Assembly: GCA_030697375.1 (NCBI GenBank)
Contig: JAUYQD010000071.1
Coordinates: 27,088-91,087, forward strand
Reading direction: 5' to 3'
DNA from: Rhodoferax sp.
Lineage (GTDB): Bacteria; Pseudomonadota; Gammaproteobacteria; Burkholderiales; Burkholderiaceae_C
Length of the DNA stretch: 64,000 nucleotides
Shown here: piece after piece, positions 1-64,000 of the stretch
Numbering within the stretch: position 1 is the first letter of the stretch
Layout: each line of letters opens with the position of its first letter
Made by a program: the position numbers and the translations under genes
The notes under the pieces: generated by a model
What the model was told of the DNA's origin: nothing
Databases searched by the model: none
The model's input: the letters and a program-made list of their open reading frames with translations, nothing else

Positions 1-16
1 CAGCTGACGCATGGCC

Positions 17-493
17 TTAGACGTAGGAAACCGTCACAATTTCATAGGACTTGACGCCACCCGGCGCTTTCACCTCAACCGTGTCACCTTCTGACTTTCC
101 GATCAGGGCCCGGGCAATGGGGCTGCTGATATTGACTAGGCCGAGCTTGATGTCGGCTTCGTCTTCACCGACGATCTGGTAGGTCACCTGACCGCCAGAG
201 TCCTCGTCTTCGAGCTTGACAGTGGCACCAAACACCACCCGGCCTTCGGCATCGAGTTCCGCTGGATCAATGATTTGGCATGCGGACAGCTTGCTTTCTA
301 CTTCCTGGATGCGTCCTTCGATAAATCCCTGGCGATCTTTGGCGACCTCGTATTCGGCGTTTTCGCTCAGGTCGCCCTGTGCCCGCGCTTCCGCAATGGC
401 ATTGATGACCCAAGGACGGTCCACGGTCTTGAGTTTGTGCAACTCGGCTCTGAGCAATTCGGCGCCGCGCTTGGTAATTGGAATGGTAGCCAC
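17..493 (-). CDS. greA: Transcription elongation factor GreA
   Basis: 158 aa with GDLSENAEY motif and C-terminal SPIARALIGK; GTG start; lies downstream of carB. Confidence 0.96.
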   Translation of the reverse strand: MATIPITKRGAELLRAELHKLKTVDRPWVINAIAEARAQGDLSENAEYEVAKDRQGFIEGRIQEVESKLSACQIIDPAELDAEGRVVFGATVKLEDEDSGGQVTYQIVGEDEADIKLGLVNISSPIARALIGKSEGDTVEVKAPGGVKSYEIVTVSYV

Positions 494-532
494 GTACTGC
501 TCCGTTGAAGTAATAGATGTTTGGGGTTACAC

Positions 533-566
533 AAAAGGAAACCGCCGAGCGTTGCCGATCGGCGGT
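533..566 (-). terminator. Intrinsic-terminator-like hairpin in the greA leader
   Basis: ACCGCCGA/TCGGCGGT 8-bp stem (541-566) followed on the minus strand by TTCCTTTTGT, about 40 nt upstream of the greA start. Confidence 0.6.
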
Positions 567-660
567 ATTCAAAAGTACTGTGGGACAGACCGAAGCGGCA
601 AGACCGCACGCTCTGTCACCAACTGATTAAACGGATTATGCCGTGATTGTCAGCCGTGCA

Positions 661-3933
<3,273 letters not shown>

Positions 3934-3954
3934 GCTTAACTTCTCTACTCTTAA

Positions 3955-4611
3955 TCAATTCAGGCTGGCGGTGGCCAATTTGGCCCCGAACCACACAAAC
4001 AAGCCCCCAACTGCGCTGGACAGGCTGGCTGACACACGCTTGCGTCGGCTGAAGGCTTGCGCAAGGCGGGCTCCCGCAAAAATCAATGCGGACAAATACA
4101 GGGCGCTAAAGGCCATGACGATGGCACTCAAAATCAGAAATGGCACGGCGGGTGTTTCGTAGGTCGGATCGATGAACTGCACAAAGAACGACAGCAAAAA
4201 CAATATCGCCTTGGGGTTCAACAGGCTGATCACCAAGGCCCGCTTGAAGGGGTGCGCCAGATGGATGGGGAGCTCCTGCGCCACGGCAACCGAAGCCTCC
4301 GTCTTGCGCCATTTCTGGACAGCGGCCACTATCAGATTGACACCCATCCAGGCCAGATACGCTGCGCCGGAATACTTGACCACCATGAACAAGGCCGGAT
4401 TGCTGCGCAGCAATCCCGCCGCACCCAAAGCGGTCGCCATCAACAAAATGGTGTCCCCCACAAATACACCCACGGCCCCTTGGTACCCGGCTTTGATGCC
4501 GCGCGCGGTGGCCACCGACAGTACAAACAAGGAATTGGGTCCGGGCAACAAAATGATGCCCAAAGCGCCAAACACGTAAGTCCACAAGTCGGTCACACCG
4601 TAGAAGCTCAT
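3955..4611 (-). CDS. leuE: LysE/RhtB-family leucine efflux protein
   Basis: 218 aa hydrophobic protein with LPGPNSL and LLNPKAILF motifs; ATGA overlap with the carA stop. Confidence 0.88.
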
Positions 4612-5786
4612 GCGCGCTTGTCCACTTGCGTTGCCATCTCCCGGATGAAACGGTCAAACAAATAGCCAATATCCGACGGACCCGGCGAAGCCTCAGGATG
4701 ACCCTGGAAGCAGAACGCGGGCTTGTCCGTGCGCTCCAACCCTTGCAGCGTGTTGTCAAACAGGCTGATGTGGGTGGGTCGCAGGTTCGCCGGCAAGGAC
4801 TTTTCGTCCACCGCAAACCCATGGTTCTGGCTGGTGATACTGACACGGCCACTGTCCAGGTCTTTGACCGGATGGTTGGCACCGTGGTGACCAAACTTCA
4901 TTTTGAATGTCTTGGCACCCGAGGCCAGCGCCATGATCTGGTGTCCCAGGCAAATACCAAAGGTGGGAATGCCCGTTTCAATCAACTCCGCCACCGCCGC
5001 AATGGCGTAGTCACAGGGCTCCGGATCACCGGGGCCGTTGGACAGGAAAACGCCGTCGGGTTGGTATTTCAGCACCTCGGCGGCAGACGTTTGTGCAGGC
5101 ACCACCGTGACTTTACAACCGCGCTCGGCCAACATCCGCAAGATGTTCTTTTTGACACCAAAGTCGTAAGCGACCACATGGAACGTGGGCGCCGTTTGCT
5201 GGCCGTATCCGGCGCCCAAAGTCCACTCGGACTCGGTCCAGTCGTAGCTGCTGGCGCTGGATACCACTTTGGCCAGGTCCAAACCTGCCATATTGGGTGC
5301 GGCCTTGGCCGCCGCCACGGCTTTTTCGACCACGGCGCTGGTGACCGATTCGCCAGGGGCCAGGGCCAAGATGCAGCCATTTTGTGCCCCCTGGGTGCGC
5401 AACTTGCGCGTCAACTGGCGGGTATCGATATTGGCAATCGCCACAGTCCCCTCCGCCACCAGGTATTCACTTAAGCCCTGGTTTTTGCGGAAGTTGGAGG
5501 CAATGAGCGGCAGATCCTTGATGATCAAACCTGCGGCATGCACTTTGTGGGACTCGACGTCTTCGGGATTAACCCCGTAGTTGCCGATGTGGGGATAGGT
5601 GAGCGTGACAATCTGCTGGCAGTAGCTCGGGTCTGTAAGGATTTCCTGGTAGCCGGTCATGGACGTGTTGAACACGACCTCTCCGACGGTAGAGCCAGCG
5701 GCTCCAATGGAATTTCCAATATAGACCGTGCCGTCTGCAAGCGCCAAAATGGCGGGGGGGATGGTTCCCTTTAAAGACAAAAGCAC
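4608..5786 (-). CDS. carA: Carbamoyl-phosphate synthase small subunit
   Basis: [29 protein letters not shown] (catalytic Cys) and [11 protein letters not shown]; GTG start at 5786 chosen over the longer ORF. Confidence 0.97.
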
Positions 5787-5909
5787 TGGATTCTCCGGAT
5801 GGGGTTTTCGGGTACGCCCAAACGCGCTCAAGAGACAACTCTCGGCTTGCTGCTTAAAGGGGATTGGCTTGAGGGGGCTCTGGACGTACAGGATGCGGTG
5901 AAGCCTCCC

Positions 5910-5915
5910 ATTATA
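5910..5915 (-). promoter_or_regulatory. Candidate sigma70 -10 hexamer for the carA operon
   Basis: Perfect TATAAT on the minus strand about 125 nt upstream of carA; no clear -35. Confidence 0.4.
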
Positions 5916-5975
5916 GCCGAGGGGGGGCGTGTTATCCCTGAAAAGACTTGCTACCTTGGGGCAAGTCAGCCCAGC

Positions 5976-6788
5976 TTACCTCTGGAGCTGCGCTGTAGCA
6001 CTGGCGTGCAGGCAAATCGCGGCGGCGGCGGCCACGTTGAGCGACTCCTCTCCGCCGGGCTGCGCAATGCGCACATGCAGCTGGGCCATCGCCTCCAACT
6101 CGGAACAAACACCCTGCCCTTCGTGCCCCAGCGCCCATGCGCACAGCGTAGGCAGCTCCTTAGTTTGCAGCGCCTGGTGCAAAAATGAGCCCCGATGCGA
6201 GCTGGTTACAAGAATCGGCAACGCCAGTGCTGCCAAATCCGGCAGCTCCACACCTTCGGTGAGCTGCAAGCCCCAATGGGCCCCCATGCCGGCGCGCAGC
6301 ACCTTGGGGCTCCACAGGGCGGCCGTTCCCTTGAGGGCGATGATCTGCTTAAAACCAAAGGCCGAGGCACTGCGCAAAATGGAGCCGACATTGCCCGCAT
6401 CCTGCACGCGGTCCAAAATGACGGAGGCCATGGCAGGCTGTAGCGCGGCTGCATTGGGCAAATTCACCACAAAACCCATGCTGGCGGGTGACTCCAGACC
6501 ACTGATATCACGGAACAGTGCGTCCGGAATCACTATGTTTTTAATAGCTGCTTGCGCCCAATCTACGGGGGCTAAAGGCCTGGACTTGGGGTTTTGCCAA
6601 AATGACTCGGAAAAAACGCCGACTTCGGGCTGCACACCCCGCACCATCGCCGCACGGCACAGGTGGTCACCCTCGGCCCAAAAACGGCCCTGCTTGCGGT
6701 ATGCGGTGTTGTCCTGTGCCAGCCGGCGCAGGTCCTTCAAAAAGGCATTGTCCCGCGAGGTGATGTGCTGGGCTGGAGCGGCACTCAT
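5976..6788 (-). CDS. TrmH/SpoU-family RNA methyltransferase
   Basis: [18 protein letters not shown] and [18 protein letters not shown] motifs. Confidence 0.92.
6130..6171 (-). repeat. Dispersed 42-bp spaced motif, copy inside the TrmH-family CDS
   Basis: GCTGC AAACTAA GGAGC TGCCTACGCT GTGCGCATGG GCGCT; exact spacing, but the most divergent copy. Confidence 0.55.
6532..6573 (+). repeat. Dispersed 42-bp spaced motif, copy inside the TrmH-family CDS (antisense)
   Basis: ACTAT GTTTTTA ATAGC TGCTTGCGCC CAATCTACGG GGGCT. Confidence 0.85.
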
Positions 6789-7420
6789 CGCAAGACCTCC
6801 GCCACGGGGCGAAAAGTTTTTCGATGCTGGGGGCAGGCGCCGTGCAACTGCAGCGCCGCCAGGTGTTCGGCCGTCCCATAACCCTTGTGTTTGGCAAAAC
6901 CATATTGGGGAAATTGCAGGTCGTACTCAGCGCACCAGCGGTCGCGGGTGACCTTGGCCAGAATAGACGCGGCGGAAATGGCAGGCACCAGCGCATCGCC
7001 TTGGACAATGGCCTCGGCCCGCACGTCCAGCACCGGCAGGCGGTTGCCATCAACCTGCACCAGTTTGGGTTTGAGTCGCAGCCCTTCCACCGCCCGGCGC
7101 ATGGCCAACAGAGTGGCTTGCAAAATATTCAGCTGTTCAATTTCTTCAACACTGGCCTGTGCAATGGAGCAGCACAGCGCCTTGGCGCAGATTTCGTCAA
7201 ACAACTTTTCGCGCCGCAAGGCGGTGAGTTTCTTGGAGTCTGCCAATCCTTTGATGGGCTGGAGATCGTCCAGAATCACGGCAGCGGCTACCACAGGCCC
7301 AGCCAGCGGACCGCGCCCGGCCTCGTCGACACCCGCGACGAGAAGACCGGGGATGTCCCACATCAGTGCGGCTTGTTGCGTGGTGGCTGGGTCAGCCTTG
7401 GAGTACTTGCTGGATCGCAT
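6785..7420 (-). CDS. rnhB: Ribonuclease HII
   Basis: [20 protein letters not shown] and [11 protein letters not shown]; start overlaps the lpxB end. Confidence 0.96.
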
Positions 7421-8552
7421 GGGCGGCTAATTGGGGGGTATCGCGTTGAAGTTGCACATGCAACTCCGCAAACTTGTTTTGCACAAGGGTAATTTTTTCG
7501 GGATTGGACGCCTGCGCATCCAGCCATTCCAGCACCGCTGCGGCGAGTGCCTTCGGTGTGGCGGCGTCTTGCAGCAGTTCCGGCACGACAAAGTCCTGGC
7601 ATAGGATATTGGGCAATCCCACCCAGGGCTGCAATTTTTTGCGCCGCATGATCTGCCACGACAGCCAGCCCATGTGGTAGGCAATCACCATGGGCCGCTT
7701 GAACAGCGCCGCCTCCAGCGTCGCCGTTCCGCTGGCAATCAGCGTGACATCGCAAGCCGCCAGAACGGTGTGCGACTGTCCCCGAACGATCTGCACATGC
7801 TCCCACATGCCGCTGGCATGGGCGGCCATCTCAATCTGCGCGTACAGGGACGGCACCGCAGGCACTATGAATTTGATAGCTGCTTGCGCCCGTTTTATAA
7901 GGGCTGCAACCTGAAAGAACCGAAAAGCAAGGTGCTGGATCTCGGACTTCCGGCTGCCAGGCAGTATCGCGACCACGCGGTCCTCGTCGGCAAGCCCCAG
8001 CTGGGCCCGGGCTGCGGACCGGTCAGGCACCATGGGAATGACCTGGGCCAGCGGATGGCCAACGTAGGTGGACGCAATGCCGTGCTGCGCCAGCAAGGCC
8101 GGCTCAAACGGAAAGATGCACAGCACATGGTCCACACTGCGGCGGATTTTTTCGACGCGCTCAGGGCGCCAGGCCCAGACCGAGGGCGAGACAAAATGGA
8201 CAGTCTTGATGCCCTGCATCTTCAGTGCGGCCTCCAGATCCAGATTGAAATCCGGGGCGTCGACCCCGATAAACACATCAGGACGTTGCAGCAACAGCCG
8301 GGCCTTGAGTTGCTCGCGTATGCCTACGATTTCACGGTAACGGCGCAACACCTCCCAGCCATAACCGTGCACAGACAAAGTGTCATGCGGCCACCAGGAT
8401 GCAAAGCCGCGCCGATTCATCTGCGGGCCACCGATTCCCACGGCTGTCGCAGACGGCCAGCGTGCACGCAAGCCGTCCAGCAGCAGTCCGGCCAGCAAGT
8501 CGCCCGACGCTTCACCTGCCACCATCGCCAGTTTGACTACGTCGTTCGACAC
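7392..8552 (-). CDS. lpxB: Lipid-A-disaccharide synthase
   Basis: [24 protein letters not shown] and SGTATLE motifs. Confidence 0.97.
7864..7905 (+). repeat. Dispersed 42-bp spaced motif, copy inside lpxB (antisense)
   Basis: ACTAT GAATTTG ATAGC TGCTTGCGCC CGTTTTATAA GGGCT. Confidence 0.85.
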
Positions 8553-8558
8553 GTCAAA

Positions 8559-9353
8559 TCAACGCACGATGCCACGCTGGGGCGAAACTTGGGATAAAAA
8601 CGACTGCATCATCTCCACATCGGGCGCGGCCTCAGGAATACTGAGCGTCAACTCTGCGATACGCACGCGTGCAGCTTCCAGTGTCAGGTCGTCGCGGTAC
8701 AGTGCCTTGTGCATGGCTTTGACGGCAGCAATGCGTTCCGGCGAAAAGCCACGGCGACGCAAGCCTTCAAAGTTCATGGAACGTGCTTGCGCGGGCTGGC
8801 CCTGGCACATCACGAAGGGAGGAAGATCGGCAAACAGCAAAGTGCACATGGCCGTCATGCTGTGGGCACCGATTTTCACAAACTGGTGCACCACGGTGAA
8901 GCCCCCCAAAATCGCCCAATCCCCCACATGCACATGGCCTGCCAGCTGGGAGTTATTGGCAAAAATAGTGTTGTTGCCCACCACACAGTCGTGGGCCAGA
9001 TGTACATAGGCCATCAGCCAATTGTCGTTCCCCACGCGTGTAATACCTGTGTCACCGGGAGAACCGATGTTGAAGGTGCAAAACTCGCGGACCGTATTGC
9101 GGTCTCCAATGATCAGCTCGCAGGGTTCACCCGCGTATTTTTTGTCTTGCGGAATTGCCCCCAACGAACTGAATTGGAAAATCCGGTTGTCTGCACCAAT
9201 GGTGGTGTGGCCTTCAATCACGCAGTGCGGACCAATGGTGGTGCCGGGGCCCACCTTGACGTGCGGCCCAATCAGCGTATAGGGCCCTACCGTCACCGAG
9301 CTGTCCAACTCGGCTCCAGCGTCCACAATCGCGGTGGAGTGAATCGTGGTCAC
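8559..9353 (-). CDS. lpxA: UDP-N-acetylglucosamine acyltransferase
   Basis: Hexapeptide repeats, PQDKKY and HLAHDC; GTG start. Confidence 0.97.
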
Positions 9354-9363
9354 GATTCGGGTC

Positions 9364-9804
9364 CTACTTAATGGCGCGCATGGCGCAGGTCAACTCTGCT
9401 TCCACCGCCAGTTCGCCAGCCACGGAAGCGCGGCCTTTGAACTTGAAGATGCCGGCTTTCATGCGCAGCAACTCGACTTCCAAAATCAACTGATCACCAG
9501 GCTCTACCGGACGTTTGAAGCGCGCGCCATCAATGCCGGCAAAATAGTAGACCATCTGGTCATTGGGAGAGGTGTCCAGTGCGTCAAAGGCCAGCAGAGC
9601 GGCGGCTTGTGCCAGGGCTTCCAGCATCAACACGCCCGGCATCACCGGGCGGTGTGGAAAATGCCCTTCGAAAAATGGCTCGTTGATGGTGACGTTCTTC
9701 AGCGCCTTGATGGTCTTGCTCTTGTCCAACTCCAACACCCGGTCCACCAGCAAAAACGGGTAACGGTGGGGAAGCTGTTTGAGAATTGCGTGAATATCCA
9801 TCAT
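9364..9804 (-). CDS. fabZ: 3-hydroxyacyl-ACP dehydratase
   Basis: [13 protein letters not shown] and [20 protein letters not shown]; start at MMDIH. Confidence 0.97.
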
Positions 9805-9829
9805 AGTTTTAGTTATCCTTATGGGTTGG

Positions 9830-9860
9830 GGACAGCGCGCCGCGATGCGCCGAACTGTCC
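9830..9860. other. Intergenic stem-loop between lpxD and fabZ
   Basis: GGACAG/CTGTCC outer stem with an inner GCGC/GCGC stem; no U-tract. Confidence 0.35.
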
Positions 9861-9868
9861 AGCAGGTT

Positions 9869-10855
9869 TTATGTCTTGAGCTTGTCTTCCAGCACACGAA
9901 TGCGTTCGCGCAGGCTGTGCAATTGCTTCAACGAAGCAGCATTTTTTTCCCAATTGGCATTTTCGTCCAATGGAAACATGCCGGTGTAATGTCCTGGCTT
10001 GCGAATGGAGCGTGTCACCACAGTGGCAGCTGAAATATTGACGCCATCCGCCAAGGCAAGGTGGCCCAACACGATGGCACCGCCGCCGATGGTGCATTGG
10101 GATCCAATGGTGGCGCTACCAGCCACCCCGACGCAACCCGCCAAGGCCGAGTGCTTGCCAATGTGAACGTTGTGGCCAATCTGCACCAGATTGTCCAGCT
10201 TCACCCCATCTTCGATCACCGTGTCTTGCAAGGCACCGCGGTCAATGCAGGTGTTGGCCCCAATCTCCACATCGTTCCCAATGCGCACGGCGCCCAGTTG
10301 TTCAATTTTTTCCCAAGCCCCGTCGTTGGGCGCAAACCCAAAACCGTCGGCGCCAATGACCACACCGGGATGCAGCAAACACCGCTCGCCCACCACACAG
10401 TCTTCACCTACAGTCACCCGGGATTTCAGCACCGTCCCCGCGCCTATGCGCGCACCGCGCTCCACCACGCACAGCGGCCCGACGGATGCCGTTGGATGAA
10501 CCACAGCGGTTTCGTCTATCACCGCGCTGGGATGGAGCGCCGGACCCACTTGTATGGTGCGCCTGCGCTTCCACAGTTGTGTGAGTTTGGCGAAATACAA
10601 ATAAGGCTGGTCCGTCACGATACAGGCGCCTCGCGCAATCGCTGCCTCCCGCATCTGAGGTCCAACAATGACACACCCCGCTTGCGAGGCTTGCAGCTGT
10701 TGCTGGTATTTGGGGTTACTCAGGAAACTCAACTGGCGCGAATTTGCCGTTTCCAAAGGAGCCAAACCGGACACCCGGAGTGCCTCATCTCCATGCAACT
10801 CACCGCCCAGGGCAGCCACCACCGCGGCCAAATCCAACTCCACCTTGGGGTCCAA
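9869..10855 (-). CDS. lpxD: UDP-3-O-acylglucosamine N-acyltransferase
   Basis: Hexapeptide repeats, GADGFG and [10 protein letters not shown]; start is TTG 10855 or GTG 10843. Confidence 0.96.
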
Positions 10856-10858
10856 GCT

Positions 10859-11368
10859 TTACTTGGAACCTGTGTTCAGGATCTTGAGTACCTTGTCGGT
10901 GATGTCATGCTTAGCGTTGCTGTACACCACTTCCTGAATCACCAGATCGTATTTCTCGGCCTCAGCCACCTGTTTTACAGCTTTATTGGCCTTCTCCAGA
11001 ACCTGTTGCAACTCTTCGTTCCTGCGTCCGTTCAGGTCCTCCTGGAACTCACGTTGCTTGCGCTGCAGATCCCGATTGAGCTCTGCAAACTCTTTCTGAC
11101 GGTTCACCCTTTGCGTTTCTGTCAGCGTAGGCGCATCCCGTTCAAATTTCTCGCTGAACGATTTCAAGGAACCTTGCAGATCTGCCAGGTCCTTTTGTCG
11201 TTTGGAAAACTCTTGCTCCAATTTGGCCTGGGCGGCCTTGGCCGGTCCGGATTCGGTGGTGATACGTTGGGTATTGATGTAACCCGTTTTGGAGTCCTGC
11301 GCCATGGCACCAACCGCAGCAACGGCAAGAACAAGACCAAGCCACAAGTTCGACTTAAATGTTTTCAT
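10859..11368 (-). CDS. skp: Skp/OmpH periplasmic chaperone
   Basis: Signal peptide, coiled-coil body, DITDKVL end; sits between bamA and lpxD. Confidence 0.93.
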   Translation of the reverse strand: MKTFKSNLWLGLVLAVAAVGAMAQDSKTGYINTQRITTESGPAKAAQAKLEQEFSKRQKDLADLQGSLKSFSEKFERDAPTLTETQRVNRQKEFAELNRDLQRKQREFQEDLNGRRNEELQQVLEKANKAVKQVAEAEKYDLVIQEVVYSNAKHDITDKVLKILNTGSK

Positions 11369-13668
11369 TAGAAAGTTGTCCCAATTTGAAATTGCATGCT
11401 CTGAATTTTATCGCTATCGAACTGTTTGATGGGTCTGGCAAAGGCCAATCGCAAAGGGCCCACTGGTGAAATCCAGCTGATCCCCACGCCGAACGAACTG
11501 CGCATATCCCCCAATTGAATGGCTTCGTCGGCACCATAAATACCGCCAGCATCCACAAAGCCATACATGCGTAGGGTTCGGTCATTGCCACCACCCGGCA
11601 GGGGGGAAAGCAACTCTGCATTGAAGTTTATTTTTCTCGACCCACCGGTTGCCGTAGGAACGGCCTGAAGCCGCTGCGCACCGGTGGTCAAACTCCCCTG
11701 TTCAAACCCGCGAACCGAACCCAATCCACCGGAGTAGAAATTCTTGAACACCGGGTAAGAGGTGCTGGCGGTACTCGCCCCCAAAGACAACTCTGCGTTG
11801 AACGCAGCAGTCACCTTTTTCGAAATGGGGAAAAATTGCTGGTACTGTGCAGTGCCACGCGCGTAGCGCAATTCACCGCCCACACTCCACTCACCCGAGG
11901 TGCGCATCACCTTGCCCACGCTGGGAACCAAGGCGCTGTCCCGTGTGTCACGCGCCCAGCCAATGGTTAATGGAACCGCATTGGTGGTGAAACCAAACTC
12001 ATTGGTGAAATCCTGGTACACCGTCGGCAACAATGTGCCGGGCACCACAGTCGTGCGGTCTACACCGCCCCCCACATACACCGTGTCGGTATCGGTGAAG
12101 GGAATGCCAAAACGCATACTCGCGCCGGTGGTCTCGATGGAATAGCTGTCCAGGTCTACATAGGGTTTGGAATTTCTTTGGTAGAGGTCAATCGTTCGGG
12201 AAACACCATCATCGGTAAAGTAAGGATTGGTGGTATTGAAAACGATGGTTCTATTGACCTTGCTCGTATTCACTTCCATACCCAACGAATTGCCTGAGCC
12301 AAACGCATTGTCTTGCTTGAATCCAAACGTAAAGCCCAATCCTTCGCCACTGGAAAGACCAGCGCCCAAGCTCAAGCTTCCCGTGGGCTTTTCCGCGACA
12401 GTAACTGTCAAGTCCACCTGATCGGGTGATCCTGCGACCTCGTGCGTTTCCAAAGATACTTCTTTGAAATAACCCAGGCGATCGACCCGATTGCGGGATT
12501 GGCGAATTTTTTCGCCGTCATACCAGGCTGCTTCCAATTGGCGGAACTCACGGCGAATCACTTCGTCACGGGTACGGTCGTTTCCTGCCACATTGATTCG
12601 GCGAACATACACACGGCGCGAGGGGTCTGCGCGTAAAGTGATTTCCACACGGTTGCTCGTCCGATCCATTTGAGGAACCGCCTCCACCCGTGCAAATGCA
12701 AAACCAAAGTTGCCAAAGTAGTCGGTAAACGCCTTGGTAGTTTGGGCCACCTGGTCTGCGTTGTAGGCTTCACCGGCCTGAATGGAGATCAATGACTGGA
12801 ACTCTTCGTCCTTGCCAAGGTAATTGCCCGCAAGCTTGATCTTTGAAACTACAAACCGCTCCCCCTCAGTCACATTGATGGTGATGCTGATGTCTTGCTT
12901 ATTCGGGGAAATAGCGACTTGTGAGGAATCCACCTTGAACTCCAAATAACCTCTGGCCAAGTAGTAAGAGCGCAAGGTCTCAATATCCGCATTCATTTTG
13001 GTGCGGGAATACCGGTTGGATTTGGTGTACCAGGTGAGCCAACCGCCCGTGTCCTGGTCAAAAAGACCACGCAATGTGGACTCTGAAAAAGCCTTGTTTC
13101 CCACGATGCGGATGTCGCTGATTTTTGCAGTATCGCCCTCCACCACCGCAAAACTCAAATTCACCCGGTTGCGATCGATAGGGGTCACCGTGGTGATGAC
13201 CTCAGCAGCGTACATGCTGCGATTGATGTACTGGCGCTTGAGCTCTTGCTCAGCCCGGTCCACCAGCGCTTTGTCAAACGGCCGACCATCTGCCAATCCA
13301 ATATCCCGCAAGGCCTTTTTCAACACCTCTTTGTCAAACTCTTTCGTGCCCGAAAAATCCACATCGGCAATGGTGGGGCGCTCTTCTACGATCACCACCA
13401 ACACGCCGGAATTCGCCTCAATACGAACGTCCTTGAACAAACCCAGGCCAAACAGTGCCCTGATGGAGGCTGCAGCTTTTTCATCGCTGTATGTGTCGCC
13501 CACCTTGACGGGCATGGAGGCAAAAATCGTTCCCGCCTCAACCCGCTGCAGCCCTTCCACACGGATATCGCGCACCGCAAAGGGCTCCAATGCCCACGCA
13601 GAATGCACCGCCAAAACAACCGCAGAAGCACAAAAAGTTCTGTGCAGAAAAGTACGACTAAATTGCAT
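11368..13668 (-). CDS. bamA: Outer membrane protein assembly factor BamA
   Basis: POTRA repeats (DIRVEGLQRVE), VRGFEQG loop and terminal FQIGTTF. Confidence 0.97.
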   Translation of the reverse strand: MQFSRTFLHRTFCASAVVLAVHSAWALEPFAVRDIRVEGLQRVEAGTIFASMPVKVGDTYSDEKAAASIRALFGLGLFKDVRIEANSGVLVVIVEERPTIADVDFSGTKEFDKEVLKKALRDIGLADGRPFDKALVDRAEQELKRQYINRSMYAAEVITTVTPIDRNRVNLSFAVVEGDTAKISDIRIVGNKAFSESTLRGLFDQDTGGWLTWYTKSNRYSRTKMNADIETLRSYYLARGYLEFKVDSSQVAISPNKQDISITINVTEGERFVVSKIKLAGNYLGKDEEFQSLISIQAGEAYNADQVAQTTKAFTDYFGNFGFAFARVEAVPQMDRTSNRVEITLRADPSRRVYVRRINVAGNDRTRDEVIRREFRQLEAAWYDGEKIRQSRNRVDRLGYFKEVSLETHEVAGSPDQVDLTVTVAEKPTGSLSLGAGLSSGEGLGFTFGFKQDNAFGSGNSLGMEVNTSKVNRTIVFNTTNPYFTDDGVSRTIDLYQRNSKPYVDLDSYSIETTGASMRFGIPFTDTDTVYVGGGVDRTTVVPGTLLPTVYQDFTNEFGFTTNAVPLTIGWARDTRDSALVPSVGKVMRTSGEWSVGGELRYARGTAQYQQFFPISKKVTAAFNAELSLGASTASTSYPVFKNFYSGGLGSVRGFEQGSLTTGAQRLQAVPTATGGSRKINFNAELLSPLPGGGNDRTLRMYGFVDAGGIYGADEAIQLGDMRSSFGVGISWISPVGPLRLAFARPIKQFDSDKIQSMQFQIGTTF

Positions 13669-13715
13669 GTTTACCGATCTAAGTACTCGGGGAAATCCGG
13701 CATGACTGCGGACCA

Positions 13716-15086
13716 TCAACCCACCAAACGCATGACATCATTGAATATCGCAACGGTCATCATCAGCAGCAAAACCGCCAACCCCAGTTTTTGAAACCGC
13801 TCCATCCACGATTCCGAGACGGGCTTCCCGGTCAGCAACTCCCAAAGATAATACATCAGGTGCCCACCATCCAAAACCGGCAAGGGAAGCAGATTCAGCA
13901 CCCCAAGGCTGATGCTGATCAGCGCCAGAAAAATCACAAATGGCGTAAACCCAACCGCCGCCGACTTGCCCGCATAGTCGGCAATAGTCAGTGGCCCGCT
14001 CAGGTTCTTCAGAGAAGCGTCACCGGTCAGGATTTGTCCCATCATGTTCAGCGTCAAGACCGACACCTCCCAAGTCCGCGTGATGGCTCGCTCCACGCCA
14101 TCCGACGGCCCGTAACGAACTGTCTTCATCGCAGGTTGCGCGCCAATGTATGCCCCGACGCGCCCCACGGCAACATCTCCTTCTCGTTCCACCTTGGGCG
14201 ACACAGCGATGGTGAGCCGGGTACCGGCACGTTCCACCAGCCATGCCTGGGAACCTGCGGTGCCCGAACTCCCGGACGCCCGAATCAAGTCCCGCAATTG
14301 ACCAGCGTCCACTATTTCAAGCTGATCTACGCGCAGCACCCAATCCCCGGACTGCAAACCCGCTTGCTTTGCAGCGCCAGCTTCTGCCAAATCACCCAAC
14401 CTGGCTTGTGAAAAAGGGCCCAATATCCCGATACTTCGGAACATTTGCACATCGGCGTGGTGCGTGTCCATGCCAGCAATGTCCAAAACTACCTGCCTAA
14501 CCTCACCATGGGCGTCTCTACCAGGTGCAACATACTCCACCTGAAGATTACGGTGGGCCAATGCTGCCCGCGTCAACCACCAACGAAAATCTTCAAACGA
14601 AACCACTTCTTTCAGAGAGTCGCCGTCAAATGCCACGCGCCGAACCTGTTCGCCCCCTACCAGCCCGGCCCGTGCGGCGATAGAAGCCACGGCTGGGCGC
14701 GACAACACCGCTTGTGCTTGCTCCACACCGCTCCAATTGACCCAGGAATACAAAACAACTGCAAATATCAAATTGGCAAGTGGGCCCGCAGCAACAATAG
14801 CGGCCCTAATGCGCACTGGCTGAACATTAAAAGCCCGTGCACGCTCATGGGGCAATACAGCGCCTTCGCGTTCGTCCAGCATCTTCACATAGCCCCCCAA
14901 AGGAAGCAGCCCCACCACGAATTCAGTGCCAGATCTGGCCGATGTCCATCCCAACAAGCGCGGACCAAATCCAACGGAAAACCGTAAAACCTTGACACCG
15001 CAGGCTACCGCTACGCCATAGTGCCCCAACTCGTGGACGGCAACCAAAATGCCAATGGCGAAAATAAATGCGGCAACCGTCTGCAC
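13716..15086 (-). CDS. rseP: RIP metalloprotease RseP
   Basis: HELGH, PDZ region and NLLPLPVLDGGH; GTG start. Confidence 0.96.
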   Translation of the reverse strand: MQTVAAFIFAIGILVAVHELGHYGVAVACGVKVLRFSVGFGPRLLGWTSARSGTEFVVGLLPLGGYVKMLDEREGAVLPHERARAFNVQPVRIRAAIVAAGPLANLIFAVVLYSWVNWSGVEQAQAVLSRPAVASIAARAGLVGGEQVRRVAFDGDSLKEVVSFEDFRWWLTRAALAHRNLQVEYVAPGRDAHGEVRQVVLDIAGMDTHHADVQMFRSIGILGPFSQARLGDLAEAGAAKQAGLQSGDWVLRVDQLEIVDAGQLRDLIRASGSSGTAGSQAWLVERAGTRLTIAVSPKVEREGDVAVGRVGAYIGAQPAMKTVRYGPSDGVERAITRTWEVSVLTLNMMGQILTGDASLKNLSGPLTIADYAGKSAAVGFTPFVIFLALISISLGVLNLLPLPVLDGGHLMYYLWELLTGKPVSESWMERFQKLGLAVLLLMMTVAIFNDVMRLVG

Positions 15087-15104
15087 TACAACGCTCCGTA
15101 CAGA

Positions 15105-16304
15105 TCAGGCTGAAAAGCGCTGGATTGCGCCCTCGGCGGCATGCCTGGAAAGGTGATCCAAAGCCAGCAGATCAGTCAATGAACCAGGAGGGCAAGGCGT
15201 TATGGCCTCCAACGTTTCAGCATTGACATGGTGAATCTGGTCAAACCGGATTCTGCGTGCCAAAAAGGCAGCAACTGCAACTTCATTGGCTGCATTGAGG
15301 ACTGCTGTGGTGCCTGGCAAGGCATTCAGGACAGCCCAAGCCAACGCCAAACCAGGAAACCGTAGTTGATGGTCTTGCGTATCCATGGCCTCAAAGCTCA
15401 GATTGGACATGGCCGAAAAATCCAGTGCCGAGGCGCCCGAACTCACGCGGTGAGGCCAAGACAATCCATAAGCAATAGGGCCGCGCATATCGGGTGTACC
15501 CAGTTGTGCGACAACTGAGTTGTCCACATACTGAACCATCGAATGGATCACGCTTTGCGGGTGGATAACCACCTCGATTTTCTGTGGCACTAGACCAAAA
15601 AGAAATTTCGCTTCAATGACCTCTAGGGCCTTGTTCATCATGGTGGCGGAGTCCACCGAAATCTTTCGACCCATCACCCAATTGGGGTGGGCACAGGCTT
15701 CTTCTGGAGTGACGTCTCGCAAGGTCTGCGGAGCTCGGGTTCGGAAGGGCCCCCCGGATGCCGTAAGTATGATTTTGTCCACCCGGGAGGCCCAATCGGC
15801 CGGATTTTCCGGCAATGACTGAAAAATGGCCGAATGCTCACTGTCAATCGGCAGCAGTGTCGCGCCACCCGCGACCACGGTGTCCAGAAACAACTGCCCC
15901 CCCACCACCAAGGCTTCCTTGTTGGCGAGCAAGAGCCTCTTTCCGGTCCGCGCTGCCGCAAGGCATGGCGCCAATCCCGCAGCCCCCACGATAGCAGCCA
16001 TCACGATCTGGGCCAACTCATGCCCTGCCACCATTTCAATAGCCTCGCCGCCCCAGAGCACTCGGGTCCGCAAGTCCAAGGATTGGCAAGCAGCCTCCAG
16101 CGCCAATCCGTGGGTTTCACTGGCCATCACAGCAAAAACTGGCTTGAACTTGATGCATTGGGCAAGCATCAATTCAATGCTGGTGGAAGCGGTAAGGGCA
16201 AACACCTCAAAGCGATCAGGGTGCCGCTCAATGACATCCAGTGTACTAACACCAATGGAGCCGGTGGATCCCAGCACGACGACGCGGCTTTTTTCTAACT
16301 TCAT
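15105..16304 (-). CDS. dxr: 1-deoxy-D-xylulose-5-phosphate reductoisomerase
   Basis: LGSTGSIG, LANKE, PIDSEH and HPNWVMGRKISVDSATMMNK. Confidence 0.98.
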   Translation of the reverse strand: MKLEKSRVVVLGSTGSIGVSTLDVIERHPDRFEVFALTASTSIELMLAQCIKFKPVFAVMASETHGLALEAACQSLDLRTRVLWGGEAIEMVAGHELAQIVMAAIVGAAGLAPCLAAARTGKRLLLANKEALVVGGQLFLDTVVAGGATLLPIDSEHSAIFQSLPENPADWASRVDKIILTASGGPFRTRAPQTLRDVTPEEACAHPNWVMGRKISVDSATMMNKALEVIEAKFLFGLVPQKIEVVIHPQSVIHSMVQYVDNSVVAQLGTPDMRGPIAYGLSWPHRVSSGASALDFSAMSNLSFEAMDTQDHQLRFPGLALAWAVLNALPGTTAVLNAANEVAVAAFLARRIRFDQIHHVNAETLEAITPCPPGSLTDLLALDHLSRHAAEGAIQRFSA

Positions 16305-17146
16305 AAGGTACTCAGCATCATTGCCAATGGAAGAATCGGTAACAAGGCATCCACACGGTCCAATACACCGCCGTGCCCAGGAAGCAGCCCGCTGCTGTCT
16401 TTGACACCCGCACTGCGTTTGAACAGGGACTCGACAAGGTCCCCAACCACGCTCATGGTCGCAAGAAACACAACGCCCAGCACCATGAAAGCCGGACTGA
16501 TGCCCCCCATTCGACTGTACAAACTGGCTTGATCAGCTGGGCCAGAACCGTCCAAAGACCGCCAAACGAATGCGCACAGCAGCACGCCCAACATACCACC
16601 GCACACCCCCTCCCACGTCTTCCCAGGACTGATGGAGGGCGCCAGCTTACGCGTGAAGAAACGCCCCCCAAATGCCCGGCCAGCAAAATAGGCAAATATG
16701 TCGGCGATCCACACCAAGACCAGGACTGAGAAAAGAAAGTTGATGCCCATCATGCGGGCTTTGGCAACCGCCATCCATGCCACCCATAAGGCCAGGACCC
16801 CACCACCCAAACGCAGCCCCTGCGGCACAGTGCCCCATGCATTCACCCCTGCACGCAAAAGCCAAGCGCCAAGCACCACCCAGGCAGCACCCGCAAGTGT
16901 CCAAAGCATATGGGATGGGGCTTGCAGCATGCCTGCTGACCAAGACACCAGACAGATTCCCGCACACAAACCAGCAAGGGCCAGAGACGCTGCCTGACCG
17001 CATTGGTTGAGTTTGGCCCACTCCCATGCACCGGCGGCGATCAATACCACAGCCAGTGCGCTAAACGCCTTAGGATCTGGGTAGAAAACGGTTGGAAGCA
17101 AAATCGCCAGCATCACGATGGCAGTAATAATTCTCTGCTTCAGCAT
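16301..17146 (-). CDS. cdsA: Phosphatidate cytidylyltransferase
   Basis: Starts MLKQRIITA; SPGKTWEG and DSSGLLPGHGGVLDRVD. Confidence 0.96.
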   Translation of the reverse strand: MLKQRIITAIVMLAILLPTVFYPDPKAFSALAVVLIAAGAWEWAKLNQCGQAASLALAGLCAGICLVSWSAGMLQAPSHMLWTLAGAAWVVLGAWLLRAGVNAWGTVPQGLRLGGGVLALWVAWMAVAKARMMGINFLFSVLVLVWIADIFAYFAGRAFGGRFFTRKLAPSISPGKTWEGVCGGMLGVLLCAFVWRSLDGSGPADQASLYSRMGGISPAFMVLGVVFLATMSVVGDLVESLFKRSAGVKDSSGLLPGHGGVLDRVDALLPILPLAMMLSTL

Positions 17147-17359
17147 TGAACACCCTCGGTTAGGTATGGATACAGGCACCGGCTCCACTTGGCACAAAGT
17201 TCCAGCAAATGGCAACGGATAGGGAGCATAGCCCAGTCATGCTGACGCGAGAGCTCGCGTGGTGAATTCTCGTGGCGATCAGTGCCCATCCACATGGGTG
17301 GCCATGGATGGGCATGAATGAGCCTAGCTCACCCAATACGCACAGACTTTAGGAAAGTG

Positions 17360-17920
17360 TCAAACCGCCATGATGTCTTGTTCCTTGGCGGCAACAAGAC
17401 GGTCCACTTCCACAATATGCCTATCGGTCACTTTTTGAATTTCAGCTTCTGAACGCTTTTGCTCGTCCTCCGAAGCCAGCTTCTCTTTCACCAGCTTCTT
17501 CACAGCCTCATTGGAATCACGCCGCAAATTGCGAACTGCAATTTTGGCACTCTCTCCTTCGCTGCGCACCAACTTGGTCAGCTCGCGCCGACGCTCTTCG
17601 GTCATGACAGGCATAGGAACTCGGATCAAATCCCCCATGCTGGACGGATTCAAACCCAAGTCACTGTCGCGAATGGCTTTTTCAATTTTGGCGCCCATTC
17701 CTTTTTCCCACGGCTGCACGCTCACCGTTCTGGAGTCCAACAGTGAAAGATTGGCAACCTGACTCAAAGGAACCATGGACCCGTAGTAATCCACCTGAAC
17801 GGAGTCCAGCAGTGCCGGGTTGGCACGGCCCGTACGGATTTTTGAGAGATTGTTCTTGAAAGCACTGATGGACTGGTCCATTTTGCTTTCCAAATTTCTT
17901 TTTATTTCATCAATTGCCAT
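17360..17920 (-). CDS. frr: Ribosome recycling factor
   Basis: [12 protein letters not shown] and RNLRRD; 186 aa. Confidence 0.98.
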
Positions 17921-17969
17921 TTTTCATCCTCACATCACCAAAGCCAATGCAATAGAGCCCAAATGCTCT

Positions 17970-18692
17970 TTACACGTGCACAAGCGTCCCTTCATCCTCA
18001 CCCATGACCACGCGTTTCAAAGCGCCGTGTTTAAAAATGGAAAACACTTTGATGGGCAGCTTTTGATCACGACAGAGCGCGAAAGCCGCAGCATCCATGA
18101 TGCCTAAATTTTGCCGCATTGCATCGTCAAAAGTAAGGCTGGTGTAACGGGTAGCCAGAGGATCTTTTTTGGGATCCGCCGTGTAAACACCATCCACTTT
18201 GGTCGCCTTGAGCACAATTTCCGCACCAATTTCCGCACCGCGCAAGGCCGCCGCTGTATCAGTCGTAAAGAAAGGATTGCCCGTTCCGGCTGCAAAAATG
18301 ACGACTTTGCCCTCTTCCAAATACTGCAAGGCCTTGGGCCGCACGTACGGCTCAACCACCTGCTCTATCCCGATAGCAGACATCACACGGGCAATCAACC
18401 CGGCCTTATTCATGGTGTCACCCAATGCCAGGGCATTCATAACGGTCGCCAACATGCCCATGTAATCTGCCGTAGCTCGGTCCATTCCAACGGAACCGCC
18501 TGCCACGCCCCTGAAGATATTGCCGCCGCCAATGACAACCGCAACCTCCACACCCAAGCGCGTCACTTCGGCAACTTCGTCCACCATACGCACGATGGTG
18601 TCCCGATTGATGCCGAAGTGGTCGTCACCCATCAAGGCCTCGCCCGAAAGCTTCAGCAGTATTCGCTTGTATGCCGGACGTTCTTGGTTCAT
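17970..18692 (-). CDS. pyrH: UMP kinase
   Basis: [15 protein letters not shown] and [16 protein letters not shown]; alternative start at 18713. Confidence 0.97.
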
Positions 18693-18747
18693 GGATGACT
18701 CTTTCAGTTGCATAGGAATTGGCTCAATACTTCAAACAAATTGCAAA

Positions 18748-19671
18748 TCAAGCAGCCTGCTTTGCCGCAGCGATTTGGGCAGCCACTTCACCTGCAAAAT
18801 CATCAACCTTCTTCTCGATGCCTTCACCAACCACGTACAAGGTAAAGCCTTTGACGGTCGTTCCTACGGACTTGAGCATTTGCTCCACAGTCTGCTTGTC
18901 ATTTTTGACAAAAGTCTGATTGAACAAAGACACTTCTTTCAGGTATTTTTGTACACCGCCATCAATGCGTTTGGCAACAATTTCTGGCGACTGAACCGGC
19001 TTGCCAGCAGCGGTTGCTACAGCTGCATCTTCTGCAGCCTTGGCAGCAGCCACAGAACGTTCACGCTCCACCAACTCCGCAGGCACGTCACCACTGGACA
19101 GTGCAACGGGTTTCATGGCAGCCACATGCATGGCCACATCCTTGGCGGCGACTTCGTCACCCTCAAACTCCACCACCACGCCAATGCGCGTGCCATGCAG
19201 ATAAGACGCCAACTGGGCGCCCGTTGCAAAACGTTTGAAACGGCGGAAAGTCATGTTCTCGCCGATTTTTCCAATCAGACCTTTGCGAACATCTTCCAAT
19301 GTAGGACCAAAACCATCTTGAGAATACGCAAGCGCGCCCAATGCAGCCACATCGGCCGGGTCATTCTTGGCAATCAAAGACGCAGCCGCATTGGCCAAGG
19401 CCAAAAAGCTGTCATTCTTGGTGACGAAATCGGTTTCGCAATTGACTTCAATCAAGGAACCAACGGTACCTTCGATGCAGCTTGCCACGACACCTTCAGC
19501 AGTGATACGCGCAGCTGCCTTGCCAGCCTTGCTTCCCAGTTTGACACGCAGCAACTCTTCTGCTTTGGCCATATCGCCTTCAGCTTCTGTCAGCGCTCTC
19601 TTGCATTCCATCATCGGTGCGTCGGTTTTTCCACGCAGTTCAGCAACCATGCTCGCGGTAATTGCAGCCAT
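18748..19671 (-). CDS. tsf: Elongation factor Ts
   Basis: [12 protein letters not shown] and EVNCETDFV. Confidence 0.98.
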
Positions 19672-19711
19672 CTCGATTCTCCGTAATCAGTTCAACAGTT
19701 TAATAAAAGTT

Positions 19712-19740
19712 AAAAAAAAGGGGCTACCAAGCCCCCTTTT
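19712..19740 (-). terminator. Terminator/attenuator between rpsB and tsf
   Basis: GGGGC/GCCCC stem followed by a T8 run on the minus strand; same position as the E. coli rpsB-tsf attenuator. Confidence 0.75.
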
Positions 19741-19756
19741 CCGGGCAAACAAAGCT

Positions 19757-20509
19757 TCAGGCAGAAGCTTCACTCACCTCAACAAACTCATCTTCACTCT
19801 CAGCCACAACTGCCTTGACCACATCGTCAACTGCGTTGGCACGGCCTTCCAGGATAGCGTCTGCAATGCCACGGGCGTACAAAGTCACCGCCTTGGAGGA
19901 GTCATCATTGCCAGGAATGACGTAATCAATACCTTCGGGAGAATGGTTGGAATCCACCACACCGATCAAAGGAATGCCCAGCTTGCGCGCTTCAGCGATA
20001 GCAATTTTGTGGTAACCGACGTCGATCACGAAAATCGCATCTGGCAAAGTCGTCATATCCTGGATGCCGCCGATGTCTTTTTCCAGTTTTGCCAACTCAC
20101 GAGCAAACATCAGTTGCTCTTTCTTGCTCATGGAGTCCAAGCCAGCTTCTTGCTGAATCTTCATGTCTTTCAGACGCTTGATGGAGGTCTTGACCGTCTT
20201 GAAATTGGTCAACATACCGCCCAACCAGCGCTGATCCACATAGGACACACCAGCGCGCTGCGCTTCTTCAGCCACGGTTTCGCGGGCTTGGCGCTTGGTA
20301 CCTACCATCAAAATGTTGCCGCGCTTAGCCGACAGTTGGCGAACAAACTTGGCCGCCTCCTGAAACATCGGCAGCGACTTTTCCAAATTGATGATGTGAA
20401 TCTTGTTGCGATGGCCGAAAATAAACGGGGCCATCTTAGGGTTCCAGAAGCGGGTTTGGTGTCCGAAGTGAACGCCGGCTTCCAGCATTTCGCGCATTGT
20501 TACTGCCAT
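19757..20509 (-). CDS. rpsB: 30S ribosomal protein S2
   Basis: [19 protein letters not shown] and IPGNDD. Confidence 0.99.
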
Positions 20510-20511
20510 AA

Positions 20512-20615
20512 ATTACTCCAAAGGTTGAGTCTAAAATTCAGTCCGCTTTTTGTCGGCTGAGAACAAAGAAATTTCTCTACCGGACAACACCTTGACGGGA
20601 CTGGTTTGCGATTGA
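20512..20615 (-). promoter_or_regulatory. rpsB 5' leader, candidate S2 autoregulatory RNA (t44-like)
   Basis: Long-range CAGTCC/GGACTG stem closing the leader, then TCAACC before the RBS; TATACT -10 at 20656-20661. Confidence 0.65.
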
Positions 20616-20771
20616 ATTGCAGGCAGGACATTCGTGCCACCAGCAAAACCCAAGGAGTATAACACGGACCAAAGCAGAAGCAGAGGTCCGTATCCCGGTG
20701 GACCACCACTGGAAATGGTCTTCATCAAACCGGTTCTACACTTCCCATTCCGCGCCTACTGGATCGATAAC

Positions 20772-21755
20772 ATGGCTTTTGCCCCCCCCGTGAAATACTT
20801 GGCCCTTGCTGGCCCCACCGCCGCAGGCAAAACGGCTGCGGCCCTGGCCATCGCACGGGCGCACCCGGTGGAGATCATCAGCGTGGACTCGGCGCTGGTG
20901 TACTGCGGCATGGACATTGGCACCGCCAAGCCCAGCACACAGGAAATGGCGGAAGTCCCCCACCATCTCATCAATATCCGAGACCCGCTGCAACCCTACA
21001 GCGCGGCGGAGTTCGTGAAAGACGCCCAATTGCTCATCAAGGACATTGCGGCGCGCGGCAAATTGCCCCTGCTGGTGGGCGGCACCATGCTGTATTTCAA
21101 GGCGCTGGCCGATGGACTCGACCCCATGCCCGCCGCCAACGCCGAAGTGCGGGCAGCACTGGAACTGGAAGCACAAGCCCACGGTTGGCCCGCCATGCAC
21201 GCCGCGCTGGCGGTGGTGGACCCGGTCACCGCAGCCCGTTTGGCACCGGCGGATAGCCAACGCATCCAGCGTGCGCTGGAGGTCTACCGACTGTCAGGCC
21301 TGCCTTTGTCACACTTTCACGCCGCCAAAAATGCTATCAAAACAGAAGCTGCTCACGCAGATTCCACGGGGGCTGGAGCCCTAATTTCATTAGAACCAAC
21401 GCAACGCAGTTGGTTACACGAGCGGATTGCCCAACGCTTTGACGCCATGCTGACCCAGGGTTTTTTGGACGAAATGCGCGCCCTGCGTGCCCGAGGCGAC
21501 CTGAATCCCGACCTGCCCGCCATGCGCTGTGTGGGCTACCGCCAGGCGTGGGAGGCGATGGATGGTGTATTTTCCATGGCCGAATTGCGCGACCGCGGCA
21601 TTTTTGCCACCCGCCAACTGGCCAAACGCCAGATTACCTGGCTGCGCTCCATGCCGCACCGCCATGTGGTGGCCTGCGATCACCCGGACGCACTGGCCCA
21701 GGTTTTGCGGCATGTGCGCGAAACCCTCAACGCCGCCCCACAACACCGCCAGTAG
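20772..21755 (+). CDS. miaA: tRNA dimethylallyltransferase
   Basis: GPTAAGKT P-loop, [14 protein letters not shown] and [11 protein letters not shown]. Confidence 0.97.
21333..21374 (+). repeat. Dispersed 42-bp spaced motif, copy inside miaA (sense)
   Basis: GCTAT CAAAACA GAAGC TGCTCACGCA GATTCCACGG GGGCT. Confidence 0.85.
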
Positions 21756-22415
21756 TTACCACAGGGTTTGCAAGGCACCATCCCACAGGCACACCCCACG
21801 CGAGGCCATGACGCGCGCCTCCGCCTCGTCATGGGTCACCAGCAGCGCAGCCATCCCGGCCGAGGCAATGCGTTGGCGGAATTCATCACGCAACTGAAAG
21901 CGAAGCTCAGCATCCAGCGCAGAAAAAGGCTCGTCCAGCAGCAACACACGCGGCTGTGTGATCAGGGCCCGCGCCAGCGCCACGCGTTGCTGCTCGCCCC
22001 CGGACAACTGCCAGACTTTGGCTTGGGCGAATGCCGCTATGCCAAAGCGCTGCAGCATGGCCTGGGCCCGCTCCCGCGCAACAGCCTTGCGCATCCCCTG
22101 CTCCACCAAACCAAAAGCCACGTTGTCCTGCACGTTGAGGTGCGGGAACAGGGCAAAGTCCTGGAACATCAGGGCAAAGCCCCGCCACTCTGGCGCCAGG
22201 GTCGTGATGTCCTGGCCGTTGAACCGCACCTGTCCAGCGTCCAGCGGCTCCAGGCCCGCCACGATCTTGAGCAAAGTGCTTTTGCCGCTGCCAGAGGACC
22301 CCAAAATCGCCACGGTATCGCCGGGATGTACGTTCAGACTCAGGTCGCGCAGCAAAACCCGTGTTTCGCCCTGGCGCGGTTGCCATTTTTTGAAAATCGA
22401 TTGCAGTTCAAGCAT
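21756..22415 (-). CDS. thiQ: ABC transporter ATP-binding protein, thiamine import (ThiQ-like)
   Basis: GSSGSGKST, LSGGEQQR and LLLDEPF; last gene of the TPP-controlled operon. Confidence 0.8.
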   Translation of the reverse strand: MLELQSIFKKWQPRQGETRVLLRDLSLNVHPGDTVAILGSSGSGKSTLLKIVAGLEPLDAGQVRFNGQDITTLAPEWRGFALMFQDFALFPHLNVQDNVAFGLVEQGMRKAVARERAQAMLQRFGIAAFAQAKVWQLSGGEQQRVALARALITQPRVLLLDEPFSALDAELRFQLRDEFRQRIASAGMAALLVTHDEAEARVMASRGVCLWDGALQTLW

Positions 22416-23997
22416 GGGAGTGCTCCTCGGGTGCGCTCCACTCGATCAGGACAAAGGCCGCCAGGGCCAAGGCCATGAGCACACAGGCCAGCACCAGCGC
22501 GGCGTCCATGTTGGCGGCGCCGGGGCGCCCCAGGTGTTCGTAGATCAGTGTGGTGAGCGTGGCCCACTCGGGGCGAGACAAAAACAGGGTGACGGCAAAC
22601 TCGCCCACGGCCGTGGCGGCGGCAAAGGCCATGCCCCGGCGCAAGGCAGGCGCCATCAAGGGCAAAGTGACGCGCCAAAAGGCACGCCACGGCGTGGCGC
22701 CCAGCGAGCGGGCCGCCGCTTGGTAGCTGACCGGCATACTGTCCAGACTGGATGCCAGCGATTTGGCGACAAAAGGATAGGCCAGGAGCGTATAGGCCGC
22801 CACCAGCAGCCAGAAACTGCCCGTCCAGGCGGGGTACAGGAGCAACAGGCCAAACGCGACCATCACCGGTGACACCACAAAGGGCAAAAACACCAGCGTG
22901 CGCAGCAGCAAGGAACGGCGTGCCGCCAAGGCATGGGCCAGACCCAGGGCGGTGGCCACCATCAGCGCCAGGGCGGAAAAGCGTGCGGTGTTCCACAGGG
23001 CGTGCAAGGTGTCTTCCTGCAGCAGAACATGCCACGCACCCGCTCCTGAAAACATAGCACGCCACGCAATCGCCATAAGGGGTGCAGCACAAAACAATGC
23101 CAAAATTGCAACACTTCCCAGCACCGCCGCCCATTGGGCGGCACCTTGGGGAGAGCGGCGCGCCACCCGGTCCGCACGCACCGGCGTGGCCAGCCGTTGC
23201 TCGATGGCGGCGTAGGCCAAGGCCACCAGGGCGGTCAGGACCAGCATCCACAACGCCAGCACCCCCGCTTGTGCCAACTGCAGTTCATGCGCCACCAGCG
23301 TGTAGATTTCGACTTCGGCGGTCGCGTATTCCTGGCCGCCCAGCACCAGCGCCAGGCCAAAGCCGGAAAAGCAGTACAAAAACACCAGGCACAGCGCCGA
23401 CATCAACCACGGGGCGATAGCGGGCCATTCCACCCGCCAAAACGCGCGCCACGGGGTGGCGCCCAGGGTGCGCGCTGCGGCCACACGCGCCGCACTCACC
23501 TGGCCCAGCGCGTCGGTGGCGGCGCGCACCAGCACACACAGATTGAAGAACAAATTGCCATACAACAGCAGCCACGGCGTGCCTTGCAAGTCGGGCCCAC
23601 CCCATTGCACCAGCAGCCCATGCGGCCCCATCAAGGCCAACACCCCCATGGCCGCGACCAGCGTGGGCACCACAAAGGGCAGCATCAGGCCGCGCAAGAT
23701 CAGGGTGCGGCCCGCAAAGTCAAAGCGCGCCAACACCCAGGCCACCGGCAAGCCCAACAGCAGGGACGCAACGCACGTCGCGCCCGCCTGCAAAAACGAC
23801 CAGGCCATGCGCCAGCGCAAATAGGGGTCTTGCCACGGCGCCCAGACCGCACTCCAAACGCCCTGCCCGCCTGGCACGCCCTCCCAGCCCTGCGCTACCA
23901 GCCGCACCGCAGGCGCCACCAGCACCACCAGCAAAAAGACCAGTGGCAGGAGCGCCAGGGCATGGGGCGCTACGGCGCAGCGTATGCGCGCCAGCAT
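22408..23997 (-). CDS. thiP: ABC permease, duplicated ThiP/FbpB type
   Basis: Two EAA-like loops (AAARTLGATPWRAF, AAARSLGATPWRAF); start approximate. Confidence 0.82.
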   Translation of the reverse strand: MLARIRCAVAPHALALLPLVFLLVVLVAPAVRLVAQGWEGVPGGQGVWSAVWAPWQDPYLRWRMAWSFLQAGATCVASLLLGLPVAWVLARFDFAGRTLILRGLMLPFVVPTLVAAMGVLALMGPHGLLVQWGGPDLQGTPWLLLYGNLFFNLCVLVRAATDALGQVSAARVAAARTLGATPWRAFWRVEWPAIAPWLMSALCLVFLYCFSGFGLALVLGGQEYATAEVEIYTLVAHELQLAQAGVLALWMLVLTALVALAYAAIEQRLATPVRADRVARRSPQGAAQWAAVLGSVAILALFCAAPLMAIAWRAMFSGAGAWHVLLQEDTLHALWNTARFSALALMVATALGLAHALAARRSLLLRTLVFLPFVVSPVMVAFGLLLLYPAWTGSFWLLVAAYTLLAYPFVAKSLASSLDSMPVSYQAAARSLGATPWRAFWRVTLPLMAPALRRGMAFAAATAVGEFAVTLFLSRPEWATLTTLIYEHLGRPGAANMDAALVLACVLMALALAAFVLIEWSAPEEHSHA

Positions 23998-24017
23998 CAC
24001 ACCCGGCAAATGGGGTC

Positions 24018-25052
24018 TTATTTCAACACCACCTTGGTCCAGCGGGCCAGCCATGCCGCGCCTTTGTCCGCCAGGTCTTTGTCGCTGGGGTTGTCAAATG
24101 CAGCGGGCTCGGGAGCGAACTTCATCGCCTCGGCGCGGGCCACGCCCTGCTCCGCCGGGAACATCCACATTTCCGTTTGCATTTGCTGCTGCACCGGGGA
24201 CGAACGCATGAATTCGATGAATTTTTCGGCTGCAGCGCGTTCCTTGCCACCCTTGACCAAGGCCACACCCTCTACCTGGCGGAACACGCCGCCGGGCAAA
24301 GACAGGCTGGCGGTGGGCGGCTCGGTGAGTTTTTCCTTGCTGTAAAACAGTTCAGCAGCGGGGCTGGTGGCGTAGCTGACCACCAACGGATGTTTGCCTC
24401 CATTGCGGCTGAACTCGGTGTAATAGGCCTCGCTCCAGCCTTTGGCCACTTTCACGCCGTTGGCGCGCATGCGGGCCCACCAGTCAAATGCCTTCTCCTC
24501 GCCCATGCCGCCCACCGTGGCCAGCATGAAGGCATAACCTGGGCTGGACGTCGCTGGGTTTTGCACTACCAAAAGCTTGGCGTAAGCGGGCTGGACCAGG
24601 TCTTCCAGTGTCTTGGGCAGGGCCAAGCCGCTTTTGGCAAACCAGGCCTTGTCATAGTTGAGGGTGACGTAGCCGTAGTCCACCGGAATCAGACCGGTAG
24701 GCAATGGCACAACGGCGGCGCGGCTTGCGGCGGGGCCGGTGTACGCCTCCAGCACATCGGCGGCCAGCGCTTTGGGCGCCAGCGCATTGTCGATCCCATA
24801 CACCACATCGCCAATGGGGTTGGCGCGGGTCAGGATGAGCTTGTTGAGCATTTCACCGGCATCGCCCGCCTTGGTGATGCGCAAAGTGATGCCAGTGTCC
24901 GCCTCGAATTGTTTCAGCAGGGGTTTGGGTACCGCGAAGGAGCTGTGGGTCAGCACTCGGAGTTCCGTGGCGGCGTGGGCCGTGGAGAGGGTGGAAGCCA
25001 CCACAAGACTGGCGCACGCAGTGCCCAGAAAAGAAAAAATCCCGTGTTTCAT
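24018..25052 (-). CDS. thiB: Thiamine ABC transporter substrate-binding protein
   Basis: Signal peptide, THSSF, PVDYGYV, NPATSSPG, GWSEAYY and VSYATSP; downstream of a TPP riboswitch. Confidence 0.9.
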   Translation of the reverse strand: MKHGIFSFLGTACASLVVASTLSTAHAATELRVLTHSSFAVPKPLLKQFEADTGITLRITKAGDAGEMLNKLILTRANPIGDVVYGIDNALAPKALAADVLEAYTGPAASRAAVVPLPTGLIPVDYGYVTLNYDKAWFAKSGLALPKTLEDLVQPAYAKLLVVQNPATSSPGYAFMLATVGGMGEEKAFDWWARMRANGVKVAKGWSEAYYTEFSRNGGKHPLVVSYATSPAAELFYSKEKLTEPPTASLSLPGGVFRQVEGVALVKGGKERAAAEKFIEFMRSSPVQQQMQTEMWMFPAEQGVARAEAMKFAPEPAAFDNPSDKDLADKGAAWLARWTKVVLK

Positions 25053-25130
25053 GCAATGCTCTCTTTCAATGCGCCAAGGGCAGGACGCATGAAAATCAGA
25101 ACCGCATAAACACAGGGACTGGATTCATCA

Positions 25131-25212
25131 CACTTCCTACGCTGGCATGACCCAGATCAGGTTCATGGGGTATCTCTCAGTCCGCCGCTTGGCGGGCACC
25201 CCCGGTGAAAGC
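25131..25212 (-). promoter_or_regulatory. TPP riboswitch
   Basis: Minus strand GGGGTGC...CTGAGAGATACCC...GAACCTGATCTGGGTCATGCCAGCGTAGGAAG, the canonical THI-box. Confidence 0.96.
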
Positions 25213-25267
25213 AGGATTGTAGGGGTCGAACGGGTAGACAGCTGCGGGGCGCAATCTGCCCCAGCTT

Positions 25268-25735
25268 TCATCCTCTTGATTCCATACACGGCGAGTTGGA
25301 CTTCAAGCCATCCGATTCCCTGGCACGCCCCGCAGGCAGGAGCCCTTTCAATCGGCCCCACCCTACCCAAAGACGCACCAGCGCGCGCCCCGCGGCGGGA
25401 ACCCGAGGCTCCCATACCAAGCTGATGCTGTCAGCCCCCACGGTCGGCCAGGATTCCAATACCAGGCGCTGCCCCGCGCGCAACGGCAAGTCATGGCCAG
25501 GCGCGACAAAATGGTCCCCGGCGTCGGCAACCGGGCTGCCGTGCGACACATCCAAAGTCACCCAAGCGCGACCCGACGTCACCCGCAAAACCCCTGCCCC
25601 CCGAAACTGCAAGGACAGGGCGCAACCTCTGGTCAACTGCCAAGGCGTGTTGCCCCCCATGGCGACGGCCTTGGTGAGGGCCTGCCCACGCGACGCTTGT
25701 TGCGAATTTACCTGCGCTTGTTTGACAAAACTCAT
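25268..25735 (-). CDS. DUF2917-like small beta-rich (cupin-like) protein
   Basis: LRVTSGRAWVT...GDHFVAPG...GQRLVLE; divergent from a GcvA-type LysR. Confidence 0.7.
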   Translation of the reverse strand: MSFVKQAQVNSQQASRGQALTKAVAMGGNTPWQLTRGCALSLQFRGAGVLRVTSGRAWVTLDVSHGSPVADAGDHFVAPGHDLPLRAGQRLVLESWPTVGADSISLVWEPRVPAAGRALVRLWVGWGRLKGLLPAGRARESDGLKSNSPCMESRG

Positions 25736-25858
25736 TGCATACCCCAGTTCGTTAATCGGCAAGAGCATGATTACCCAGGAATGCCTTGCGGTCCAATGAA
25801 ATCGGGATATGCTATTCATTCGATTTACGCATCAATCACTTTACCCACTGCGCCCACC

Positions 25859-26833
25859 ATGGTGACTCCCAAAATGCCGCCCTCCGAGAACCGTCTGCGC
25901 AGTCGGGCGATCTCTGCAGGCCATTTGCGGGCCTTGGAGGCTGTGGCCCGCCATTTGAACTTTCGTGCGGCGGCAGACGAGCTTTCACTGACGCAAAGTG
26001 CCGTCAGCCGGCAGGTGCAGGCGCTGGAAGACGAGGTCGGAGTGCCCCTTTTTCTACGGCACACCCGTGCCGTGGAACTCACCAGTGCCGGAGCGCAGTT
26101 GCTGCGTGCCGTCATTCCCTCACTGGAGCGCGTTGACAGCGCCGTGCGTTTGATCCGCCGTAGCGCGGGGCGCAAGAGTGTGGCCATCACCACCTGGGCC
26201 TCGTTTGCGTCCATGTGGCTGATTCCCCGGCTGGAAGCCTTTCAGTCAGAATTCCCCGACATTGACATCCGCATTGATGCCACCGACAACCCGGTGGACC
26301 TGGACACCAGTGACGTGGACATTGCATTGCGCTACACCCGCGCCGGCACGGCACCGCCAGACGCCGTACGCCTGTTTGGCGAACAACTGACACCTGTGGC
26401 CAGCCCTTGGCTGCTCAAAAGCGGCAAGCCACTGCGCCGTGGCGAAGACTTGGCCCACTTTGCTTTGATCGAAGCGGGGGATGCCCACCGCACGCAAAAT
26501 CTTGAATGGCTGACCTGGCGTCGCTGGCTGGACGAACATGGCTTCAAAACCCTGGAGCCCAAGCGCTGGTTGCACTTCAACTACGCCCACCAGATTGCCC
26601 AAGCCGCTTTGACAGGCCAAGGCGTCGCGCTCTCCCGCATGCCACTCATCGCGGACAGCCTTGCCAGTGGCGATCTGGTGGAAATACTGCCGAATATGCG
26701 ACTGGACACCCCCATGGCGTACTGGCTCATGGTGGGACCGCGCAGCGGCCACCGGCCCGAAATCCAGGCTTTTTCCAGTTGGTTACTGGCCCAAGCACAA
26801 CTCACCCGTTTGGCCATTGGTGAAGTCAACTAG
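25859..26833 (+). CDS. LysR-family regulator (GcvA-like)
   Basis: HLNFRAAADELSLTQSAVSRQVQALE HTH plus substrate-binding domain; start 25859 or 25874. Confidence 0.93.
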   Translation: MVTPKMPPSENRLRSRAISAGHLRALEAVARHLNFRAAADELSLTQSAVSRQVQALEDEVGVPLFLRHTRAVELTSAGAQLLRAVIPSLERVDSAVRLIRRSAGRKSVAITTWASFASMWLIPRLEAFQSEFPDIDIRIDATDNPVDLDTSDVDIALRYTRAGTAPPDAVRLFGEQLTPVASPWLLKSGKPLRRGEDLAHFALIEAGDAHRTQNLEWLTWRRWLDEHGFKTLEPKRWLHFNYAHQIAQAALTGQGVALSRMPLIADSLASGDLVEILPNMRLDTPMAYWLMVGPRSGHRPEIQAFSSWLLAQAQLTRLAIGEVN

Positions 26834-27041
26834 CCGATCTATCCAACAAGGACCCGCCTGATTACCATTCGTTACACATTTTGGGACCCCGTGCACACAC
26901 CCCTTTTCATACATTTTGTTTAGGGATTACACTGGTTTTTCATGATGTTTATTACAGTAATATTCACTCCGACTATGAGGCTCTGGCAGCTGCATGCGTG
27001 TCGGATACGGTTTTGAATTGAATGACATAGAGGAACACAAG

Positions 27042-28640
27042 ATGATCACCTCCGGAATGAGCCTTGGAAAACGTTTGACATTGAGCTTTACCCTGGTTAT
27101 TTCGCTCATGACATTGCTGGCTGCACTGGCTTACGTTCGCATAGCCAACCTCAACGGCGAAATTGACCGCATCATCAAAGACCGCTATCCCAAAACCGCA
27201 GTTGCCAACGACATCAAAGCGCAGATCAATGAAATCTCCCGCAGCATGCTGGGCATCCTGATCATGGCCGACCCAGGCCAAATCAAGGTGGAAGTGGACA
27301 AGATTGAAAAGGTCAGCCAGGCCAACAATGACGCTATCGCCGCACTGGACAAAATTATCACGGACGAAAAAGGCCGTGAGCTGCTGAAATCCATTGTCGA
27401 AATCCGTGACAAGTTCCGCCCTCTCCAACAAACCTTTATTACGCTGGTCAATGAAGACAAAAAGGACGAAGCGCAGCTCAAATACCTGTTCTCCATGCGT
27501 CCTTTGCAAAAGAAATACTTCGATGCATTGGACCTGTTTGTCAAATACCAGAACGGACAAATGGAAACGGCTGGCGACAGCTCGACCCACATGGCCAACC
27601 AGACCCAGTGGCTTATCCTGATATTGGCCGTGGCGGCGGCGGTGGCCAGCACGGTGGTCGGATTTTTGGTGACCCGCAGCATTGTCAGCCCCCTCAAAAC
27701 GGCCATGGGAGTGACCCAACGCGTGGCGGCCGGTGATTTGACGAGCAACATCGACACCCAAAGTCTGGACGAAGTGGGCCAAATGATGACGGGGCTGAAA
27801 CACATGAACGACAGCCTGAAGCAGTTGGTTGGCGAAGTGCGTGCCAGCACCAACATCATTGCCTCGACCTCACAAGAGATCGCCGCTGGCAACCTCCAGC
27901 TCAACGACCGCACCGTGGAGCAAGCGCAAACCCTGCAAGAAACCACCTCGTCCATGCACGACCTGACGACCATCGTGAAACAAAATGCCGACAGCACCCA
28001 AGAAGCCAATGAGCTGGCCGCATCGGCCTCGGAAGTGGCCATCAAAGGCGGCAAAGTGGTAACACAAGTGGTTCAAACCATGGGATCGATTCATGCGTCT
28101 TCCAAGAAGATAGCCGACATCATTGGCGTCATTGACGGCATTGCCTTCCAGACCAATATTCTGGCGCTCAACGCAGCAGTAGAGGCCGCTCGTGCCGGCG
28201 AACAAGGGCGTGGTTTTGCGGTGGTTGCCTCCGAGGTGCGCAGCCTCGCCCAGCGCTCGGCCACAGCGGCCAAGGAAATCAAGGCACTGATTGATGACTC
28301 CGTGGCCAACGTCGAAAATGGCAGCCGCCTGGTGGGCCAGGCGGGAACGACCATGACCGAGGTGGTGGACAGCGTCAAGCGCGTCACCACCATCATGGCC
28401 GAAATCACCGCCGCCAACCGTGAGCAAAGCGTGGGGATTCAGCGGGTCAACCACTCCATCGAGCGTATGGACGAAGTCACCCAACAAAACGCGGCCATGG
28501 TCGAAGAAGCCGCCAGCGCCGCGCAGGCTTTGCACAACGAAGCGGACCTCATGTCACGCGCCATCAGTGTGTTCAAGCTGGACGCCCTGGATGAACCACA
28601 CCTTAGCTCTAAGACCCTCGCCATTGGCCACCAACGCTGA
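27042..28640 (+). CDS. Methyl-accepting chemotaxis protein (four-helix sensor, HAMP, signalling domain)
   Basis: Two TM segments, HAMP and IAFQTNILALNAAVEAARAGEQGRGFAVVASEVR. Confidence 0.96.
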   Translation: MITSGMSLGKRLTLSFTLVISLMTLLAALAYVRIANLNGEIDRIIKDRYPKTAVANDIKAQINEISRSMLGILIMADPGQIKVEVDKIEKVSQANNDAIAALDKIITDEKGRELLKSIVEIRDKFRPLQQTFITLVNEDKKDEAQLKYLFSMRPLQKKYFDALDLFVKYQNGQMETAGDSSTHMANQTQWLILILAVAAAVASTVVGFLVTRSIVSPLKTAMGVTQRVAAGDLTSNIDTQSLDEVGQMMTGLKHMNDSLKQLVGEVRASTNIIASTSQEIAAGNLQLNDRTVEQAQTLQETTSSMHDLTTIVKQNADSTQEANELAASASEVAIKGGKVVTQVVQTMGSIHASSKKIADIIGVIDGIAFQTNILALNAAVEAARAGEQGRGFAVVASEVRSLAQRSATAAKEIKALIDDSVANVENGSRLVGQAGTTMTEVVDSVKRVTTIMAEITAANREQSVGIQRVNHSIERMDEVTQQNAAMVEEAASAAQALHNEADLMSRAISVFKLDALDEPHLSSKTLAIGHQR

Positions 28641-28696
28641 TTGGCGCTTGCACTTTTTTTAGTCTCATCTCATTAACTTTTTTTTGGAGAAATTGA

Positions 28697-29287
28697 ATGG
28701 CATTCGGATTTGGAATCAGGAAATTGCTGCCACTGGGTTTGCTGGCACTGGCCTGCGCAATGCCTGCGCAGGCGATCGAAGTCAGTGGCGTCAAGGTTGA
28801 AGACGCGGTGAGCGTCGCGGGCAAAGAACTCAAGCTCAACGGTGCGGGCATGCGGGCCATTCTGTTCGTCAAGTTTTATGCCATTGGGCTGTACCTGAGC
28901 GAGAAGAAAACCACACCAGCGGATGCACAAGCGGTGGCGGGTCCCAGGCGCATTTCCTTGCATATTCAGCGCGAAATTAATAGCGATGAGTTCGGCCAAC
29001 TTTTCATCAAGGGCATGAACAACAACTCCACCAAAGAAGAAAAGTCCAAAGTCATTGCGCAAACCATCAAATTTGGAGAAATGTTTGCGTCCATGGAGCC
29101 GGTGAAAAAAGGCGATGTGATCACACTGGATTGGATTCCCGGGACCGGCACTGTCGCCGGACTCAATGGCAAGAAAATTGGCGAAACCATGCCCGACATC
29201 GCGTTCTACAACGCGGTGCTGCGCATCTGGCTGGGAGATATGCCAGCCCAGGAAAGTGTGAAACGTGAATTGCTGGGTGGGAAATAA
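28697..29287 (+). CDS. Exported chalcone-isomerase-fold protein
   Basis: Signal peptide ending AQA, LKLNGAGMR...KFYAIGLYL and FYNAVLRIWLG. Confidence 0.8.
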   Translation: MAFGFGIRKLLPLGLLALACAMPAQAIEVSGVKVEDAVSVAGKELKLNGAGMRAILFVKFYAIGLYLSEKKTTPADAQAVAGPRRISLHIQREINSDEFGQLFIKGMNNNSTKEEKSKVIAQTIKFGEMFASMEPVKKGDVITLDWIPGTGTVAGLNGKKIGETMPDIAFYNAVLRIWLGDMPAQESVKRELLGGK

Positions 29288-29352
29288 GCCCGCTTTGCAG
29301 TTAATCGCCTTCGTCCCTGCCGCTTACGGTGGTGACAGGGCCTGAGGAAGTT

Positions 29353-29610
29353 ATGGCCCGCTTTTCCATTTTGGCGTTCTTTTTGGCCGCCCTGGTTGCC
29401 GCACAGGTGCATGCGCAGACAGAGCCCGTGGTGGTGAAGCGGCCTACGGAATTGCGCAAGGCCTCCTCCGAGAGATCAACCAGTCTGGCCACACTGGCCG
29501 CGCAAATGCCGGTCAACCGGCACCCTGCGGGGCTTGCGCAATTTGGACGGATTGGCTGGCCAACCCTCCATCACGATTGGCAGCGGATGGCAAGAGCGGG
29601 AAACCGCTGA
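29353..29610 (+). pseudogene. Truncated exported SH3-like protein remnant
   Basis: Signal peptide plus KRPTELRKASSERSTSLATL resembling the start of bacterial SH3-domain proteins; similarity appears to stop near 29520 and the ORF ends at 85 aa. Homology is recalled, not searched. Confidence 0.45.
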
Positions 29611-29616
29611 AAAATC

Positions 29617-30699
29617 ATGACCCACGCAACACCCTGCCATACGGCGCACGCCAACTGGCTCAGCCAAGCCATTGCCCTCATTGAGGCCGACTACCTGCGC
29701 AGTGCGGATACCCACCTGATCCCCTTGCCGCTGCCTGCGTTTGCCCGCCAGGGGATTGACCTGTACCTGAAAGACGAATCCACCCACCCCACCGGCAGCT
29801 TGAAACACCGGCTGGCGCGGTCTCTGTTTTTGTACGCCCTGTGCAACGGCTGGGTCCACGAGGGCTCCACCATTGTGGAGGCGTCCAGCGGCTCCACGGC
29901 CGTGAGCGAGGCCTACTTTGCCCGGCTGTTGGGTCTGCCTTTTGTGGCAGTAATGACCCGAGGGACATCACCCGAAAAAATTGCCCAGATCGCGTTTTAT
30001 GGCGGCAAGTGCCATTTGGTAGACACCGCCCCCGAGGTGTACGCCTGCGCCAAGGAGTTGGCCCAGCAGTCTGGTGGCCATTACATGGACCAATTTACCT
30101 ACGCCGAGCGTGCGACCGATTGGCGTGGCAACAACAACATTGCCCAAAGCATGTTCAGCCAGATGGCGCGGGAACGCCACCCGATTCCACGCTGGGTGGT
30201 GGTGGGTGCCGGTACCGGGGGCACCAGCGCCACCATCGGCCGCTATATACGCTACCAGCGCTACGCGACCCAGGTGTGTGTGCCAGACCCGGTAGGCTCC
30301 GTCTTTGGGGCCTACCACCGCAATGGCGATGCCAGCCTTACCGGGCCGGGCTCACGCATCGAAGGCATTGGCCGCCCCCGCGTGGAGGCCAGCTTTATCC
30401 GAACCTTGGTTGATCGCATGCTGGAGGTTTCCAATGTCGATTCCGTCGCCGCCATGCGCGAGTTGTCCACCCTGTTGGGACGCAAGGTAGGCCCGTCCAC
30501 GGGAACCAACTTCATCGGCATGCTGACCTTGGCGCTCGAAATGCAGCAGCGTGGCGAGCAAGGCTCCATCCTCTCGCTGTTGTGCGACGCGGGAGAACGC
30601 TACTTGCCAACCTACCACCATCCGCAATGGGTTACCGACACGCTGGGCGACTGCCAGGCCTCACAGGAACGGGTGTGTACCGCTATTGGAGGGGCTTGA
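29617..30699 (+). CDS. cds1: PLP-dependent cysteine-synthase-family enzyme, L-cysteine desulfhydrase Cds1 type
   Basis: [49 protein letters not shown] and EGIGRPRVE. Confidence 0.85.
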
Positions 30700-30767
30700 A
30701 CGACAGCCACGCGCCCGGCCCCCCCCTTGCCCGTGCGAATTGATACACGGGGAAACAACGCACTTTT

Positions 30768-30809
30768 GCTACTTAATTGATAGCTTCCTACGCTTTATTT
30801 TAGAGGGCT
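30768..30809 (+). repeat. Dispersed 42-bp spaced motif, intergenic copy upstream of the ABC exporter
   Basis: GCTAC TTAATTG ATAGC TTCCTACGCT TTATTTTAGA GGGCT. Confidence 0.85.
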
Positions 30810-30878
30810 GGTGGTCAATTTGACTCCTATTCTCCGAATCAACTTGCATCGCCCAAAATTCGCCCCATGTAGACCCCC

Positions 30879-32654
30879 ATGACCACTGAACGCGCCAAAT
30901 CCCAGAATCCCAAGTCTCTCTCCGGCCTGTTGCCGTTCTTGCGGCCCTATCGCGCGCATATTGGTCTCACTCTGGTGCTTTTGGTTCTGGCCGCGGTAGC
31001 CACTTTGGCTTTTCCAATCGCCCTGCGCAGTCTCATCGACAGCGGACTGGTGCAGTCTGACAAAGGTGCGCAAGTGATGGCTTTGCGGGACCACTTTGCC
31101 ATCTTGTTTGCAGTGGCGGTCGCGCTGGGCCTGTTTTCTGCGGGGCGCTTTTACATGGTGAGCTGGTTGGGTGAGCGCGTCACGGCCGACCTGCGCAATG
31201 CCGTCTACAGCCACGTGCTGGAACAAAGCCCGGAGTTTTTTGAAACCACACAGACGGGTGAAGTCCTTTCGCGTCTAACCGCCGACACCACCTTGGTGCA
31301 AACCGTAGTCGGATCCTCCCTGAGCATGGGCTTGCGCAACAGCGTCATGGGACTGGGGGCGCTGGCCATGCTGGTGTGGACCAATCCGCTGGTGATGTTC
31401 CAGGTGCTCTTGGTGCTGGTGCTGGTGGTGGTGCCTAGCCTGTGGTTTGGACGGCGGGTGCGCAAACTCTCCCGCGCCAGCCAGGACCGGGTGGCCGACT
31501 CCAGCGCCATCGCCGCCGAGGTGCTCAACGCGATTCCCGTGGTGCAAAGTTACACCGCCGAAGGGCGCGAGGCACAGCGCTTTACCACCTCAACCGACAA
31601 CGCGTTCGATACGGCAGTACGGCGGACCCGCGCCCGCGCGGTATTGGTGGCATTCATCATCATTGCCACCTCGGCAGCCCTGCTGTGGGGCCTGTACCAG
31701 GGCACGCAGGCGGTGATGGCCGGGCGCATCACCGCAGGGCACCTGGGACAAACGGTGGTCTACGTCATTATTTTGGCCAGCGCCTTTGCTATTCTGGGCG
31801 AGGTGTATGGCGATCTGTTGCGCGCGGCCGGGGCCACCGAACGGCTAATGGAACTGCTGGGCACCCGCTCCCCCATTACTTCACCGTCAAATCCGGCGCT
31901 AGCCCCCGTGCCTGTTGCGGGAAGCGCTATCAAATTCGAAGCAATTCAATTCAACTACCCCTCACGGCCGCTGCTCCCGGCTCTGTCCGAGTTTTCGCTG
32001 GACATTCAGCCTGGACAAACGGTGGCCATCGTGGGGCCCAGCGGAGCGGGTAAAAGCACGGTTTTTCAGTTGCTGTTGCGGTTTTACGATCCCCAATTCG
32101 GGCGCATTGTGCTCGACGGCGTAGGTACCCGAGACATGTCCCTTGGTGAGTTGCGCCACCGCATTGGCATCGTTCCGCAGGACGCCGTGATTTTTTCCAG
32201 CAGTGCCCTGGAAAACATTCGCTACGGAAAACCCGAGGCTACGGATAAGGAGGTCATGGTGGCGGCCCAAGCTGCTTTTGCCCATGAATTCATCACCGCC
32301 CTGCCCGAAGGCTACAACACCTTTTTGGGGGAGCGCGGTTTACGCCTGTCTGGCGGACAGCGCCAACGCATTGCTATTGCCCGGGCCATGCTGAAGAACC
32401 CACCGCTGCTTCTGCTCGATGAAGCCACCAGTGCACTGGACGCCGAAAGCGAGCGCATGGTGCAGGCAGCCCTGGAATCGGCCATGCGTAACCGCACCAC
32501 CTTGGTCATTGCCCACCGGCTGGCCACGGTACAAAAAGCCGATTGCATTGTGGTGCTGGACCATGGCAAGTTGGTGGAGCAAGGTACCCATGCTGAATTG
32601 GTGGCGCGGGGAGGCGTCTATGCAGGTCTGGCGGCGCTCCAATTCAATGCTTAG
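30879..32654 (+). CDS. MsbA-related fused ABC transporter (TMD + NBD)
   Basis: Six TM helices, GPSGAGKST, LSGGQRQR and LLLDEATSALD. Confidence 0.93.
   Translation: MTTERAKSQNPKSLSGLLPFLRPYRAHIGLTLVLLVLAAVATLAFPIALRSLIDSGLVQSDKGAQVMALRDHFAILFAVAVALGLFSAGRFYMVSWLGERVTADLRNAVYSHVLEQSPEFFETTQTGEVLSRLTADTTLVQTVVGSSLSMGLRNSVMGLGALAMLVWTNPLVMFQVLLVLVLVVVPSLWFGRRVRKLSRASQDRVADSSAIAAEVLNAIPVVQSYTAEGREAQRFTTSTDNAFDTAVRRTRARAVLVAFIIIATSAALLWGLYQGTQAVMAGRITAGHLGQTVVYVIILASAFAILGEVYGDLLRAAGATERLMELLGTRSPITSPSNPALAPVPVAGSAIKFEAIQFNYPSRPLLPALSEFSLDIQPGQTVAIVGPSGAGKSTVFQLLLRFYDPQFGRIVLDGVGTRDMSLGELRHRIGIVPQDAVIFSSSALENIRYGKPEATDKEVMVAAQAAFAHEFITALPEGYNTFLGERGLRLSGGQRQRIAIARAMLKNPPLLLLDEATSALDAESERMVQAALESAMRNRTTLVIAHRLATVQKADCIVVLDHGKLVEQGTHAELVARGGVYAGLAALQFNA
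31901..31942 (-). repeat. Dispersed 42-bp spaced motif, copy in the ABC TMD-NBD linker (antisense)
   Basis: GCTTC GAATTTG ATAGC GCTTCCCGCA ACAGGCACGG GGGCT. Confidence 0.8.
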
Positions 32655-32714
32655 CATTGAAACTTCCACCCCGTGCACGTAAAATTAGCCAGGTTTAACC
32701 TTGGGGAGCCTGCC

Positions 32715-32912
32715 ATGGAAGTCTCGACAGTCAATAAGCCAACGGTTCAAGCGGTAGCACAGTCCAAACGTACTGAGCCGGCACAGCACCCGCCAACCCA
32801 GGAATCCCGACCAAAGACACCCGAGGTCAGAAAAACAGAGGAAGCCCAAGCCCGCCCGGTGATCAACACCCAGGGGCAGGTCACTGGGCAGCGACTGAAC
32901 GTCACCGCCTGA
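32715..32912 (+). CDS. Small hypothetical protein (65 aa) ending PVINTQGQVTGQRLNVTA
   Basis: GGGAG RBS before ATG; C-terminal motif shared with the next ORF. Confidence 0.7.
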   Translation: MEVSTVNKPTVQAVAQSKRTEPAQHPPTQESRPKTPEVRKTEEAQARPVINTQGQVTGQRLNVTA

Positions 32913-32941
32913 TCGTCCCGTAACATTCACAAGTTTCTACC

Positions 32942-33346
32942 ATGGTTGCGATTACCGCCACCAACAGCGCAACGCCCTCCCCGCAAGCGGCGCTCGGTAA
33001 AGCCCGTGTGGAACAAGCCCGGCGAGAAGCAGACCAAGCCGAAGCCAACGCGCAATCCCTGCGTTCACAGGCAGATGCGGCAGAACTGGAAGCACAAAAT
33101 AGCCAGGAACATGCACGAGAGGTCGCACTGCGCAATCGCCAGTCAGACCCCACCTATACGCCACAGTTGAATGCCAGCAAGTCAGAGGTGCCCCAAAAAA
33201 CCCAAGAGTTTTTGGTAAGACTGTACAACGCCTCCGCCCAGAAATTTACCGCCAGCGGGAATCCACTTAAAACCAATCCCAATGCTGCGCCGGTCCGCAA
33301 TACCCAAGGTCAAACCACGGGGCGCATCGTCAATCTCAGCAGCTGA
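32942..33346 (+). CDS. Hypothetical coiled-coil protein (134 aa) ending PVRNTQGQTTGRIVNLSS
   Basis: Ala/Gln/Glu-rich helical N-half; C-terminal motif shared with the upstream ORF. Confidence 0.75.
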   Translation: MVAITATNSATPSPQAALGKARVEQARREADQAEANAQSLRSQADAAELEAQNSQEHAREVALRNRQSDPTYTPQLNASKSEVPQKTQEFLVRLYNASAQKFTASGNPLKTNPNAAPVRNTQGQTTGRIVNLSS

Positions 33347-33413
33347 GTTTTCAGCCTCTTCCCACAAACTGCTGAAGAGTGCGTGAGGTTGCCTATAAAG
33401 ACCTGGTGGGAAA

Positions 33414-33863
33414 CTACTGCAAAGTGCCTTTAAGGGCTTCTGGAACAAGGAATGGCAGCACATCGATACCTTCGTCCACCAGGGACTGGGCTTCTTGGGG
33501 CGTGGCCTTGCCCCGTATGCTGCGCTCCTCAATTTCACCGTAATGCATTTTGCGAGCCTCGTCTGCAAACCGGCTCCCCACATCGCTCGTATTCGCCAGC
33601 AAATGCCGTGTAACAGTTAGCCATGCAGCGGACAACGCATCATCTCCTTTGGGTGCCACGCCCATATCCTGGATGGGAACCGGACCTGCGCGTTTAGCAC
33701 CAAGGTTCAGGCGGGGGGCACTGGGTTTTTTGGTGACCGATGCATCACCGCACAGGGGGCATTGCACAAGAGACCGTTCGCACTGCCGAAGAAAATCGTC
33801 TTCCGAGGCAAACCAACCCTCAAAGGCATGCCCGTGTGCACACTGGAGGTCGAGCACCTTCAT
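33414..33863 (-). CDS. DUF1178-family protein
   Basis: DLQCAHGHAFEGWF...CPLCG zinc-ribbon and FADEARKMHYGE. Confidence 0.88.
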   Translation of the reverse strand: MKVLDLQCAHGHAFEGWFASEDDFLRQCERSLVQCPLCGDASVTKKPSAPRLNLGAKRAGPVPIQDMGVAPKGDDALSAAWLTVTRHLLANTSDVGSRFADEARKMHYGEIEERSIRGKATPQEAQSLVDEGIDVLPFLVPEALKGTLQ

Positions 33864-34477
33864 GGTGTGCCTTTGAGAACCTGCTCCACATCTGCGTCAA
33901 CCTGCCAATCCAAGACCCAAGCACCTGAAACCACATTCTGTAGCCACAGGGCGCCAGCCAGGGTTTTCGCATCCGTGACCTTGCCCTCCATGCACCACTG
34001 AAGTAATTCGGCCGGCGTAGCCGTGAATACGTCAAGAAACTCACCGCTGTCCAGATGCCGCTCCCCAGCTTGAAGCTGGCGCGCAAACCAGATATCAATG
34101 AATTCAGTGGAGTACGAAATAACTGGGTGCATAACCCCCGCGCGCGCCCACTCCAAAGCGCTATAACCCGTTTCTTCCTTCAGTTCACGCCGCGCGCAGG
34201 CATGCACACACTCATTCGGGTCCAGCTTACCCGCGGGAAATTCCAACATCACTTGTCCCACGGGATAACGATACTGGCGCTCTAACACGACACGCAACTG
34301 ACCATCGCCATCTTCCAACAATGGGATGACCATAACCGCACCGGGGTGCAACAGATACTCCCGTGAAGCATCCGAACCATCAGGTAAGGTAACCGTGTCG
34401 CGAAAGGCGTGGAGAAACTGCCCTTTGAGAATTTCCTGGCCAGCCCGTTTTACTTCGATCAGATGGCTGTCATCCAT
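33860..34477 (-). CDS. NUDIX hydrolase (ADP-ribose pyrophosphatase-like)
   Basis: Nudix box EFPAGKLD...ARRELKEETGY. Confidence 0.92.
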   Translation of the reverse strand: MDDSHLIEVKRAGQEILKGQFLHAFRDTVTLPDGSDASREYLLHPGAVMVIPLLEDGDGQLRVVLERQYRYPVGQVMLEFPAGKLDPNECVHACARRELKEETGYSALEWARAGVMHPVISYSTEFIDIWFARQLQAGERHLDSGEFLDVFTATPAELLQWCMEGKVTDAKTLAGALWLQNVVSGAWVLDWQVDADVEQVLKGTP

Positions 34478-34516
34478 GCCAGTCAGCGCACCATTCAAAA
34501 CAGCGGCAATACAGAA

Positions 34517-36004
34517 TCAGGTACCCAGCATCTGCAAAACAGACCGAGCACACAGCGCCATCAAACCACTTGGGAATAGGCCCAACCCCAACACCAATGC
34601 ACCGTTGAGGCACAGGGTGACTCGCACATCCGTAGGTGCTTGTATAGCCACAGAAGTCGTTGGTTCATCGAAATACATAACCTTGACAAGCCGCAGGTAG
34701 TAGAACGCCCCAATCAAGGACATCAGAACCGCAAACACCGCCACGCCCAGATGCAACACTTGCCCTGAAGCAATCAACGCCTGCAACACCGACAACTTCG
34801 CGTAAAACCCGACCATAGGAGGAATGCCAGCCAGAGAAAACATACATGCGGCCATCACGCCGGCATACAGCGGGCTACGTTGGTTAAGTCCTGCAAAGTC
34901 TGCAATGTCTTCGCTCTCAAAGCCTTCGCGCGACAGCAGCAGAATGACGCCAAAACTTGCCAAGGTCGTCAACACATAAGTGATGACATAAAACATGGAC
35001 GAACTGTAGGCGTTGGCAGCCGACAAGACATTTCCATTGACTGCACCGGACATCAATCCGAGAAGTACAAAGCCCATTTGAGAGATCGTTGAAAATGCCA
35101 ACATCCGCTTGACATTGGTTTGTGCGATGGCCGCCAGGTTGCCAATAAACAGGGAGGCAATGGCCAAAACCATCAACATCTGCTGCCAATCCAACGCCAA
35201 CGGCAACATGCCTTCTACCAATAAACGCATGACAATGGCAAAGGCCGCCAGCTTGGGTGCCCCACCGATCATCAGAGTGACCACCGTTGGAGCGCCCTGG
35301 TAGACATCGGGAATCCACATGTGAAAGGGAACGACGCCGAGTTTGAATGCCAGCCCGGACACAATGAACACCAAACCAAAAACCAAAACCTGGTGCCGAA
35401 TCTGACCGGTCGATATCGCCTGGAATACCGCATTGACGTCCAGGGAGCCCGTGGCACCATACAGCATCGACATACCGTACAAAAGGAAGCCCGATGCCAT
35501 GGCACCGAGTACAAAGTACTTCATGGATGCCTCAGTCGCAGTGGCATTGTCGCGGCGTAGCGCAACCAGTGCATAACTCGACAGGGTTAACAATTCCAAG
35601 CCCATATAGATCACGAGAAAATTATTCCCGGAAATCATGACAAACATGCCCAGCAAAGCGAACAGGCTCAAGGTGAATAACTCACCGCCGCGCAACATGT
35701 CGCGAGGTGCCGCATAAGGACGCCCATAAACCAAGGTAACCATCACCGCGACCGTAGCAAAGCACTTGAGCCAATTCCCCATAGAATCACTAACCACCAT
35801 GTTGCCAAAGCCATAGTAGGTGGCGCCACTGGACGCATACATGCCTTGTATAACAGCGACCACAGCAAGTGTGACCATGGTCAATGCATAGGTAGCACCA
35901 CGCTGGGGGGTTTTCACTCCCAAATCAAAGATTGCGATGACACAGGCCATCACCATCAAAATGATTTCAGGGTACACCATGATCCAACTGAGTTTGTCAA
36001 TCAT
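34517..36004 (-). CDS. nuoN: NADH-quinone oxidoreductase subunit N
   Basis: [11 protein letters not shown] and [20 protein letters not shown]. Confidence 0.97.
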
Positions 36005-36028
36005 CTTTCGTCTCTCAATTCAGTGTGA

Positions 36029-37504
36029 TCAGTTCAACTTGGAAAGCGCTACATGTTTCAGCAACTGCGCCACAGAAACATCCATCACATCGGTAAATGG
36101 TTTGGGATAGACACCCATGTACAGGGTGGCCGCAGCCAACAGAGCCAGCATGATGAACTCTCGGGAATTGATATCCAATAAGGACTTCACATGCGTGTTG
36201 GTTACCGGGCCCAAATACACCCGTTTGAACATCCACAGGGTGTACGCAGCGCCAAAAATCAGGGCACTGGCAGCGGCAAAACCAATCCAGAAATTGAACT
36301 TCACAGCGCCCAGAATCACCATCCATTCACCCACGAATCCGGCCGTGCCCGGCAATCCGCAATTGGCCATGGAAAACAACAGGGCAAATGCCGCAAATTT
36401 GGGCATGGTGTTGACAACCCCACCATAACTCGCAATCTCACGCGAGTGCACCCGGTCGTAAAGCACCCCGATGGACAGGAACATGGCAGCGGATACGAAC
36501 CCGTGCGCGATCATCTGCACCAAACCACCCGACACACCCAGATCATTGAATATGAAGAAGCCCAAGGTCACAAAGCCCATGTGTGCGACCGACGAATAAG
36601 CCACCAGCTTTTTCATGTCCTGCTGAACCATCGCAACCAAGCCCACATAGACCACGGCGATCAACGACAAAGCAATCATCAACCAAGCCCACTCATGGGC
36701 CGCATCGGGTGCGATGGGCAATGAAAAGCGCAAAAATCCGTACGCACCCAGCTTCAGCATGATGGCTGCCAGCACTGCGGAGCCCCCCGTAGGTGCCTCG
36801 ACGTGCACATCAGGCAACCATGTATGCACAGGCCACATGGGCACTTTGACTGCAAACGCCGCAAAAAACGCAAAGAACAACAGTGTCTGTGCTGTGCGAC
36901 CCAAGGGCATGGCATGCCAAACGGCCAAGTCAAAACTACCACCCGATTGGATATACAGAAAAATCAGCGCAACCAACATGAGCAATGAGCCCATCAAGGT
37001 ATACAAGAAAAATTTGAAGGCTGCGTAAATCTTGTTGGGCCCGCCCCAAATACCAATGATCAGATACATCGGAATAAGGGTTGCTTCGAAAAACACATAG
37101 AACAGCAAGCCATCAAGTGCACAAAACACACCAATCATCAGGCCGCTCAGAATCAAAAACGCCCCCATGTATTGGTTAACCCGGCGTGTAATGACTTCCC
37201 AGCCCGCAATCACCACAATCACATTGATGAAAGCCGTCAGCAACACGAACCAGAATGAAATACCGTCGACACCTAAGTGGTAATTCACATTGAAACGTTC
37301 AATCCAGGGCGCTTTTTCAACAAACTGCATCGCAGCCGTCGTCTGGTCAAACTGGGCATACAAAGGCAAGGTCACCAAAAAGCTAACCAACGCCCCGATC
37401 AAGGCAACCCAGCGCACTGCCCTCGCCTGTTCGTCACGACCCAGGGCCAACAAAACAATCCCGAACACAATCGGTGTCCAGATTGCAAGGCTCAACAATC
37501 CCAT
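36029..37504 (-). CDS. nuoM: NADH-quinone oxidoreductase subunit M
   Basis: FEATLIPM and KVPMWPVHTWLPDVHVEAPT. Confidence 0.97.
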   Translation of the reverse strand: MGLLSLAIWTPIVFGIVLLALGRDEQARAVRWVALIGALVSFLVTLPLYAQFDQTTAAMQFVEKAPWIERFNVNYHLGVDGISFWFVLLTAFINVIVVIAGWEVITRRVNQYMGAFLILSGLMIGVFCALDGLLFYVFFEATLIPMYLIIGIWGGPNKIYAAFKFFLYTLMGSLLMLVALIFLYIQSGGSFDLAVWHAMPLGRTAQTLLFFAFFAAFAVKVPMWPVHTWLPDVHVEAPTGGSAVLAAIMLKLGAYGFLRFSLPIAPDAAHEWAWLMIALSLIAVVYVGLVAMVQQDMKKLVAYSSVAHMGFVTLGFFIFNDLGVSGGLVQMIAHGFVSAAMFLSIGVLYDRVHSREIASYGGVVNTMPKFAAFALLFSMANCGLPGTAGFVGEWMVILGAVKFNFWIGFAAASALIFGAAYTLWMFKRVYLGPVTNTHVKSLLDINSREFIMLALLAAATLYMGVYPKPFTDVMDVSVAQLLKHVALSKLN

Positions 37505-37516
37505 ATTCTTTTTCTC

Positions 37517-39541
37517 CTACTTGAGCCAGACAAAATACGTCATCAGCACAAAGATACCCAAAATCATGGCCAGTGCGTAGTGGTACAGATAACCTGACTG
37601 CACTTTTCGCACAGATCCTGCAATCCAACCGACCAACTTCCATGAGCCATTGACCAAAGCGCCATCGATCACCGCCTGATCACCGCCCTTCCACAGACCG
37701 GTCCCCAATGCCCGCGCACCAGCGGCGAGGATGTTTTCGTTGATCCAGTCCAGGTAATACTTATTCTCCAGAAGATTGAAGATTGGCATGACATTGCGCT
37801 TGATCGCAGCGGGCAATGCAGGATTGACCATGTACATGTAATAAGAGCTTGCGACTCCCGCGACGGCCAGCCAAAACGGAGCCGTACTCAAGGCATGAAT
37901 GGCCATCTGCAGAGGACCATGGAACGCATGGGCCAACTCTTCCATTACCGCGTGTTTTTCAGAATCTACAAAAATTGCACCCTTGAAAAACTCACCAAAC
38001 AACAGGGGATCAATAGTGAAATAACCGATCAATACCGAAGGAATCGCCAACAGAACCAGCGGAACCGTAACAACCCAAGGCGACTCATGCGGTGCGTGGT
38101 CACCGCCGTGATGATCATGGGGGTCTTGGTGACTGCCATGATGCGCATCCGGGTTCTGGTCAAAGCGTTCTTTTCCGTGGAACACCAGGAAATACATGCG
38201 GAAAGAATAGAACGCCGTTACGAAGACACCTGCCAGGACAGCAAAAGAAGCGAATCCGGCACCCGCGAGGTGGCTTTCATGCACTGCTTCAATGATGCTG
38301 TCTTTAGAGTAAAAGCCAGCAAACAAAGGCGTCCCGATCAATGCCAAAGACCCGAGCAACGAGGTAATCCAGGTGATCGGCATGTACTTACGCAGCCCAC
38401 CCATCCAGCGAATGTCCTGATTGTGGTGCACGCCCATGATCACGGACCCTGCGGCAAGGAACAACAAGGCCTTGAAGAAGGCATGGGTCATCAGGTGAAA
38501 TACCGCCACTGAATAAGCGGAAGCACCCAAAGCAACTGTCATATAACCCAACTGCGACAGCGTGGAGTACGCAACTACACGTTTGATGTCATTTTGGATA
38601 ATGCCCAAAAAGCCCATAAACAGCGCTGTGATGGAACCAATCACCAGGATGAAATTCAGCGCTGTGTCGCTGAGTTCAAACAAGGGAGACATACGTGCCA
38701 CCATGAAAATGCCCGCGGTCACCATCGTTGCCGCGTGAATCAGGGCGGAAATGGGGGTCGGACCTTCCATGGAATCGGGCAACCAAACATGCAGGGGGAA
38801 TTGTGCCGACTTACCCATGGCACCAATAAACAGGCAAATACAAATCACGGTGACCAGCATCCAGTCGGTTCCTGGGAAGCTCAGCTTGGCAAGTTCGTCC
38901 GCCTTTGCAAAAGCCTCGGTGTAATTCAAGGTGCCTGCAAAAGCAACGATCAATCCAATGCCCAAGATGAACCCGAAATCTCCCACCCGATTGACCAGGA
39001 ACGCTTTCATGTTGGCGAAAATGGCGGTCGGCTTGTTGAACCAGAAACCAATCAACAGGTAGGACACCAAACCAACAGCCTCCCATCCAAAGAACAGTTG
39101 CAGCATGTTGTTGCTCATCACCAGCATCAACATCGAGAAAGTGAACAAGGAGATATAGGCAAAAAAGCGGTTGTAGCCTTCATCCTCTTCCATGTAGCCA
39201 ATGGTGTAGATGTGGACCATCAGCGACACAAAAGTCACCACACACATCATCATGGCGGTCAAACCATCCACCAGAAAACCAATCTCCATCTTCAACCCGC
39301 CCACGACCATCCAGGTGTAGAGGGTTTCATTGAAGCGGGCCCCTTCAAAGGCAACCGCATTCAGGGTCATGGCCGAAATAACAAAAGCAATCAGTACGCC
39401 AAGAATGGTGAGGGAATGGCTAAGGCCACGCCCTATCCAGTTACCGCCGAACTTGGTTCCAAATACACCAGCCAGCACCGCACCGACCAGGGGTGCCATA
39501 GGGACCGCCAACAACGTAGCAGCAGACAGGGTTTGACTCAT
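37517..39541 (-). CDS. nuoL: NADH-quinone oxidoreductase subunit L
   Basis: GKSAQFPLHVWLPDSMEGPTPISALIHAATMV. Confidence 0.97.
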   Translation of the reverse strand: MSQTLSAATLLAVPMAPLVGAVLAGVFGTKFGGNWIGRGLSHSLTILGVLIAFVISAMTLNAVAFEGARFNETLYTWMVVGGLKMEIGFLVDGLTAMMMCVVTFVSLMVHIYTIGYMEEDEGYNRFFAYISLFTFSMLMLVMSNNMLQLFFGWEAVGLVSYLLIGFWFNKPTAIFANMKAFLVNRVGDFGFILGIGLIVAFAGTLNYTEAFAKADELAKLSFPGTDWMLVTVICICLFIGAMGKSAQFPLHVWLPDSMEGPTPISALIHAATMVTAGIFMVARMSPLFELSDTALNFILVIGSITALFMGFLGIIQNDIKRVVAYSTLSQLGYMTVALGASAYSVAVFHLMTHAFFKALLFLAAGSVIMGVHHNQDIRWMGGLRKYMPITWITSLLGSLALIGTPLFAGFYSKDSIIEAVHESHLAGAGFASFAVLAGVFVTAFYSFRMYFLVFHGKERFDQNPDAHHGSHQDPHDHHGGDHAPHESPWVVTVPLVLLAIPSVLIGYFTIDPLLFGEFFKGAIFVDSEKHAVMEELAHAFHGPLQMAIHALSTAPFWLAVAGVASSYYMYMVNPALPAAIKRNVMPIFNLLENKYYLDWINENILAAGARALGTGLWKGGDQAVIDGALVNGSWKLVGWIAGSVRKVQSGYLYHYALAMILGIFVLMTYFVWLK

Positions 39542-39545
39542 CTTA

Positions 39546-39854
39546 TTAACCCTTGAGCGAATTGAGTTCGTCCACACGGATGCTGGACTTGTTACGGAAC
39601 AACAGCACCAAGATGGCCAACCCGATCGCGGATTCAGCGGCAGCGACTGTCAATATGAAGAACACGAAAATTTGCCCGTGCATGTCGTGCAAATAGTAGG
39701 AAAACGCCACAAAATTGGTGTTGACCGCCAAGAGCATGAGTTCAATCGCCATCAGCAACACAATCAAGTTGCGACGATTCAAAAAAATACCGACCACTGA
39801 CAGCGCAAACAACATTGCGCCCAGCGAGAGAAAATGTCCAAGTGTCAATGTCAT
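39546..39854 (-). CDS. nuoK: NADH-quinone oxidoreductase subunit K
   Basis: LMAIELML and [11 protein letters not shown]. Confidence 0.96.
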
Positions 39855-40507
39855 GCTTTTGTCTCCGCCTGGGATGCGGCTGGTGCAGGCTCTACCGCCA
39901 TCTGCGTAGCCGCCATTTTGACCACTGTCATCCGGTCACGCGCCCTTACACGCACTTGTTGTCCAGGATTTACGTATTTGCTGTCTTTACGGGCCCGCAA
40001 AGTCAGCGCGATGGCCGCGATCATGGCAACCAGCAAAATCGCCGCTGCAACTTCAAGTGGATACAGGTAATGGGTGAAAAGCAGCTTGCCCAACTCTTTG
40101 GTATTGGACAACTGAACAGCATCAGCAGGCGCCAGCACGGGGATTTGGGGATTTTCCATCGCACGGAACCCGCCCATCAGAACAGCCGCCATTTCCAGCG
40201 CAATGACTACGCCCATGACTGCAGCGAGAGGAAAATGCTTCCAGAAGCCTACCCGCATATCTTCGACGTTGATATCCATCATCATCACGACAAACAGAAA
40301 AAGTACCATCACCGCACCGACATAGACCAGCACCAGCGTGATCGACAAAAACTCAGCTTTGAGCAACATCCACAGCATGGATGCCTGGAAGAAGGTCAAC
40401 ACAAGAAACAAGGCCGCGTGCACAGGATTGCGCGCAGTGATGACGCGAAAAGCCGCGAACAGCATGACTGCTGAAAACACGTAAAACAGACCGGTCGTGA
40501 CACTCAT
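39851..40507 (-). CDS. nuoJ: NADH-quinone oxidoreductase subunit J
   Basis: NPVHAAL and [17 protein letters not shown]. Confidence 0.96.
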
Positions 40508-40532
40508 GATTCAAATTCTTTCTAACGACAGA

Positions 40533-41054
40533 TCAACGGTATTTGGCATCGGCCAACTTGTTCGCGGCGATCTCGGATTCATATCGGTCACCCACGGCCA
40601 ATAACATGTCTTTGGTGAAATACAAATCTCCCCGTTTCTCGCCGTGGTATTCCAAAATATGGGTTTCCACAATGGAATCCACGGGACAACTTTCCTCACA
40701 AAATCCGCAGAAAATGCATTTTGTGAGATCGATGTCGTAGCGTGTCGTGCGGCGCGATCCATCAGCCCTTACGTCCGATTCGATCGTGATCGCCATTGCA
40801 GGACACACCGCCTCACACAATTTGCACGCAATGCAACGTTCCTCGCCGCCCTCATAACGCCGTAAGGCGTGAAGACCCCGAAAACGGGGTGACAAAGGCG
40901 TTTTTTCTTCAGGGAACTGCACGGTTACCTTGCGACGAAACGCATAACGCCCCGTGAGTGCAAGTCCTTTGAACAATTCGACCAACAGAAAGCTGTAGAG
41001 AAAGTCCTTGAGCGAAAAAGCGGAGGGCATACGGACCACAGTGTTTGAAGACAT
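40533..41054 (-). CDS. nuoI: NADH-quinone oxidoreductase subunit I
   Basis: Two 4Fe-4S motifs, [12 protein letters not shown] and [12 protein letters not shown]. Confidence 0.97.
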
Positions 41055-41065
41055 GGTTGAATTTC

Positions 41066-42142
41066 TCACTTCCAAATATTGAAGGAAGTTTGCATCCAGG
41101 CGCCCACCACCAACAGCCAAACCAGAGTGACTGGGATGAACACTTTCCAACCCAAACGCATGATCTGGTCGTACCGGAAACGCGGAAATGTTGCACGCAC
41201 CCAAATAAACAAGCTAACTACGGCGCAGGTTTTTATTCCCAACCATATCCACCCCGGTATCCAGTTCAGAAACTCCACAGGAGACAACCAACCGCCCAAG
41301 AACATAACAGCAGCAAGGATGGATACCAGCCACATGTTCGCGTATTCGGCCAAGTAGAACATGGCATAGGACATGCCGGAATATTCAACCATGTGACCAG
41401 CCACAATTTCTGCCTCACCCTCAACGACATCAAAGGGATGGCGATTGGTCTCAGCCATACCTGAAATGACATATACAACGAAAATTGGTAACAACGGCAA
41501 CCAATTCCAGGACAAGAAGCCCAAGCCCATTTCTGCGAAATAACCCCTGCCTTGCCCCGTGACAATGTCAGTCAGGTTCATGCTGGCTGACACCATGAGC
41601 ACAATGACAAGACAAAAACCCATTGCAATTTCATAACTCACCATTTGCGCAGACGCCCGCAAAGCACCTAGAAACGCATATTTGGAATTCGAGGCCCAAC
41701 CGGAGATCACGACGCCATACACCTCCATAGAGGTAATCGCCATCACAAATAACAAACCGGCATTGATGTTAGCCAGCGCGACATCAGGACCAAAGGGTAT
41801 GACTGCCCAAGCCGCCATGGCGGGCATGATGGTCAGGATGGGGCCCACAAAAAAGAGGCCTTTGTTTGCTGCGGACGGCAGCAAAACTTCTTTGGTCAAC
41901 AACTTCAAAGCGTCTGCAATCGGTTGCAGCAGCCCCCAGGGTCCTACCCGGTTGGGGCCCACGCGCACTTGCATCCATCCCAGGAACTTGCGCTCCCACA
42001 GAGTCAAGTAAGCAACAGCCCCCATCAGAGGCAAAACCACGACCACAATCTTGATCAAAGCCCAGAGCACAGGCCAGACAACGGCCGCCCACCATGCATC
42101 GGCAGACAACCCCAATCCCGAGGTATACAGCGTATCAATCAT
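41066..42142 (-). CDS. nuoH: NADH-quinone oxidoreductase subunit H
   Basis: [21 protein letters not shown] and AETNRHPFD. Confidence 0.97.
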
Positions 42143-44277
42143 GCCAGCGCCTCCTGAGCAGTCTCTTTCAATGCGCTACGTGCATCTGCAGTCAACTGGA
42201 GAGCACTCGCGCGGCGCACGATGCCATCCAGTTGGTAAATTCCAGCTACTGTTGGATCAACTGTAGGAATCGACAAATCAATCGACCCCTGGCACGCGTT
42301 ACTCAGTCGAATGGCAGGGACTTGCTCGGGCACCGCTGCATTCCCATGCATGTGCGCCAGCACATCTTGCGATGATTCAAATTCAAAATCAGGCAACTTG
42401 AGCAAATTGGCTAACACGCGCAAAACTTTCCAGCCTGGACGTGTCTCGCCCAAAGGCTTGACCACCGCATGAAAACTCTGCACGCGCCCTTCTGCATTGA
42501 CAAACGTACCGGAGGTCTCCGTAAATGGAGCGATCGGTAGCAACACGTCACTGCAGTCCATGTTTGCCTTGAAAGGACTCAAAGTCACAACCATTTCCGC
42601 GCGGTCCAGATTGGCAACGGCGGCCACTCCGGCTGCCGAATCAAACTGTGGCTCCGTGTTGAGCAGAATCACCGCCTTGAGGTCGCCGGACAACATTTGC
42701 CCTGCATTCAAACCACCTAAGCCAGGCATCGCACCAACGATCTGTGCGCCGACTGTGTTTGCAGCTTCCGTCAGGAAACCTACGGTCGCACCGGTCTGCT
42801 CTGCAATCCAATTGGCCAAAGACAACAAACTCGAAGAACGTGGATGGTGGGTAGCAGCATTGCCTAACAACACCGCCTTGCGCTCGCCGCCCATCAAAGA
42901 CTTGGCGATGGCCTGGGCTGTCGGCGTTGCATTCCCGGCCACTGGCGCGGCGACACCTTTTTCGGATGCAATTGCACTGGCAATATCTGCCAACGCTTCC
43001 ACCCAATGGGAGGCAGGAGACTGCAGCGTATTGGCAACCGGCATGGCCCAATCCACTTCTGCCGCACTGACTGCACTCACCGCGCAACCCAATTTCACGG
43101 CGTGGCGAATGCGTGCGGCAAACAGTGGATGGTCTTTGCGCAAATTGGAACCAACAACCAACACGCGCTGCAGTTCCGATAAAGCAGCAATGGGCATACC
43201 CAAATAGCGCGCTCCAGAGTTGACCTCAAACTGCGCATTGCGCAAACGATAGTCAATATTTTCACTGCCGAGGCCACGCACCAAGGTACTGGCCAAGTGC
43301 AGTTCTTCCAGGGTGCTGTGCGGGCTTACCAAGCCACCAATGGCGTTTGCCCCGAAATTGGCCTTAATTTCCTGCAATCCATTGGCAACATATTCCAATG
43401 CCGTTTGCCAGTCGACACTTACCCACTTGCCGCCCTGCTTGAGCATAGGCGACGTCAAACGCTCATCGCTGTTAAGTGCCTCGTATGAAAAACGATCACG
43501 GTCTGCAAGCCAGCACTCGTTCACGGACTCATTCTCAAATGGAACAACCCGCATGACCTTGTGGTTCTTGACTTGCACGATCAAATTGGCACCCGTCGAA
43601 TCGTGGGGACTCACGGACTTGCGACGTGACAACTCCCACGTACGGGCGCTGTAGCGGAATGGCTTGCTGGTCAGAGCACCAACGGGGCAAATGTCAATCA
43701 TGTTGCCCGACAACTCGGAATCCACTGTGCTGCCAACGAAGGTTTCGATTTCGGCATGCTCACCACGGTGCGACATACCCAACTCCATGGAACCTGCCAC
43801 TTCCTGACCAAAACGCACGCAGCGCGTGCAATGGATACAGCGGCTCATTTCCTGCATCGAAATCAACGGACCCACGTCCTTGACTTGAACCACACGCTTC
43901 TCTTCTTCGTAACGCGACGAGGATGCGCCGTAACCAACAGCCAGATCCTGCAACTGGCATTCACCACCTTGATCACAGATAGGACAATCCAAGGGGTGAT
44001 TGATCAGCAGGAACTCCATGACGGACTTCTGCGCCTTGATGGCCTTGTCGCTCTTGGTGCGAACAATCATCCCCTGCGTCACCGGTGTGGCACACGCTGG
44101 CATCGGCTTAGGCATTTTTTCCACATCCACTAGACACATACGGCAACTTGCCGCAATGCTGAGCTTCTTGTGGTAGCAAAAATGAGGAATGTAGGTACCT
44201 GCCTTTTCAGCAGCATGCATGATCATGCTGCCCTCAACAATGTCAACCTTCTTGCCGTCAAGTTCAATTTCAATCAT
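42139..44277 (-). CDS. nuoG: NADH-quinone oxidoreductase subunit G
   Basis: [28 protein letters not shown] and [10 protein letters not shown]. Confidence 0.97.
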
Positions 44278-44289
44278 CTTGGGACTCGC

Positions 44290-45666
44290 TCAGACGTAGG
44301 CTGGGACCATGCAGGTCTTGTGCTCTACGTGATATTCAAACTCATGGCGGAAATGCTTCAGCATGGCTCGTACCGGCATGGCAGCCGCATCGCCCAGAGC
44401 ACAGATGGTTCGCCCCTGAATATCTTCAGCGACCGAATTCAACAAATCCATGTCCGAGGGACGACCTTGACCGTTTTCAACGCGATCCACTACGCGCGAT
44501 AGCCAACCGGTACCCTCACGGCAGGGCGTGCACTGACCACAAGACTCATGCATATAGAAATAACTCAGACGTTGCAGGCTCTTCACCATGCAGCGGCTAT
44601 CGTCAAACACGATCACAGCGCCCGACCCCAACATAGAGCCCGCTTTGGCGATCGAGTCGTAGTCCATGGTGCATTCCATCATGATGGATGCGGGCAAAAC
44701 AGGAGACGAAGAGCCACCAGGGATCACCGCCTTCAACTGACGACCCGCGCGCACCCCGCCCGCTAATTCCAGCAATTTGGAAAAAGGCGTGCCCATGGGA
44801 ATTTCGTAATTTCCGGGGCGTTCTACGTCACCACTGATCGAATAGATCTTGGTTCCACCATTGTTGGGCTTGCCACATTCCAGGTAGGCCTGCCCACCAT
44901 TGCGAATGATCCACGGAACAGCCGCAAAGGTTTCTGTATTGTTGATCGTGGTGGGTTTGCCATAGAGGCCAAAACTTGCAGGAAAAGGAGGCTTGAACCG
45001 TGGCTGCCCCTTCTTCCCTTCCAAAGACTCCAGCAGTGCAGTTTCCTCACCACAAATGTAGGCACCAAACCCATGCGCGGCGTGCAATTGGAAATTGAAG
45101 CTGCTTCCGAGAATGTTGTTGCCCAGCAAACCGGCGGCACGCGCCTCTTCCAGAGCCTCTTCAAATCGATCGTAGGTAGAAAAGATCTCGCCGTGGATGT
45201 AGTTGTACCCCACCGTGATGCCCATGGCATAGGCCGCTATTGCCATGCCCTCAATCACGATATGTGGGTTGAACTCCAGAATATCGCGGTCTTTACAAGT
45301 CCCAGGCTCCCCTTCGTCCGAGTTACAGACCAGGTATTTTTGACCAGGAAACTGACGGGGCATGAAGCTCCACTTCAAACCCGTTGGAAAACCAGCGCCA
45401 CCGCGTCCCCGCAGAGCAGACTCTTTGACCGTTGCAATCACCTGGTCCTGGGTCATGCCAAGCACACCATTTTCAGCAGTAGGGGTCGCACCGTCCTTGC
45501 CTAGAATTTTGCGTAAAGCCTGGTACCCACCCCTCGCCTCGTAATCTTTGAGACGCCAATTGGAGCCATTCAGTCCCGCATAAATTTGCGGGTTGATGTG
45601 TCGGTCGTGAAAGCAAGTTTGTACGCCTGTAGCGCGGAATTGGGAAAGAATGTTTTCCGCATTCAT
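44290..45666 (-). CDS. nuoF: NADH-quinone oxidoreductase subunit F
   Basis: [24 protein letters not shown] and [12 protein letters not shown]. Confidence 0.98.
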
Positions 45667-46154
45667 GACTTGCCCTCCGCCGCACGCAATCCATCCACCA
45701 ATTGATCGAGCTTTTCTTCACTCATAAAGCTACACATGGAGCGGTCATTCACCAGCATCACCGGAGAATCAGCACAAGCCCCCAAACATTCGCTTTGTTG
45801 CAAAGTGAACAGTCCATCGGTTGTGGTCTCACCCATGCGGATTCCCAACTTTTTTTCCAAATACTGAAGCGCCTTGACACCATCGCGCAGCTGGCATGGC
45901 AGGTTGGTGCACACGTTGAGTTTGTATTTTCCAACAGGGTGTTGGTTGTACATGTTGTAAAACGTGGTCACTTCGTGCACAGCCATGGGAGCCATACCCA
46001 GGTAATCTGCGATCACCTCTTCACTGTCTGCACTGACATACCCCAACTCTTGTTGAACAATGGCCAAACAGGCCATCACAGCCGATTGCTTTTGCTCAAC
46101 GGGGTACTTTGCAACTTCTTTGGCGAAGCGCGTTTTGATAGATTCAGAGATCAT
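45663..46154 (-). CDS. nuoE: NADH-quinone oxidoreductase subunit E
   Basis: VCTNLPC and ECLGAC 2Fe-2S ligands. Confidence 0.96.
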
Positions 46155-47404
46155 CGGTCAATCTCTCCAAAAACGATGTCCATAGTACCGATGATCGATA
46201 CCGCGTCGGCAATCATGTGGCCACTGGCCATTTCATTCAACCCAGCCAAATGGGCAAACCCAGGTGGCCGAATCTTCAAGCGATAGGGCTTGTTGGCCCC
46301 GTCACTCACAATGTAAATACCAAACTCACCCTTGGGATGCTCCACAGCGGCGTAGGCCTCGCCCTCGGGCACATGAAAACCCTCCGAGAACAACTTGAAG
46401 TGGTGAATCAGTTCTTCCATGCTGGTCTTCATGGACTCCCGCGAAGGTGGCGCCACCTTGTGGTTATCTGTAATCACGGGACCTGGATTCGCCTTGAGCC
46501 ATTCAACGCATTGTTTGATGATGCGGTTGGATTGCTTCATTTCTTCCATGCGCACCAAATAACGGTCATACACATCACCGGTTTTACCCACCGGAATATC
46601 AAAGTCCAGCTTGTCGTACACGTCATAGGGCTGCTTCTTGCGCAAGTCCCAGGCAATACCAGAGCCCCGCAACATGGGTCCTGTAAATCCCATATTCAAA
46701 GCACGCTCTGGCGTCACCACGCCAATATCAACCGTGCGTTGCTTCCATATCCGGTTTTCGGTCAGCAAGGTATGGTATTCATCCATACACAAAGGGAAGC
46801 GTTGCGTGAAATCGTCAATGAAGTCCAACAAGGAGCCCTGACGATTGCTATTGAGTTCCGCAACACCTTTGGCATTGCGCACACGACTCGCCTTGAATTG
46901 CGGCATGGTATCGGGCAAATCCCGGTACACACCACCCGGACGAAAGTAAGCGGCATGCATACGGGCACCACTGGCGGCCTCGTACATATCGAAAAGGTCT
47001 TCACGCTCGCGGAAGGTGTAGATCAGAATGGTCGAGCTACCGCAGTCGTTGCCATGGGAGCCCAACCACATCAAATGGTTCAACAAGCGAGTAATCTCCG
47101 CAAACATAACGCGGATGTACTGCGCCCGAACCGGAACCTCAATGCCAAGCAACTTCTCAATAGCAAGGCAATATGCATGCTCATTGCACATCATAGAAAC
47201 GTAATCAAGACGATCCATGTAGGGCAAAGCCTGCAGATAGGTCTTGGTTTCAGCCAATTTTTCCGTGGCGCGATGCAAAAGACCTATATGGGGATCTGCG
47301 CGCTGGATAACTTCGCCATCCAGCTCCAACACCAGCCGCAACACACCGTGCGCCGCCGGGTGCTGAGGTCCAAAATTGAGTGTGTAGTTTTTTATTTCAG
47401 CCAT
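46151..47404 (-). CDS. nuoD: NADH-quinone oxidoreductase subunit D
   Basis: [15 protein letters not shown] and terminal GEIDR. Confidence 0.98.
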
Positions 47405-47416
47405 GCATCCAACTGC

Positions 47417-48025
47417 TTATTGCAGGCCCCCATAATTGTTTTCGCGAATGATGCGCGGGGTGATTTCACGCGTCTCGATCGTGACTGGCAGGTACACAAC
47501 ACGCGCTTGCTCCGCGTCATACCGCATCTCCACATGGCCCGTCGTAGGAAAGTCTTTCCGAAACGGATGACCAATAAAACCGTAATCCGTCAGAATCCGA
47601 CGCAAGTCAGTGTGTCCATCAAACACAATGCCAAACAAGTCAAAAGCTTCTCGCTCAAACCAGTTTGCGGAATTCCAGATGTCATTAACCGAATCCACCA
47701 TCGGCATCGCATCATCCGGCGCAAACACTTTCAGACGCACCCTTTGATTCAAGCTGACCGACAAAAGATGAACAACCACACAGTAGCGCAAACCGCCATC
47801 GGCACCGGCCTGGTATTCGGAATAATCCACTCCGCACAGGTCAATGAGTTGCTCAAACTTGCAAGCTGGCGCATCGCGCAAGGACTGCGCAGCAGCATGG
47901 TAGTCACCTGCAGAAACCACCACGGTAAGCTCCCCCAAATTAATGGAAGAACGCTTAACCTTATCACCCAAAACGGCAAGAACAGCTTCTTGAAGAGCCT
48001 CGGGGCGAACGGAAAATGTAGTCAT
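47417..48025 (-). CDS. nuoC: NADH-quinone oxidoreductase subunit C
   Basis: [12 protein letters not shown] and [17 protein letters not shown]. Confidence 0.96.
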
Positions 48026-48035
48026 GATTTCCCTT

Positions 48036-48515
48036 TTAAACCCGAGCAATCGTCTCAGTGCGTCGAATTTTTTGCTGAAGTTGCAAAATTCCGTAAATCA
48101 GCGCTTCTGCAGTAGGAGGACAGCCTGGCACATAAACATCTACCGGCACAACGCGATCACAACCCCGAACCACAGAGTAGCTGTAGTGGTAGTAGCCTCC
48201 ACCATTGGCACAAGAACCCATGCTAATAACCCAGCGTGGCTCCGACATCTGGTCATACACCTTGCGCAATGCAGGAGCCATTTTGTTGCAAAGCGTGCCC
48301 GCAACAATCATCAAATCAGACTGACGAGGACTGGCACGAAACACCTCGGAACCAAAACGACTGATGTCGTAACGGGCCGCTGCCGCGTGCATCATCTCAA
48401 CAGCACAGCAAGCCAAACCAAAGGTCATAGGCCAAATAGACCCCGTTTTGGCCCAATTCATCACCGAGTCGTAACTCGTGGTGACAAAACCCTCTTTCAA
48501 AACACCTTCAATCAT
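48036..48515 (-). CDS. nuoB: NADH-quinone oxidoreductase subunit B
   Basis: [10 protein letters not shown] and [10 protein letters not shown]. Confidence 0.97.
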
Positions 48516-48519
48516 TCTG

Positions 48520-48879
48520 TTACTCCCAGTCCAGAGCGCCTTTTTGCCACATGTACACGAAGCCAATAGCAAGAACACCCACAAACTCTGCACCGATCAA
48601 AAATCCAAAAAATCCAATTTCCTTAAGAGAGACCGCCCAAGGAAATAAAAATGCCGTTTCCAAGTCAAACAAAATAAACAAAATGGCGACAAGGTAATAA
48701 CGAACGTCAAATTTCATTCGTGCGTCTTCAAACGCTTCAAAACCACATTCATAGGGGGAGTTTTTTGCCGCATCCGGCCGATTCGGCCCCAAAATATAAC
48801 CAAGTACTTGGGGAACGATACCGATTGCAATGCCGACCAAGATGAACAACAGGACGGGGAGATATTGATCGAGGTTCAT
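48520..48879 (-). CDS. nuoA: NADH-quinone oxidoreductase subunit A
   Basis: PYECGF and LFILFDLE. Confidence 0.96.
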
Positions 48880-48940
48880 CGAAGGATTCTGATCACCGTT
48901 AGATGCCGTCCAGCATAGACTTGGACTGACAAAATTTGTT

Positions 48941-49025
48941 TGGTGCCGTCGGCGAGACTCGAACTCGCACAGCTTTCGCCACTACCCCCTCAAGATAGCG
49001 TGTCTACCAATTTCACCACGACGGC
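48941..49025 (-). tRNA. tRNA-Leu(GAG)
   Basis: 85 nt with GCCGTCG/CGACGGC acceptor stem, CTATC-TTGAGGG-GGTAG anticodon arm, long variable arm, GTTCGAG T-loop and encoded CCA. Confidence 0.97.
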
Positions 49026-49143
49026 GGCTCTCAGATATCCAGATTGCGTGAGGTACCTTGCGGTTTTTTTGCTTTCCAGACAAGCATAGAGTTTACCCTG
49101 ATTTGCCCTCTCTCCTGCAGGGAGAAAGCAATTAAAGTAGCAA

Positions 49144-49488
49144 TTATTTAGATGGAATCTGAGCGGCTCCAGATGCCGCAACTGCAGGGGCTACAGCAGC
49201 AGGCACCACCGCAGCAGCACCCTCCAAAACACTACCTGAACTTGCCGGGCGCAAGTTGCCAAAATAGGCCAACGCCAGGGTACACACAAAAAATACAGTT
49301 GCCAAAACTGCCGTAGTACGCGACAAAAAGTTGGCACTTCCACTGGCACCAAACAGACTGCCAGATCCACCACTTCCAAATGCCGCCCCCATATCAGCAC
49401 CTTTGCCATGCTGTACCAAAATCAAACCAATCATGCCCAAGGCCGACAGCATCTGCACCGTCAAAATAATCGTTACCAAGATATTCAT
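49144..49488 (-). CDS. secG: Preprotein translocase subunit SecG
   Basis: ILVQHGKGADMGAAFGSG and NFLSRTT. Confidence 0.96.
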   Translation of the reverse strand: MNILVTIILTVQMLSALGMIGLILVQHGKGADMGAAFGSGGSGSLFGASGSANFLSRTTAVLATVFFVCTLALAYFGNLRPASSGSVLEGAAAVVPAAVAPAVAASGAAQIPSK

Positions 49489-49524
49489 ACTCTTCTCCTA
49501 AATTCAAAACAAATGCCAGCCGAT

Positions 49525-50265
49525 TTATTGGGCTGCAGCGATGATGGATAAAAAATCTGCCGCCTTGAGGGACGCACCGCCCACCAAACCGCCGTCGATG
49601 TCGGCTTGCGACAACAACTGCACAGCATTCGCCGCGTTCATGCTGCCGCCATACAAAATATGCACCCGATCTGCCTGCGCGCTGGCGGCACGCAGCTGCG
49701 CACGCAGCACAGCATGGACCTGCTGCGCCTGCACGGGACTGGCAGTCTTGCCGGTACCAATTGCCCACACCGGCTCATACGCCACCACAATTTCACTGAT
49801 GCAATGTCCATTGGCATGAATGACTGCCGCCAATTGGCGCTTGACAACCTCTTCGGTACGACCTGCTTCGCGTTCCGCCAGGGTTTCTCCCACACACACA
49901 ATGGGCGTAATGCCAGAAGCCAACGCCCGCTGGGCCTTGGCAGCCACCACCGCGTCGGTTTCGCCGTGGTATTGACGACGCTCGGAGTGACCAACAATGG
50001 CGTACCGAGCACCGCAATCTTGCAGCATGCTGGCAGACACCTCCCCAGTGAACGCACCCGATTCATGCTGCGACACATCTTGCGCACCCAGATCAATACC
50101 AGTGCCGGCAACCAGGCCCCGAACCTGGGCCAAGTAAGGCGCAGGCACACACACCGCAACCAAACATTGCCAGTCGGACGAGCCACTGAGCAAGGCCTGC
50201 ACCAGCGCTGCATTGGACGCAGCCGATCCGTTCATTTTCCAGTTTCCAGCGATCAACTTTTTCAT
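49525..50265 (-). CDS. tpiA: Triosephosphate isomerase
   Basis: [25 protein letters not shown] and LVGGASL. Confidence 0.98.
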
Positions 50266-51257
50266 GCTGTCTCCCATGTCAAAACTATTTTTCCTACGTG
50301 CTGATTGGATTCCATCAGAGCATGGGCGCGCGATGCGTCCCCGGCCGCGAACACGCTGTGCACCACCGGTTTGATGCGTCCTGCTGCAATCAGGGGCCAC
50401 ACCTGTTTCAGACACGCCTGCGCAATTGCTTCCTTGAAAGCAACCGGCCGCGCTCGGAGTGTGGAACCGGTAATAGTCAAACGGCGACGCAATACCAAAC
50501 CGGCATTGATCTCACTGTTTACACCACCCTGCACCCCAATAATGACCAAACGCCCATCCTCCGCCATACATGCCAACTCTTTGGCGATATAGCTGCCGGC
50601 GACCATGTCCAACACAACGTCAACCCCACGGCCATCCGTTAAACGCAGAACTTCCGTTTGAAAGTCGTGCGTCTTGTAATTGATGGCGTGATCTGCGCCC
50701 AATGCCAGGCAAGCCGTGCATTTTTCATCGCTGCCTGCCGTGGCAATCACGATGGAACCCCGCGCTTTTGCCAACTGGATAGCCGTCACGCCGATGCCAC
50801 TGCTGCCGCCTTGCACCAGCAAGGTTTCACCGCTTTGCAGCGCACCTCGGTCAAACACATTGCTCCAGACGGTGAAAACCGTCTCGGGCAAACTGGCCGC
50901 CTCGACGTCGCTCAACCCCTCTGGCACCGGCAGGCATTGCGCGACCGGAGCAACGCAGTACTCTGCGTAGCCGCCACCCGCCACCAAGGCACATACACGG
51001 TCGCCCACTTTGAGCCCTGCCCGTTGGAGTGCATCCACATCGCCAGCCACCACGGTGCCGGCCACTTCAAGGCCAGGAATGTCCGACGCACCGGCAGGTG
51101 CAGGGTAATGCCCGGCACGCTGTAATACGTCAGGACGGTTGATGCCGCTGGCACCCACCCGAATACATACCTCCCCTGCGCCCGCCACGGGCACATGCCG
51201 TTCTCCCAGACGCAAAACGTCTGGGCCGCCAAAAGAGGTGATTTCGATAACTTTCAT
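50262..51257 (-). CDS. NAD(P)H-quinone oxidoreductase (zeta-crystallin/PIG3 type)
   Basis: [17 protein letters not shown] and GSTLR. Confidence 0.92.
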
Positions 51258-51273
51258 CGTAGTTTCAACCGAC

Positions 51274-51315
51274 AGCCCGCACTGCGCTTGCGCAGGCAGC
51301 TATCGATTTACTAGC
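51274..51315 (-). repeat. Dispersed 42-bp spaced motif, intergenic copy between pnp and the quinone oxidoreductase
   Basis: GCTAG TAAATCG ATAGC TGCCTGCGCA AGCGCAGTGC GGGCT. Confidence 0.82.
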
Positions 51316-51327
51316 GCCATGCATCCA

Positions 51328-53445
51328 TCAAGAATGGTCGTTGGACTGTGCAGGACGGTCCAGCAAGGCTTTCATGGACAGCTTGATGCGGCCTTTTTCG
51401 TCCGTTTCCATGACCTTGACCTTGACGATCTGGCCTTCGGACAGGTAGTCGGTAACCTTCTCGACGCGCTCATGGGCAATCTGGCTGATGTGCAACAAAC
51501 CGTCTTTGCCTGGCAACAGATTAATCAAGGCACCGAAGTCCAGAATCTTGGTCACAGGGCCTTCGTAGACCTTGCCGATTTCCACTTCCGCGGTGATCTG
51601 CTCGATGCGGCGCTTGGCTTCCTCGGCCTTGGCAGGATCGGCAGACGCGATGGTGATGGTGCCATCTTCCTCGATGTTGATCTGGGTGCCGGTTTCTTCG
51701 GTCAACGCACGGATCACGGCGCCGCCCTTGCCGATCACGTCACGGATCTTCTCGGGGTTGATCTTCATGGTGAACAGGCGCGGTGCAAAGTTGGACACTT
51801 CGGTCTTGGCCTCACTCATCGCCTCTTGCATCTTGCCCAGGATGTGCATGCGCGCCTCCTTGGCCTGGGCCAAAGCGACTTGCATAATTTCCTTGGTGAT
51901 GCCCTGGATTTTGATGTCCATCTGCAGCGCAGTAATACCGTTGGTGGTACCGGCCACCTTGAAGTCCATGTCACCCAAATGGTCTTCGTCACCCAGGATG
52001 TCGGTCAACACCGCAAAGCGGTTGTCTTCCTTGATCAGACCCATGGCAATACCCGCCACGTGCGCCTTCATGGGCACACCAGCGTCCATCAAGGACAGGC
52101 AGCCGCCACAGACGGAAGCCATGGACGAAGAGCCATTGGACTCGGTGATTTCCGACACCACACGCATGGTGTAAGGGAAGTCTTCCTTGTTCGGCAACAC
52201 GGCAACCAGTGCGCGCTTGGCCAAACGGCCATGGCCAATTTCACGGCGTTTCGGGGTCCCAACGCGGCCGGTTTCGCCGGTGGCGAAGGGAGGCATGTTG
52301 TAGTGCAGCATGAAGCGGTCTTCGTACTCGCCGCTCAAAGCGTCGATACGCTGTGCATCACGCTCGGTGCCCAAGGTGGTAACAACCAAAGCCTGGGTTT
52401 CACCCCGGGTGAACAAAGCAGAACCGTGGGTGCGTGGCAACACGCTGTTGCGGATTTCGATGGCGCGCACGGTGCGGGTGTCGCGGCCGTCGATGCGGGG
52501 CTCACCGGCCAGAATCTGGCTGCGCACGATCTTGGCTTCGATGTCGAACAACATGCCTTCAACGGCAACGCTGTCGAATGCGGCGCCTTCTGCCTTCAAG
52601 GCAGACATGACTTCCGAGTACGCAGCGCGGCAAGCCTGGGTGCGGGCTTGCTTGTTGCGGATTTGGTAAGCCGCAGCCAGCTTTTCGCCAGCCAATGCGC
52701 CAACCTTGGCGATCAGTGGTTCGTCCTTGGCAGGGGCTTTCCAGTCCCACACGGGTTTGCCCGCATCACGCACCAATTCATGGATCGCGTTGATGGCGAT
52801 GTTGCCTTGCTCATGGCCGAACACCACGGCGCCCAACATGATTTCTTCCGACAGCTGCTGGGCTTCACTTTCCACCATCAGCACAGCCGCTTCGGTACCT
52901 GCCACGACCAGATCCATGATGGAACCCTTGCGTGCGGTCTGACCGGGGTTGAGCACGTACTCGCCATTGACGTAACCCACGCGGGCTGCACCAATGGGGC
53001 CGTTGAATGGCACACCGCTGACGGACAACGCAGCACTGACCGCGATCAAGGCGGCGATATCGGCATCCACTTCAGGATTCAAGGACAAGGTGTGCACCAC
53101 GACGTGCACTTCATTGAAGAAACCTTCGGGGAACAGCGGACGGATGGGGCGGTCGATCAGGCGGCTGGTCAGGGTTTCGAATTCGCTGGGGCGGCCTTCG
53201 CGCTTGAAGAAGCTGCCGGGGATCTTGCCTGCGGCGTAGGTCTTTTCAAGGTAATCCACGGTCAAGGGGAAGAAGTCTTGGCCCGCTTTGCCTTCGGTCT
53301 TGGCAACCACGGTGGCCAGCACCACGGTGCCATCCATGTCCAACAGCACGGCGCCGGTGGACTGACGGGCGATTTCGCCGGTTTCCATGGTGACCGTGTT
53401 TTGGCCCCATTGGAAGGTCTTGCTAACTTTATTGAAAATTGTCAT
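51328..53445 (-). CDS. pnp: Polyribonucleotide nucleotidyltransferase
   Basis: [19 protein letters not shown] and DMDFKVAG, with KH and S1 domains. Confidence 0.99.
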
Positions 53446-53540
53446 CGTGAATCTCCTGTTATGGCGGCCCCGGTACCGGGGCCGGTTTGGAAGGTAAAGG
53501 CCACCTCACCCAAGCCCGGAGTCAACAACACAGAACACGA

Positions 53541-53582
53541 TGCCATTCCAGAGAAACATCCCAATGCTTCTCTGGAATGACA
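53541..53582 (-). promoter_or_regulatory. Long stem-loop in the pnp leader (candidate RNase III site)
   Basis: CATTCCAGAGAA/TTCTCTGGAATG perfect 12-bp stem, extendable to 15 bp with one G-U. Confidence 0.6.
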
Positions 53583-53614
53583 CAGCTTCGCTCCGTTTTT
53601 GCCGTCTCCGAAGT

Positions 53615-53648
53615 AAAAAACGCCTGAGCTAGTAACCTAACTCAGGCG
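53615..53648 (-). terminator. rpsO intrinsic terminator
   Basis: CGCCTGAG/CTCAGGCG stem followed by T6 on the minus strand. Confidence 0.85.
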
Positions 53649-53668
53649 TCTGTCATTCAATGCAGCGT

Positions 53669-53935
53669 TTACTTGCGCAGACCCAACTTGGCGATCAGTG
53701 CAACGTAACGGTCGTGGTCTTTGGAATTCAAGTAGTCCAACAGCTTGCGACGGCGGCTCACCATGCGCAACAGACCGCGGCGACCGTGGTGGTCTTTGGC
53801 GTGGGTCTTGAAGTGGGGGGTGAGTTCGTTGATACGGGCGGTCAGCAGTGCAACTTGCACTTCTGGGCTACCGGTGTCACCGGCTTGGCGTGCGTTGTCT
53901 TTAACGACAGCGGCTTTGATGCTGGATGCGATCAT
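53669..53935 (-). CDS. rpsO: 30S ribosomal protein S15
   Basis: [13 protein letters not shown] and [11 protein letters not shown]; 88 aa. Confidence 0.98.
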
Positions 53936-53949
53936 GATTTTTTCCTGTG

Positions 53950-54022
53950 ATTTAAAACTTGCGCTTATTGCTGGAACTGCCTTAAGCGTGCGCCTTGCGG
54001 GATGCAAAGCCGCTCGATTATA
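53950..54022 (-). promoter_or_regulatory. rpsO promoter -10 and structured leader
   Basis: TATAAT at 54017-54022, then a GCAA-tetraloop hairpin and a CGCTTA/TAAGCG stem before the RBS. Confidence 0.55.
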
Positions 54023-54053
54023 GCCCGATCCACTCCGCGCACCCACGGCCCCA

Positions 54054-55373
54054 TCAGGGGCGCTGCATCTTGCAGGTGGTTGCCTGCTCCGCGGCGGCGG
54101 CAGCAATGCTCTTGACCACGCGAAAGCCGTAACCCGAGCCTTCCACGTCGAACTTCACACCGGGCGTCCCCGCCCTGTCCATCACTCCCACCACCAAAGG
54201 CTGCTGAAACTGGTGGTCGGCCGCGCGCATGGCACCGGATTGACCACCAAAAGTGACGTTAGCCCGCTCCAGCTGTGCGCCAACAGCTACCAAATCCATA
54301 GCATCGGCTGGGACTGAACTGGCGCCTTGCTTGCCCGCACCGTCAATGGCCTGCGCCAGCGACTCCACCATCAACTGCATGCGCATGTGCACGTAGTCGT
54401 CGGCGCTCTGGGGGTAACGCACCCGAAACGATTTGTAAAACGCCTCGCTGGCGGGGGTCTGCACATTGGGCAACCAGTCGGCCACGGCCACCACCTTGCC
54501 CACGCCCGCGTCGCCGATGGCGGCGGGTGCGCCCAGCGCATTGCCGTAGAAGGTGTAGAACTTGCCGTCATAGCCCGCGTCTTTCGCCGCTTTGATCAGC
54601 AAGGTCAAATCATTGCCCCAGTTGCCGGTGATGACGGCCTGCGCGCCACTGGCCTTGATTTTGGCGGCATAGGGCAAAAAGTCTTTCACCTTGGCCATGG
54701 GGTGCAGCTCTTCGGCGGCAATCTGCACATCGGGGCGCTGCAACCCCAGCTGGCGCTTGGCCTCGCCCAACACGGCTTTGCCAAAGCTGTAGTCCTGCCC
54801 GATCAGGTACACACTTTTGAGCGCCTTGTCGTCCTTGACCACGTCCATCAATGCGGCCATGCGCATGTCGGCATGGGCGTCAAAACGAAAATGCCAAAAG
54901 CTGCATTTCTCGTTGGTCAGCGCCGGGTCTACCGCCGAATAGTTCAGAAAAATCACCCGTTTGCCCGGCTCACGCTCGTTGTGTTTGTTGATGGCATCGA
55001 TCAGAACGCCGGCCGTGGCCGACGAATTGCCCTGCAAAATGAAACGCGCGCCGTTGTCGATGGCCGAACGCAAAGCAGACAGCGCCTCTTCGTTGAGGCC
55101 TTTGCTGTCAAACCGCTCCAACACCAGCGGCTGGGCGCCACCCGCCGCACCGAAGGGCTTGACACCGCCCCGCGCGTTGACGCGTTCCACCGCCCACGCC
55201 AGGTTGCGGTACACCGCCTCCCCGGCATTGCCGGTCGGGCCGCTCAAGCCCTCAATCATGGCCAGTTTGATCCCGGTGGGCGCCGTCTGTGCGAAGGCTG
55301 TAGAGACCGCCAAAGCTGCGGCAAATAGCGCCGCAGCGCCCGATTTCAAGACCTGGGAATGAAGAATAAACAT
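54054..55373 (-). CDS. Branched-chain amino acid ABC-type periplasmic binding protein (LivK/J fold), standalone
   Basis: Signal peptide, NYSAVDP, QDYSFG and ITGNWGNDL; no permease genes adjacent. Confidence 0.88.
54261..54302 (-). repeat. Dispersed 42-bp spaced motif, copy inside the binding-protein gene (sense)
   Basis: GCTAT GGATTTG GTAGC TGTTGGCGCA CAGCTGGAGC GGGCT. Confidence 0.75.
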
Positions 55374-55467
55374 GCTGAAATTTCTCTTGAAATGAGAGGG
55401 AAGAGACGCAGCTTCTGTCCATGCGGCGCTCAATGTGAGAGCCGCGCAGTGTACTAGGAGTCACACC

Positions 55468-55857
55468 ATGTTTTTCGCTACCGCCCCCTCCCCCCTGTCC
55501 TCTGGTTTGCGTCGCCAGGCCTATGCACATGCGGGCCGCACGGTGGACCGTTTTCTGGACGATGCCCTCTGCTCCGCCCGCCAACAAGGGGCGGCCTACA
55601 CGCAGGACGACACAGCCTTCACCCTGACGCTGGACATGCCCGGCATCGCCAAAGACCAGTTGAGCATCGCGATTGAAGGCGCCGTGGTGCGCATCAGCAG
55701 CAAAGAAGGTGCGCCGCGCCGCTACCGTGCCGCCTACGAGCTGCCCCAGGATGTGGACACGACCCAGAGCGAAGCCAAGCTGGAAAACGGCGTATTGACG
55801 CTGAAATTGGCCAAAAAAGTCCCGGTGAAAAACAGCACCGAGTTGCCGATTCAGTAA
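55468..55857 (+). CDS. Hsp20/alpha-crystallin small heat-shock protein
   Basis: LTLDMPGIAKDQLSIAIEG and AKLENGVLTLKL; AGGAG RBS. Confidence 0.92.
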   Translation: MFFATAPSPLSSGLRRQAYAHAGRTVDRFLDDALCSARQQGAAYTQDDTAFTLTLDMPGIAKDQLSIAIEGAVVRISSKEGAPRRYRAAYELPQDVDTTQSEAKLENGVLTLKLAKKVPVKNSTELPIQ

Positions 55858-55874
55858 AGAAGCCAGCAGCAGGC

Positions 55875-55916
55875 GCTCTCATTTTAGGAGCTGCCCGCGC
55901 TTATTCCACAAGGGTT
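55875..55916 (+). repeat. Dispersed 42-bp spaced motif, intergenic copy between convergent hsp20 and tsaD
   Basis: GCTCT CATTTTA GGAGC TGCCCGCGCT TATTCCACAA GGGTT. Confidence 0.82.
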
Positions 55917-55927
55917 AGCGGTGGTTT

Positions 55928-56983
55928 TTATATGGAATGCAATGGCCAGCGCGGCTTGACGTCAAAGGCGTAGCTGGTGCTGGCCTCTTGCAAGCCGCTT
56001 TGCAGGCGCATGGCCGCAGCCATGGCGATCATGGCGCCGTTGTCGGTGCACAAATGCAGCTCGGGGTAATGCACCCGCACCCGGCGCTTGGCGCACTCGG
56101 CGTTGAGTTGTTCGCGCAAATTGCGGTTGGCTCCCACGCCGCCCGCGACCACCAGACGGCTCAAACCCGTCTGCTTCAAGGCGGTCAGCGACTTCTTCAC
56201 CAGCACCTCCACAATGGCCGCCTGGGTGGAGGCCGCCAGGTCGCGGTGGGCCTGCTCGGGCAAATCCTCAAACCGGGCCGCTCCGGCCGCCGCCACCATT
56301 TTTTGCGATTGCACCAGCACCGCCGTTTTCAGGCCCGCAAAGGAAAAATCCAAATTGCCGCTGTGTAACAGCGGGCGTGGCAAAGCGTAGGCCTTGGGGT
56401 TGCCGGTGTCGCCCAGCCGGGCCAGTGCCGGGCCGCCGGGATAGGCCAGGCCCATGAGCTTGGCCGACTTGTCAAAGGCCTCGCCCGCCGCATCGTCAAT
56501 CGATTCACCCAGCAGTTCGTAGCGCCCTACCCCGTCCACCCGCATCAACTGGGTGTGCCCACCCGACACCAGCAGCGCCACAAACGGAAATTCCGGCGGG
56601 TCTTCACTCAAAAACGGCGAGAGCAAATGCCCTTCCAAGTGGTGCACCCCCAGCACCGGTTTGCCCAAAGCCGCCGCCAGCGCGCAGGCCACGCCCGCCC
56701 CCACCAACAAGGCACCGGCCAAGCCCGGGCCCCGGGTAAAGGCCACCACATCGACCTCGGCCAGGCTGCGCCCGGCGCCAATCAGCACCTCTTGGGTGAG
56801 CGGCAGCACCCGGCGAATATGGTCGCGGCTGGCCAACTCGGGCACCACCCCGCCATAGGCCTGGTGCATCTCGATCTGGCTGTACAGCGCATGCGCCAAA
56901 AGCTCGGGCACCCCCTGGCTGCGCGTTTGCACCATGGCCACACCTGTTTCGTCACAGGACGATTCAAACCCCAAAACCAACAT
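55928..56983 (-). CDS. tsaD: tRNA N6-threonylcarbamoyltransferase TsaD
   Basis: [29 protein letters not shown] and CTDNGAMIA. Confidence 0.98.
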
Positions 56984-57117
56984 GTTTTTTTCCTGAAAAT
57001 GGCGGAACGGACCGCAGCCGGCAAAGCAAACCCGCGCTGTCCCCGCAGTTGACCGCGAGTTTAGAGGAAGCAGCAGGTGCTGTGTGTAGGCACAATCCGT
57101 CGTAACCACCCTGCCCC

Positions 57118-57897
57118 ATGCCAAACACCCCTACCCCACTCGCCGACGGCGACATCGAAACCCTGGAACGCGCCACCCTGGATGCCGTGGCGCCCCCGGC
57201 CGTGGAAGAGATCGACGGCTGGTTGCTGCCTTTTGACGACTCCACCATAGGCCGTGCCAAAAGTGCGGTTCCACTGCGGCACGACCACCGGCACCACGGG
57301 GCAGAAGCGGCCATGATTGAAACCATGGAGGCGCGTTACGCGGCGCACGGCTTGTCGCCCGCCTTTCGCGTGGCCGATGTGCCAGGCCTGGCCTTGGTGC
57401 ATGCCGCGCTGGCACGCCGGGGCTACCAGGCGCAACAACCCACTTTGGTGCAAACCGGCACCACTTTGCGCCTGCGCCAGGCCTGCCACGACACCCCAGC
57501 CCCTGTCAGCAACAGCCCCCATGCGGCCTGGTCTGGCGTCTACCTGGCCGAAGGCTTCGACCCGGTGGATGGCGCCCACCGGGTGCAGGCGCTGAGCCGC
57601 AGCCCGCATGTGGTCTACGCCAGCGTGGTGGAAGCAGGCCTGCCCGTGGCCGCCGGCACCGCTGCCTTCAGCCAGGGCTGGGCCAGCGTGCACGGCATGC
57701 GCACGGTGCAGAGCGGGCGCGGGCGGGGTCTGGCCGGTCGCGTATTGGCCGGGCTGGCCGACGCGGCACTGGCCCGTGGGCTGGAGCGCGTTTTTTTGCA
57801 AGTCGAAGAAGGCAACACCGCCGCTTTGGCGCTGTACCAGCGGGTGGGTTTTGCCACCGCCTGGCGCTACCACTACTGGCGTCGCCCCACGGACTAA
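57118..57897 (+). CDS. GNAT-family acetyltransferase
   Basis: C-terminal motif A ([10 protein letters not shown]) and motif B ([13 protein letters not shown]). Confidence 0.88.
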
Positions 57898-57927
57898 CTA
57901 TGGCGCGCTTCTTGCATAGACCACACC

Positions 57928-58575
57928 ATGTCTGACGCCCTTCGCATTGTTGTCATTTCCCCCGATCTGGATGTCTGCGATCCTGAGGACACCCACGCCT
58001 TCAACCAAGCCGAGCGTTCGCGCAGCCTGCGCATCTGCCTGCTGGAGAATGGCTTCAACCTGATTGCCGTGCTGCCCGCCGACGTTTTCTTGCAAGAACG
58101 CCTGCGCCAGTTGCAGCCCGACCTGATCATTGTGGACGCCGAAAGCGAGGCACGTGACGCACTGGAGCATGTGGTGATGGCCACCCGCGACGAGCGCCGC
58201 CCGATTGTCATGTTCACCAACGACAGCGACGCCTCCAACGCCCGTGCTGCCGTGGCGGCCGGGGTGTCGGCCTACATCGTGGCAGGGCTGTCCAGCGAAC
58301 GCATACGCCCCATTTTGGACGTGGCCATGGCCCGCTTCCAGCATGAACAGCAACTGCGCCAGGAACTGGCCGCCACCCGCAGCGAACTGCACGAGCTCAG
58401 CACCGAACTCAAGGACCGCAAAGTCATTGACCGCGCCAAAGGCCTGCTCATGCAGCGCCAGCAGCTCAGCGAAGAAGCCGCCTACGCCAAACTGCGCAAA
58501 ACCGCCATGGACAAAAACCTCAAGCTGGTGGATGTGGCCCAGCGCATGCTGGATGTGGTGGACCTGCTGGGCTGA
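57928..58575 (+). CDS. nasT: ANTAR-domain antiterminator with receiver-like domain (NasT type)
   Basis: RPIVMFT, GVSAYIV and the ANTAR segment DRKVIDRAKGLLM...EEAAYAKLRKTAM. Confidence 0.85.
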   Translation: MSDALRIVVISPDLDVCDPEDTHAFNQAERSRSLRICLLENGFNLIAVLPADVFLQERLRQLQPDLIIVDAESEARDALEHVVMATRDERRPIVMFTNDSDASNARAAVAAGVSAYIVAGLSSERIRPILDVAMARFQHEQQLRQELAATRSELHELSTELKDRKVIDRAKGLLMQRQQLSEEAAYAKLRKTAMDKNLKLVDVAQRMLDVVDLLG

Positions 58576-58581
58576 TCTGGT

Positions 58582-59232
58582 CTACGGGCTCGGCGGCAGC
58601 GGCGGGCCCAGCCCCAATCCGGTGAGGTAGGCGGCCATGGCCACTTCGGCCGTTTTCACCAAATCAAACACCTCGGGCGCCAGCAGCCAACTCTGAATCA
58701 GGCCGGACACCAGCGCATGCAATCCGTGTGAGACCTCCGTAGGGGATGCCATGGGTGGTAGCCCCCGGCGGGCACAAGCGTCCTGCAAGGCAAATTGCAT
58801 CTGGCACACCACATCGGCATGGCTTTGCACCTGGCGCGCCTTGACGGCCAACAGCTCGTCCACATACTCCACTTTGTGGGTGGCCACGTCGAACACCCGG
58901 CGGGTGCGTTCATCGGAGGCAATTTTGCGCATCGCGTCCAAAATTGCGTCCAGCAGTCCACTCAAAACATCCCGCCCGCTGTCTCCGCCACTTTGGCGTC
59001 CGCTTTGGTGCAAGGCCTCTTCCATGGGCAGCGTGATGCGCTCCAGCATGGCATTGAACAGATCCGCCTTGTTCTTGAAGTGCCAGTAAATGGCCCCCCT
59101 GCTAGCCCCCGCCGCCTGGGCAATGTCATTGAGCGAAGTGCGTGACACCCCTTTTTCGGCAAACACCCGCTCCGCCGCATCCAGCAATCGGTGGCGGGTG
59201 GCAAGAGCGTCTTCTTTGGTTCGGCGGGCCAT
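58582..59232 (-). CDS. acrR: TetR-family repressor (AcrR/TtgR type)
   Basis: MARRTKEDALATRHRLLDAA...SRGAIYWHFKNKADL; divergent from the RND operon. Confidence 0.88.
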   Translation of the reverse strand: MARRTKEDALATRHRLLDAAERVFAEKGVSRTSLNDIAQAAGASRGAIYWHFKNKADLFNAMLERITLPMEEALHQSGRQSGGDSGRDVLSGLLDAILDAMRKIASDERTRRVFDVATHKVEYVDELLAVKARQVQSHADVVCQMQFALQDACARRGLPPMASPTEVSHGLHALVSGLIQSWLLAPEVFDLVKTAEVAMAAYLTGLGLGPPLPPSP

Positions 59233-59276
59233 GGCTGGCATCTTTCAAAAAACAATGGGCGGTGAAGGGTATTCTT

Positions 59277-59297
59277 ATACATTCATCAATGTATGTA
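59277..59297. promoter_or_regulatory. Candidate AcrR-type operator
   Basis: ATACATT-CATC-AATGTAT perfect inverted repeat extending to AATGTATGTA, similar to the E. coli AcrR site TACATACATT..AATGTATGTA. Confidence 0.75.
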
Positions 59298-59368
59298 TAC
59301 TCAAAAATCAAATTTTGAATCTGCACTGCAGGCACGTGTTGGCGTGTCTTTCATTCTGGAACCCCACC

Positions 59369-60652
59369 ATGCCCGTACCCAGCGCTCGGCTTCCCATGGC
59401 CACCACACCCGTCCAGCCATCCTCCCCACACCGGGGCCTGATTTGGAGCGCCCTGGGTCTGACCACCCTGCTGGCAGCCTGCGGGCAAAGCAGCACCGCA
59501 CTCGCCCCACCGGCAGGCGGCATGCCGCCCCCCGCCGAGGTGGGCGTAGTCACCGTCACCCCGGGCGATGTGGGCCTGGTGACCGAGTTGCCGGGTCGGC
59601 TGGAAGCCTCCCGCGTGGCCCAGGTGCGTGCGCGCGCAGCGGGTATTTTGCAAAAACGCCTGTTCACCGAAGGCAGTGAAGTCCGGGCTGGACAGCCCTT
59701 GTTCGAGATTGACGCCAGCCCCTACCAGGCCACCTTGGCCAGTGCCCAGGCCAGCCTGGCCAAAGCCGAAGCCAACCTGATGCAAGCCAGTGCACAAGCC
59801 GAGCGGTACAAACCCCTGGCCGAGGCCAAGGCCATCAGCCAACAGGAATTCGTGGCCGCACAAGCGGCCCAGAAACAAGCCGAAGCCGATGTCGCGGTTG
59901 GCAAAGCCGCGGTGCAAACGGCCCGTATCAATGTGGGTTATGCCTTTGTGACCGCGCCCATTTCCGGACGCATCGGCCGCGCGCTGGTGACCGAAGGGGC
60001 CTTGGTCGGCCAGGGTGAAGCCACCCAGCTGGCGGTGGTCCAGCAAATCAGCCCGATGTTTGTCAACTTCACCCAGTCCGCTGCGGATGTCATGAAACTG
60101 CGCCACGCCATGGACAGCGGCAAGCTCAAGCGGGCCGGTGGCGGGCAGGCCGCCAGCGTGCGTGTGGTGCTGGAAGACGGAACCGAATATGCCCGCCCCG
60201 GCAAGCTGCTGTTTTCTGACCTGACGGTGGACGCCACCACCGGACAGATCACCCTGCGCGCCGAAGTGCCCAACCCCGACGGCACCCTGCTGCCCGGTCT
60301 GTACGTGCGTGTGCGCCTGGAACAGGCCCAGGCCGGCAATGCCATCACCTTGCCGCAGCAAGCCGTCACCCGATCGCCACAAGGTGACTCGGTGATGGTG
60401 GTGGGAACCGACGGCAAGGTCAAACCACGCCCGGTAAAAATTGGCGGTCAACAAGGCAACCAGTGGGTCATTCTGGACGGCTTGCAGCCAGGTGAACAGG
60501 TCATGGTGGACGGCTTCCAGAAGCTGCGCGGTGACGCACCGGTCAAACCCGTGCCATGGCAGGCTGAAGGCAAAAAGCCAGCGGACACCAGCAGCAACAA
60601 GGGTGCCGCGGCACCGGCCCCCGCCGCTGCGGCCTCTGGCGCCAGCCGCTAA
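59369..60652 (+). CDS. acrA: RND periplasmic adaptor (AcrA/MexA type)
   Basis: Lipobox LAAC, RVAQVRARAAG, APISGRIG and VDATTG; start 59369 or 59396. Confidence 0.92.
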   Translation: MPVPSARLPMATTPVQPSSPHRGLIWSALGLTTLLAACGQSSTALAPPAGGMPPPAEVGVVTVTPGDVGLVTELPGRLEASRVAQVRARAAGILQKRLFTEGSEVRAGQPLFEIDASPYQATLASAQASLAKAEANLMQASAQAERYKPLAEAKAISQQEFVAAQAAQKQAEADVAVGKAAVQTARINVGYAFVTAPISGRIGRALVTEGALVGQGEATQLAVVQQISPMFVNFTQSAADVMKLRHAMDSGKLKRAGGGQAASVRVVLEDGTEYARPGKLLFSDLTVDATTGQITLRAEVPNPDGTLLPGLYVRVRLEQAQAGNAITLPQQAVTRSPQGDSVMVVGTDGKVKPRPVKIGGQQGNQWVILDGLQPGEQVMVDGFQKLRGDAPVKPVPWQAEGKKPADTSSNKGAAAPAPAAAASGASR

Positions 60653-60666
60653 GAAGACGCTCCACC

Positions 60667-63600
60667 ATGGCAAAATTTTTTATTGACCGGCCCATCTTTG
60701 CGTGGGTGATTGCACTGTTCATCATGGTGATGGGCGCGGTGTCCATCACCCAGCTGCCCGTTAACCAGTACCCGCCGGTGGCTCCGCCCGCGATTGTGGT
60801 CTCGGCGGCCTACCCCGGCGCCTCGGCACAAACGCTGGAAAACAGTGTGCTGGCGGTGATTGAGCGCGAGATGAATGGCGCACCAGGCCTGATTTACATG
60901 GAATCCGTGGCACAGGCCAATGGCACCGGCAACATTACCCTGAGTTTCCAGCCCGGCACCAACGCCGAGTTGGCCCAGGTGGATGTGCAAAACCGCCTGG
61001 CACGCGCCACACCGCGCCTGCCTGCGGCCGTGACGCAACAAGGCGTGCGGGTGGACAAATCGCGCTCCAACTTCCTGCTATTCACCATCCTGACCTCGGA
61101 CGACCCGGCCTGGGACCCGGTGGCGCTGGGTGACTACGCCTCGCGCAGTGTGCTGCCCGAGATCCAGCGCGTCCCCGGTGTGGGCCAAGCCCAGCTGTTT
61201 GGCACCGAACGCGCCATGCGCATCTGGATTGATCCGGCCAAGTTGCAGAGCTTCAACCTGTCTGCCAACGATGTCACCAACGCCATCCGCGGACAAAACG
61301 CCCAAGTGTCGGCCGGCGAAATTGGCAGCCTGCCCAATGTGGCCGGCCAGGGCATAGCCGCCACCGTCATTGTGGACGGCCAAGTTTCCAGCGCCGAACA
61401 ATTCGGCAAACTGGTGCTGCGTGCCAACGCCGACGGCTCCACCGTGCGCCTGAAAGACGTGGCGCGCATCGAACTGGGTGCCCAGGCCTACGCCACCTCG
61501 GCCCGCCTGAACGGCAAGCCATCCACCGGCATTGGCGTACAGCTCTCGCCTACGGGCAATGCCATGGCCACGGCCAAGGCGGTACGCGACAAGATGACCG
61601 AGCTGCAGGCCTTTTTCCCCAAAGGCATGAGCTGGACCATTCCCTACGACAGCTCGCGCTTTGTGGATATTTCCATCCGCCAGGTGACAGAAACACTCAT
61701 CGAAGCTGTGGTGCTGGTGTTCCTGGTGATGTTCCTGTTCCTGCAGAACTGGCGCTACACCGTCATTCCGACCATTGTGGTTCCGGTAGCCCTGCTGGGC
61801 ACCTTCGCCACGCTGCTGGCCATGGGTTTTTCGATCAACGTGCTGACCATGTTCGGCATGGTGCTGGTGATCGGTATCGTGGTGGACGACGCCATTGTGG
61901 TGGTGGAAAACGTCGAGCGCATCATGAGCGAAGAAGGCTTGTCGCCACTGGACGCCACGCGCAAGGCCATGGGTCAAATTTCAGGCGCCATCGTCGGTGT
62001 CACCGTGGTGCTGATCTCGGTGTTTGTGCCGCTGGCCTTTTTCAGCGGTGCGGTGGGCAACATCTACCGCCAGTTTGCGGCCGTCATGGGCGTGTCCATT
62101 GCGTTCTCGGCCTTCCTGGCGCTGTCGCTGACCCCAGCCCTGTGCGCCACCCTGCTCAAGCCGGTGGAAGCCGGGCACCACCATGCCAAGACCGGTTTCT
62201 TTGGCTGGTTTAACCGGGGCTTTGCCCGCACCGCCAAGGGTTATGAAAGCGGTGTGGCCCGCCTGCTGCCCAAAGCGGCGCGCTACCTGCTGATCTACCT
62301 GGCCATCGTGGGTGCAGCCGCCGTGGTCTACATGCGTTTGCCCACCTCCTTCCTGCCCAACGAAGACCAGGGCACCATCCTGGTGAACGTGCAGCTGCCC
62401 CCCGGTGCAACGCAGGAGCGCACCAGCGCTGTCATGTCCCAGGTGGAAAGCTTCCTGCTCAAACAACCCGAAGTGAAAAACGTGGTGGGCATTTTGGGCT
62501 TCAGCTTCTCGGGCCAGGGCCAAAACGCGGCGCTGGCGTTTGTCTCGCTAAAGGACTGGGCCGAACGCGTGGGCCCGGCCAGCTCCGCACAGGGCGTGGC
62601 AGGCCGTGCCTTTGGCGCCCTGGCGGGCGTGCGCGACGCCTTTATCTACCCCTTGAGCCCGCCCCCCATTCCTGAGCTGGGCTCGGCTTCGGGCTTCAAC
62701 TTCCGCCTGCAGGACCGCGCGGGCCTGGGGCACGACGCCCTGCTGGCGGCCCGCAACCAGTTGCTGGGCATGGCCTCCAAGAGCAAGGTACTTGCCCAGG
62801 TGCGCCCCGATGGCCTGGAAGACGCGCCGCAACTGCAGCTCGACATCGACCGCGACAAGGCCCAGGCGCTGGGCGTCGGGTTTGAGGCCATCAACAGTGC
62901 GGTCTCCACCGCCCTGGGTTCTGCCTATGCCAACGACTTCCCCAACGCCGGGCGCTTGCAGCGCGTGGTGGTGCAGGCCGATGCACCGGCACGGATGCAG
63001 CCGGACGACATTCTCAAACTCGGCGTGCTCAACACCCGTGGCCAGACCGTGCCGCTGTCGGCCTTTGCCAGCACCCGCTGGGTGAGCGGCGCCATGCAGA
63101 CCGTTCGCTACAACGGCTACTCCGCCATGCGTCTGGGCGGCAGCGCCGCACCCGGCTTCAGCACGGGTGACGCCATGGCCGAGATGGAGCGTCTGGCCGC
63201 CCAGCTGCCACAGGGCTTCGGTTTTGAGTGGACGGGTATCTCGCGGGAAGAAAAACTGGCGGGCGCACAGTCGGCCATCCTCTACACCTTTGCCATTTTG
63301 TCGGTCTTTCTCTGCCTGGCCGCGCTGTACGAAAGCTGGACCATTCCGCTGGCCGTGATTCTGGTGGTGCCGCTGGGGGTGCTGGGCGTGCTGCTGGCCA
63401 CCCTGATGCGGGGTTACGCCAACGACGTGTATTTCCAGGTGGGCCTGATCACCATCATTGGCCTGTCCGCCAAGAATGCGATTTTGATCATCGAATTTGC
63501 CAAGGACCTGCAGGCGCAGGGCAAGGGCATTGTCGAATCGGCGCTGGCGGCAGCGCACCTGCGTTTTCGCCCGATTGTGATGACCTCCATGGCCTTCACC

Positions 63601-63822
63601 CTGGGGGTCTTGCCCCTGGCCCTGTCCTCCGGGGCCGGGTCTGCCAGCCAGCGCGCCATCGGTACCGGCGTGATTGGTGGCATCGTCACCGGCACGGCGC
63701 TGGCCGTGGTGTTTGTACCCATCTTTTTCGTGGTGGTGCGCACTTTGTTCAAGGACAGTGCGCGCCAACAGCAGGTGCATGCAGCCCAGGCTGCACACAT
63801 GGGAGTGCATGCAGATGACTAA
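60667..63822 (+). CDS. acrB: RND efflux permease (AcrB/MexB type)
   Basis: MAKFFIDRPIFAWV, VDDAIVVVENVER, KNAILIIEF and RFRPIVMTS. Confidence 0.96.
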   Translation: MAKFFIDRPIFAWVIALFIMVMGAVSITQLPVNQYPPVAPPAIVVSAAYPGASAQTLENSVLAVIEREMNGAPGLIYMESVAQANGTGNITLSFQPGTNAELAQVDVQNRLARATPRLPAAVTQQGVRVDKSRSNFLLFTILTSDDPAWDPVALGDYASRSVLPEIQRVPGVGQAQLFGTERAMRIWIDPAKLQSFNLSANDVTNAIRGQNAQVSAGEIGSLPNVAGQGIAATVIVDGQVSSAEQFGKLVLRANADGSTVRLKDVARIELGAQAYATSARLNGKPSTGIGVQLSPTGNAMATAKAVRDKMTELQAFFPKGMSWTIPYDSSRFVDISIRQVTETLIEAVVLVFLVMFLFLQNWRYTVIPTIVVPVALLGTFATLLAMGFSINVLTMFGMVLVIGIVVDDAIVVVENVERIMSEEGLSPLDATRKAMGQISGAIVGVTVVLISVFVPLAFFSGAVGNIYRQFAAVMGVSIAFSAFLALSLTPALCATLLKPVEAGHHHAKTGFFGWFNRGFARTAKGYESGVARLLPKAARYLLIYLAIVGAAAVVYMRLPTSFLPNEDQGTILVNVQLPPGATQERTSAVMSQVESFLLKQPEVKNVVGILGFSFSGQGQNAALAFVSLKDWAERVGPASSAQGVAGRAFGALAGVRDAFIYPLSPPPIPELGSASGFNFRLQDRAGLGHDALLAARNQLLGMASKSKVLAQVRPDGLEDAPQLQLDIDRDKAQALGVGFEAINSAVSTALGSAYANDFPNAGRLQRVVVQADAPARMQPDDILKLGVLNTRGQTVPLSAFASTRWVSGAMQTVRYNGYSAMRLGGSAAPGFSTGDAMAEMERLAAQLPQGFGFEWTGISREEKLAGAQSAILYTFAILSVFLCLAALYESWTIPLAVILVVPLGVLGVLLATLMRGYANDVYFQVGLITIIGLSAKNAILIIEFAKDLQAQGKGIVESALAAAHLRFRPIVMTSMAFTLGVLPLALSSGAGSASQRAIGTGVIGGIVTGTALAVVFVPIFFVVVRTLFKDSARQQQVHAAQAAHMGVHADD

Positions 63823-64000
63823 ATTTTCCCGCTCCGTTCTGGCGCTGGCGGCGACCGCCCTGCTGGGTGGCTGCTCCATGATTCCCACTTTCATGCGGCC
63901 TGCGGCGCCTGTGGCCGCGCAATGGCCTGCCACCTCCACCGAAACAGCCAGCAAGGCACCAGCCGCAGCCGCTGTCGCCGATGTGGCGTGGCAGGACTTT
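63815..64000 (+). CDS. oprM: Outer-membrane efflux lipoprotein (OprM/NodT type), 5' part, runs off the window
   Basis: Hand translation MTKFSRSVLALAATALLGGCSMIPTFMRPAAPVAAQWP...VAWQDF, with lipobox LGGC; overlaps the acrB stop. Confidence 0.85.
   Translation, partial: MTKFSRSVLALAATALLGGCSMIPTFMRPAAPVAAQWPATSTETASKAPAAAAVADVAWQDF

Follow-up and report, generated by a model that had tools for sequence, protein, structure and literature searches.

The nine look-alike strings that a first-pass annotation had picked out in a Rhodoferax sp. contig (JAUYQD010000071.1; "the window" is the whole 64,000-nucleotide stretch analysed) represent a DNA signal of fixed length, ~68 bp. The element is over-represented genome-wide, occurs in both orientations and uses both strands. 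It is very probably a signal in duplex DNA that a protein reads and that is maintained in place. By analogy with known uptake sequences, biased DNA uptake may drive its accumulation, and we put this reading first, though tentatively. No published description of the element was found, and it is apparently undescribed.

Anatomy of the element and its copies in the window

The consensus reads tT-GCTAY-(AT-rich N7)-RTAGCTGCTTGCGC-N11-GGGCT-AGAGGCC-AWWW..AAA. It combines a GCTA-N9-TAGC dyad, whose centre is AT-rich, with a GCTGCTTGCGC core, a block reading GGGCT-AGAGGCC, and A/T tracts; the tracts are roughly helically phased, their periodicity peaking near 10.5-11 bp. The dyad head is 17 bp long and the whole unit is composite and asymmetric. 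When numbered from position 1 of the 42-bp motif first described, the element has sharp edges at -3 and +64 and contains ~54 bits of information; the 42-bp motif is its 5' two-thirds, and the length originally given was too short. The positions listed as invariant were reproduced. The constant spacer length also held, well outside the window too, with 81 of 84 unbiased copies free of indels and 45 copies forming 70 gap-free columns in a MAFFT alignment. The spacers are not free in sequence, as had been claimed: the N7 is AT-rich, the N11 is semi-conserved with lineage-specific "dialects", and positions 27-37 show a correlation of the kind seen between sub-families. Because spacers differ between copies of one genome, a recent burst of copying probably did not take place.

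The original consensus matched eight of the nine loci at three or fewer mismatches, compared with no match in 100 dinucleotide shuffles. An HMM built from the nine copies found the same nine and no other below E ~1, and a six-copy model recovered the held-out loci at 6532 (E 5e-6), 7864 (E 7e-6) and, weakly, 6130 (E 0.05). An independent HMM, built from 118 unrelated metagenome copies alone, recovered seven of the nine at E<1e-4, gave E 0.07 only at 31901, and did not find 6130 at E<=1. The claim of nine copies is thus reduced to seven solid ones, with 31901 marginal and 6130 doubtful. That copies lie inside genes was confirmed and turned out to be the key feature, with six of the nine window copies intragenic.

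Two of these are in a SpoU-family RNA methyltransferase gene (spoU, 5976..6788, minus strand; Pfam PF00588, E 4e-26). The copy at 6532..6595 (plus strand, antisense to the gene; independent HMM E 1e-11) has its core at 6532-6573, followed by the tail AAAGGCC.., and related genomes keep it at the orthologous site. The doubtful copy at 6130..6171 (minus strand, sense) has three mismatches to the consensus and a reading frame unlike that of the other sense copies. A weak match similar to it was seen in genome L001. The lpxB gene (7392..8552, minus strand; Pfam PF02684, E 9e-93; PDB 5W8S, E 2.5e-78) contains one antisense copy at 7864..7927 (plus strand; independent HMM E 1e-10), and miaA (20715..21755, plus strand; Pfam PF01715; PDB 3CRM, E 5e-100) contains one full-length sense copy at 21333..21396 (plus strand; independent HMM E 1.5e-9). 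The weak copy found at 31901 (31879..31942, minus strand) is antisense within an ABC exporter gene, where it falls in the linker that joins the membrane domain to the ATPase domain (..LAPVPVAGSAIKFEA) and shares its reading frame with the other antisense coding copies. A sense copy at 54239..54302 (minus strand; HMM E 3e-6) lies inside a Peripla_BP_6 periplasmic binding-protein gene.

The remaining copies are intergenic. That at 30768..30831 (plus strand; HMM E 3.5e-6) is flanked on one side by a gene for a PALP-family enzyme (29617-30699) and on the other by that of the ABC exporter (30879-32654). Another, at 51252..51315 (minus strand; HMM E 1.7e-6), has pnp (51328-53445) on one side and on the other a zinc-type dehydrogenase gene (50262-51257), whose start codon is covered by the tail of the element. 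The third, at 55875..55938 (plus strand; HMM E 8e-5), lies between two convergent genes, that of Hsp20 (55468-55857) and tsaD (55928-56983).

Scanning metagenomes with a strict pattern gave at least 120 loci, and all 118 listed copies with sufficient flank differed in flanking sequence. Density in Rhodoferax/Polaromonas-type bacteria was ~1 per 8-10 kb, with ~1 more copy per 10 kb, from which several hundred copies per genome were estimated.

The element has the character of duplex DNA rather than of RNA. Its palindromic arms do not covary: the counts at pair 5/13 were T-A 44, C-A 34, T-G 29 and C-G 11, pairs 4/14 and 5/13 were paired in only ~60% of copies without compensation, and a change compensating for the GGAGC arm variant was never seen. 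RNAalifold predicted 0 pairs, MFE z-scores were ~ -1 on either strand, and Rfam scans by gathering threshold and by E-value gave no match at any copy; on these grounds a structured RNA was rejected. The top dependency within the element was at positions 52-54, where either AA or TT occurs and gives an A-tract in one polarity or the other, and this equivalence is a DNA-shape feature. The earlier preference for protein-read duplex DNA over an RNA hairpin or recent copy-paste came through every test that could be run (covariation, RNAalifold, spacers and substitution origin).

Overprinting on coding and intergenic DNA

When ORFs were called by simple codon usage, 27 of 124 primary and 24 of 81 secondary copies were intragenic (51 of 205, 25%). 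Thirty of these coding copies were antisense and 21 sense. One frame accounted for 29 of the 30 antisense copies and one for 19 of the 21 sense copies, so that 48 of the 51 occupied two frames, both of which yield Ala-rich peptides.

The element overlies these genes without indels. The alignment of LpxB with its E. coli counterpart (5W8S) was gapless over the element site, and MiaA had no insertion there relative to P. aeruginosa MiaA (3CRM), being three residues shorter at that point. In lpxB of the 53 genomes that have the element, third-codon entropy was 1.02 inside the element versus 1.49 outside, and GC3 was 0.38 versus 0.70. In 26 genomes that have it not, the corresponding values were 1.46 inside the element region versus 1.40 outside, and 0.66 versus 0.70, so the synonymous-site conservation was confined to the genomes with the element. 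The peptide at the site was nearly identical in both groups; the lpxB signal lies mostly in synonymous, AT-rich rare codons, and the same codons are conserved across genera. Coding copies in general retained native residues at degenerate positions, their changes being mostly synonymous on a pre-adapted peptide. In element-less orthologues, 992 of 1056 comparisons (94%), drawn from only a few site classes, retained 55-85 nt at the site, and one had <=15 nt. These alignments indicate that the coding copies arose by substitution, not insertion, with protein length unchanged. Among the options offered by the first-pass annotation, an uptake-sequence-like signal accumulating by point mutation fits best.

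Convergent gene pairs had an excess of intergenic copies (46) and divergent pairs a deficit (16). Neighbouring copies were co-oriented in 56 cases versus 32 that were not. Two ambiguous intergenic cases resembled a gain in length (L017, upstream of carB, and L092 compared with L087).

Distribution among genomes, replicons and known repeats

The element was present at syntenic sites in 53 genomes and absent from 27. Carriage among related genomes was all-or-none over syntenic sites and unrelated to GC content (r=0.04), and intragenic copies were conserved at orthologous positions across genera. On the LpxB tree the element-less genomes fall into no fewer than five or six distinct clades, and therefore point to some trans-acting factor that lineages can lose. 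For recently acquired DNA the picture was mixed: there was no copy in 150 kb of plasmid pOS401 from a strain that has the element, only three records in PLSDB matched and no phage record did, but nine copies were found in a 32-kb record from Rhodoferax antarcticus with many toxin-antitoxin and IS genes.

No terminal inverted repeats were found, no boundary had more than eight of 118 copies with matching flanking 3-mers that could indicate a target-site duplication, and no transposase, recombinase or other recurrent neighbour was found among 804 ORFs near copies. A MITE was rejected on the absence of such repeats and duplications and on the retained length of empty sites (992/1056), and a REP/REPIN on the intragenic quarter of the copies and a palindrome without compensatory changes. 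The proposal of a REP-like element or a recombinase core-plus-arm site was not supported either, there being no hairpin constraint, terminal inverted repeat, target-site duplication, extragenic restriction or linked recombinase. REP/REPIN-RAYT systems and BIMEs resemble the element in being short, present in hundreds of copies, commonest between convergent genes and prone to decay once the trans-acting enzyme is lost, but REPs are extragenic compensated hairpins, often in inverted pairs and linked to RAYT, none of which holds for the element as far as its copies and the 804 ORFs near them show.

The Betaproteobacterial repeat (BRE) of Bordetella and Comamonadaceae is likewise dispersed and sometimes lies within coding sequence (Hot et al. 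2011, PMC3110155), but it is ~90 bp long, 69% GC and often tandem (TTTTTTGGCCGCGGGCCGCCCAAGGC...) (PMC3110155). Identity with BRE was rejected, as the supplement BRE sequences and the element have no core string in common. BRE is commonest in Polaromonas JS666 (L066), which is without the present element at all syntenic sites. Rickettsia palindromic elements also occur as in-frame repeats within protein-coding genes, but they are insertions adding 30-50 residues, whereas the element leaves LpxB and MiaA length unchanged at the site. HIP1 of cyanobacteria, Chi and KOPS are, like the element, substitution-made signals over coding and non-coding DNA; unlike it they are octamers, and Chi and KOPS are strand-polarised relative to replication.

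Biased uptake as a proposed mechanism, and alternative readings

In the favoured reading, a trans-acting factor that some lineages have lost probably reads the element on double-stranded DNA. Copies are not pasted in; base substitution makes and keeps them where the local sequence tolerates them, both in intergenic DNA, with a preference for regions where gene 3' ends face each other, and in the two Ala-rich frames of coding DNA. The molecular drive of uptake signal sequences matches this signature best. In that case competent cells would favour the uptake and recombination of conspecific signal-bearing DNA, better-matching alleles would spread, and the signal would build up genome-wide by molecular drive. 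Once the receptor or competence was lost, every copy would decay.

Known uptake sequences have the same frame bias, occur at poorly conserved residues, are absent from recently acquired genes and number 1,471 to 1,892 copies (PMC2817400). The USS of Pasteurellaceae and the DUS of Neisseriaceae share with the element a genome-wide excess in both orientations, lineage dialects, indel-free placement in coding DNA in preferred frames and at tolerant residues, an excess near gene 3' ends and perhaps scarcity in foreign DNA (PMC2817400, PMC3630211). Verminephrobacter eiseniae, also in the Comamonadaceae, is naturally transformable, with uptake that is apparently sequence-selective and no known signal (PMC4212676). 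The element differs from USS and DUS in length and information (~68 bp and ~54 bits, several times the size and information content of known signals, whose cores are 9-12 bp, or 9-11 bp in published examples), in a density about tenfold lower (~1 per 8-10 kb versus ~1 per kb), in its dyad-symmetric head and in its bacterial family, and it thereby falls outside the usual form of uptake signals, short motifs with a ~9-12 bp core, at most ~30 bp when extended, at ~1 per kb. The extended forms of known uptake signals are ~30 bp, the genomes with those signals are ~2 Mb, and the Haemophilus USS is flanked by A/T tracts, as is the element.

Several observations speak against uptake. The 17-bp dyad and phased A-tracts look more like the site of a cytoplasmic dimeric or wrapping protein than a pilin target. 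The nine copies in the R. antarcticus record would be unexpected under slow accumulation in core DNA, unless that record is old chromosomal DNA, and the two length-gain-like intergenic cases and the co-orientation of adjacent copies also fit poorly. If the uptake reading is true, the element would represent the first uptake-signal family beyond Pasteurellaceae and Neisseriaceae, with a 68-bp composite architecture that is unprecedented.

An architectural protein-binding site is the main rival and a real, if less likely, possibility. The copies would be bound by a nucleoid-associated or chromosome-organising protein particular to the lineage, akin to those of the matS/MatP, SBS/SlmA, NBS/Noc and parS/ParB systems. 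This protein would shape, compact or position the chromosome, and purifying selection would keep the sites. Those systems are also protein-read duplex sites with a lineage-specific protein, often intragenic and at orthologous positions. The dyad head with its extra contacts and ~10.5-11 bp A/T periodicity suggests a wrapped or oligomeric complex, and intragenic sites kept at orthologous positions across genera, the joint loss of all sites in several clades, the element-free large plasmid and the mild co-orientation of neighbours are all consistent with such a protein. Known organiser families have 12-16 bp sites in tens of copies. Their sites are palindromes, ~10-100 in number and often in one chromosomal region, and the resemblance is confined to the 17-bp head, whereas the element would have an estimated several hundred 68-bp sites per genome, at which selection would have to hold ~25 positions against codon preference. 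The convergent intergenic bias is not predicted by this reading, though tolerance could yield it.

It is unlikely that the element is selfish and non-autonomous, spreading by templated short-patch conversion, in which it would overwrite partly similar sequence with its own, or by REP/MITE-like intergenic insertion with the coding copies as a by-product. Sharp edges and high information are typical of mobile repeats; the correlation at positions 27-37, the lineage dialects, the insertion-like look of the two intergenic cases and the high density in the IS- and toxin-antitoxin-rich R. antarcticus fragment agree with this, and all-or-none loss resembles REPIN decay once the RAYT transposase is gone. 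Against it are the lack of terminal inverted repeats, target-site duplications, a hairpin constraint and any transposase or recurrent neighbour in the 804 ORFs, the within-genome spacer differences that argue against a recent burst, the mostly synonymous coding copies on pre-adapted peptides, the equal length of 94% of empty orthologous sites, and near absence from plasmids with absence from phage records. Slightly more improbable still is a new kind of selfish DNA that would spread without insertion, overwriting equal-length resident DNA, essential genes included. Its route would be templated short-patch conversion or uptake-coupled drive, helped by a reader protein dedicated to it, which has been lost in lineage after lineage. 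We consider the uptake-signal reading the more probable of the two.

There is little to recommend a reading of the element as an operator through which an ordinary transcription factor, such as a LysR-type one with a T-N11-A site, controls a large regulon. GCTA-N9-TAGC does fit T-N11-A, and we take the dyad to resemble the central CTAT-N7-ATAG of the OxyR-type consensus, but divergent promoter regions are depleted and convergent 3' ends enriched (16 versus 46), one copy in four lies within a gene, in either orientation, conservation spans 68 bp, beyond the dyad, and there are hundreds of copies per genome.

Least probable is a chance or codon-usage artefact or else a structured RNA (sRNA, UTR element or terminator), a reading that is already refuted to the extent that sequence analysis can do so: the head can fold as a short hairpin and the MFE z is ~ -1, but Rfam, RNAalifold and the lack of compensatory changes speak against RNA, sense and antisense coding copies are similar in number (21 versus 30), and shuffles and independent models exclude chance. 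One partial copy was joined to a genuine terminator upstream of folD, as an RNA role might predict.

Copies in the window and extent of the unit

The consensus proposed in the first-pass annotation, a 42-bp motif at nine loci of the window, was non-random: eight of the nine loci fitted it with at most three mismatches, and 100 dinucleotide-preserving shuffles gave no match. An HMM built from the nine copies returned exactly those nine, with the next match at E ~1. Because this test is circular, two non-circular tests were run. A six-copy model recovered the held-out copies at 6532 (E 5e-6) and 7864 (E 7e-6), and that at 6130 only weakly, at E 0.05. An HMM built solely from 118 metagenome copies recovered 6532, 7864, 21333, 30768, 51274, 54261 and 55875 at E-values of 1e-11 to 8e-5 and 31901 at E 0.07, and did not find 6130. 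By these E-values, seven of the nine claimed copies are secure, 31901 is marginal and 6130 is doubtful.

Metagenome contigs were scanned with the pattern GCTAY-N7-RTAGCTGC-NN-GCGC-N11-GGGCT, which gave at least 120 loci, with 124 copies among the matches listed (primary copies). In the 118 of the listed copies with enough flanking sequence the flanks were all different, and their alignment showed a sharply bounded unit running from -3 to ~+64 relative to position 1 of the motif, with information dropping to zero on either side. The consensus of the unit is a.tT-GCTAY-(AT-rich 7)-RTAGCTGCTTGCGC-a..tt..ac..-GGGCT-AGAGGCC-.AWWW.g.C....AAA; the 42 bp first described make up the 5' two-thirds of its ~68 bp. 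A further 84 copies (secondary copies), taken from the flanks of the metagenome loci and not picked by the exact pattern, had an information content of ~54 bits. The fixed spacing was upheld, 81 of these 84 copies being gapless and MAFFT placing 45 of them in 70 gap-free columns. The spacers had been described as free in sequence, which proved incorrect: N7 is rich in A/T, and N11 is partly conserved, in forms that vary from genome to genome. Spacers differ among copies of the same genome. A/T tracts lie at -3..0, 6-11, 27-31 (weak), 51-54 and 61-65, with a modest periodicity peak near 10.5-11 bp.

The low-information positions of the element show genome-specific "dialects", seen in three of the compared records (L164, L167 and L207). 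For example, L164, with 6 copies in 13.8 kb, has TTTGGTAGC..ACGGGGGCTGGAGGCC; in L167 the tail is CAAAAAGGCTTGAAAC, and L207 has ACATTCCACG. A candidate form of this kind is GCTGCTAGCGC.

Position in genes and comparison with empty sites

Six of the nine window copies are intragenic, three sense and three antisense, in host genes with full-length Pfam matches: the SpoU-family methyltransferase gene (two copies), lpxB, miaA, an ABC exporter gene and a periplasmic binding-protein gene. With a simple codon-usage gene caller, 27 of the 124 primary copies among the matches listed and 24 of 81 secondary copies were intragenic. These were confined mostly to two reading frames, one per orientation: antisense copies were read as ..A-Q-A-A-[I/T]-x-x-[I/V]-A in 29 of 30 cases, and sense copies as A-[T/I]-x-x-[I/V]-A-A-[C/R]-A..G-A in 19 of 21. 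Intergenic copies were found between convergent pairs in 46 cases versus 16 between divergent pairs, and tandem contexts held 33 antisense and 21 sense copies.

The window LpxB aligned gap-free across the site with E. coli LpxB (5W8S), and MiaA was three residues shorter at its copy than P. aeruginosa MiaA (3CRM). The lpxB segments of 63 related genomes also aligned without gaps, reading GCT ATY AAA TTY ATA GT with the element and GCC GTC CGC TTC GTC GT in the others. Third-codon entropy in the 53 genomes with the element at syntenic sites around lpxB was 1.02 inside the element and 1.49 outside, and GC3 was 0.38 and 0.70. The corresponding values in 26 genomes without it were 1.46 and 1.40 for entropy and 0.66 and 0.70 for GC3, with the consensus peptide AAaLiqqaRPAiqFvV. 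These synonymous-site figures come from protein-guided extraction and apply to lpxB only (for spoU, 2 loci passed). The contrast shows that the signal overlies a pre-adapted peptide and was written chiefly with synonymous changes to rare, AT-rich codons. Element-less orthologous partners held 55-85 nt at the site in 992 of 1056 comparisons, which represent a few site classes only, and one held 15 nt or less. The alignments to PDB homologues, the gap-free alignment of orthologues and the length distribution of empty sites led us to reject insertion into genes. What surprises most about the element is that a 68-bp specification is written over housekeeping genes, in two reading frames, and is conserved between genera.

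Upstream of folD (19144-19213 in locus L024, and orthologues), a partial element, consisting of the head and GCTGCTTGCGC, is joined directly to a Rho-independent terminator (CGCCCG..CGGGCGTTTTT), and in genomes without the family the palindromic head decays stepwise at the same place. Two intergenic cases resemble length gains, one upstream of carB in L017 and one in the comparison of L092 with L087.

Some local arrangements were also recorded. In the SpoU-family gene of the window (6528-6600) and of loci L001 and L008 (around 11956-12060), an extra 18 nt (6 codons) adjoins the copy, as compared with other orthologues. Locus L146 has three copies within 900 bp (6092-7014), each overlapping the 5' end of a small ORF on the opposite strand, which begins MSFKKNQPVALVKQAQAAIKEE.. 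and has AGGAG ahead of it; these ORFs are tandem paralogues with N-termini encoded by the reverse strand of the element. Polaromonas-type loci have a weak conserved look-alike (GCTATCATTTCAAGAGCGTCTTGCGC..GGGTT, E 0.04-0.8) at one syntenic site ~7.5 kb upstream of lpxB (L024 ~2449, L044 ~2451, L050 ~2305 and others), which may be a nascent or decaying copy.

Form of the signal and distribution across genomes

No Rfam family matched at any copy, either in the window at the gathering threshold or in two loci with canonical copies at an E-value threshold; apart from one spurious hit, these scans returned a TPP riboswitch and a tRNA only, and a structured RNA was rejected on this basis. The palindromic arms showed no covariation, with counts at pair 5/13 of 44 T-A, 34 C-A, 29 T-G and 11 C-G. 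In the unbiased copies, pairs 4/14 and 5/13 were pairable in only ~60%, and the common GGAGC arm variant was never compensated. MFE folding gave z-scores of ~-1 on both strands, and RNAalifold predicted zero pairs. A hairpin was rejected on the mutual information, pair counts, z-scores and RNAalifold result. The strongest dependency in the element was between the adjacent positions 52-54, where the bases are AAA or TTT; an A-tract that may run in either polarity reflects the shape of the duplex. The earlier preference for recognition of duplex DNA over an RNA hairpin agrees with these results, and we conclude that the element is, as far as its sequence can tell, read as double-stranded DNA.

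An independent model was run on 80 loci around lpxB from Rhodoferax, Polaromonas, Curvibacter and other Comamonadaceae; an LpxB protein search listed only close Rhodoferax-type relatives, and the sampled breadth is the Rhodoferax/Polaromonas/Curvibacter group. One to five copies were found at 53 loci and none at 27. Clades with the element include those of Polaromonas aquatica CP192467 and Comamonadaceae OS-4 AP026970, and clades without it those of Polaromonas JS666 and CF318. Three syntenic sites account for most copies: one in lpxB, one in the SpoU-family gene and one in a gene for a small membrane protein, downstream of greA, the last being just beyond the window and in no training set. 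Presence was unrelated to GC content (r=0.04), which was rejected as its cause. In a neighbour-joining tree of LpxB, the 27 element-less genomes lay nested among carriers, split into no fewer than five or six groups. That independent sites vanish together, and repeatedly, implies that the copies need for their upkeep a trans-acting factor which lineages can lose. Across the syntenic 21 kb, no gene separated genomes with and without the element, and the 804 ORFs near copies included no recurrent gene family and no linked transposase.

The consensus matched just three records in PLSDB and no relevant phage record. Six viral-labelled IMG/VR contigs (L081-L086) had exact matches, two of them with a second copy. 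The chromosome of Comamonadaceae OS-4 (L077) carries syntenic copies, unlike positions 1-150000 of its plasmid pOS401 (AP026971.1; L208-L210), where no copy was found; this plasmid is phage- or conjugative-like, and its one BLAST match lies near 211.4 kb. The Rhodoferax antarcticus record NZ_CP019241.1 (L207, "plasmid unnamed1", linear, 31.9 kb) has nine copies, ~1 per 3.5 kb. These lie among ABC transporter, toxin-antitoxin, Fic and IS1634 genes and pabB, and the record resembles a piece of a chromosome more than a plasmid.

Candidate explanations and other features of the window

The comparisons show a fixed-geometry duplex-DNA signal, made and kept in place by substitution, compromising with coding and dependent on something that lineages lose; the nature of its reader and the force that spreads it are inferred. 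The element is very probably a duplex signal read by a protein and maintained in place. The best-known process with its signature would be the molecular drive of uptake signal sequences. USS and DUS occur in hundreds to thousands of copies, 35-65% of them in ORFs, with a reading-frame bias; they are sited at poorly conserved residues and are absent from genes without homologues in relatives (PMC2817400). The element is like uptake signals in most genomic respects testable here, but lies outside the size and density norms of that family. Verminephrobacter eiseniae, a member of the Comamonadaceae, is naturally transformed in a manner dependent on type IV pili; its uptake is apparently sequence-selective, and no signal for it is known (PMC4212676). 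Sporadic loss of competence is known (PMC1626085). Drive of the uptake-signal type is the leading but tentative reading, against which stand the size of the element and the information it carries, a density lower by a factor of about ten, the dyad head, the dense R. antarcticus fragment, the two insertion-like intergenic cases and the mild co-orientation of neighbouring copies (56 vs 32). A selected architectural binding site would also be a protein-read duplex signal, and is the main rival, only slightly less likely. A selfish conversion or mobile mechanism is improbable.

Among known repeats, the element differs from REP/REPIN in not being extragenic-only and in having neither a hairpin constraint nor inverted pairs, and from Rickettsia palindromic elements in involving no insertion; it fails membership of any Rfam family. 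A MITE was rejected since no TSD or TIR was found, and empty sites keep their length. Identity with BRE, a 90-bp repeat most abundant (29 copies) in Polaromonas JS666 (PMC3110155 Table 2), was rejected because the published BRE sequences are unrelated; JS666 (L066) has no copy of the 68-bp element at any syntenic site. Promoter, sigma-54, IHF, Fis, ArgR, Lrp, OxyR and DnaA-box sites, compared by eye with consensus sequences, gave no fit beyond a generic T-N11-A. Literature searches with core strings returned no relevant paper, and those on REP/RAYT or uptake sequences in Comamonadaceae found nothing describing the element, which is real and widespread and apparently undescribed. We rated it as belonging with genome-wide overprinted DNA signals.

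If it is an uptake signal, the element would add a third, independent family to the known ones and be several times their length, in abundant freshwater, soil and glacier bacteria; it would open uptake specificity and molecular drive to testing in another system and could account for the sequence-selective transformation of Verminephrobacter. An architectural site would point to a so-far unrecognised chromosome-organising protein. On either reading, a non-coding specification can constrain ~20 codons of housekeeping genes in different genera, largely through rare synonymous codons, which bears on analyses of codon usage and of selection. The all-or-none losses, which recur in no fewer than five or six clades, provide a ready phylogenetic profile for finding the reader protein.

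The window has no copy in the ORF run at 8.5-20.5 kb downstream of lpxB, nor in a 14-kb run of minus-strand ORFs at ~34.5-48.9 kb. A TPP riboswitch (25116-25213, minus strand; Rfam RF00059, 65.8 bits) immediately precedes three ORFs of the same strand (24018-25052, 22408-24054 and 21756-22415), likely a thiamine ABC importer operon; ORF 21756-22415, the sole one scanned, has an ABC ATPase domain. A tRNA-Leu (GAG) gene (48941-49025, minus strand) lies directly downstream of the run at ~34.5-48.9 kb, which, judged from ORF sizes only, we take to be the nuo operon.

Follow-up and report, generated by a model that had tools for sequence, protein, structure and literature searches.

How does a dispersed hairpin repeat of ~65 nt come to be written into the codons of lpxB, a gene for a core enzyme, and what keeps it there? 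Short bacterial repeats are usually seen either as extragenic inserters (REP, MITE, RPE) or as very short uptake signals built by substitution. The repeat described here is long, and inside essential genes it acts like the substitution-built kind, being encoded by codon choice. We analysed a window of 64,000 nt from Rhodoferax sp. (assembly GCA_030697375.1, contig JAUYQD010000071.1, positions 27,088-91,087 of the forward strand) and followed the lpxB segment and its relatives across other genomes. Our main reading, to which we give a probability of roughly 0.6, is that the segment is an ancient in-place member of a Comamonadaceae family of ~65-nt repeats, kept by a family-dependent process that is likeliest to be templated conversion.

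The lpxB segment and its repeat family

The product of the host gene matches Escherichia coli LpxB (5W8S/5W8N) over residues 7-383 of 386 (phmmer E = 2.5e-78), and the surrounding gene order is lpxD-fabZ-lpxA-lpxB-rnhB. Inside lpxB, positions 7864-7905 of the forward strand read ACTATGAATTTGATAGCTGCTTGCGCCCGTTTTATAAGGGCT, and translation of this stretch antisense to the motif returns the peptide given in the original prediction. The local DNA had also been called conspicuously AT-rich, and so it is: the GC fraction is 0.43 at 7864-7905 and 0.48 at 7855-7918, compared with 0.61 over the whole of lpxB, and CGTTTTATAA is found in the AT-rich segment. The predicted interval was right as a position and too short as an extent, because the alignment to the family profile spans 7855-7918, making the copy with its flanks 64 nt rather than 42 nt long (Table 1). 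This alignment is ungapped, covers profile positions 4-67 of 76 and has an nhmmer E-value of 6e-10 (40.7 bits). On a position matrix built from 208 intergenic copies only, the segment scores +45.5 bits, against a mean of -116 (SD 21) for random genome windows.

The family profile was built from 62 genome copies and searched against the 5.78-Mb Rhodoferax-like assembly, where it gives 631 matches at E <= 0.01 and 328 at E <= 1e-10; the density is one copy per 9 kb. The element has a GC content of 47-48%, a hairpin and an informative span of ~57 nt, and its information profile tapers gradually toward both ends. Copies occur in helix-strand cores, in loops and linkers, and in intergenic regions of every class, with balanced orientation (100 vs 99). 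About one third are intragenic: by crude gene calling, 141 of the 510 copies with E <= 1e-6 fall entirely within predicted genes, 121 of these 141 in two of the six reading frames, and the intragenic location was confirmed by orthologue alignment for five copies (lpxB, TrmH-like, MsbA-like, miaA and hrpA). Within the window, the repeats at 6524-6573, 21325-21374 and 55867-55916 were grouped with the lpxB segment. The latter always has ACTAT where the family stem has GCTAT; this difference, together with copies that have no lpxB flanks and equivalent copies in four other genes, rules out lpxB as the family's master copy. Pairing in the 5-bp stem, GCTAY/RTAGC, reaches 90%, with covariation not above that of shuffles. 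An alternative TAGC/GCTA pairing failed when tested, RNAalifold gave no consensus fold for the family copies, and Rfam had no match at any copy, its sole matches in the window being a TPP riboswitch and a tRNA.

Table 1. Host genes and repeat copies in the window (coordinates are positions in the 64,000-nt stretch).
Feature	Position	Strand	Remarks
lpxB, lipid-A-disaccharide synthase	7392..8552	-	386 aa ORF; host gene of embedded copy
Repeat copy in lpxB	7855..7918	+ (antisense to lpxB)	ungapped nhmmer match; lpxB codons 212-233
TrmH-family RNA methyltransferase gene	5976..6788	-	ORF; two genes downstream of lpxB, rnhB between
Copy in TrmH-family gene	6524..6581	+ (antisense to gene)	nhmmer E = 3.8e-14
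Weak half-copy in TrmH-like gene	6108..6183	-	matrix score +7
Copy in miaA variable loop	21325..21388	+ (sense)	nhmmer E = 7.4e-15
Intergenic copy upstream of MsbA-like exporter gene	30759..30828	+	nhmmer E = 9.3e-8
Copy in MsbA-like ABC exporter	31881..31946	- (antisense)	nhmmer E = 4.6e-4; encodes ...ALAPVPVAGSAIKFEA...
Weaker copy in ORF 54054-55433	54240..54310	-	nhmmer E = 1.9e-4
Copy between 55435-55857 and 55928-57124, overlapping a gene's end	55866..55937	+	nhmmer E = 7e-10

The lpxB copy overlays codons and adds none. No gap was found in the motif segment among 139 LpxB orthologues (29 + 80 + 30, the last 30 from 25 further genera), and the segment aligns without gaps to residues 213-236 of E. 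coli 5W8S, a helix-strand segment. The expectation of a segment of normal length, with the motif introduced by substitution, is borne out by these alignments (0 of 139 orthologues with an indel), and a clean insertion, named beforehand as the refuting outcome, appears neither in the orthologues nor against 5W8S. Identical segment length in the orthologues and in E. coli rules out an in-frame insertion, and a test for added residues of the RPE type likewise failed. Nor do the amino acids dictate the motif. L053 and L059 encode AAALVKQARPAIKLIVPAV, a peptide near-identical to that of L007; L007 scores +42.5, but these two score -33 and -24, owing to their GCC, ATC, AAG and CTC codons. A motif forced by the protein is ruled out by such same-peptide relatives with ordinary codons, in agreement with the codon statistics, and the taxa without the family, in which conserved amino acids might have forced the motif, also have no motif in lpxB.

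Codon choice and family abundance across genomes

The choice of codons is where the copy is written. Taken over the whole of lpxB, family-bearing genomes have a same-codon fraction of 0.49 and family-poor ones of 0.46. In the family-bearing set, the five highest-ranking of 369 windows of 17 codons are those that start at codons 210-214 (codons 210-230), at 0.67-0.74, whereas in the family-poor set the window of codons 214-230 ranks 352 of 369, at 0.36. In the family-bearing set, Ala225 is GCT in 38 of 38, against 13% elsewhere in lpxB, and Ile229 is ATA in 33 of 33, against 8% elsewhere; Ala215 is GCT in 92%, Ala216 is GCA in 89% and Leu218 is CTT in 68% (8% elsewhere). Synonymous sites in family-bearing genomes thus converge on the motif, in codon conservation and codon usage alike, a check proposed in the original prediction. 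Non-coding sequence pressure can override codon preference in a core enzyme, and even a conserved proline: Pro224, otherwise conserved, is changed to Ala, toward the consensus, in several separate family-bearing lineages, including a genome with 543 copies. The copy also varies with the dialect of the family around it. Where the lpxB site reads ...TCGCGC (Arg), the median fraction of TCGCGC in the family is 0.43, and where it reads ...TTGCGC (Gln) it is 0.14 (Mann-Whitney p = 5e-5; at least three independent clades). Such co-variation at one site could instead come from a lineage-wide mutational bias or from co-evolution of the sites with a binding protein.

For these comparisons, genomes were grouped by family count alone, and those with at least 10 copies were called family-bearing. 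A copy in lpxB, defined by a positive motif score, is present in 39 of 40 family-bearing and 7 of 39 family-poor genomes (Fisher p = 3e-14), the seven having 3-9 family copies each. Family count and lpxB motif score are correlated with a Spearman rho of 0.79, the counts being approximate because one strict pattern was used and many of the genomes are MAGs. The pattern is repeated in 30 genomes from 25 other genera, where all 19 family-bearing genomes score +4 to +50, and all four within-genus contrasts run in the expected direction (543 vs 8 copies, 104 vs 3, 50 vs 2 and 69 vs 7). In ~85 other genomes the same motif occupies the same lpxB codons, and it does so only where the family exists; outgroup lpxB segments are weakly similar to the motif and score from about -50 to -100. 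An LpxB tree from which the motif columns were left out (a single-gene FastTree with a weak backbone) places lineages without motif and family at least eight times inside lineages with both, with local support of 0.9-0.99; an earlier lpxB gene tree of 29 sequences was too poorly resolved for use. On this LpxB tree, the distribution of the lpxB motif goes beyond what shared ancestry alone explains. Exceptions run counter to a simple donor-dose dependence: some genomes have a strong lpxB copy and few detected family copies (L087, 4 copies, +49; L068, 14 copies, +52), and one with 20 family copies has none in lpxB (L010).

The TrmH-like, MsbA-like, MiaA and HrpA genes show the same behaviour as lpxB. 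Synteny of the TrmH-like gene with the lpxB region is held in 101 of 109 loci; across ~100 syntenic orthologues its length is equal in family-poor genomes, the motif is found in family-bearing genomes only, and the copy sits at the same position in 84 loci. The 26 MsbA-like orthologues examined are also of equal length, with motif-like DNA in family-bearing genomes only; the position is a linker between the membrane and ATPase domains, where family-poor genomes use GC-rich codons for the same residues. In miaA, all 10 family-bearing orthologues compared have the copy at this site and 9 of 10 family-poor ones lack it, with hardly any change in loop length; two genomes have tandem double copies. 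Tandem second copies lengthen the proteins in frame, by 34 to 45 residues in MiaA and by 42 in HrpA. Presence or absence of the intergenic copy upstream of the MsbA-like gene is seen among relatives as a length difference of ~70-110 nt, its boundaries having been compared in a few genomes, as the upstream regions are only partly syntenic. The weak half-copy in the TrmH-like gene was compared in this genome, L031, L227 (G310) and L228 (G171), and at its site the 543-copy genome has a full copy of 43.5 bits that differs by a 12-nt insertion and substitutions. Such completion of a pre-existing half-motif would look like a conversion tract, unlike the insertion of a whole element.

One RAYT gene, RAYT1 (contig C65:26581-27321), has copies of 57-63 bits on either side here and in G063, but not in G066. 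An orthologue of RAYT1 is present in 3 of 22 family-bearing genomes, this gene is confined to three close relatives, and RAYT2 is common to both groups (20 of 21 family-bearing genomes, 17 of 19 family-poor ones). A dependence of the family on RAYT was rejected, PF01797 genes being present in nearly all genomes regardless of family status.

Maintenance in place and its alternatives

The lpxB copy is not a decaying relic. Kept at one position across at least 25 genera, it vanishes together with the genome-wide family; it survives only in relatives that have the family, and is therefore kept up in place and is not an inserted mobile element. Since it cannot have been re-inserted, family members are maintained where they are rather than merely replaced through new transposition, and the copy offers a fixed-locus probe of repeat maintenance. 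On the reading we prefer, the copy would have been laid over existing helix-strand codons of lpxB, leaving protein length unchanged and taking the same position in the orthologues of the group. Where the family is abundant, a family-dependent agent would hold the copy near consensus, the price being rare codons and now and then an altered residue; once a lineage loses the family, ordinary GC-rich codons would take the place of the copy, leaving a similar peptide. The likeliest mechanism would be templated conversion over short tracts, by ectopic gene conversion or by template switching, in which the many dispersed copies act as donors. The conversion products would then be filtered by purifying selection on LpxB, so that only length-preserving and structure-compatible tracts survive. 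Conversion as the force that maintains the copy, as against selection for some DNA- or RNA-level function common to the family, is our inference from these patterns, and so would be the identity of any trans-acting factor.

The conversion reading gives no account of how the first copy was seeded in weakly similar sequence. Tentatively, the family may spread and persist by overwriting, with family-dependent conversion turning partly similar sequence, essential coding sequence included, into the motif and then re-correcting it, an idea that we consider possible while betting against it. If it were true, the fidelity of the copies written into lpxB, the TrmH-like and MsbA-like genes, miaA and hrpA would report the activity of the system, and bacterial selfish DNA would have a way of propagating that is not known from REP-, MITE- or RPE-type elements. 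The system lends itself to testing whether gene conversion or DNA-level selection acts on repeat populations, and phylogenetic profiling across within-genus contrasts as strong as 543 vs 8 copies should be able to identify the responsible factor.

An alternative that we consider unlikely, and yet take seriously, is that all copies serve a trans-acting protein as binding or processing sites, or have an RNA-level function, and are held by purifying selection with no conversion, loss of the factor relaxing all of them. The coupling to the family, the synonymous constraint and the repeated co-loss would be explained equally well in this way, the dialect shift could mean that the sites and the factor have evolved together, and equal orientations suit a site that acts at the DNA level. 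The contexts of the copies are, however, so different that a common function at each is hard to imagine, and a family size of 8 to 543 within one genus is more like replicative dynamics than a regulon. The gain of the 12-nt patch and the in-frame tandem duplications point to copying processes, against pure selection, and no candidate factor was found, the presence of RAYT-type genes failing to separate the genome groups. A mobile element inserted in frame (RPE-like or REP/MITE-like), followed by a compensating deletion and conserved through shared ancestry only, is very improbable as the origin of the lpxB segment. Other copies do add length, as in the tandem copies of MiaA and HrpA and in the intergenic differences, and one RAYT-type gene has a strong copy on each side here and in the closest relative; but the segment is of identical length in all orthologues examined, including those from other families and E. 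coli, and has a helix-strand location. In addition, the two genome sets are equally diverged overall, with synonymous sites conserved here in the family-bearing set only, and repeated nested co-loss and dialect tracking are unexpected of a passive relic.

The segment had originally been likened to the DNA uptake sequences of Neisseria (DUS) and Pasteurellaceae (USS) rather than to a mobile insertion, and this stands for the mode of embedding without thereby establishing membership. Uptake sequences in coding regions are without indels, codon-written, frame-biased, found at positions conserved in orthologues and divided into lineage dialects (Findlay & Redfield 2009, PMC2817400). All of this is matched here by substitution without change of length, by the two favoured frames, by conserved orthologue positions and by dialects, and by analogy the family could be an uptake sequence in the strict sense, its copies accruing through point mutation and uptake bias as in Pasteurellaceae and Neisseriaceae. 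We nevertheless regard this as improbable, since USS and DUS have a 9-12-nt core at about one per kb, whereas this element is ~65 nt long with a hairpin and is sparser by a factor of 10-20, with about one copy per 10-20 kb; it also forces rare codons, in contrast to the correlation of uptake sequences with preferred ones (PMC2817400), and shows indels, seen as intergenic presence/absence length differences, and in-frame tandem duplications. A chance or compositional resemblance of an AT-rich run of lpxB codons to the repeat has a negligible probability, with nothing to recommend it beyond the shortness of the match as first reported; it is ruled out by the profile E-value, by a matrix score ~7-8 SD above random windows and by the family-tied recurrence of the motif in the same codons of ~85 other genomes.

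Relation to known repeats

Rickettsia palindromic elements (RPEs), reportedly described by Ogata et al. in 2000, are in-frame insertions in housekeeping genes that add 30-50 residues, usually in surface loops, and are translated and shared by orthologues. The present family is likewise a dispersed repeat that lies in frame in housekeeping genes, is translated and is common to orthologues across species. Unlike an RPE, the lpxB copy brings no extra residues and lies over a helix-strand segment, and the family is shorter and only weakly palindromic. The REP/REPIN-RAYT systems comprise hundreds of short hairpin repeats that are extragenic, vertically inherited and persistent (Bertels & Rainey, PMC3116915; bioRxiv 10.1101/2021.07.10.451892). 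Our family resembles REPINs in the number and kind of its repeats, in long persistence and in the decay of the whole population in some lineages. It differs in that about one third of its copies are intragenic, RAYT1 is missing from most of the genomes that have the family, and the other RAYT also occurs in family-poor ones.

The Beta-proteobacterial repeat element (BRE), reported from Polaromonas, Rhodoferax and Bordetella and, like our family, with some genic copies, is set apart by its description as an element of ~90 bp and 69% GC in tandem arrays, as opposed to ~65 nt and 47-48% GC (Hot et al. 2011, PMC3110155). In Polaromonas naphthalenivorans CJ2, the motif ATAGCT(N)22CAAAAG was noted as a 'potential novel motif' with 125 copies, 18 of them genic, and Rhodoferax ferrireducens T118 had the most motif pairs among the genomes studied (Tong et al. 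2017, PMC5217627). That paper gives counts and locations only, and orthologous conservation, codon embedding and abundance coupling are particular to the present analysis. On its sequence, the spaced CJ2 motif is probably a dialect of the family described here: it has the ATAGCT core and the same geometry, and one copy of the present genome fits its pattern.

A dispersed repeat within lpxB

The motif segment, ACTATGAATTTGATAGCTGCTTGCGCCCGTTTTATAAGGGCT, lies in an open reading frame identified as LpxB by its match to the E. coli enzyme (5W8S; E = 2.5e-78, residues 7-383), and its antisense reading gives the 17 residues of the original prediction, a few residues past LPGSRKSEI. The local AT-richness also claimed there is borne out, with a GC content of 0.43 in the motif segment, 0.48 over the whole lpxB copy and 0.61 across lpxB. 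A repeat search grouped the segment with three further copies in the window, and a profile built from 62 copies gave 631 matches at E <= 0.01, of which 328 reach E <= 1e-10, in the 5.78-Mb assembly (115 contigs, 60.6% GC). The repeat consensus contains CTTTTGCTATTAATTTAATAGCTGCTTGCGCACATTCTACGGGGGCTAGAGGCCTATTTGG, with a short stem (GCTAY-N7-RTAGC) and the conserved boxes TGCT[YR]CGC and GGGGGCT. The lpxB copy aligns ungapped over profile positions 4-67 (E = 6e-10) and scores +45.5 bits with a matrix derived from 208 intergenic copies only, random genome windows scoring -116 +/- 21. An Rfam search matched no family at any repeat copy, and a search for a conserved fold of the repeat found none that was convincing. 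Among 510 copies at E <= 1e-6, 141 were placed wholly within predicted genes by a crude gene caller made for this analysis, equally in both orientations; two of the six reading frames account for 121 of these, encoding LAPVExAQAAIKxIA (antisense) and FATxLIAACAHSTGA (sense). The Rfam matches in the window, a TPP riboswitch and a tRNA gene, are ordinary and unrelated to the repeat.

Features in the window and on other contigs (C-numbers) of the same genome
Feature	Position	Strand	Description
TrmH-like gene copy	6524-6581		17-residue peptide; same position and length in ~100 syntenic orthologues
QNPKSR insertion	6590-6610		TrmH-like gene
lpxB	7392-8552	-	386-aa ORF
lpxB copy	7855-7918		repeat copy
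motif segment	7864-7905		within lpxB copy
miaA loop copy	21325-21388		same site in 10/10 family-bearing genomes; absent in 9/10 family-poor
TPP riboswitch	25116-25213	-	Rfam match
tRNA gene	48944-49025	-	Rfam match
intergenic copy	30759-30828		present or absent among relatives as ~70-110-nt length difference
MsbA-like exporter copy	31881-31946		same pattern as TrmH-like copy in 26 orthologues
hrpA	C7:26381-30670		outside window
RAYT1	C65:26581-27321		246-aa RAYT-type Y1 transposase; outside window
RAYT1 with flanking copies	C65:26455-27404		
weak copy at RAYT2 3' end	C30:63496-63552		

Length and codon choice in the lpxB segment

Orthologues of lpxB were taken from 29 relatives sampled as whole genomes, from 80 named Rhodoferax, Polaromonas and Curvibacter genomes (the closest being 'Burkholderiales bacterium RIFCSPLOWO2_12_FULL_61_40', at 91% identity) and from 30 genomes of 25 further genera in the same GTDB family. 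Since none of these 139 orthologues has a gap in codons 209-233, and E. coli LpxB aligns without gaps from 213 to 236 (HMMER), the copy overlies a helix-strand segment that already existed and is not an insertion. The motif observation is confirmed, and its interpretation as substitution rather than mobile insertion is supported. That no insertion ever occurred is firmly shown for lpxB alone, because distant families and E. coli agree in length; in the other genes, nested family-poor lineages may carry the length of a copy-bearing ancestor.

The motif could in principle be dictated by the LpxB amino acids. Scored over 57 homologous informative bases, orthologues are bimodal, with 66 of the first 110 at +2 to +52 and the others at -20 to -104. 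Two orthologues, L053 and L059, have a peptide, AAALVKQARPAIKLIVPAV, that almost equals that of the orthologue L007, and score -33 and -24 against its +42.5. The difference comes from codon choice, GCC, ATC, AAG and CTC in these two and GCT, ATA, AAA and TTG/TTC in motif-bearers, and this rules the explanation out.

Genomes were grouped by whole-genome count of the pattern GCT-N11-AGCTGCTYRCGC alone, with a cut-off of 10 copies separating family-bearing from family-poor; this genome has 302 copies, and the reversed pattern, used as control, gave 0-8 in any genome. Same-residue pairs have identical codons at frequencies of 0.49 (family-bearing) and 0.46 (family-poor) over lpxB as a whole, and overall divergence is thus equal between the groups. 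The five best-conserved 17-codon windows among the 369 in family-bearing genomes (0.67-0.74) are those that start at codons 210-214 and together span 210-230, whereas in family-poor genomes window 214-230 comes 352nd of 369, with 0.36. The codons conserved are rare ones: Ala225 is GCT in 38/38 family-bearing genomes (13% elsewhere in lpxB), Ile229 is ATA in 33/33 (8%), Ala215 is GCT in 92% (13%), Ala216 is GCA in 89% (12%), Leu218 is CTT in 68% (8%) and Lys227 is AAA in 97% (54%). Synonymous sites in family-bearing genomes thus converge on the motif, the outcome for which the original prediction had proposed a test.

Coupling to family abundance and copies in other genes

Of the 40 genomes with 10 copies or more, 39 have a positive lpxB score, as do 7 of the 39 with fewer (Fisher p = 3e-14), these seven having 3-9 copies each; the score correlates with family count (Spearman rho = 0.79). 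In an LpxB tree from which the motif columns were left out, lineages with neither family nor motif nest at least eight times inside lineages with both (local support 0.9-0.99; e.g. L084 versus L078/L096/L066/L090, L039 versus L048/L109 and L004 versus L008), and shared ancestry alone therefore does not explain the coupling. The family is patchy across 166 sampled genera, only about 25 having at least 20 copies, and the score tracks the count in four of four within-genus pairs: +50.5 versus +3.5 at 543 versus 8 copies (genomes G310 and G171), +19.9 versus -71.5 at 104 versus 3, +10.8 versus +3.1 at 50 versus 2, and +18.6 versus -25.6 at 69 versus 7. It is also positive in all 19 family-bearing genomes of 18 other genera. 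Such boom-and-bust copy numbers should permit phylogenetic profiling for the responsible factor.

At the TrmH-like site, the motif occurs in family-bearing genomes only. Just upstream lies a lineage-specific 6-residue insertion, QNPKSR, common to this genome, L031 and L038 and duplicated in L079 as QNPESRQNPESR, which looks like a small tandem repeat adjoining the motif. A second TrmH-like gene site carries a 43.5-bit copy in the 543-copy genome and a half-motif in a low-copy congener and in our genome; relative to the half-motif, the full copy has 12 inserted bases plus substitutions and looks like a donor-copied patch, not a whole-element insertion. The miaA loop is nearly constant in length with or without its copy, and a second tandem copy in two genomes adds 34-45 residues. 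In L164 (complete genome G010), miaA matches in two frames joined exactly at the repeat copy, with an internal stop; either the gene is frameshifted or the sequence is in error there. Where the HrpA linker has one near-perfect copy (74.6 bits), the interval measures 91 residues, exactly as it does in family-poor relatives; in our genome and the closest relative there are two copies, spaced 96 nt apart, and 42 residues more. Our tandem hrpA copies are translated within the variable linker and lengthen HrpA by ~90-130 residues compared with family-poor relatives.

Maintenance of the copies and known systems

As a candidate maintaining factor, we examined the REP-associated tyrosine transposase (RAYT), of which this genome has two genes. 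Repeat copies on both flanks of a RAYT gene are the hallmark of REP-RAYT systems. With same-orientation copies of 57-63 bits within 30-60 nt of both its ends, RAYT1 shows this arrangement, as it does, with strong copies, in the closest relative (L188, G063). Among the family-bearing genomes searched, just three have a RAYT1 orthologue (with fragments in a fourth), and RAYT2 occurs in nearly all genomes, with or without the family; RAYT presence therefore does not account for the family's distribution.

The data best fit a family-dependent, in-place process, of which there are two candidates: the many dispersed copies could serve as templates for short-tract conversion, with selection on the proteins filtering the outcome, or a function common to the copies at the DNA or RNA level could be under purifying selection. 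The box TGCT[YR]CGC differs from genome to genome, and the family's TCGCGC share has a median of 0.43 where the lpxB copy has TCGCGC (CGA, Arg) and 0.14 where it has TTGCGC (CAA/CAG, Gln; Mann-Whitney p = 5e-5), with sister contrasts agreeing in at least three clades. In several separate family-bearing lineages, the 543-copy genome among them, Pro224, conserved in the LpxB of outgroups and of E. coli, has become Ala, the state that fits the GCTGCT of the consensus. The dialect tracking, the parallel Pro-to-Ala changes, the 12-nt patch and the higher scores in larger families lead us to favour conversion over selection as the probable maintaining process.

What is new is a long repeat held in place within the structured core of an essential enzyme and in at least four other genes, across a bacterial family and strictly in step with dispersed-repeat abundance. 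In its mode of embedding the element most resembles the uptake sequences found inside genes of Haemophilus and Neisseria (PMC2817400), compared with which it is much longer and sparser and imposes rare codons, not preferred ones. Unlike Rickettsia RPEs, the lpxB copy adds no residues. Long persistence and lineage-wise decay are shared with REP/REPIN-RAYT systems (PMC3116915; bioRxiv 10.1101/2021.07.10.451892), from which the family differs in not being confined to extragenic sites and in not following RAYT presence. BRE (PMC3110155) appears to be another element. An uncharacterised spaced motif, ATAGCT(N)22CAAAAG, reported with 125 copies in Polaromonas naphthalenivorans and given without evolutionary analysis (PMC5217627), seems to be one earlier sighting of this family. 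A weak copy (21-36 bits) also overlaps the 3' end of RAYT2, at the same position in L190, L197, L203, L208 and our genome, one of these genomes being family-poor.

Follow-up and report, generated by a model that had tools for sequence, protein, structure and literature searches.

The window, by which the whole analysed stretch of 64,000 nucleotides is meant, derives from an uncultured organism of groundwater metagenomes and has an ordinary G+C content of 57%. On its minus strand the gene order is rpsB-tsf-pyrH-frr-(213 bp)-cdsA-dxr-rseP-bamA, without uppS, and the cluster continues downstream with skp, lpxD, fabZ, lpxA, lpxB and rnhB (Table 1). The location of uppS, the gene of undecaprenyl-diphosphate synthase (UppS), between frr and cdsA is among the steadier pieces of proteobacterial gene order. 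Neighbourhoods of rseP with cdsA, uppS, dxr, frr, rpsB and bamA constitute a recognised conserved cluster (PMC6411480). Compared with the rpsB-tsf-pyrH-frr-uppS-cdsA-dxr-rseP-bamA cluster of Beta- and Gammaproteobacteria, gene content, strand and order are unchanged here, on into skp-lpxD-fabZ-lpxA-lpxB-rnhB, with uppS replaced by 213 bp of non-coding DNA that appears to contain a 3' uppS stump. An earlier note on this DNA had proposed, from the letters alone, that uppS is missing from this position; its absence is borne out by the NCBIfam calls of the flanking genes and by a gap without a UppS ORF, and the spacing of only 213 bp proved exact (17147-17359).

Both neighbours of the gap are intact. 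The start of cdsA is the ATG at 17146, in agreement with the start in all relatives, and a Logan gene identical to this cdsA matches Pfam PF01148. The mechanical cdsA ORF reaches a TTG at 17215 (304 aa; 16301-17215), a 69-nt extension that ends inside the putative uppS remnant, and over-extension of cdsA by gene callers is possible at this site. Elsewhere in the window, a gene for a LeuE/RhtB-type amino-acid exporter (3955-4611) lies between carA (4608-5831) and carB (661-3933), with a 4-nt overlap with carA.

Table 1. Genes and proposed features of the cluster around the frr-cdsA gap, in transcriptional order of the minus strand.
Feature	Position	Strand	Basis
rpsB	19757-20509	minus	NCBIfam model match
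tsf	18748-19671	minus	NCBIfam model match
pyrH	17970-18713	minus	NCBIfam model match
frr (ribosome recycling factor), intact, 186 aa, upstream neighbour of gap	17360-17920	minus	TIGR00496, 218.6 bits against a cut-off of 149
5' part of gap, gap nt 1-84, uncertain origin	17276-17359	minus	about 74% identical to the L002 gap
Hairpin 2, perfect 10-bp inverted repeat TGCCCATCCA / TGGATGGGCA, 12-nt loop	17283-17314		inverted-repeat check and RNA folding
Putative uppS 3' remnant, gap nt 85-174, 90 nt, in-frame TGA at 17240-17242	17186-17275	minus	anchored alignment, last conserved 30 codons
Hairpin 1, palindrome ACGCGAG-AG-CTCGCGT, 7-bp stem, within the putative uppS remnant	17245-17260		inverted-repeat check and RNA folding
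Probable former variable tail and stop of uppS, and uppS-cdsA spacer	17147-17185	minus	Q-V codons 39 nt before the cdsA ATG
cdsA (phosphatidate cytidylyltransferase), intact, 281 aa, downstream neighbour of gap	16301-17146	minus	NF008635, E = 2e-36
dxr	15105-16304	minus	NCBIfam model match
rseP	13716-15086	minus	NCBIfam model match
bamA	11368-13719	minus	position, size and Pfam domains of the matching L162 gene

Relatives were collected by a CdsA protein scan, with one genome per species. The closest is Burkholderiales bacterium RIFCSPLOWO2_12_FULL_61_40 (L002; GenBank assembly MESI01), a MAG from the Rifle aquifer, whose CdsA and Frr are 89% and 99% identical to those of the window. This sister species is also without uppS; its frr-cdsA gap measures 243 bp and is homologous to that of the window at about 80% identity, with a 28-nt indel. 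In the GenBank numbering of the sister genome, dxr is OGB30759 and frr is OGB30761; the single number in between is presumably that of cdsA, and the gap therefore seems to hold no annotated gene. The same gap is present in an ENA assembly (L162), which was rejected as a third member of the lineage because it belongs to the same species as L002 and adds no new sequence. The 90%-identity protein cluster that holds the sister Frr (P0076, P0125, P0127, P0131) has a UppS as its representative, and among its members are proteins called UppS along with one labelled 'ribosome recycling factor' that is 356 aa long; two unrelated families have evidently become linked through gene calls in which frr and uppS are fused. 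Most members of the protein clusters are listed without an accession.

Beyond the sister species, the nearest relatives are MAGs of a Rhodoferax-like kind and contigs from metagenomes, with CdsA 55-73% identical among the matches listed. UppS is encoded between frr and cdsA in all 25 of the other relatives, among the matches listed, in which the interval is covered, and 11 genome loci of relatives carry clear UppS ORFs of 239-270 aa there. The frr-cdsA interval of relatives spans 746-834 bp, and 763-774 bp in the closest ones. Scanning metagenome contigs with CdsA for intermediate forms gave none among the matches listed, the best of which was 73% identical, with uppS in place wherever the interval was covered. 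The earlier note had allowed that relatives might routinely carry the gene elsewhere; they keep it in place. The gap shared by the two sister species, with uppS retained in the other relatives, points to a single loss in the ancestor shared by two uncultured species. In a Dehalococcoidia MAG (L056, 3653-5020), cdsA appears directly after frr, about 40 nt away by extrapolation of a partial alignment and with no uppS, which may be an independent absence of the gene in a different phylum.

The only ORFs in the gap encode 51 and 58 aa and match no family, against about 230-260 aa for a functional PF01255 ORF. The two inverted repeats named in the earlier note are both present, with arms at 17283-17292/17305-17314 (hairpin 2) and 17245-17251/17254-17260 (hairpin 1). 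The RNA fold of hairpin 2 has a free energy of -19.9 kcal/mol (z -2.8); the inferred deletion junction follows just 3' of the element, and L002 retains a hairpin at this site in a shifted register (-15.1 kcal/mol). Hairpin 1 covers the former D-E-A-A-L-D codons and is probably incidental, because it is weakened in L002 (-7.8 kcal/mol, z -2.5 in the window; -4.5 kcal/mol, z -0.4 in L002). Folding of the whole gap was no better than that of shuffled sequences (z = -0.7 and -1.3). No intrinsic terminator was detected on either strand of the gap, hairpin 2 being followed by CACTGATCG in place of a T-run, and no sigma-70 promoter consensus was found there. A REP- or MITE-like repeat was also sought, and neither the 64-kb window nor any of the loci fetched from outside the lineage contains a second copy of gap sequence exceeding 13 nt. 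Rfam 15 placed no family in the gap; its best matches reached 15.3 and 12.9 bits where 60 and 43 were required, and both lie inside cdsA. Between the window and L002, identity is 81% in the gap, 76% in the pyrH-frr spacer and 70% at four-fold degenerate sites of the neighbouring genes, which suggests that any constraint on the gap is mild. At most, hairpin 2 may serve as a structured RNA element where the translation genes give way to the envelope genes. Four-fold-site identity is uneven among adjacent genes (window 15105-18713 against L002 4404-8042), amounting to 55% in pyrH, 69% in cdsA, 73% in dxr and 88% in frr; this uneven synonymous divergence might stem from codon bias in frr or from a recent recombination.

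Similarity of the gap to uppS was examined in two ways, with and without regard to position. Unanchored nhmmer with a DNA profile of uppS from 11 relatives gave no remnant in the gap, unanchored Smith-Waterman alignment of the gap DNA stayed at the chance level of shuffled sequences, and a UppS protein HMM returned only negative scores on the six-frame translations. The tBLASTn comparison of UppS with the gap, which the earlier note had suggested, was likewise at chance level (p = 0.41 against 300 shuffles). Such tests are blind to position because the whole gene is searched against the whole gap, and an initial reading of 'no remnant' drawn from them was dropped after the in-register comparison. 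With the unanchored tests null, the case for a remnant rests on the flanking genes as anchors.

Read on the minus strand, the segment in question gives PREFTTRALASA*LGYAPYPLPFAGTLCQV, followed by 39 nt to the cdsA ATG. Against L003, 11 of 30 residues are identical in an ungapped alignment, in the same frame and with zero offset, and the distance to the cdsA ATG is 39 nt in both. The final 120 nt of the gap were then set against 18 relatives, with offsets of +/-9 nt allowed. The window reached z = 6.3, a score equalled by none of 2000 shuffles; this anchored test is independent of the boundaries of the profile described below, yet it too was devised after the in-register match had been seen. 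The same cdsA-anchored 120-nt test of the L002 gap gave z = 4.6 (p = 0.0015), though, with the scar confined to two species, the second copy is no independent confirmation of the first. A 90-nt profile built on the 3' end of uppS in 13 relatives, the boundaries of which were chosen after the alignment was seen, has the best of its 124 placements ending 39 nt before the cdsA ATG in both the window and L002 (p = 0.0008 and 0.0036, respectively, with the positional agreement not yet counted). In the window its mean identity is 0.426; best placements in shuffled gaps average 0.354 (sd 0.017), and the reverse strand gives at most 0.334. The last conserved uppS codons (Q-V) end 37-40 nt before the cdsA ATG in 11 of the 13 relatives, compared with the 39 nt of the window and L002.

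Within the remnant, identity per 15-nt bin ranges from 0.36 to 0.54, and it falls to a background of 0.16-0.30 upstream of the W-P-D-F codons. Coding capacity has been lost, with an in-frame TGA at different places in the window and in L002, and a Shine-Dalgarno-like GAGGG for cdsA at 17153-17157 is kept in L002 and L162. The segment thus combines what is expected of a uppS pseudogene remnant, namely similarity above chance (at the 3' end only), the correct strand, the register and lost coding. The resemblance of PFAGTLCQV to RFGKTSEQV, offered in the earlier note as a weak sign of the C-terminus, is real and larger than was noted, as it forms part of a 30-codon, in-frame and in-register stump that passes the anchored shuffle tests. 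These comparisons point to a real, eroded 3' end of uppS in the gap.

The 5' part of the gap is less readily assigned. In relatives, the site of gap nt 1-84 is occupied by the frr-uppS spacer and roughly the first 10-19 uppS codons. The two peptide readings of the earlier note, MATHVDGH* and PFAGTLCQV, are both found on the minus strand, in one frame, the former at 17279-17305. The N-terminal substrate-binding motif of UppS, H-I-A-I-V-M-D-G-N-G-R-W-A in relatives, is not present in the window, which has M-A-T-H-V-D-G-H-stop, and the best match of the motif profile starts at gap nt 46, with the motif of relatives mostly at nt 52-70. No consistent significance emerged across the ungapped, motif-profile and gapped tests of this part, as the anchored prefix test gave p = 0.066 in the window and 0.021 in L002, the DNA motif profile 0.14 and 0.63, and gapped local alignment 0.33 and 0.14. 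The comparison of MATHVDGH with IAIVMDGN therefore stands as to location, which is about right, but not as to similarity, since shuffles were not beaten in the window (p = 0.14, 0.07, 0.33). An N-terminal remnant of uppS is possible.

The 213-bp interval is read here, with good confidence, as the scar of an in-place deletion of uppS in a lineage that has a working copy elsewhere. About 550 bp of the uppS interval would have been lost in the common ancestor of the window species and the sister species, and the size arithmetic fits one deletion (764 - 213 = 551 bp). The frr stop codon would have been left untouched, as would some 30 conserved codons at the end of uppS, the tail, the spacer and the cdsA ribosome-binding site. 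The 3' stump is now non-coding and has drifted to about 43% identity with the uppS of relatives, and it may have survived because the sequence immediately upstream of cdsA, needed for cdsA-dxr-rseP expression, lies within it. The first 84 bp probably descend from the frr-uppS spacer and first uppS codons, no longer recognisable and reshaped into a stable hairpin. The proposed junction would fall just after hairpin 2, where small indels went on; the 28 extra nt of L002 and about 57 extra nt in a contig of run X5 (at 17284-17287) suggest that it kept changing in this way. An indel hot spot is seen at window 17284-17287, L002 5833-5862 and L162 about 8991-9020, and the 28 extra nt of the sister species form a third stable hairpin (GCCTACTCC/GGAGTAGGC, -17.2 kcal/mol). 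Replacement or a history of several steps could stand in for a single clean deletion, because the 5' half is without significant homology.

Two readings would remove the deletion altogether. A short gap produced by assembly or binning finds no supporting point, and its probability is practically negligible. The cdsA-gap-frr junction is spanned by contigs of runs X1, X2, X3 and X5, each from a different listed study, without loose ends there in X1-X3 (the X1 junction contig measures 4,927 nt at depth 53), and the sister species shows a homologous gap in two assemblies, a GenBank MAG and one from ENA. The earlier note had advised a check for misassembly; no collapsed gap was found, and with the junction spanned in runs of four different studies, the frr-cdsA junction is not a misassembly. 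A gap without uppS ancestry, consisting of inserted or regulatory spacer DNA that resembles the UppS C-terminus by chance, would agree with the null results of all unanchored tests and with a window-L002 conservation (81%) about that of the nearby intergenic spacer (76%). It is nevertheless improbable in view of the anchored results (z = 6.3; p = 0.0008 with exact position, right strand and frame) and of the presence of uppS at precisely the same site in every other relative examined.

If uppS was deleted in place, the question becomes where the working enzyme is encoded. Undecaprenyl-diphosphate synthase is essential for peptidoglycan synthesis, and the window holds a normal Gram-negative set of envelope genes (lpxA, lpxB, lpxD, fabZ, bamA, skp and rseP), so that, on established knowledge, a functional cis-prenyltransferase would have to lie elsewhere and to predate the deletion. 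No UppS homologue was found in the 64-kb window by tblastn with 14 UppS queries (best E = 0.005); that best match, at 2585-2752, is inside carB and was taken as chance. In run X1, where the organism's contigs have depths of 49.6-62.2, assembler contigs were aligned to the L004 cluster at >=80% DNA identity. This reference recovers the organism's pyrH, frr, cdsA (three patches; 72% protein identity) and dxr, and a joint on L004, from 5229 to 6001, skips exactly uppS. The uppS genes of L004, L017 and L005 gave no match to X1 contigs at depth 50-62, although a relocated copy could escape this search if poorly assembled or of unusual codon usage; matches on the three references came from at least eight other X1 contigs, at depths of 2.5-44 and >270. 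UppS identity among relatives is 69-84%, at least as conserved as CdsA, and the UppS of the sister genome is not among the 120 best homologues of the L004 UppS, none of which falls below 73% identity. The depth evidence speaks, though weakly, for a divergent or foreign gene as replacement and against a copy that has simply moved. An ordinary, vertically inherited uppS that was moved or duplicated before the original was deleted would be the simplest route to losing an essential gene from one place, and nothing in the window, 64 kb of a genome of presumably a few Mb, contradicts it; it is held to be rather unlikely, as cdsA was recovered in X1 at 72% protein identity yet no uppS match appeared at the organism's depth, and the sister UppS is missing from the list of close homologues. 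A cis-prenyltransferase encoded elsewhere, either gained by horizontal transfer or strongly divergent, is a serious if tentative possibility; its arrival would have made the resident copy dispensable by xenologous displacement. It agrees with the missing uppS match at the organism's depth and with the established need for a replacement older than the deletion, but no candidate gene has been found and the argument proceeds by exclusion, from contig depth and DNA-level matching. That the lineage has no UppS-family cis-prenyltransferase at all, and makes its lipid carrier by another route or does not need it, has the same missing match in X1 as its only point in favour and is very improbable beside a full Gram-negative envelope gene set in a window of ordinary G+C content; peptidoglycan-bearing bacteria without a cis-prenyltransferase are not known.

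A deletion of uppS in place would have left a scar much like the bacterial pseudogene fragments that arise from internal deletions, being short, non-coding, frame-disrupted and shared by descent between two species, and, as with such fragments, it is kept beside a gene whose expression signals overlap it. Most described gene remnants come from dispensable genes. UppS is regarded as universal, single-copy and essential, and it is an antibiotic target. Unlike most remnants, therefore, this one concerns a gene that is normally essential and single-copy, the loss of which implies a substitute elsewhere. The locus also resembles xenologous or non-orthologous displacement of essential genes, in that the function is gone from the ancestral locus in one lineage and neighbouring lineages keep uppS; in contrast to such cases, it is a candidate only, as the displacing gene was not found. 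A deletion scar of this kind would be ordinary in itself, and a little unusual in affecting an essential gene in a very stable operon. For the method, the lesson is that position-anchored tests can detect a real remnant missed by standard unanchored similarity searches. For the biology of the lineage, a dated, lineage-specific deletion with a visible scar would indicate that not even uppS is fixed in its ancestral operon, and it singles out a particular genome as the place to seek the replacement. A relocated copy would make this a routine genome rearrangement, and a foreign cis-prenyltransferase would make it a clean example of the displacement of an essential envelope gene.
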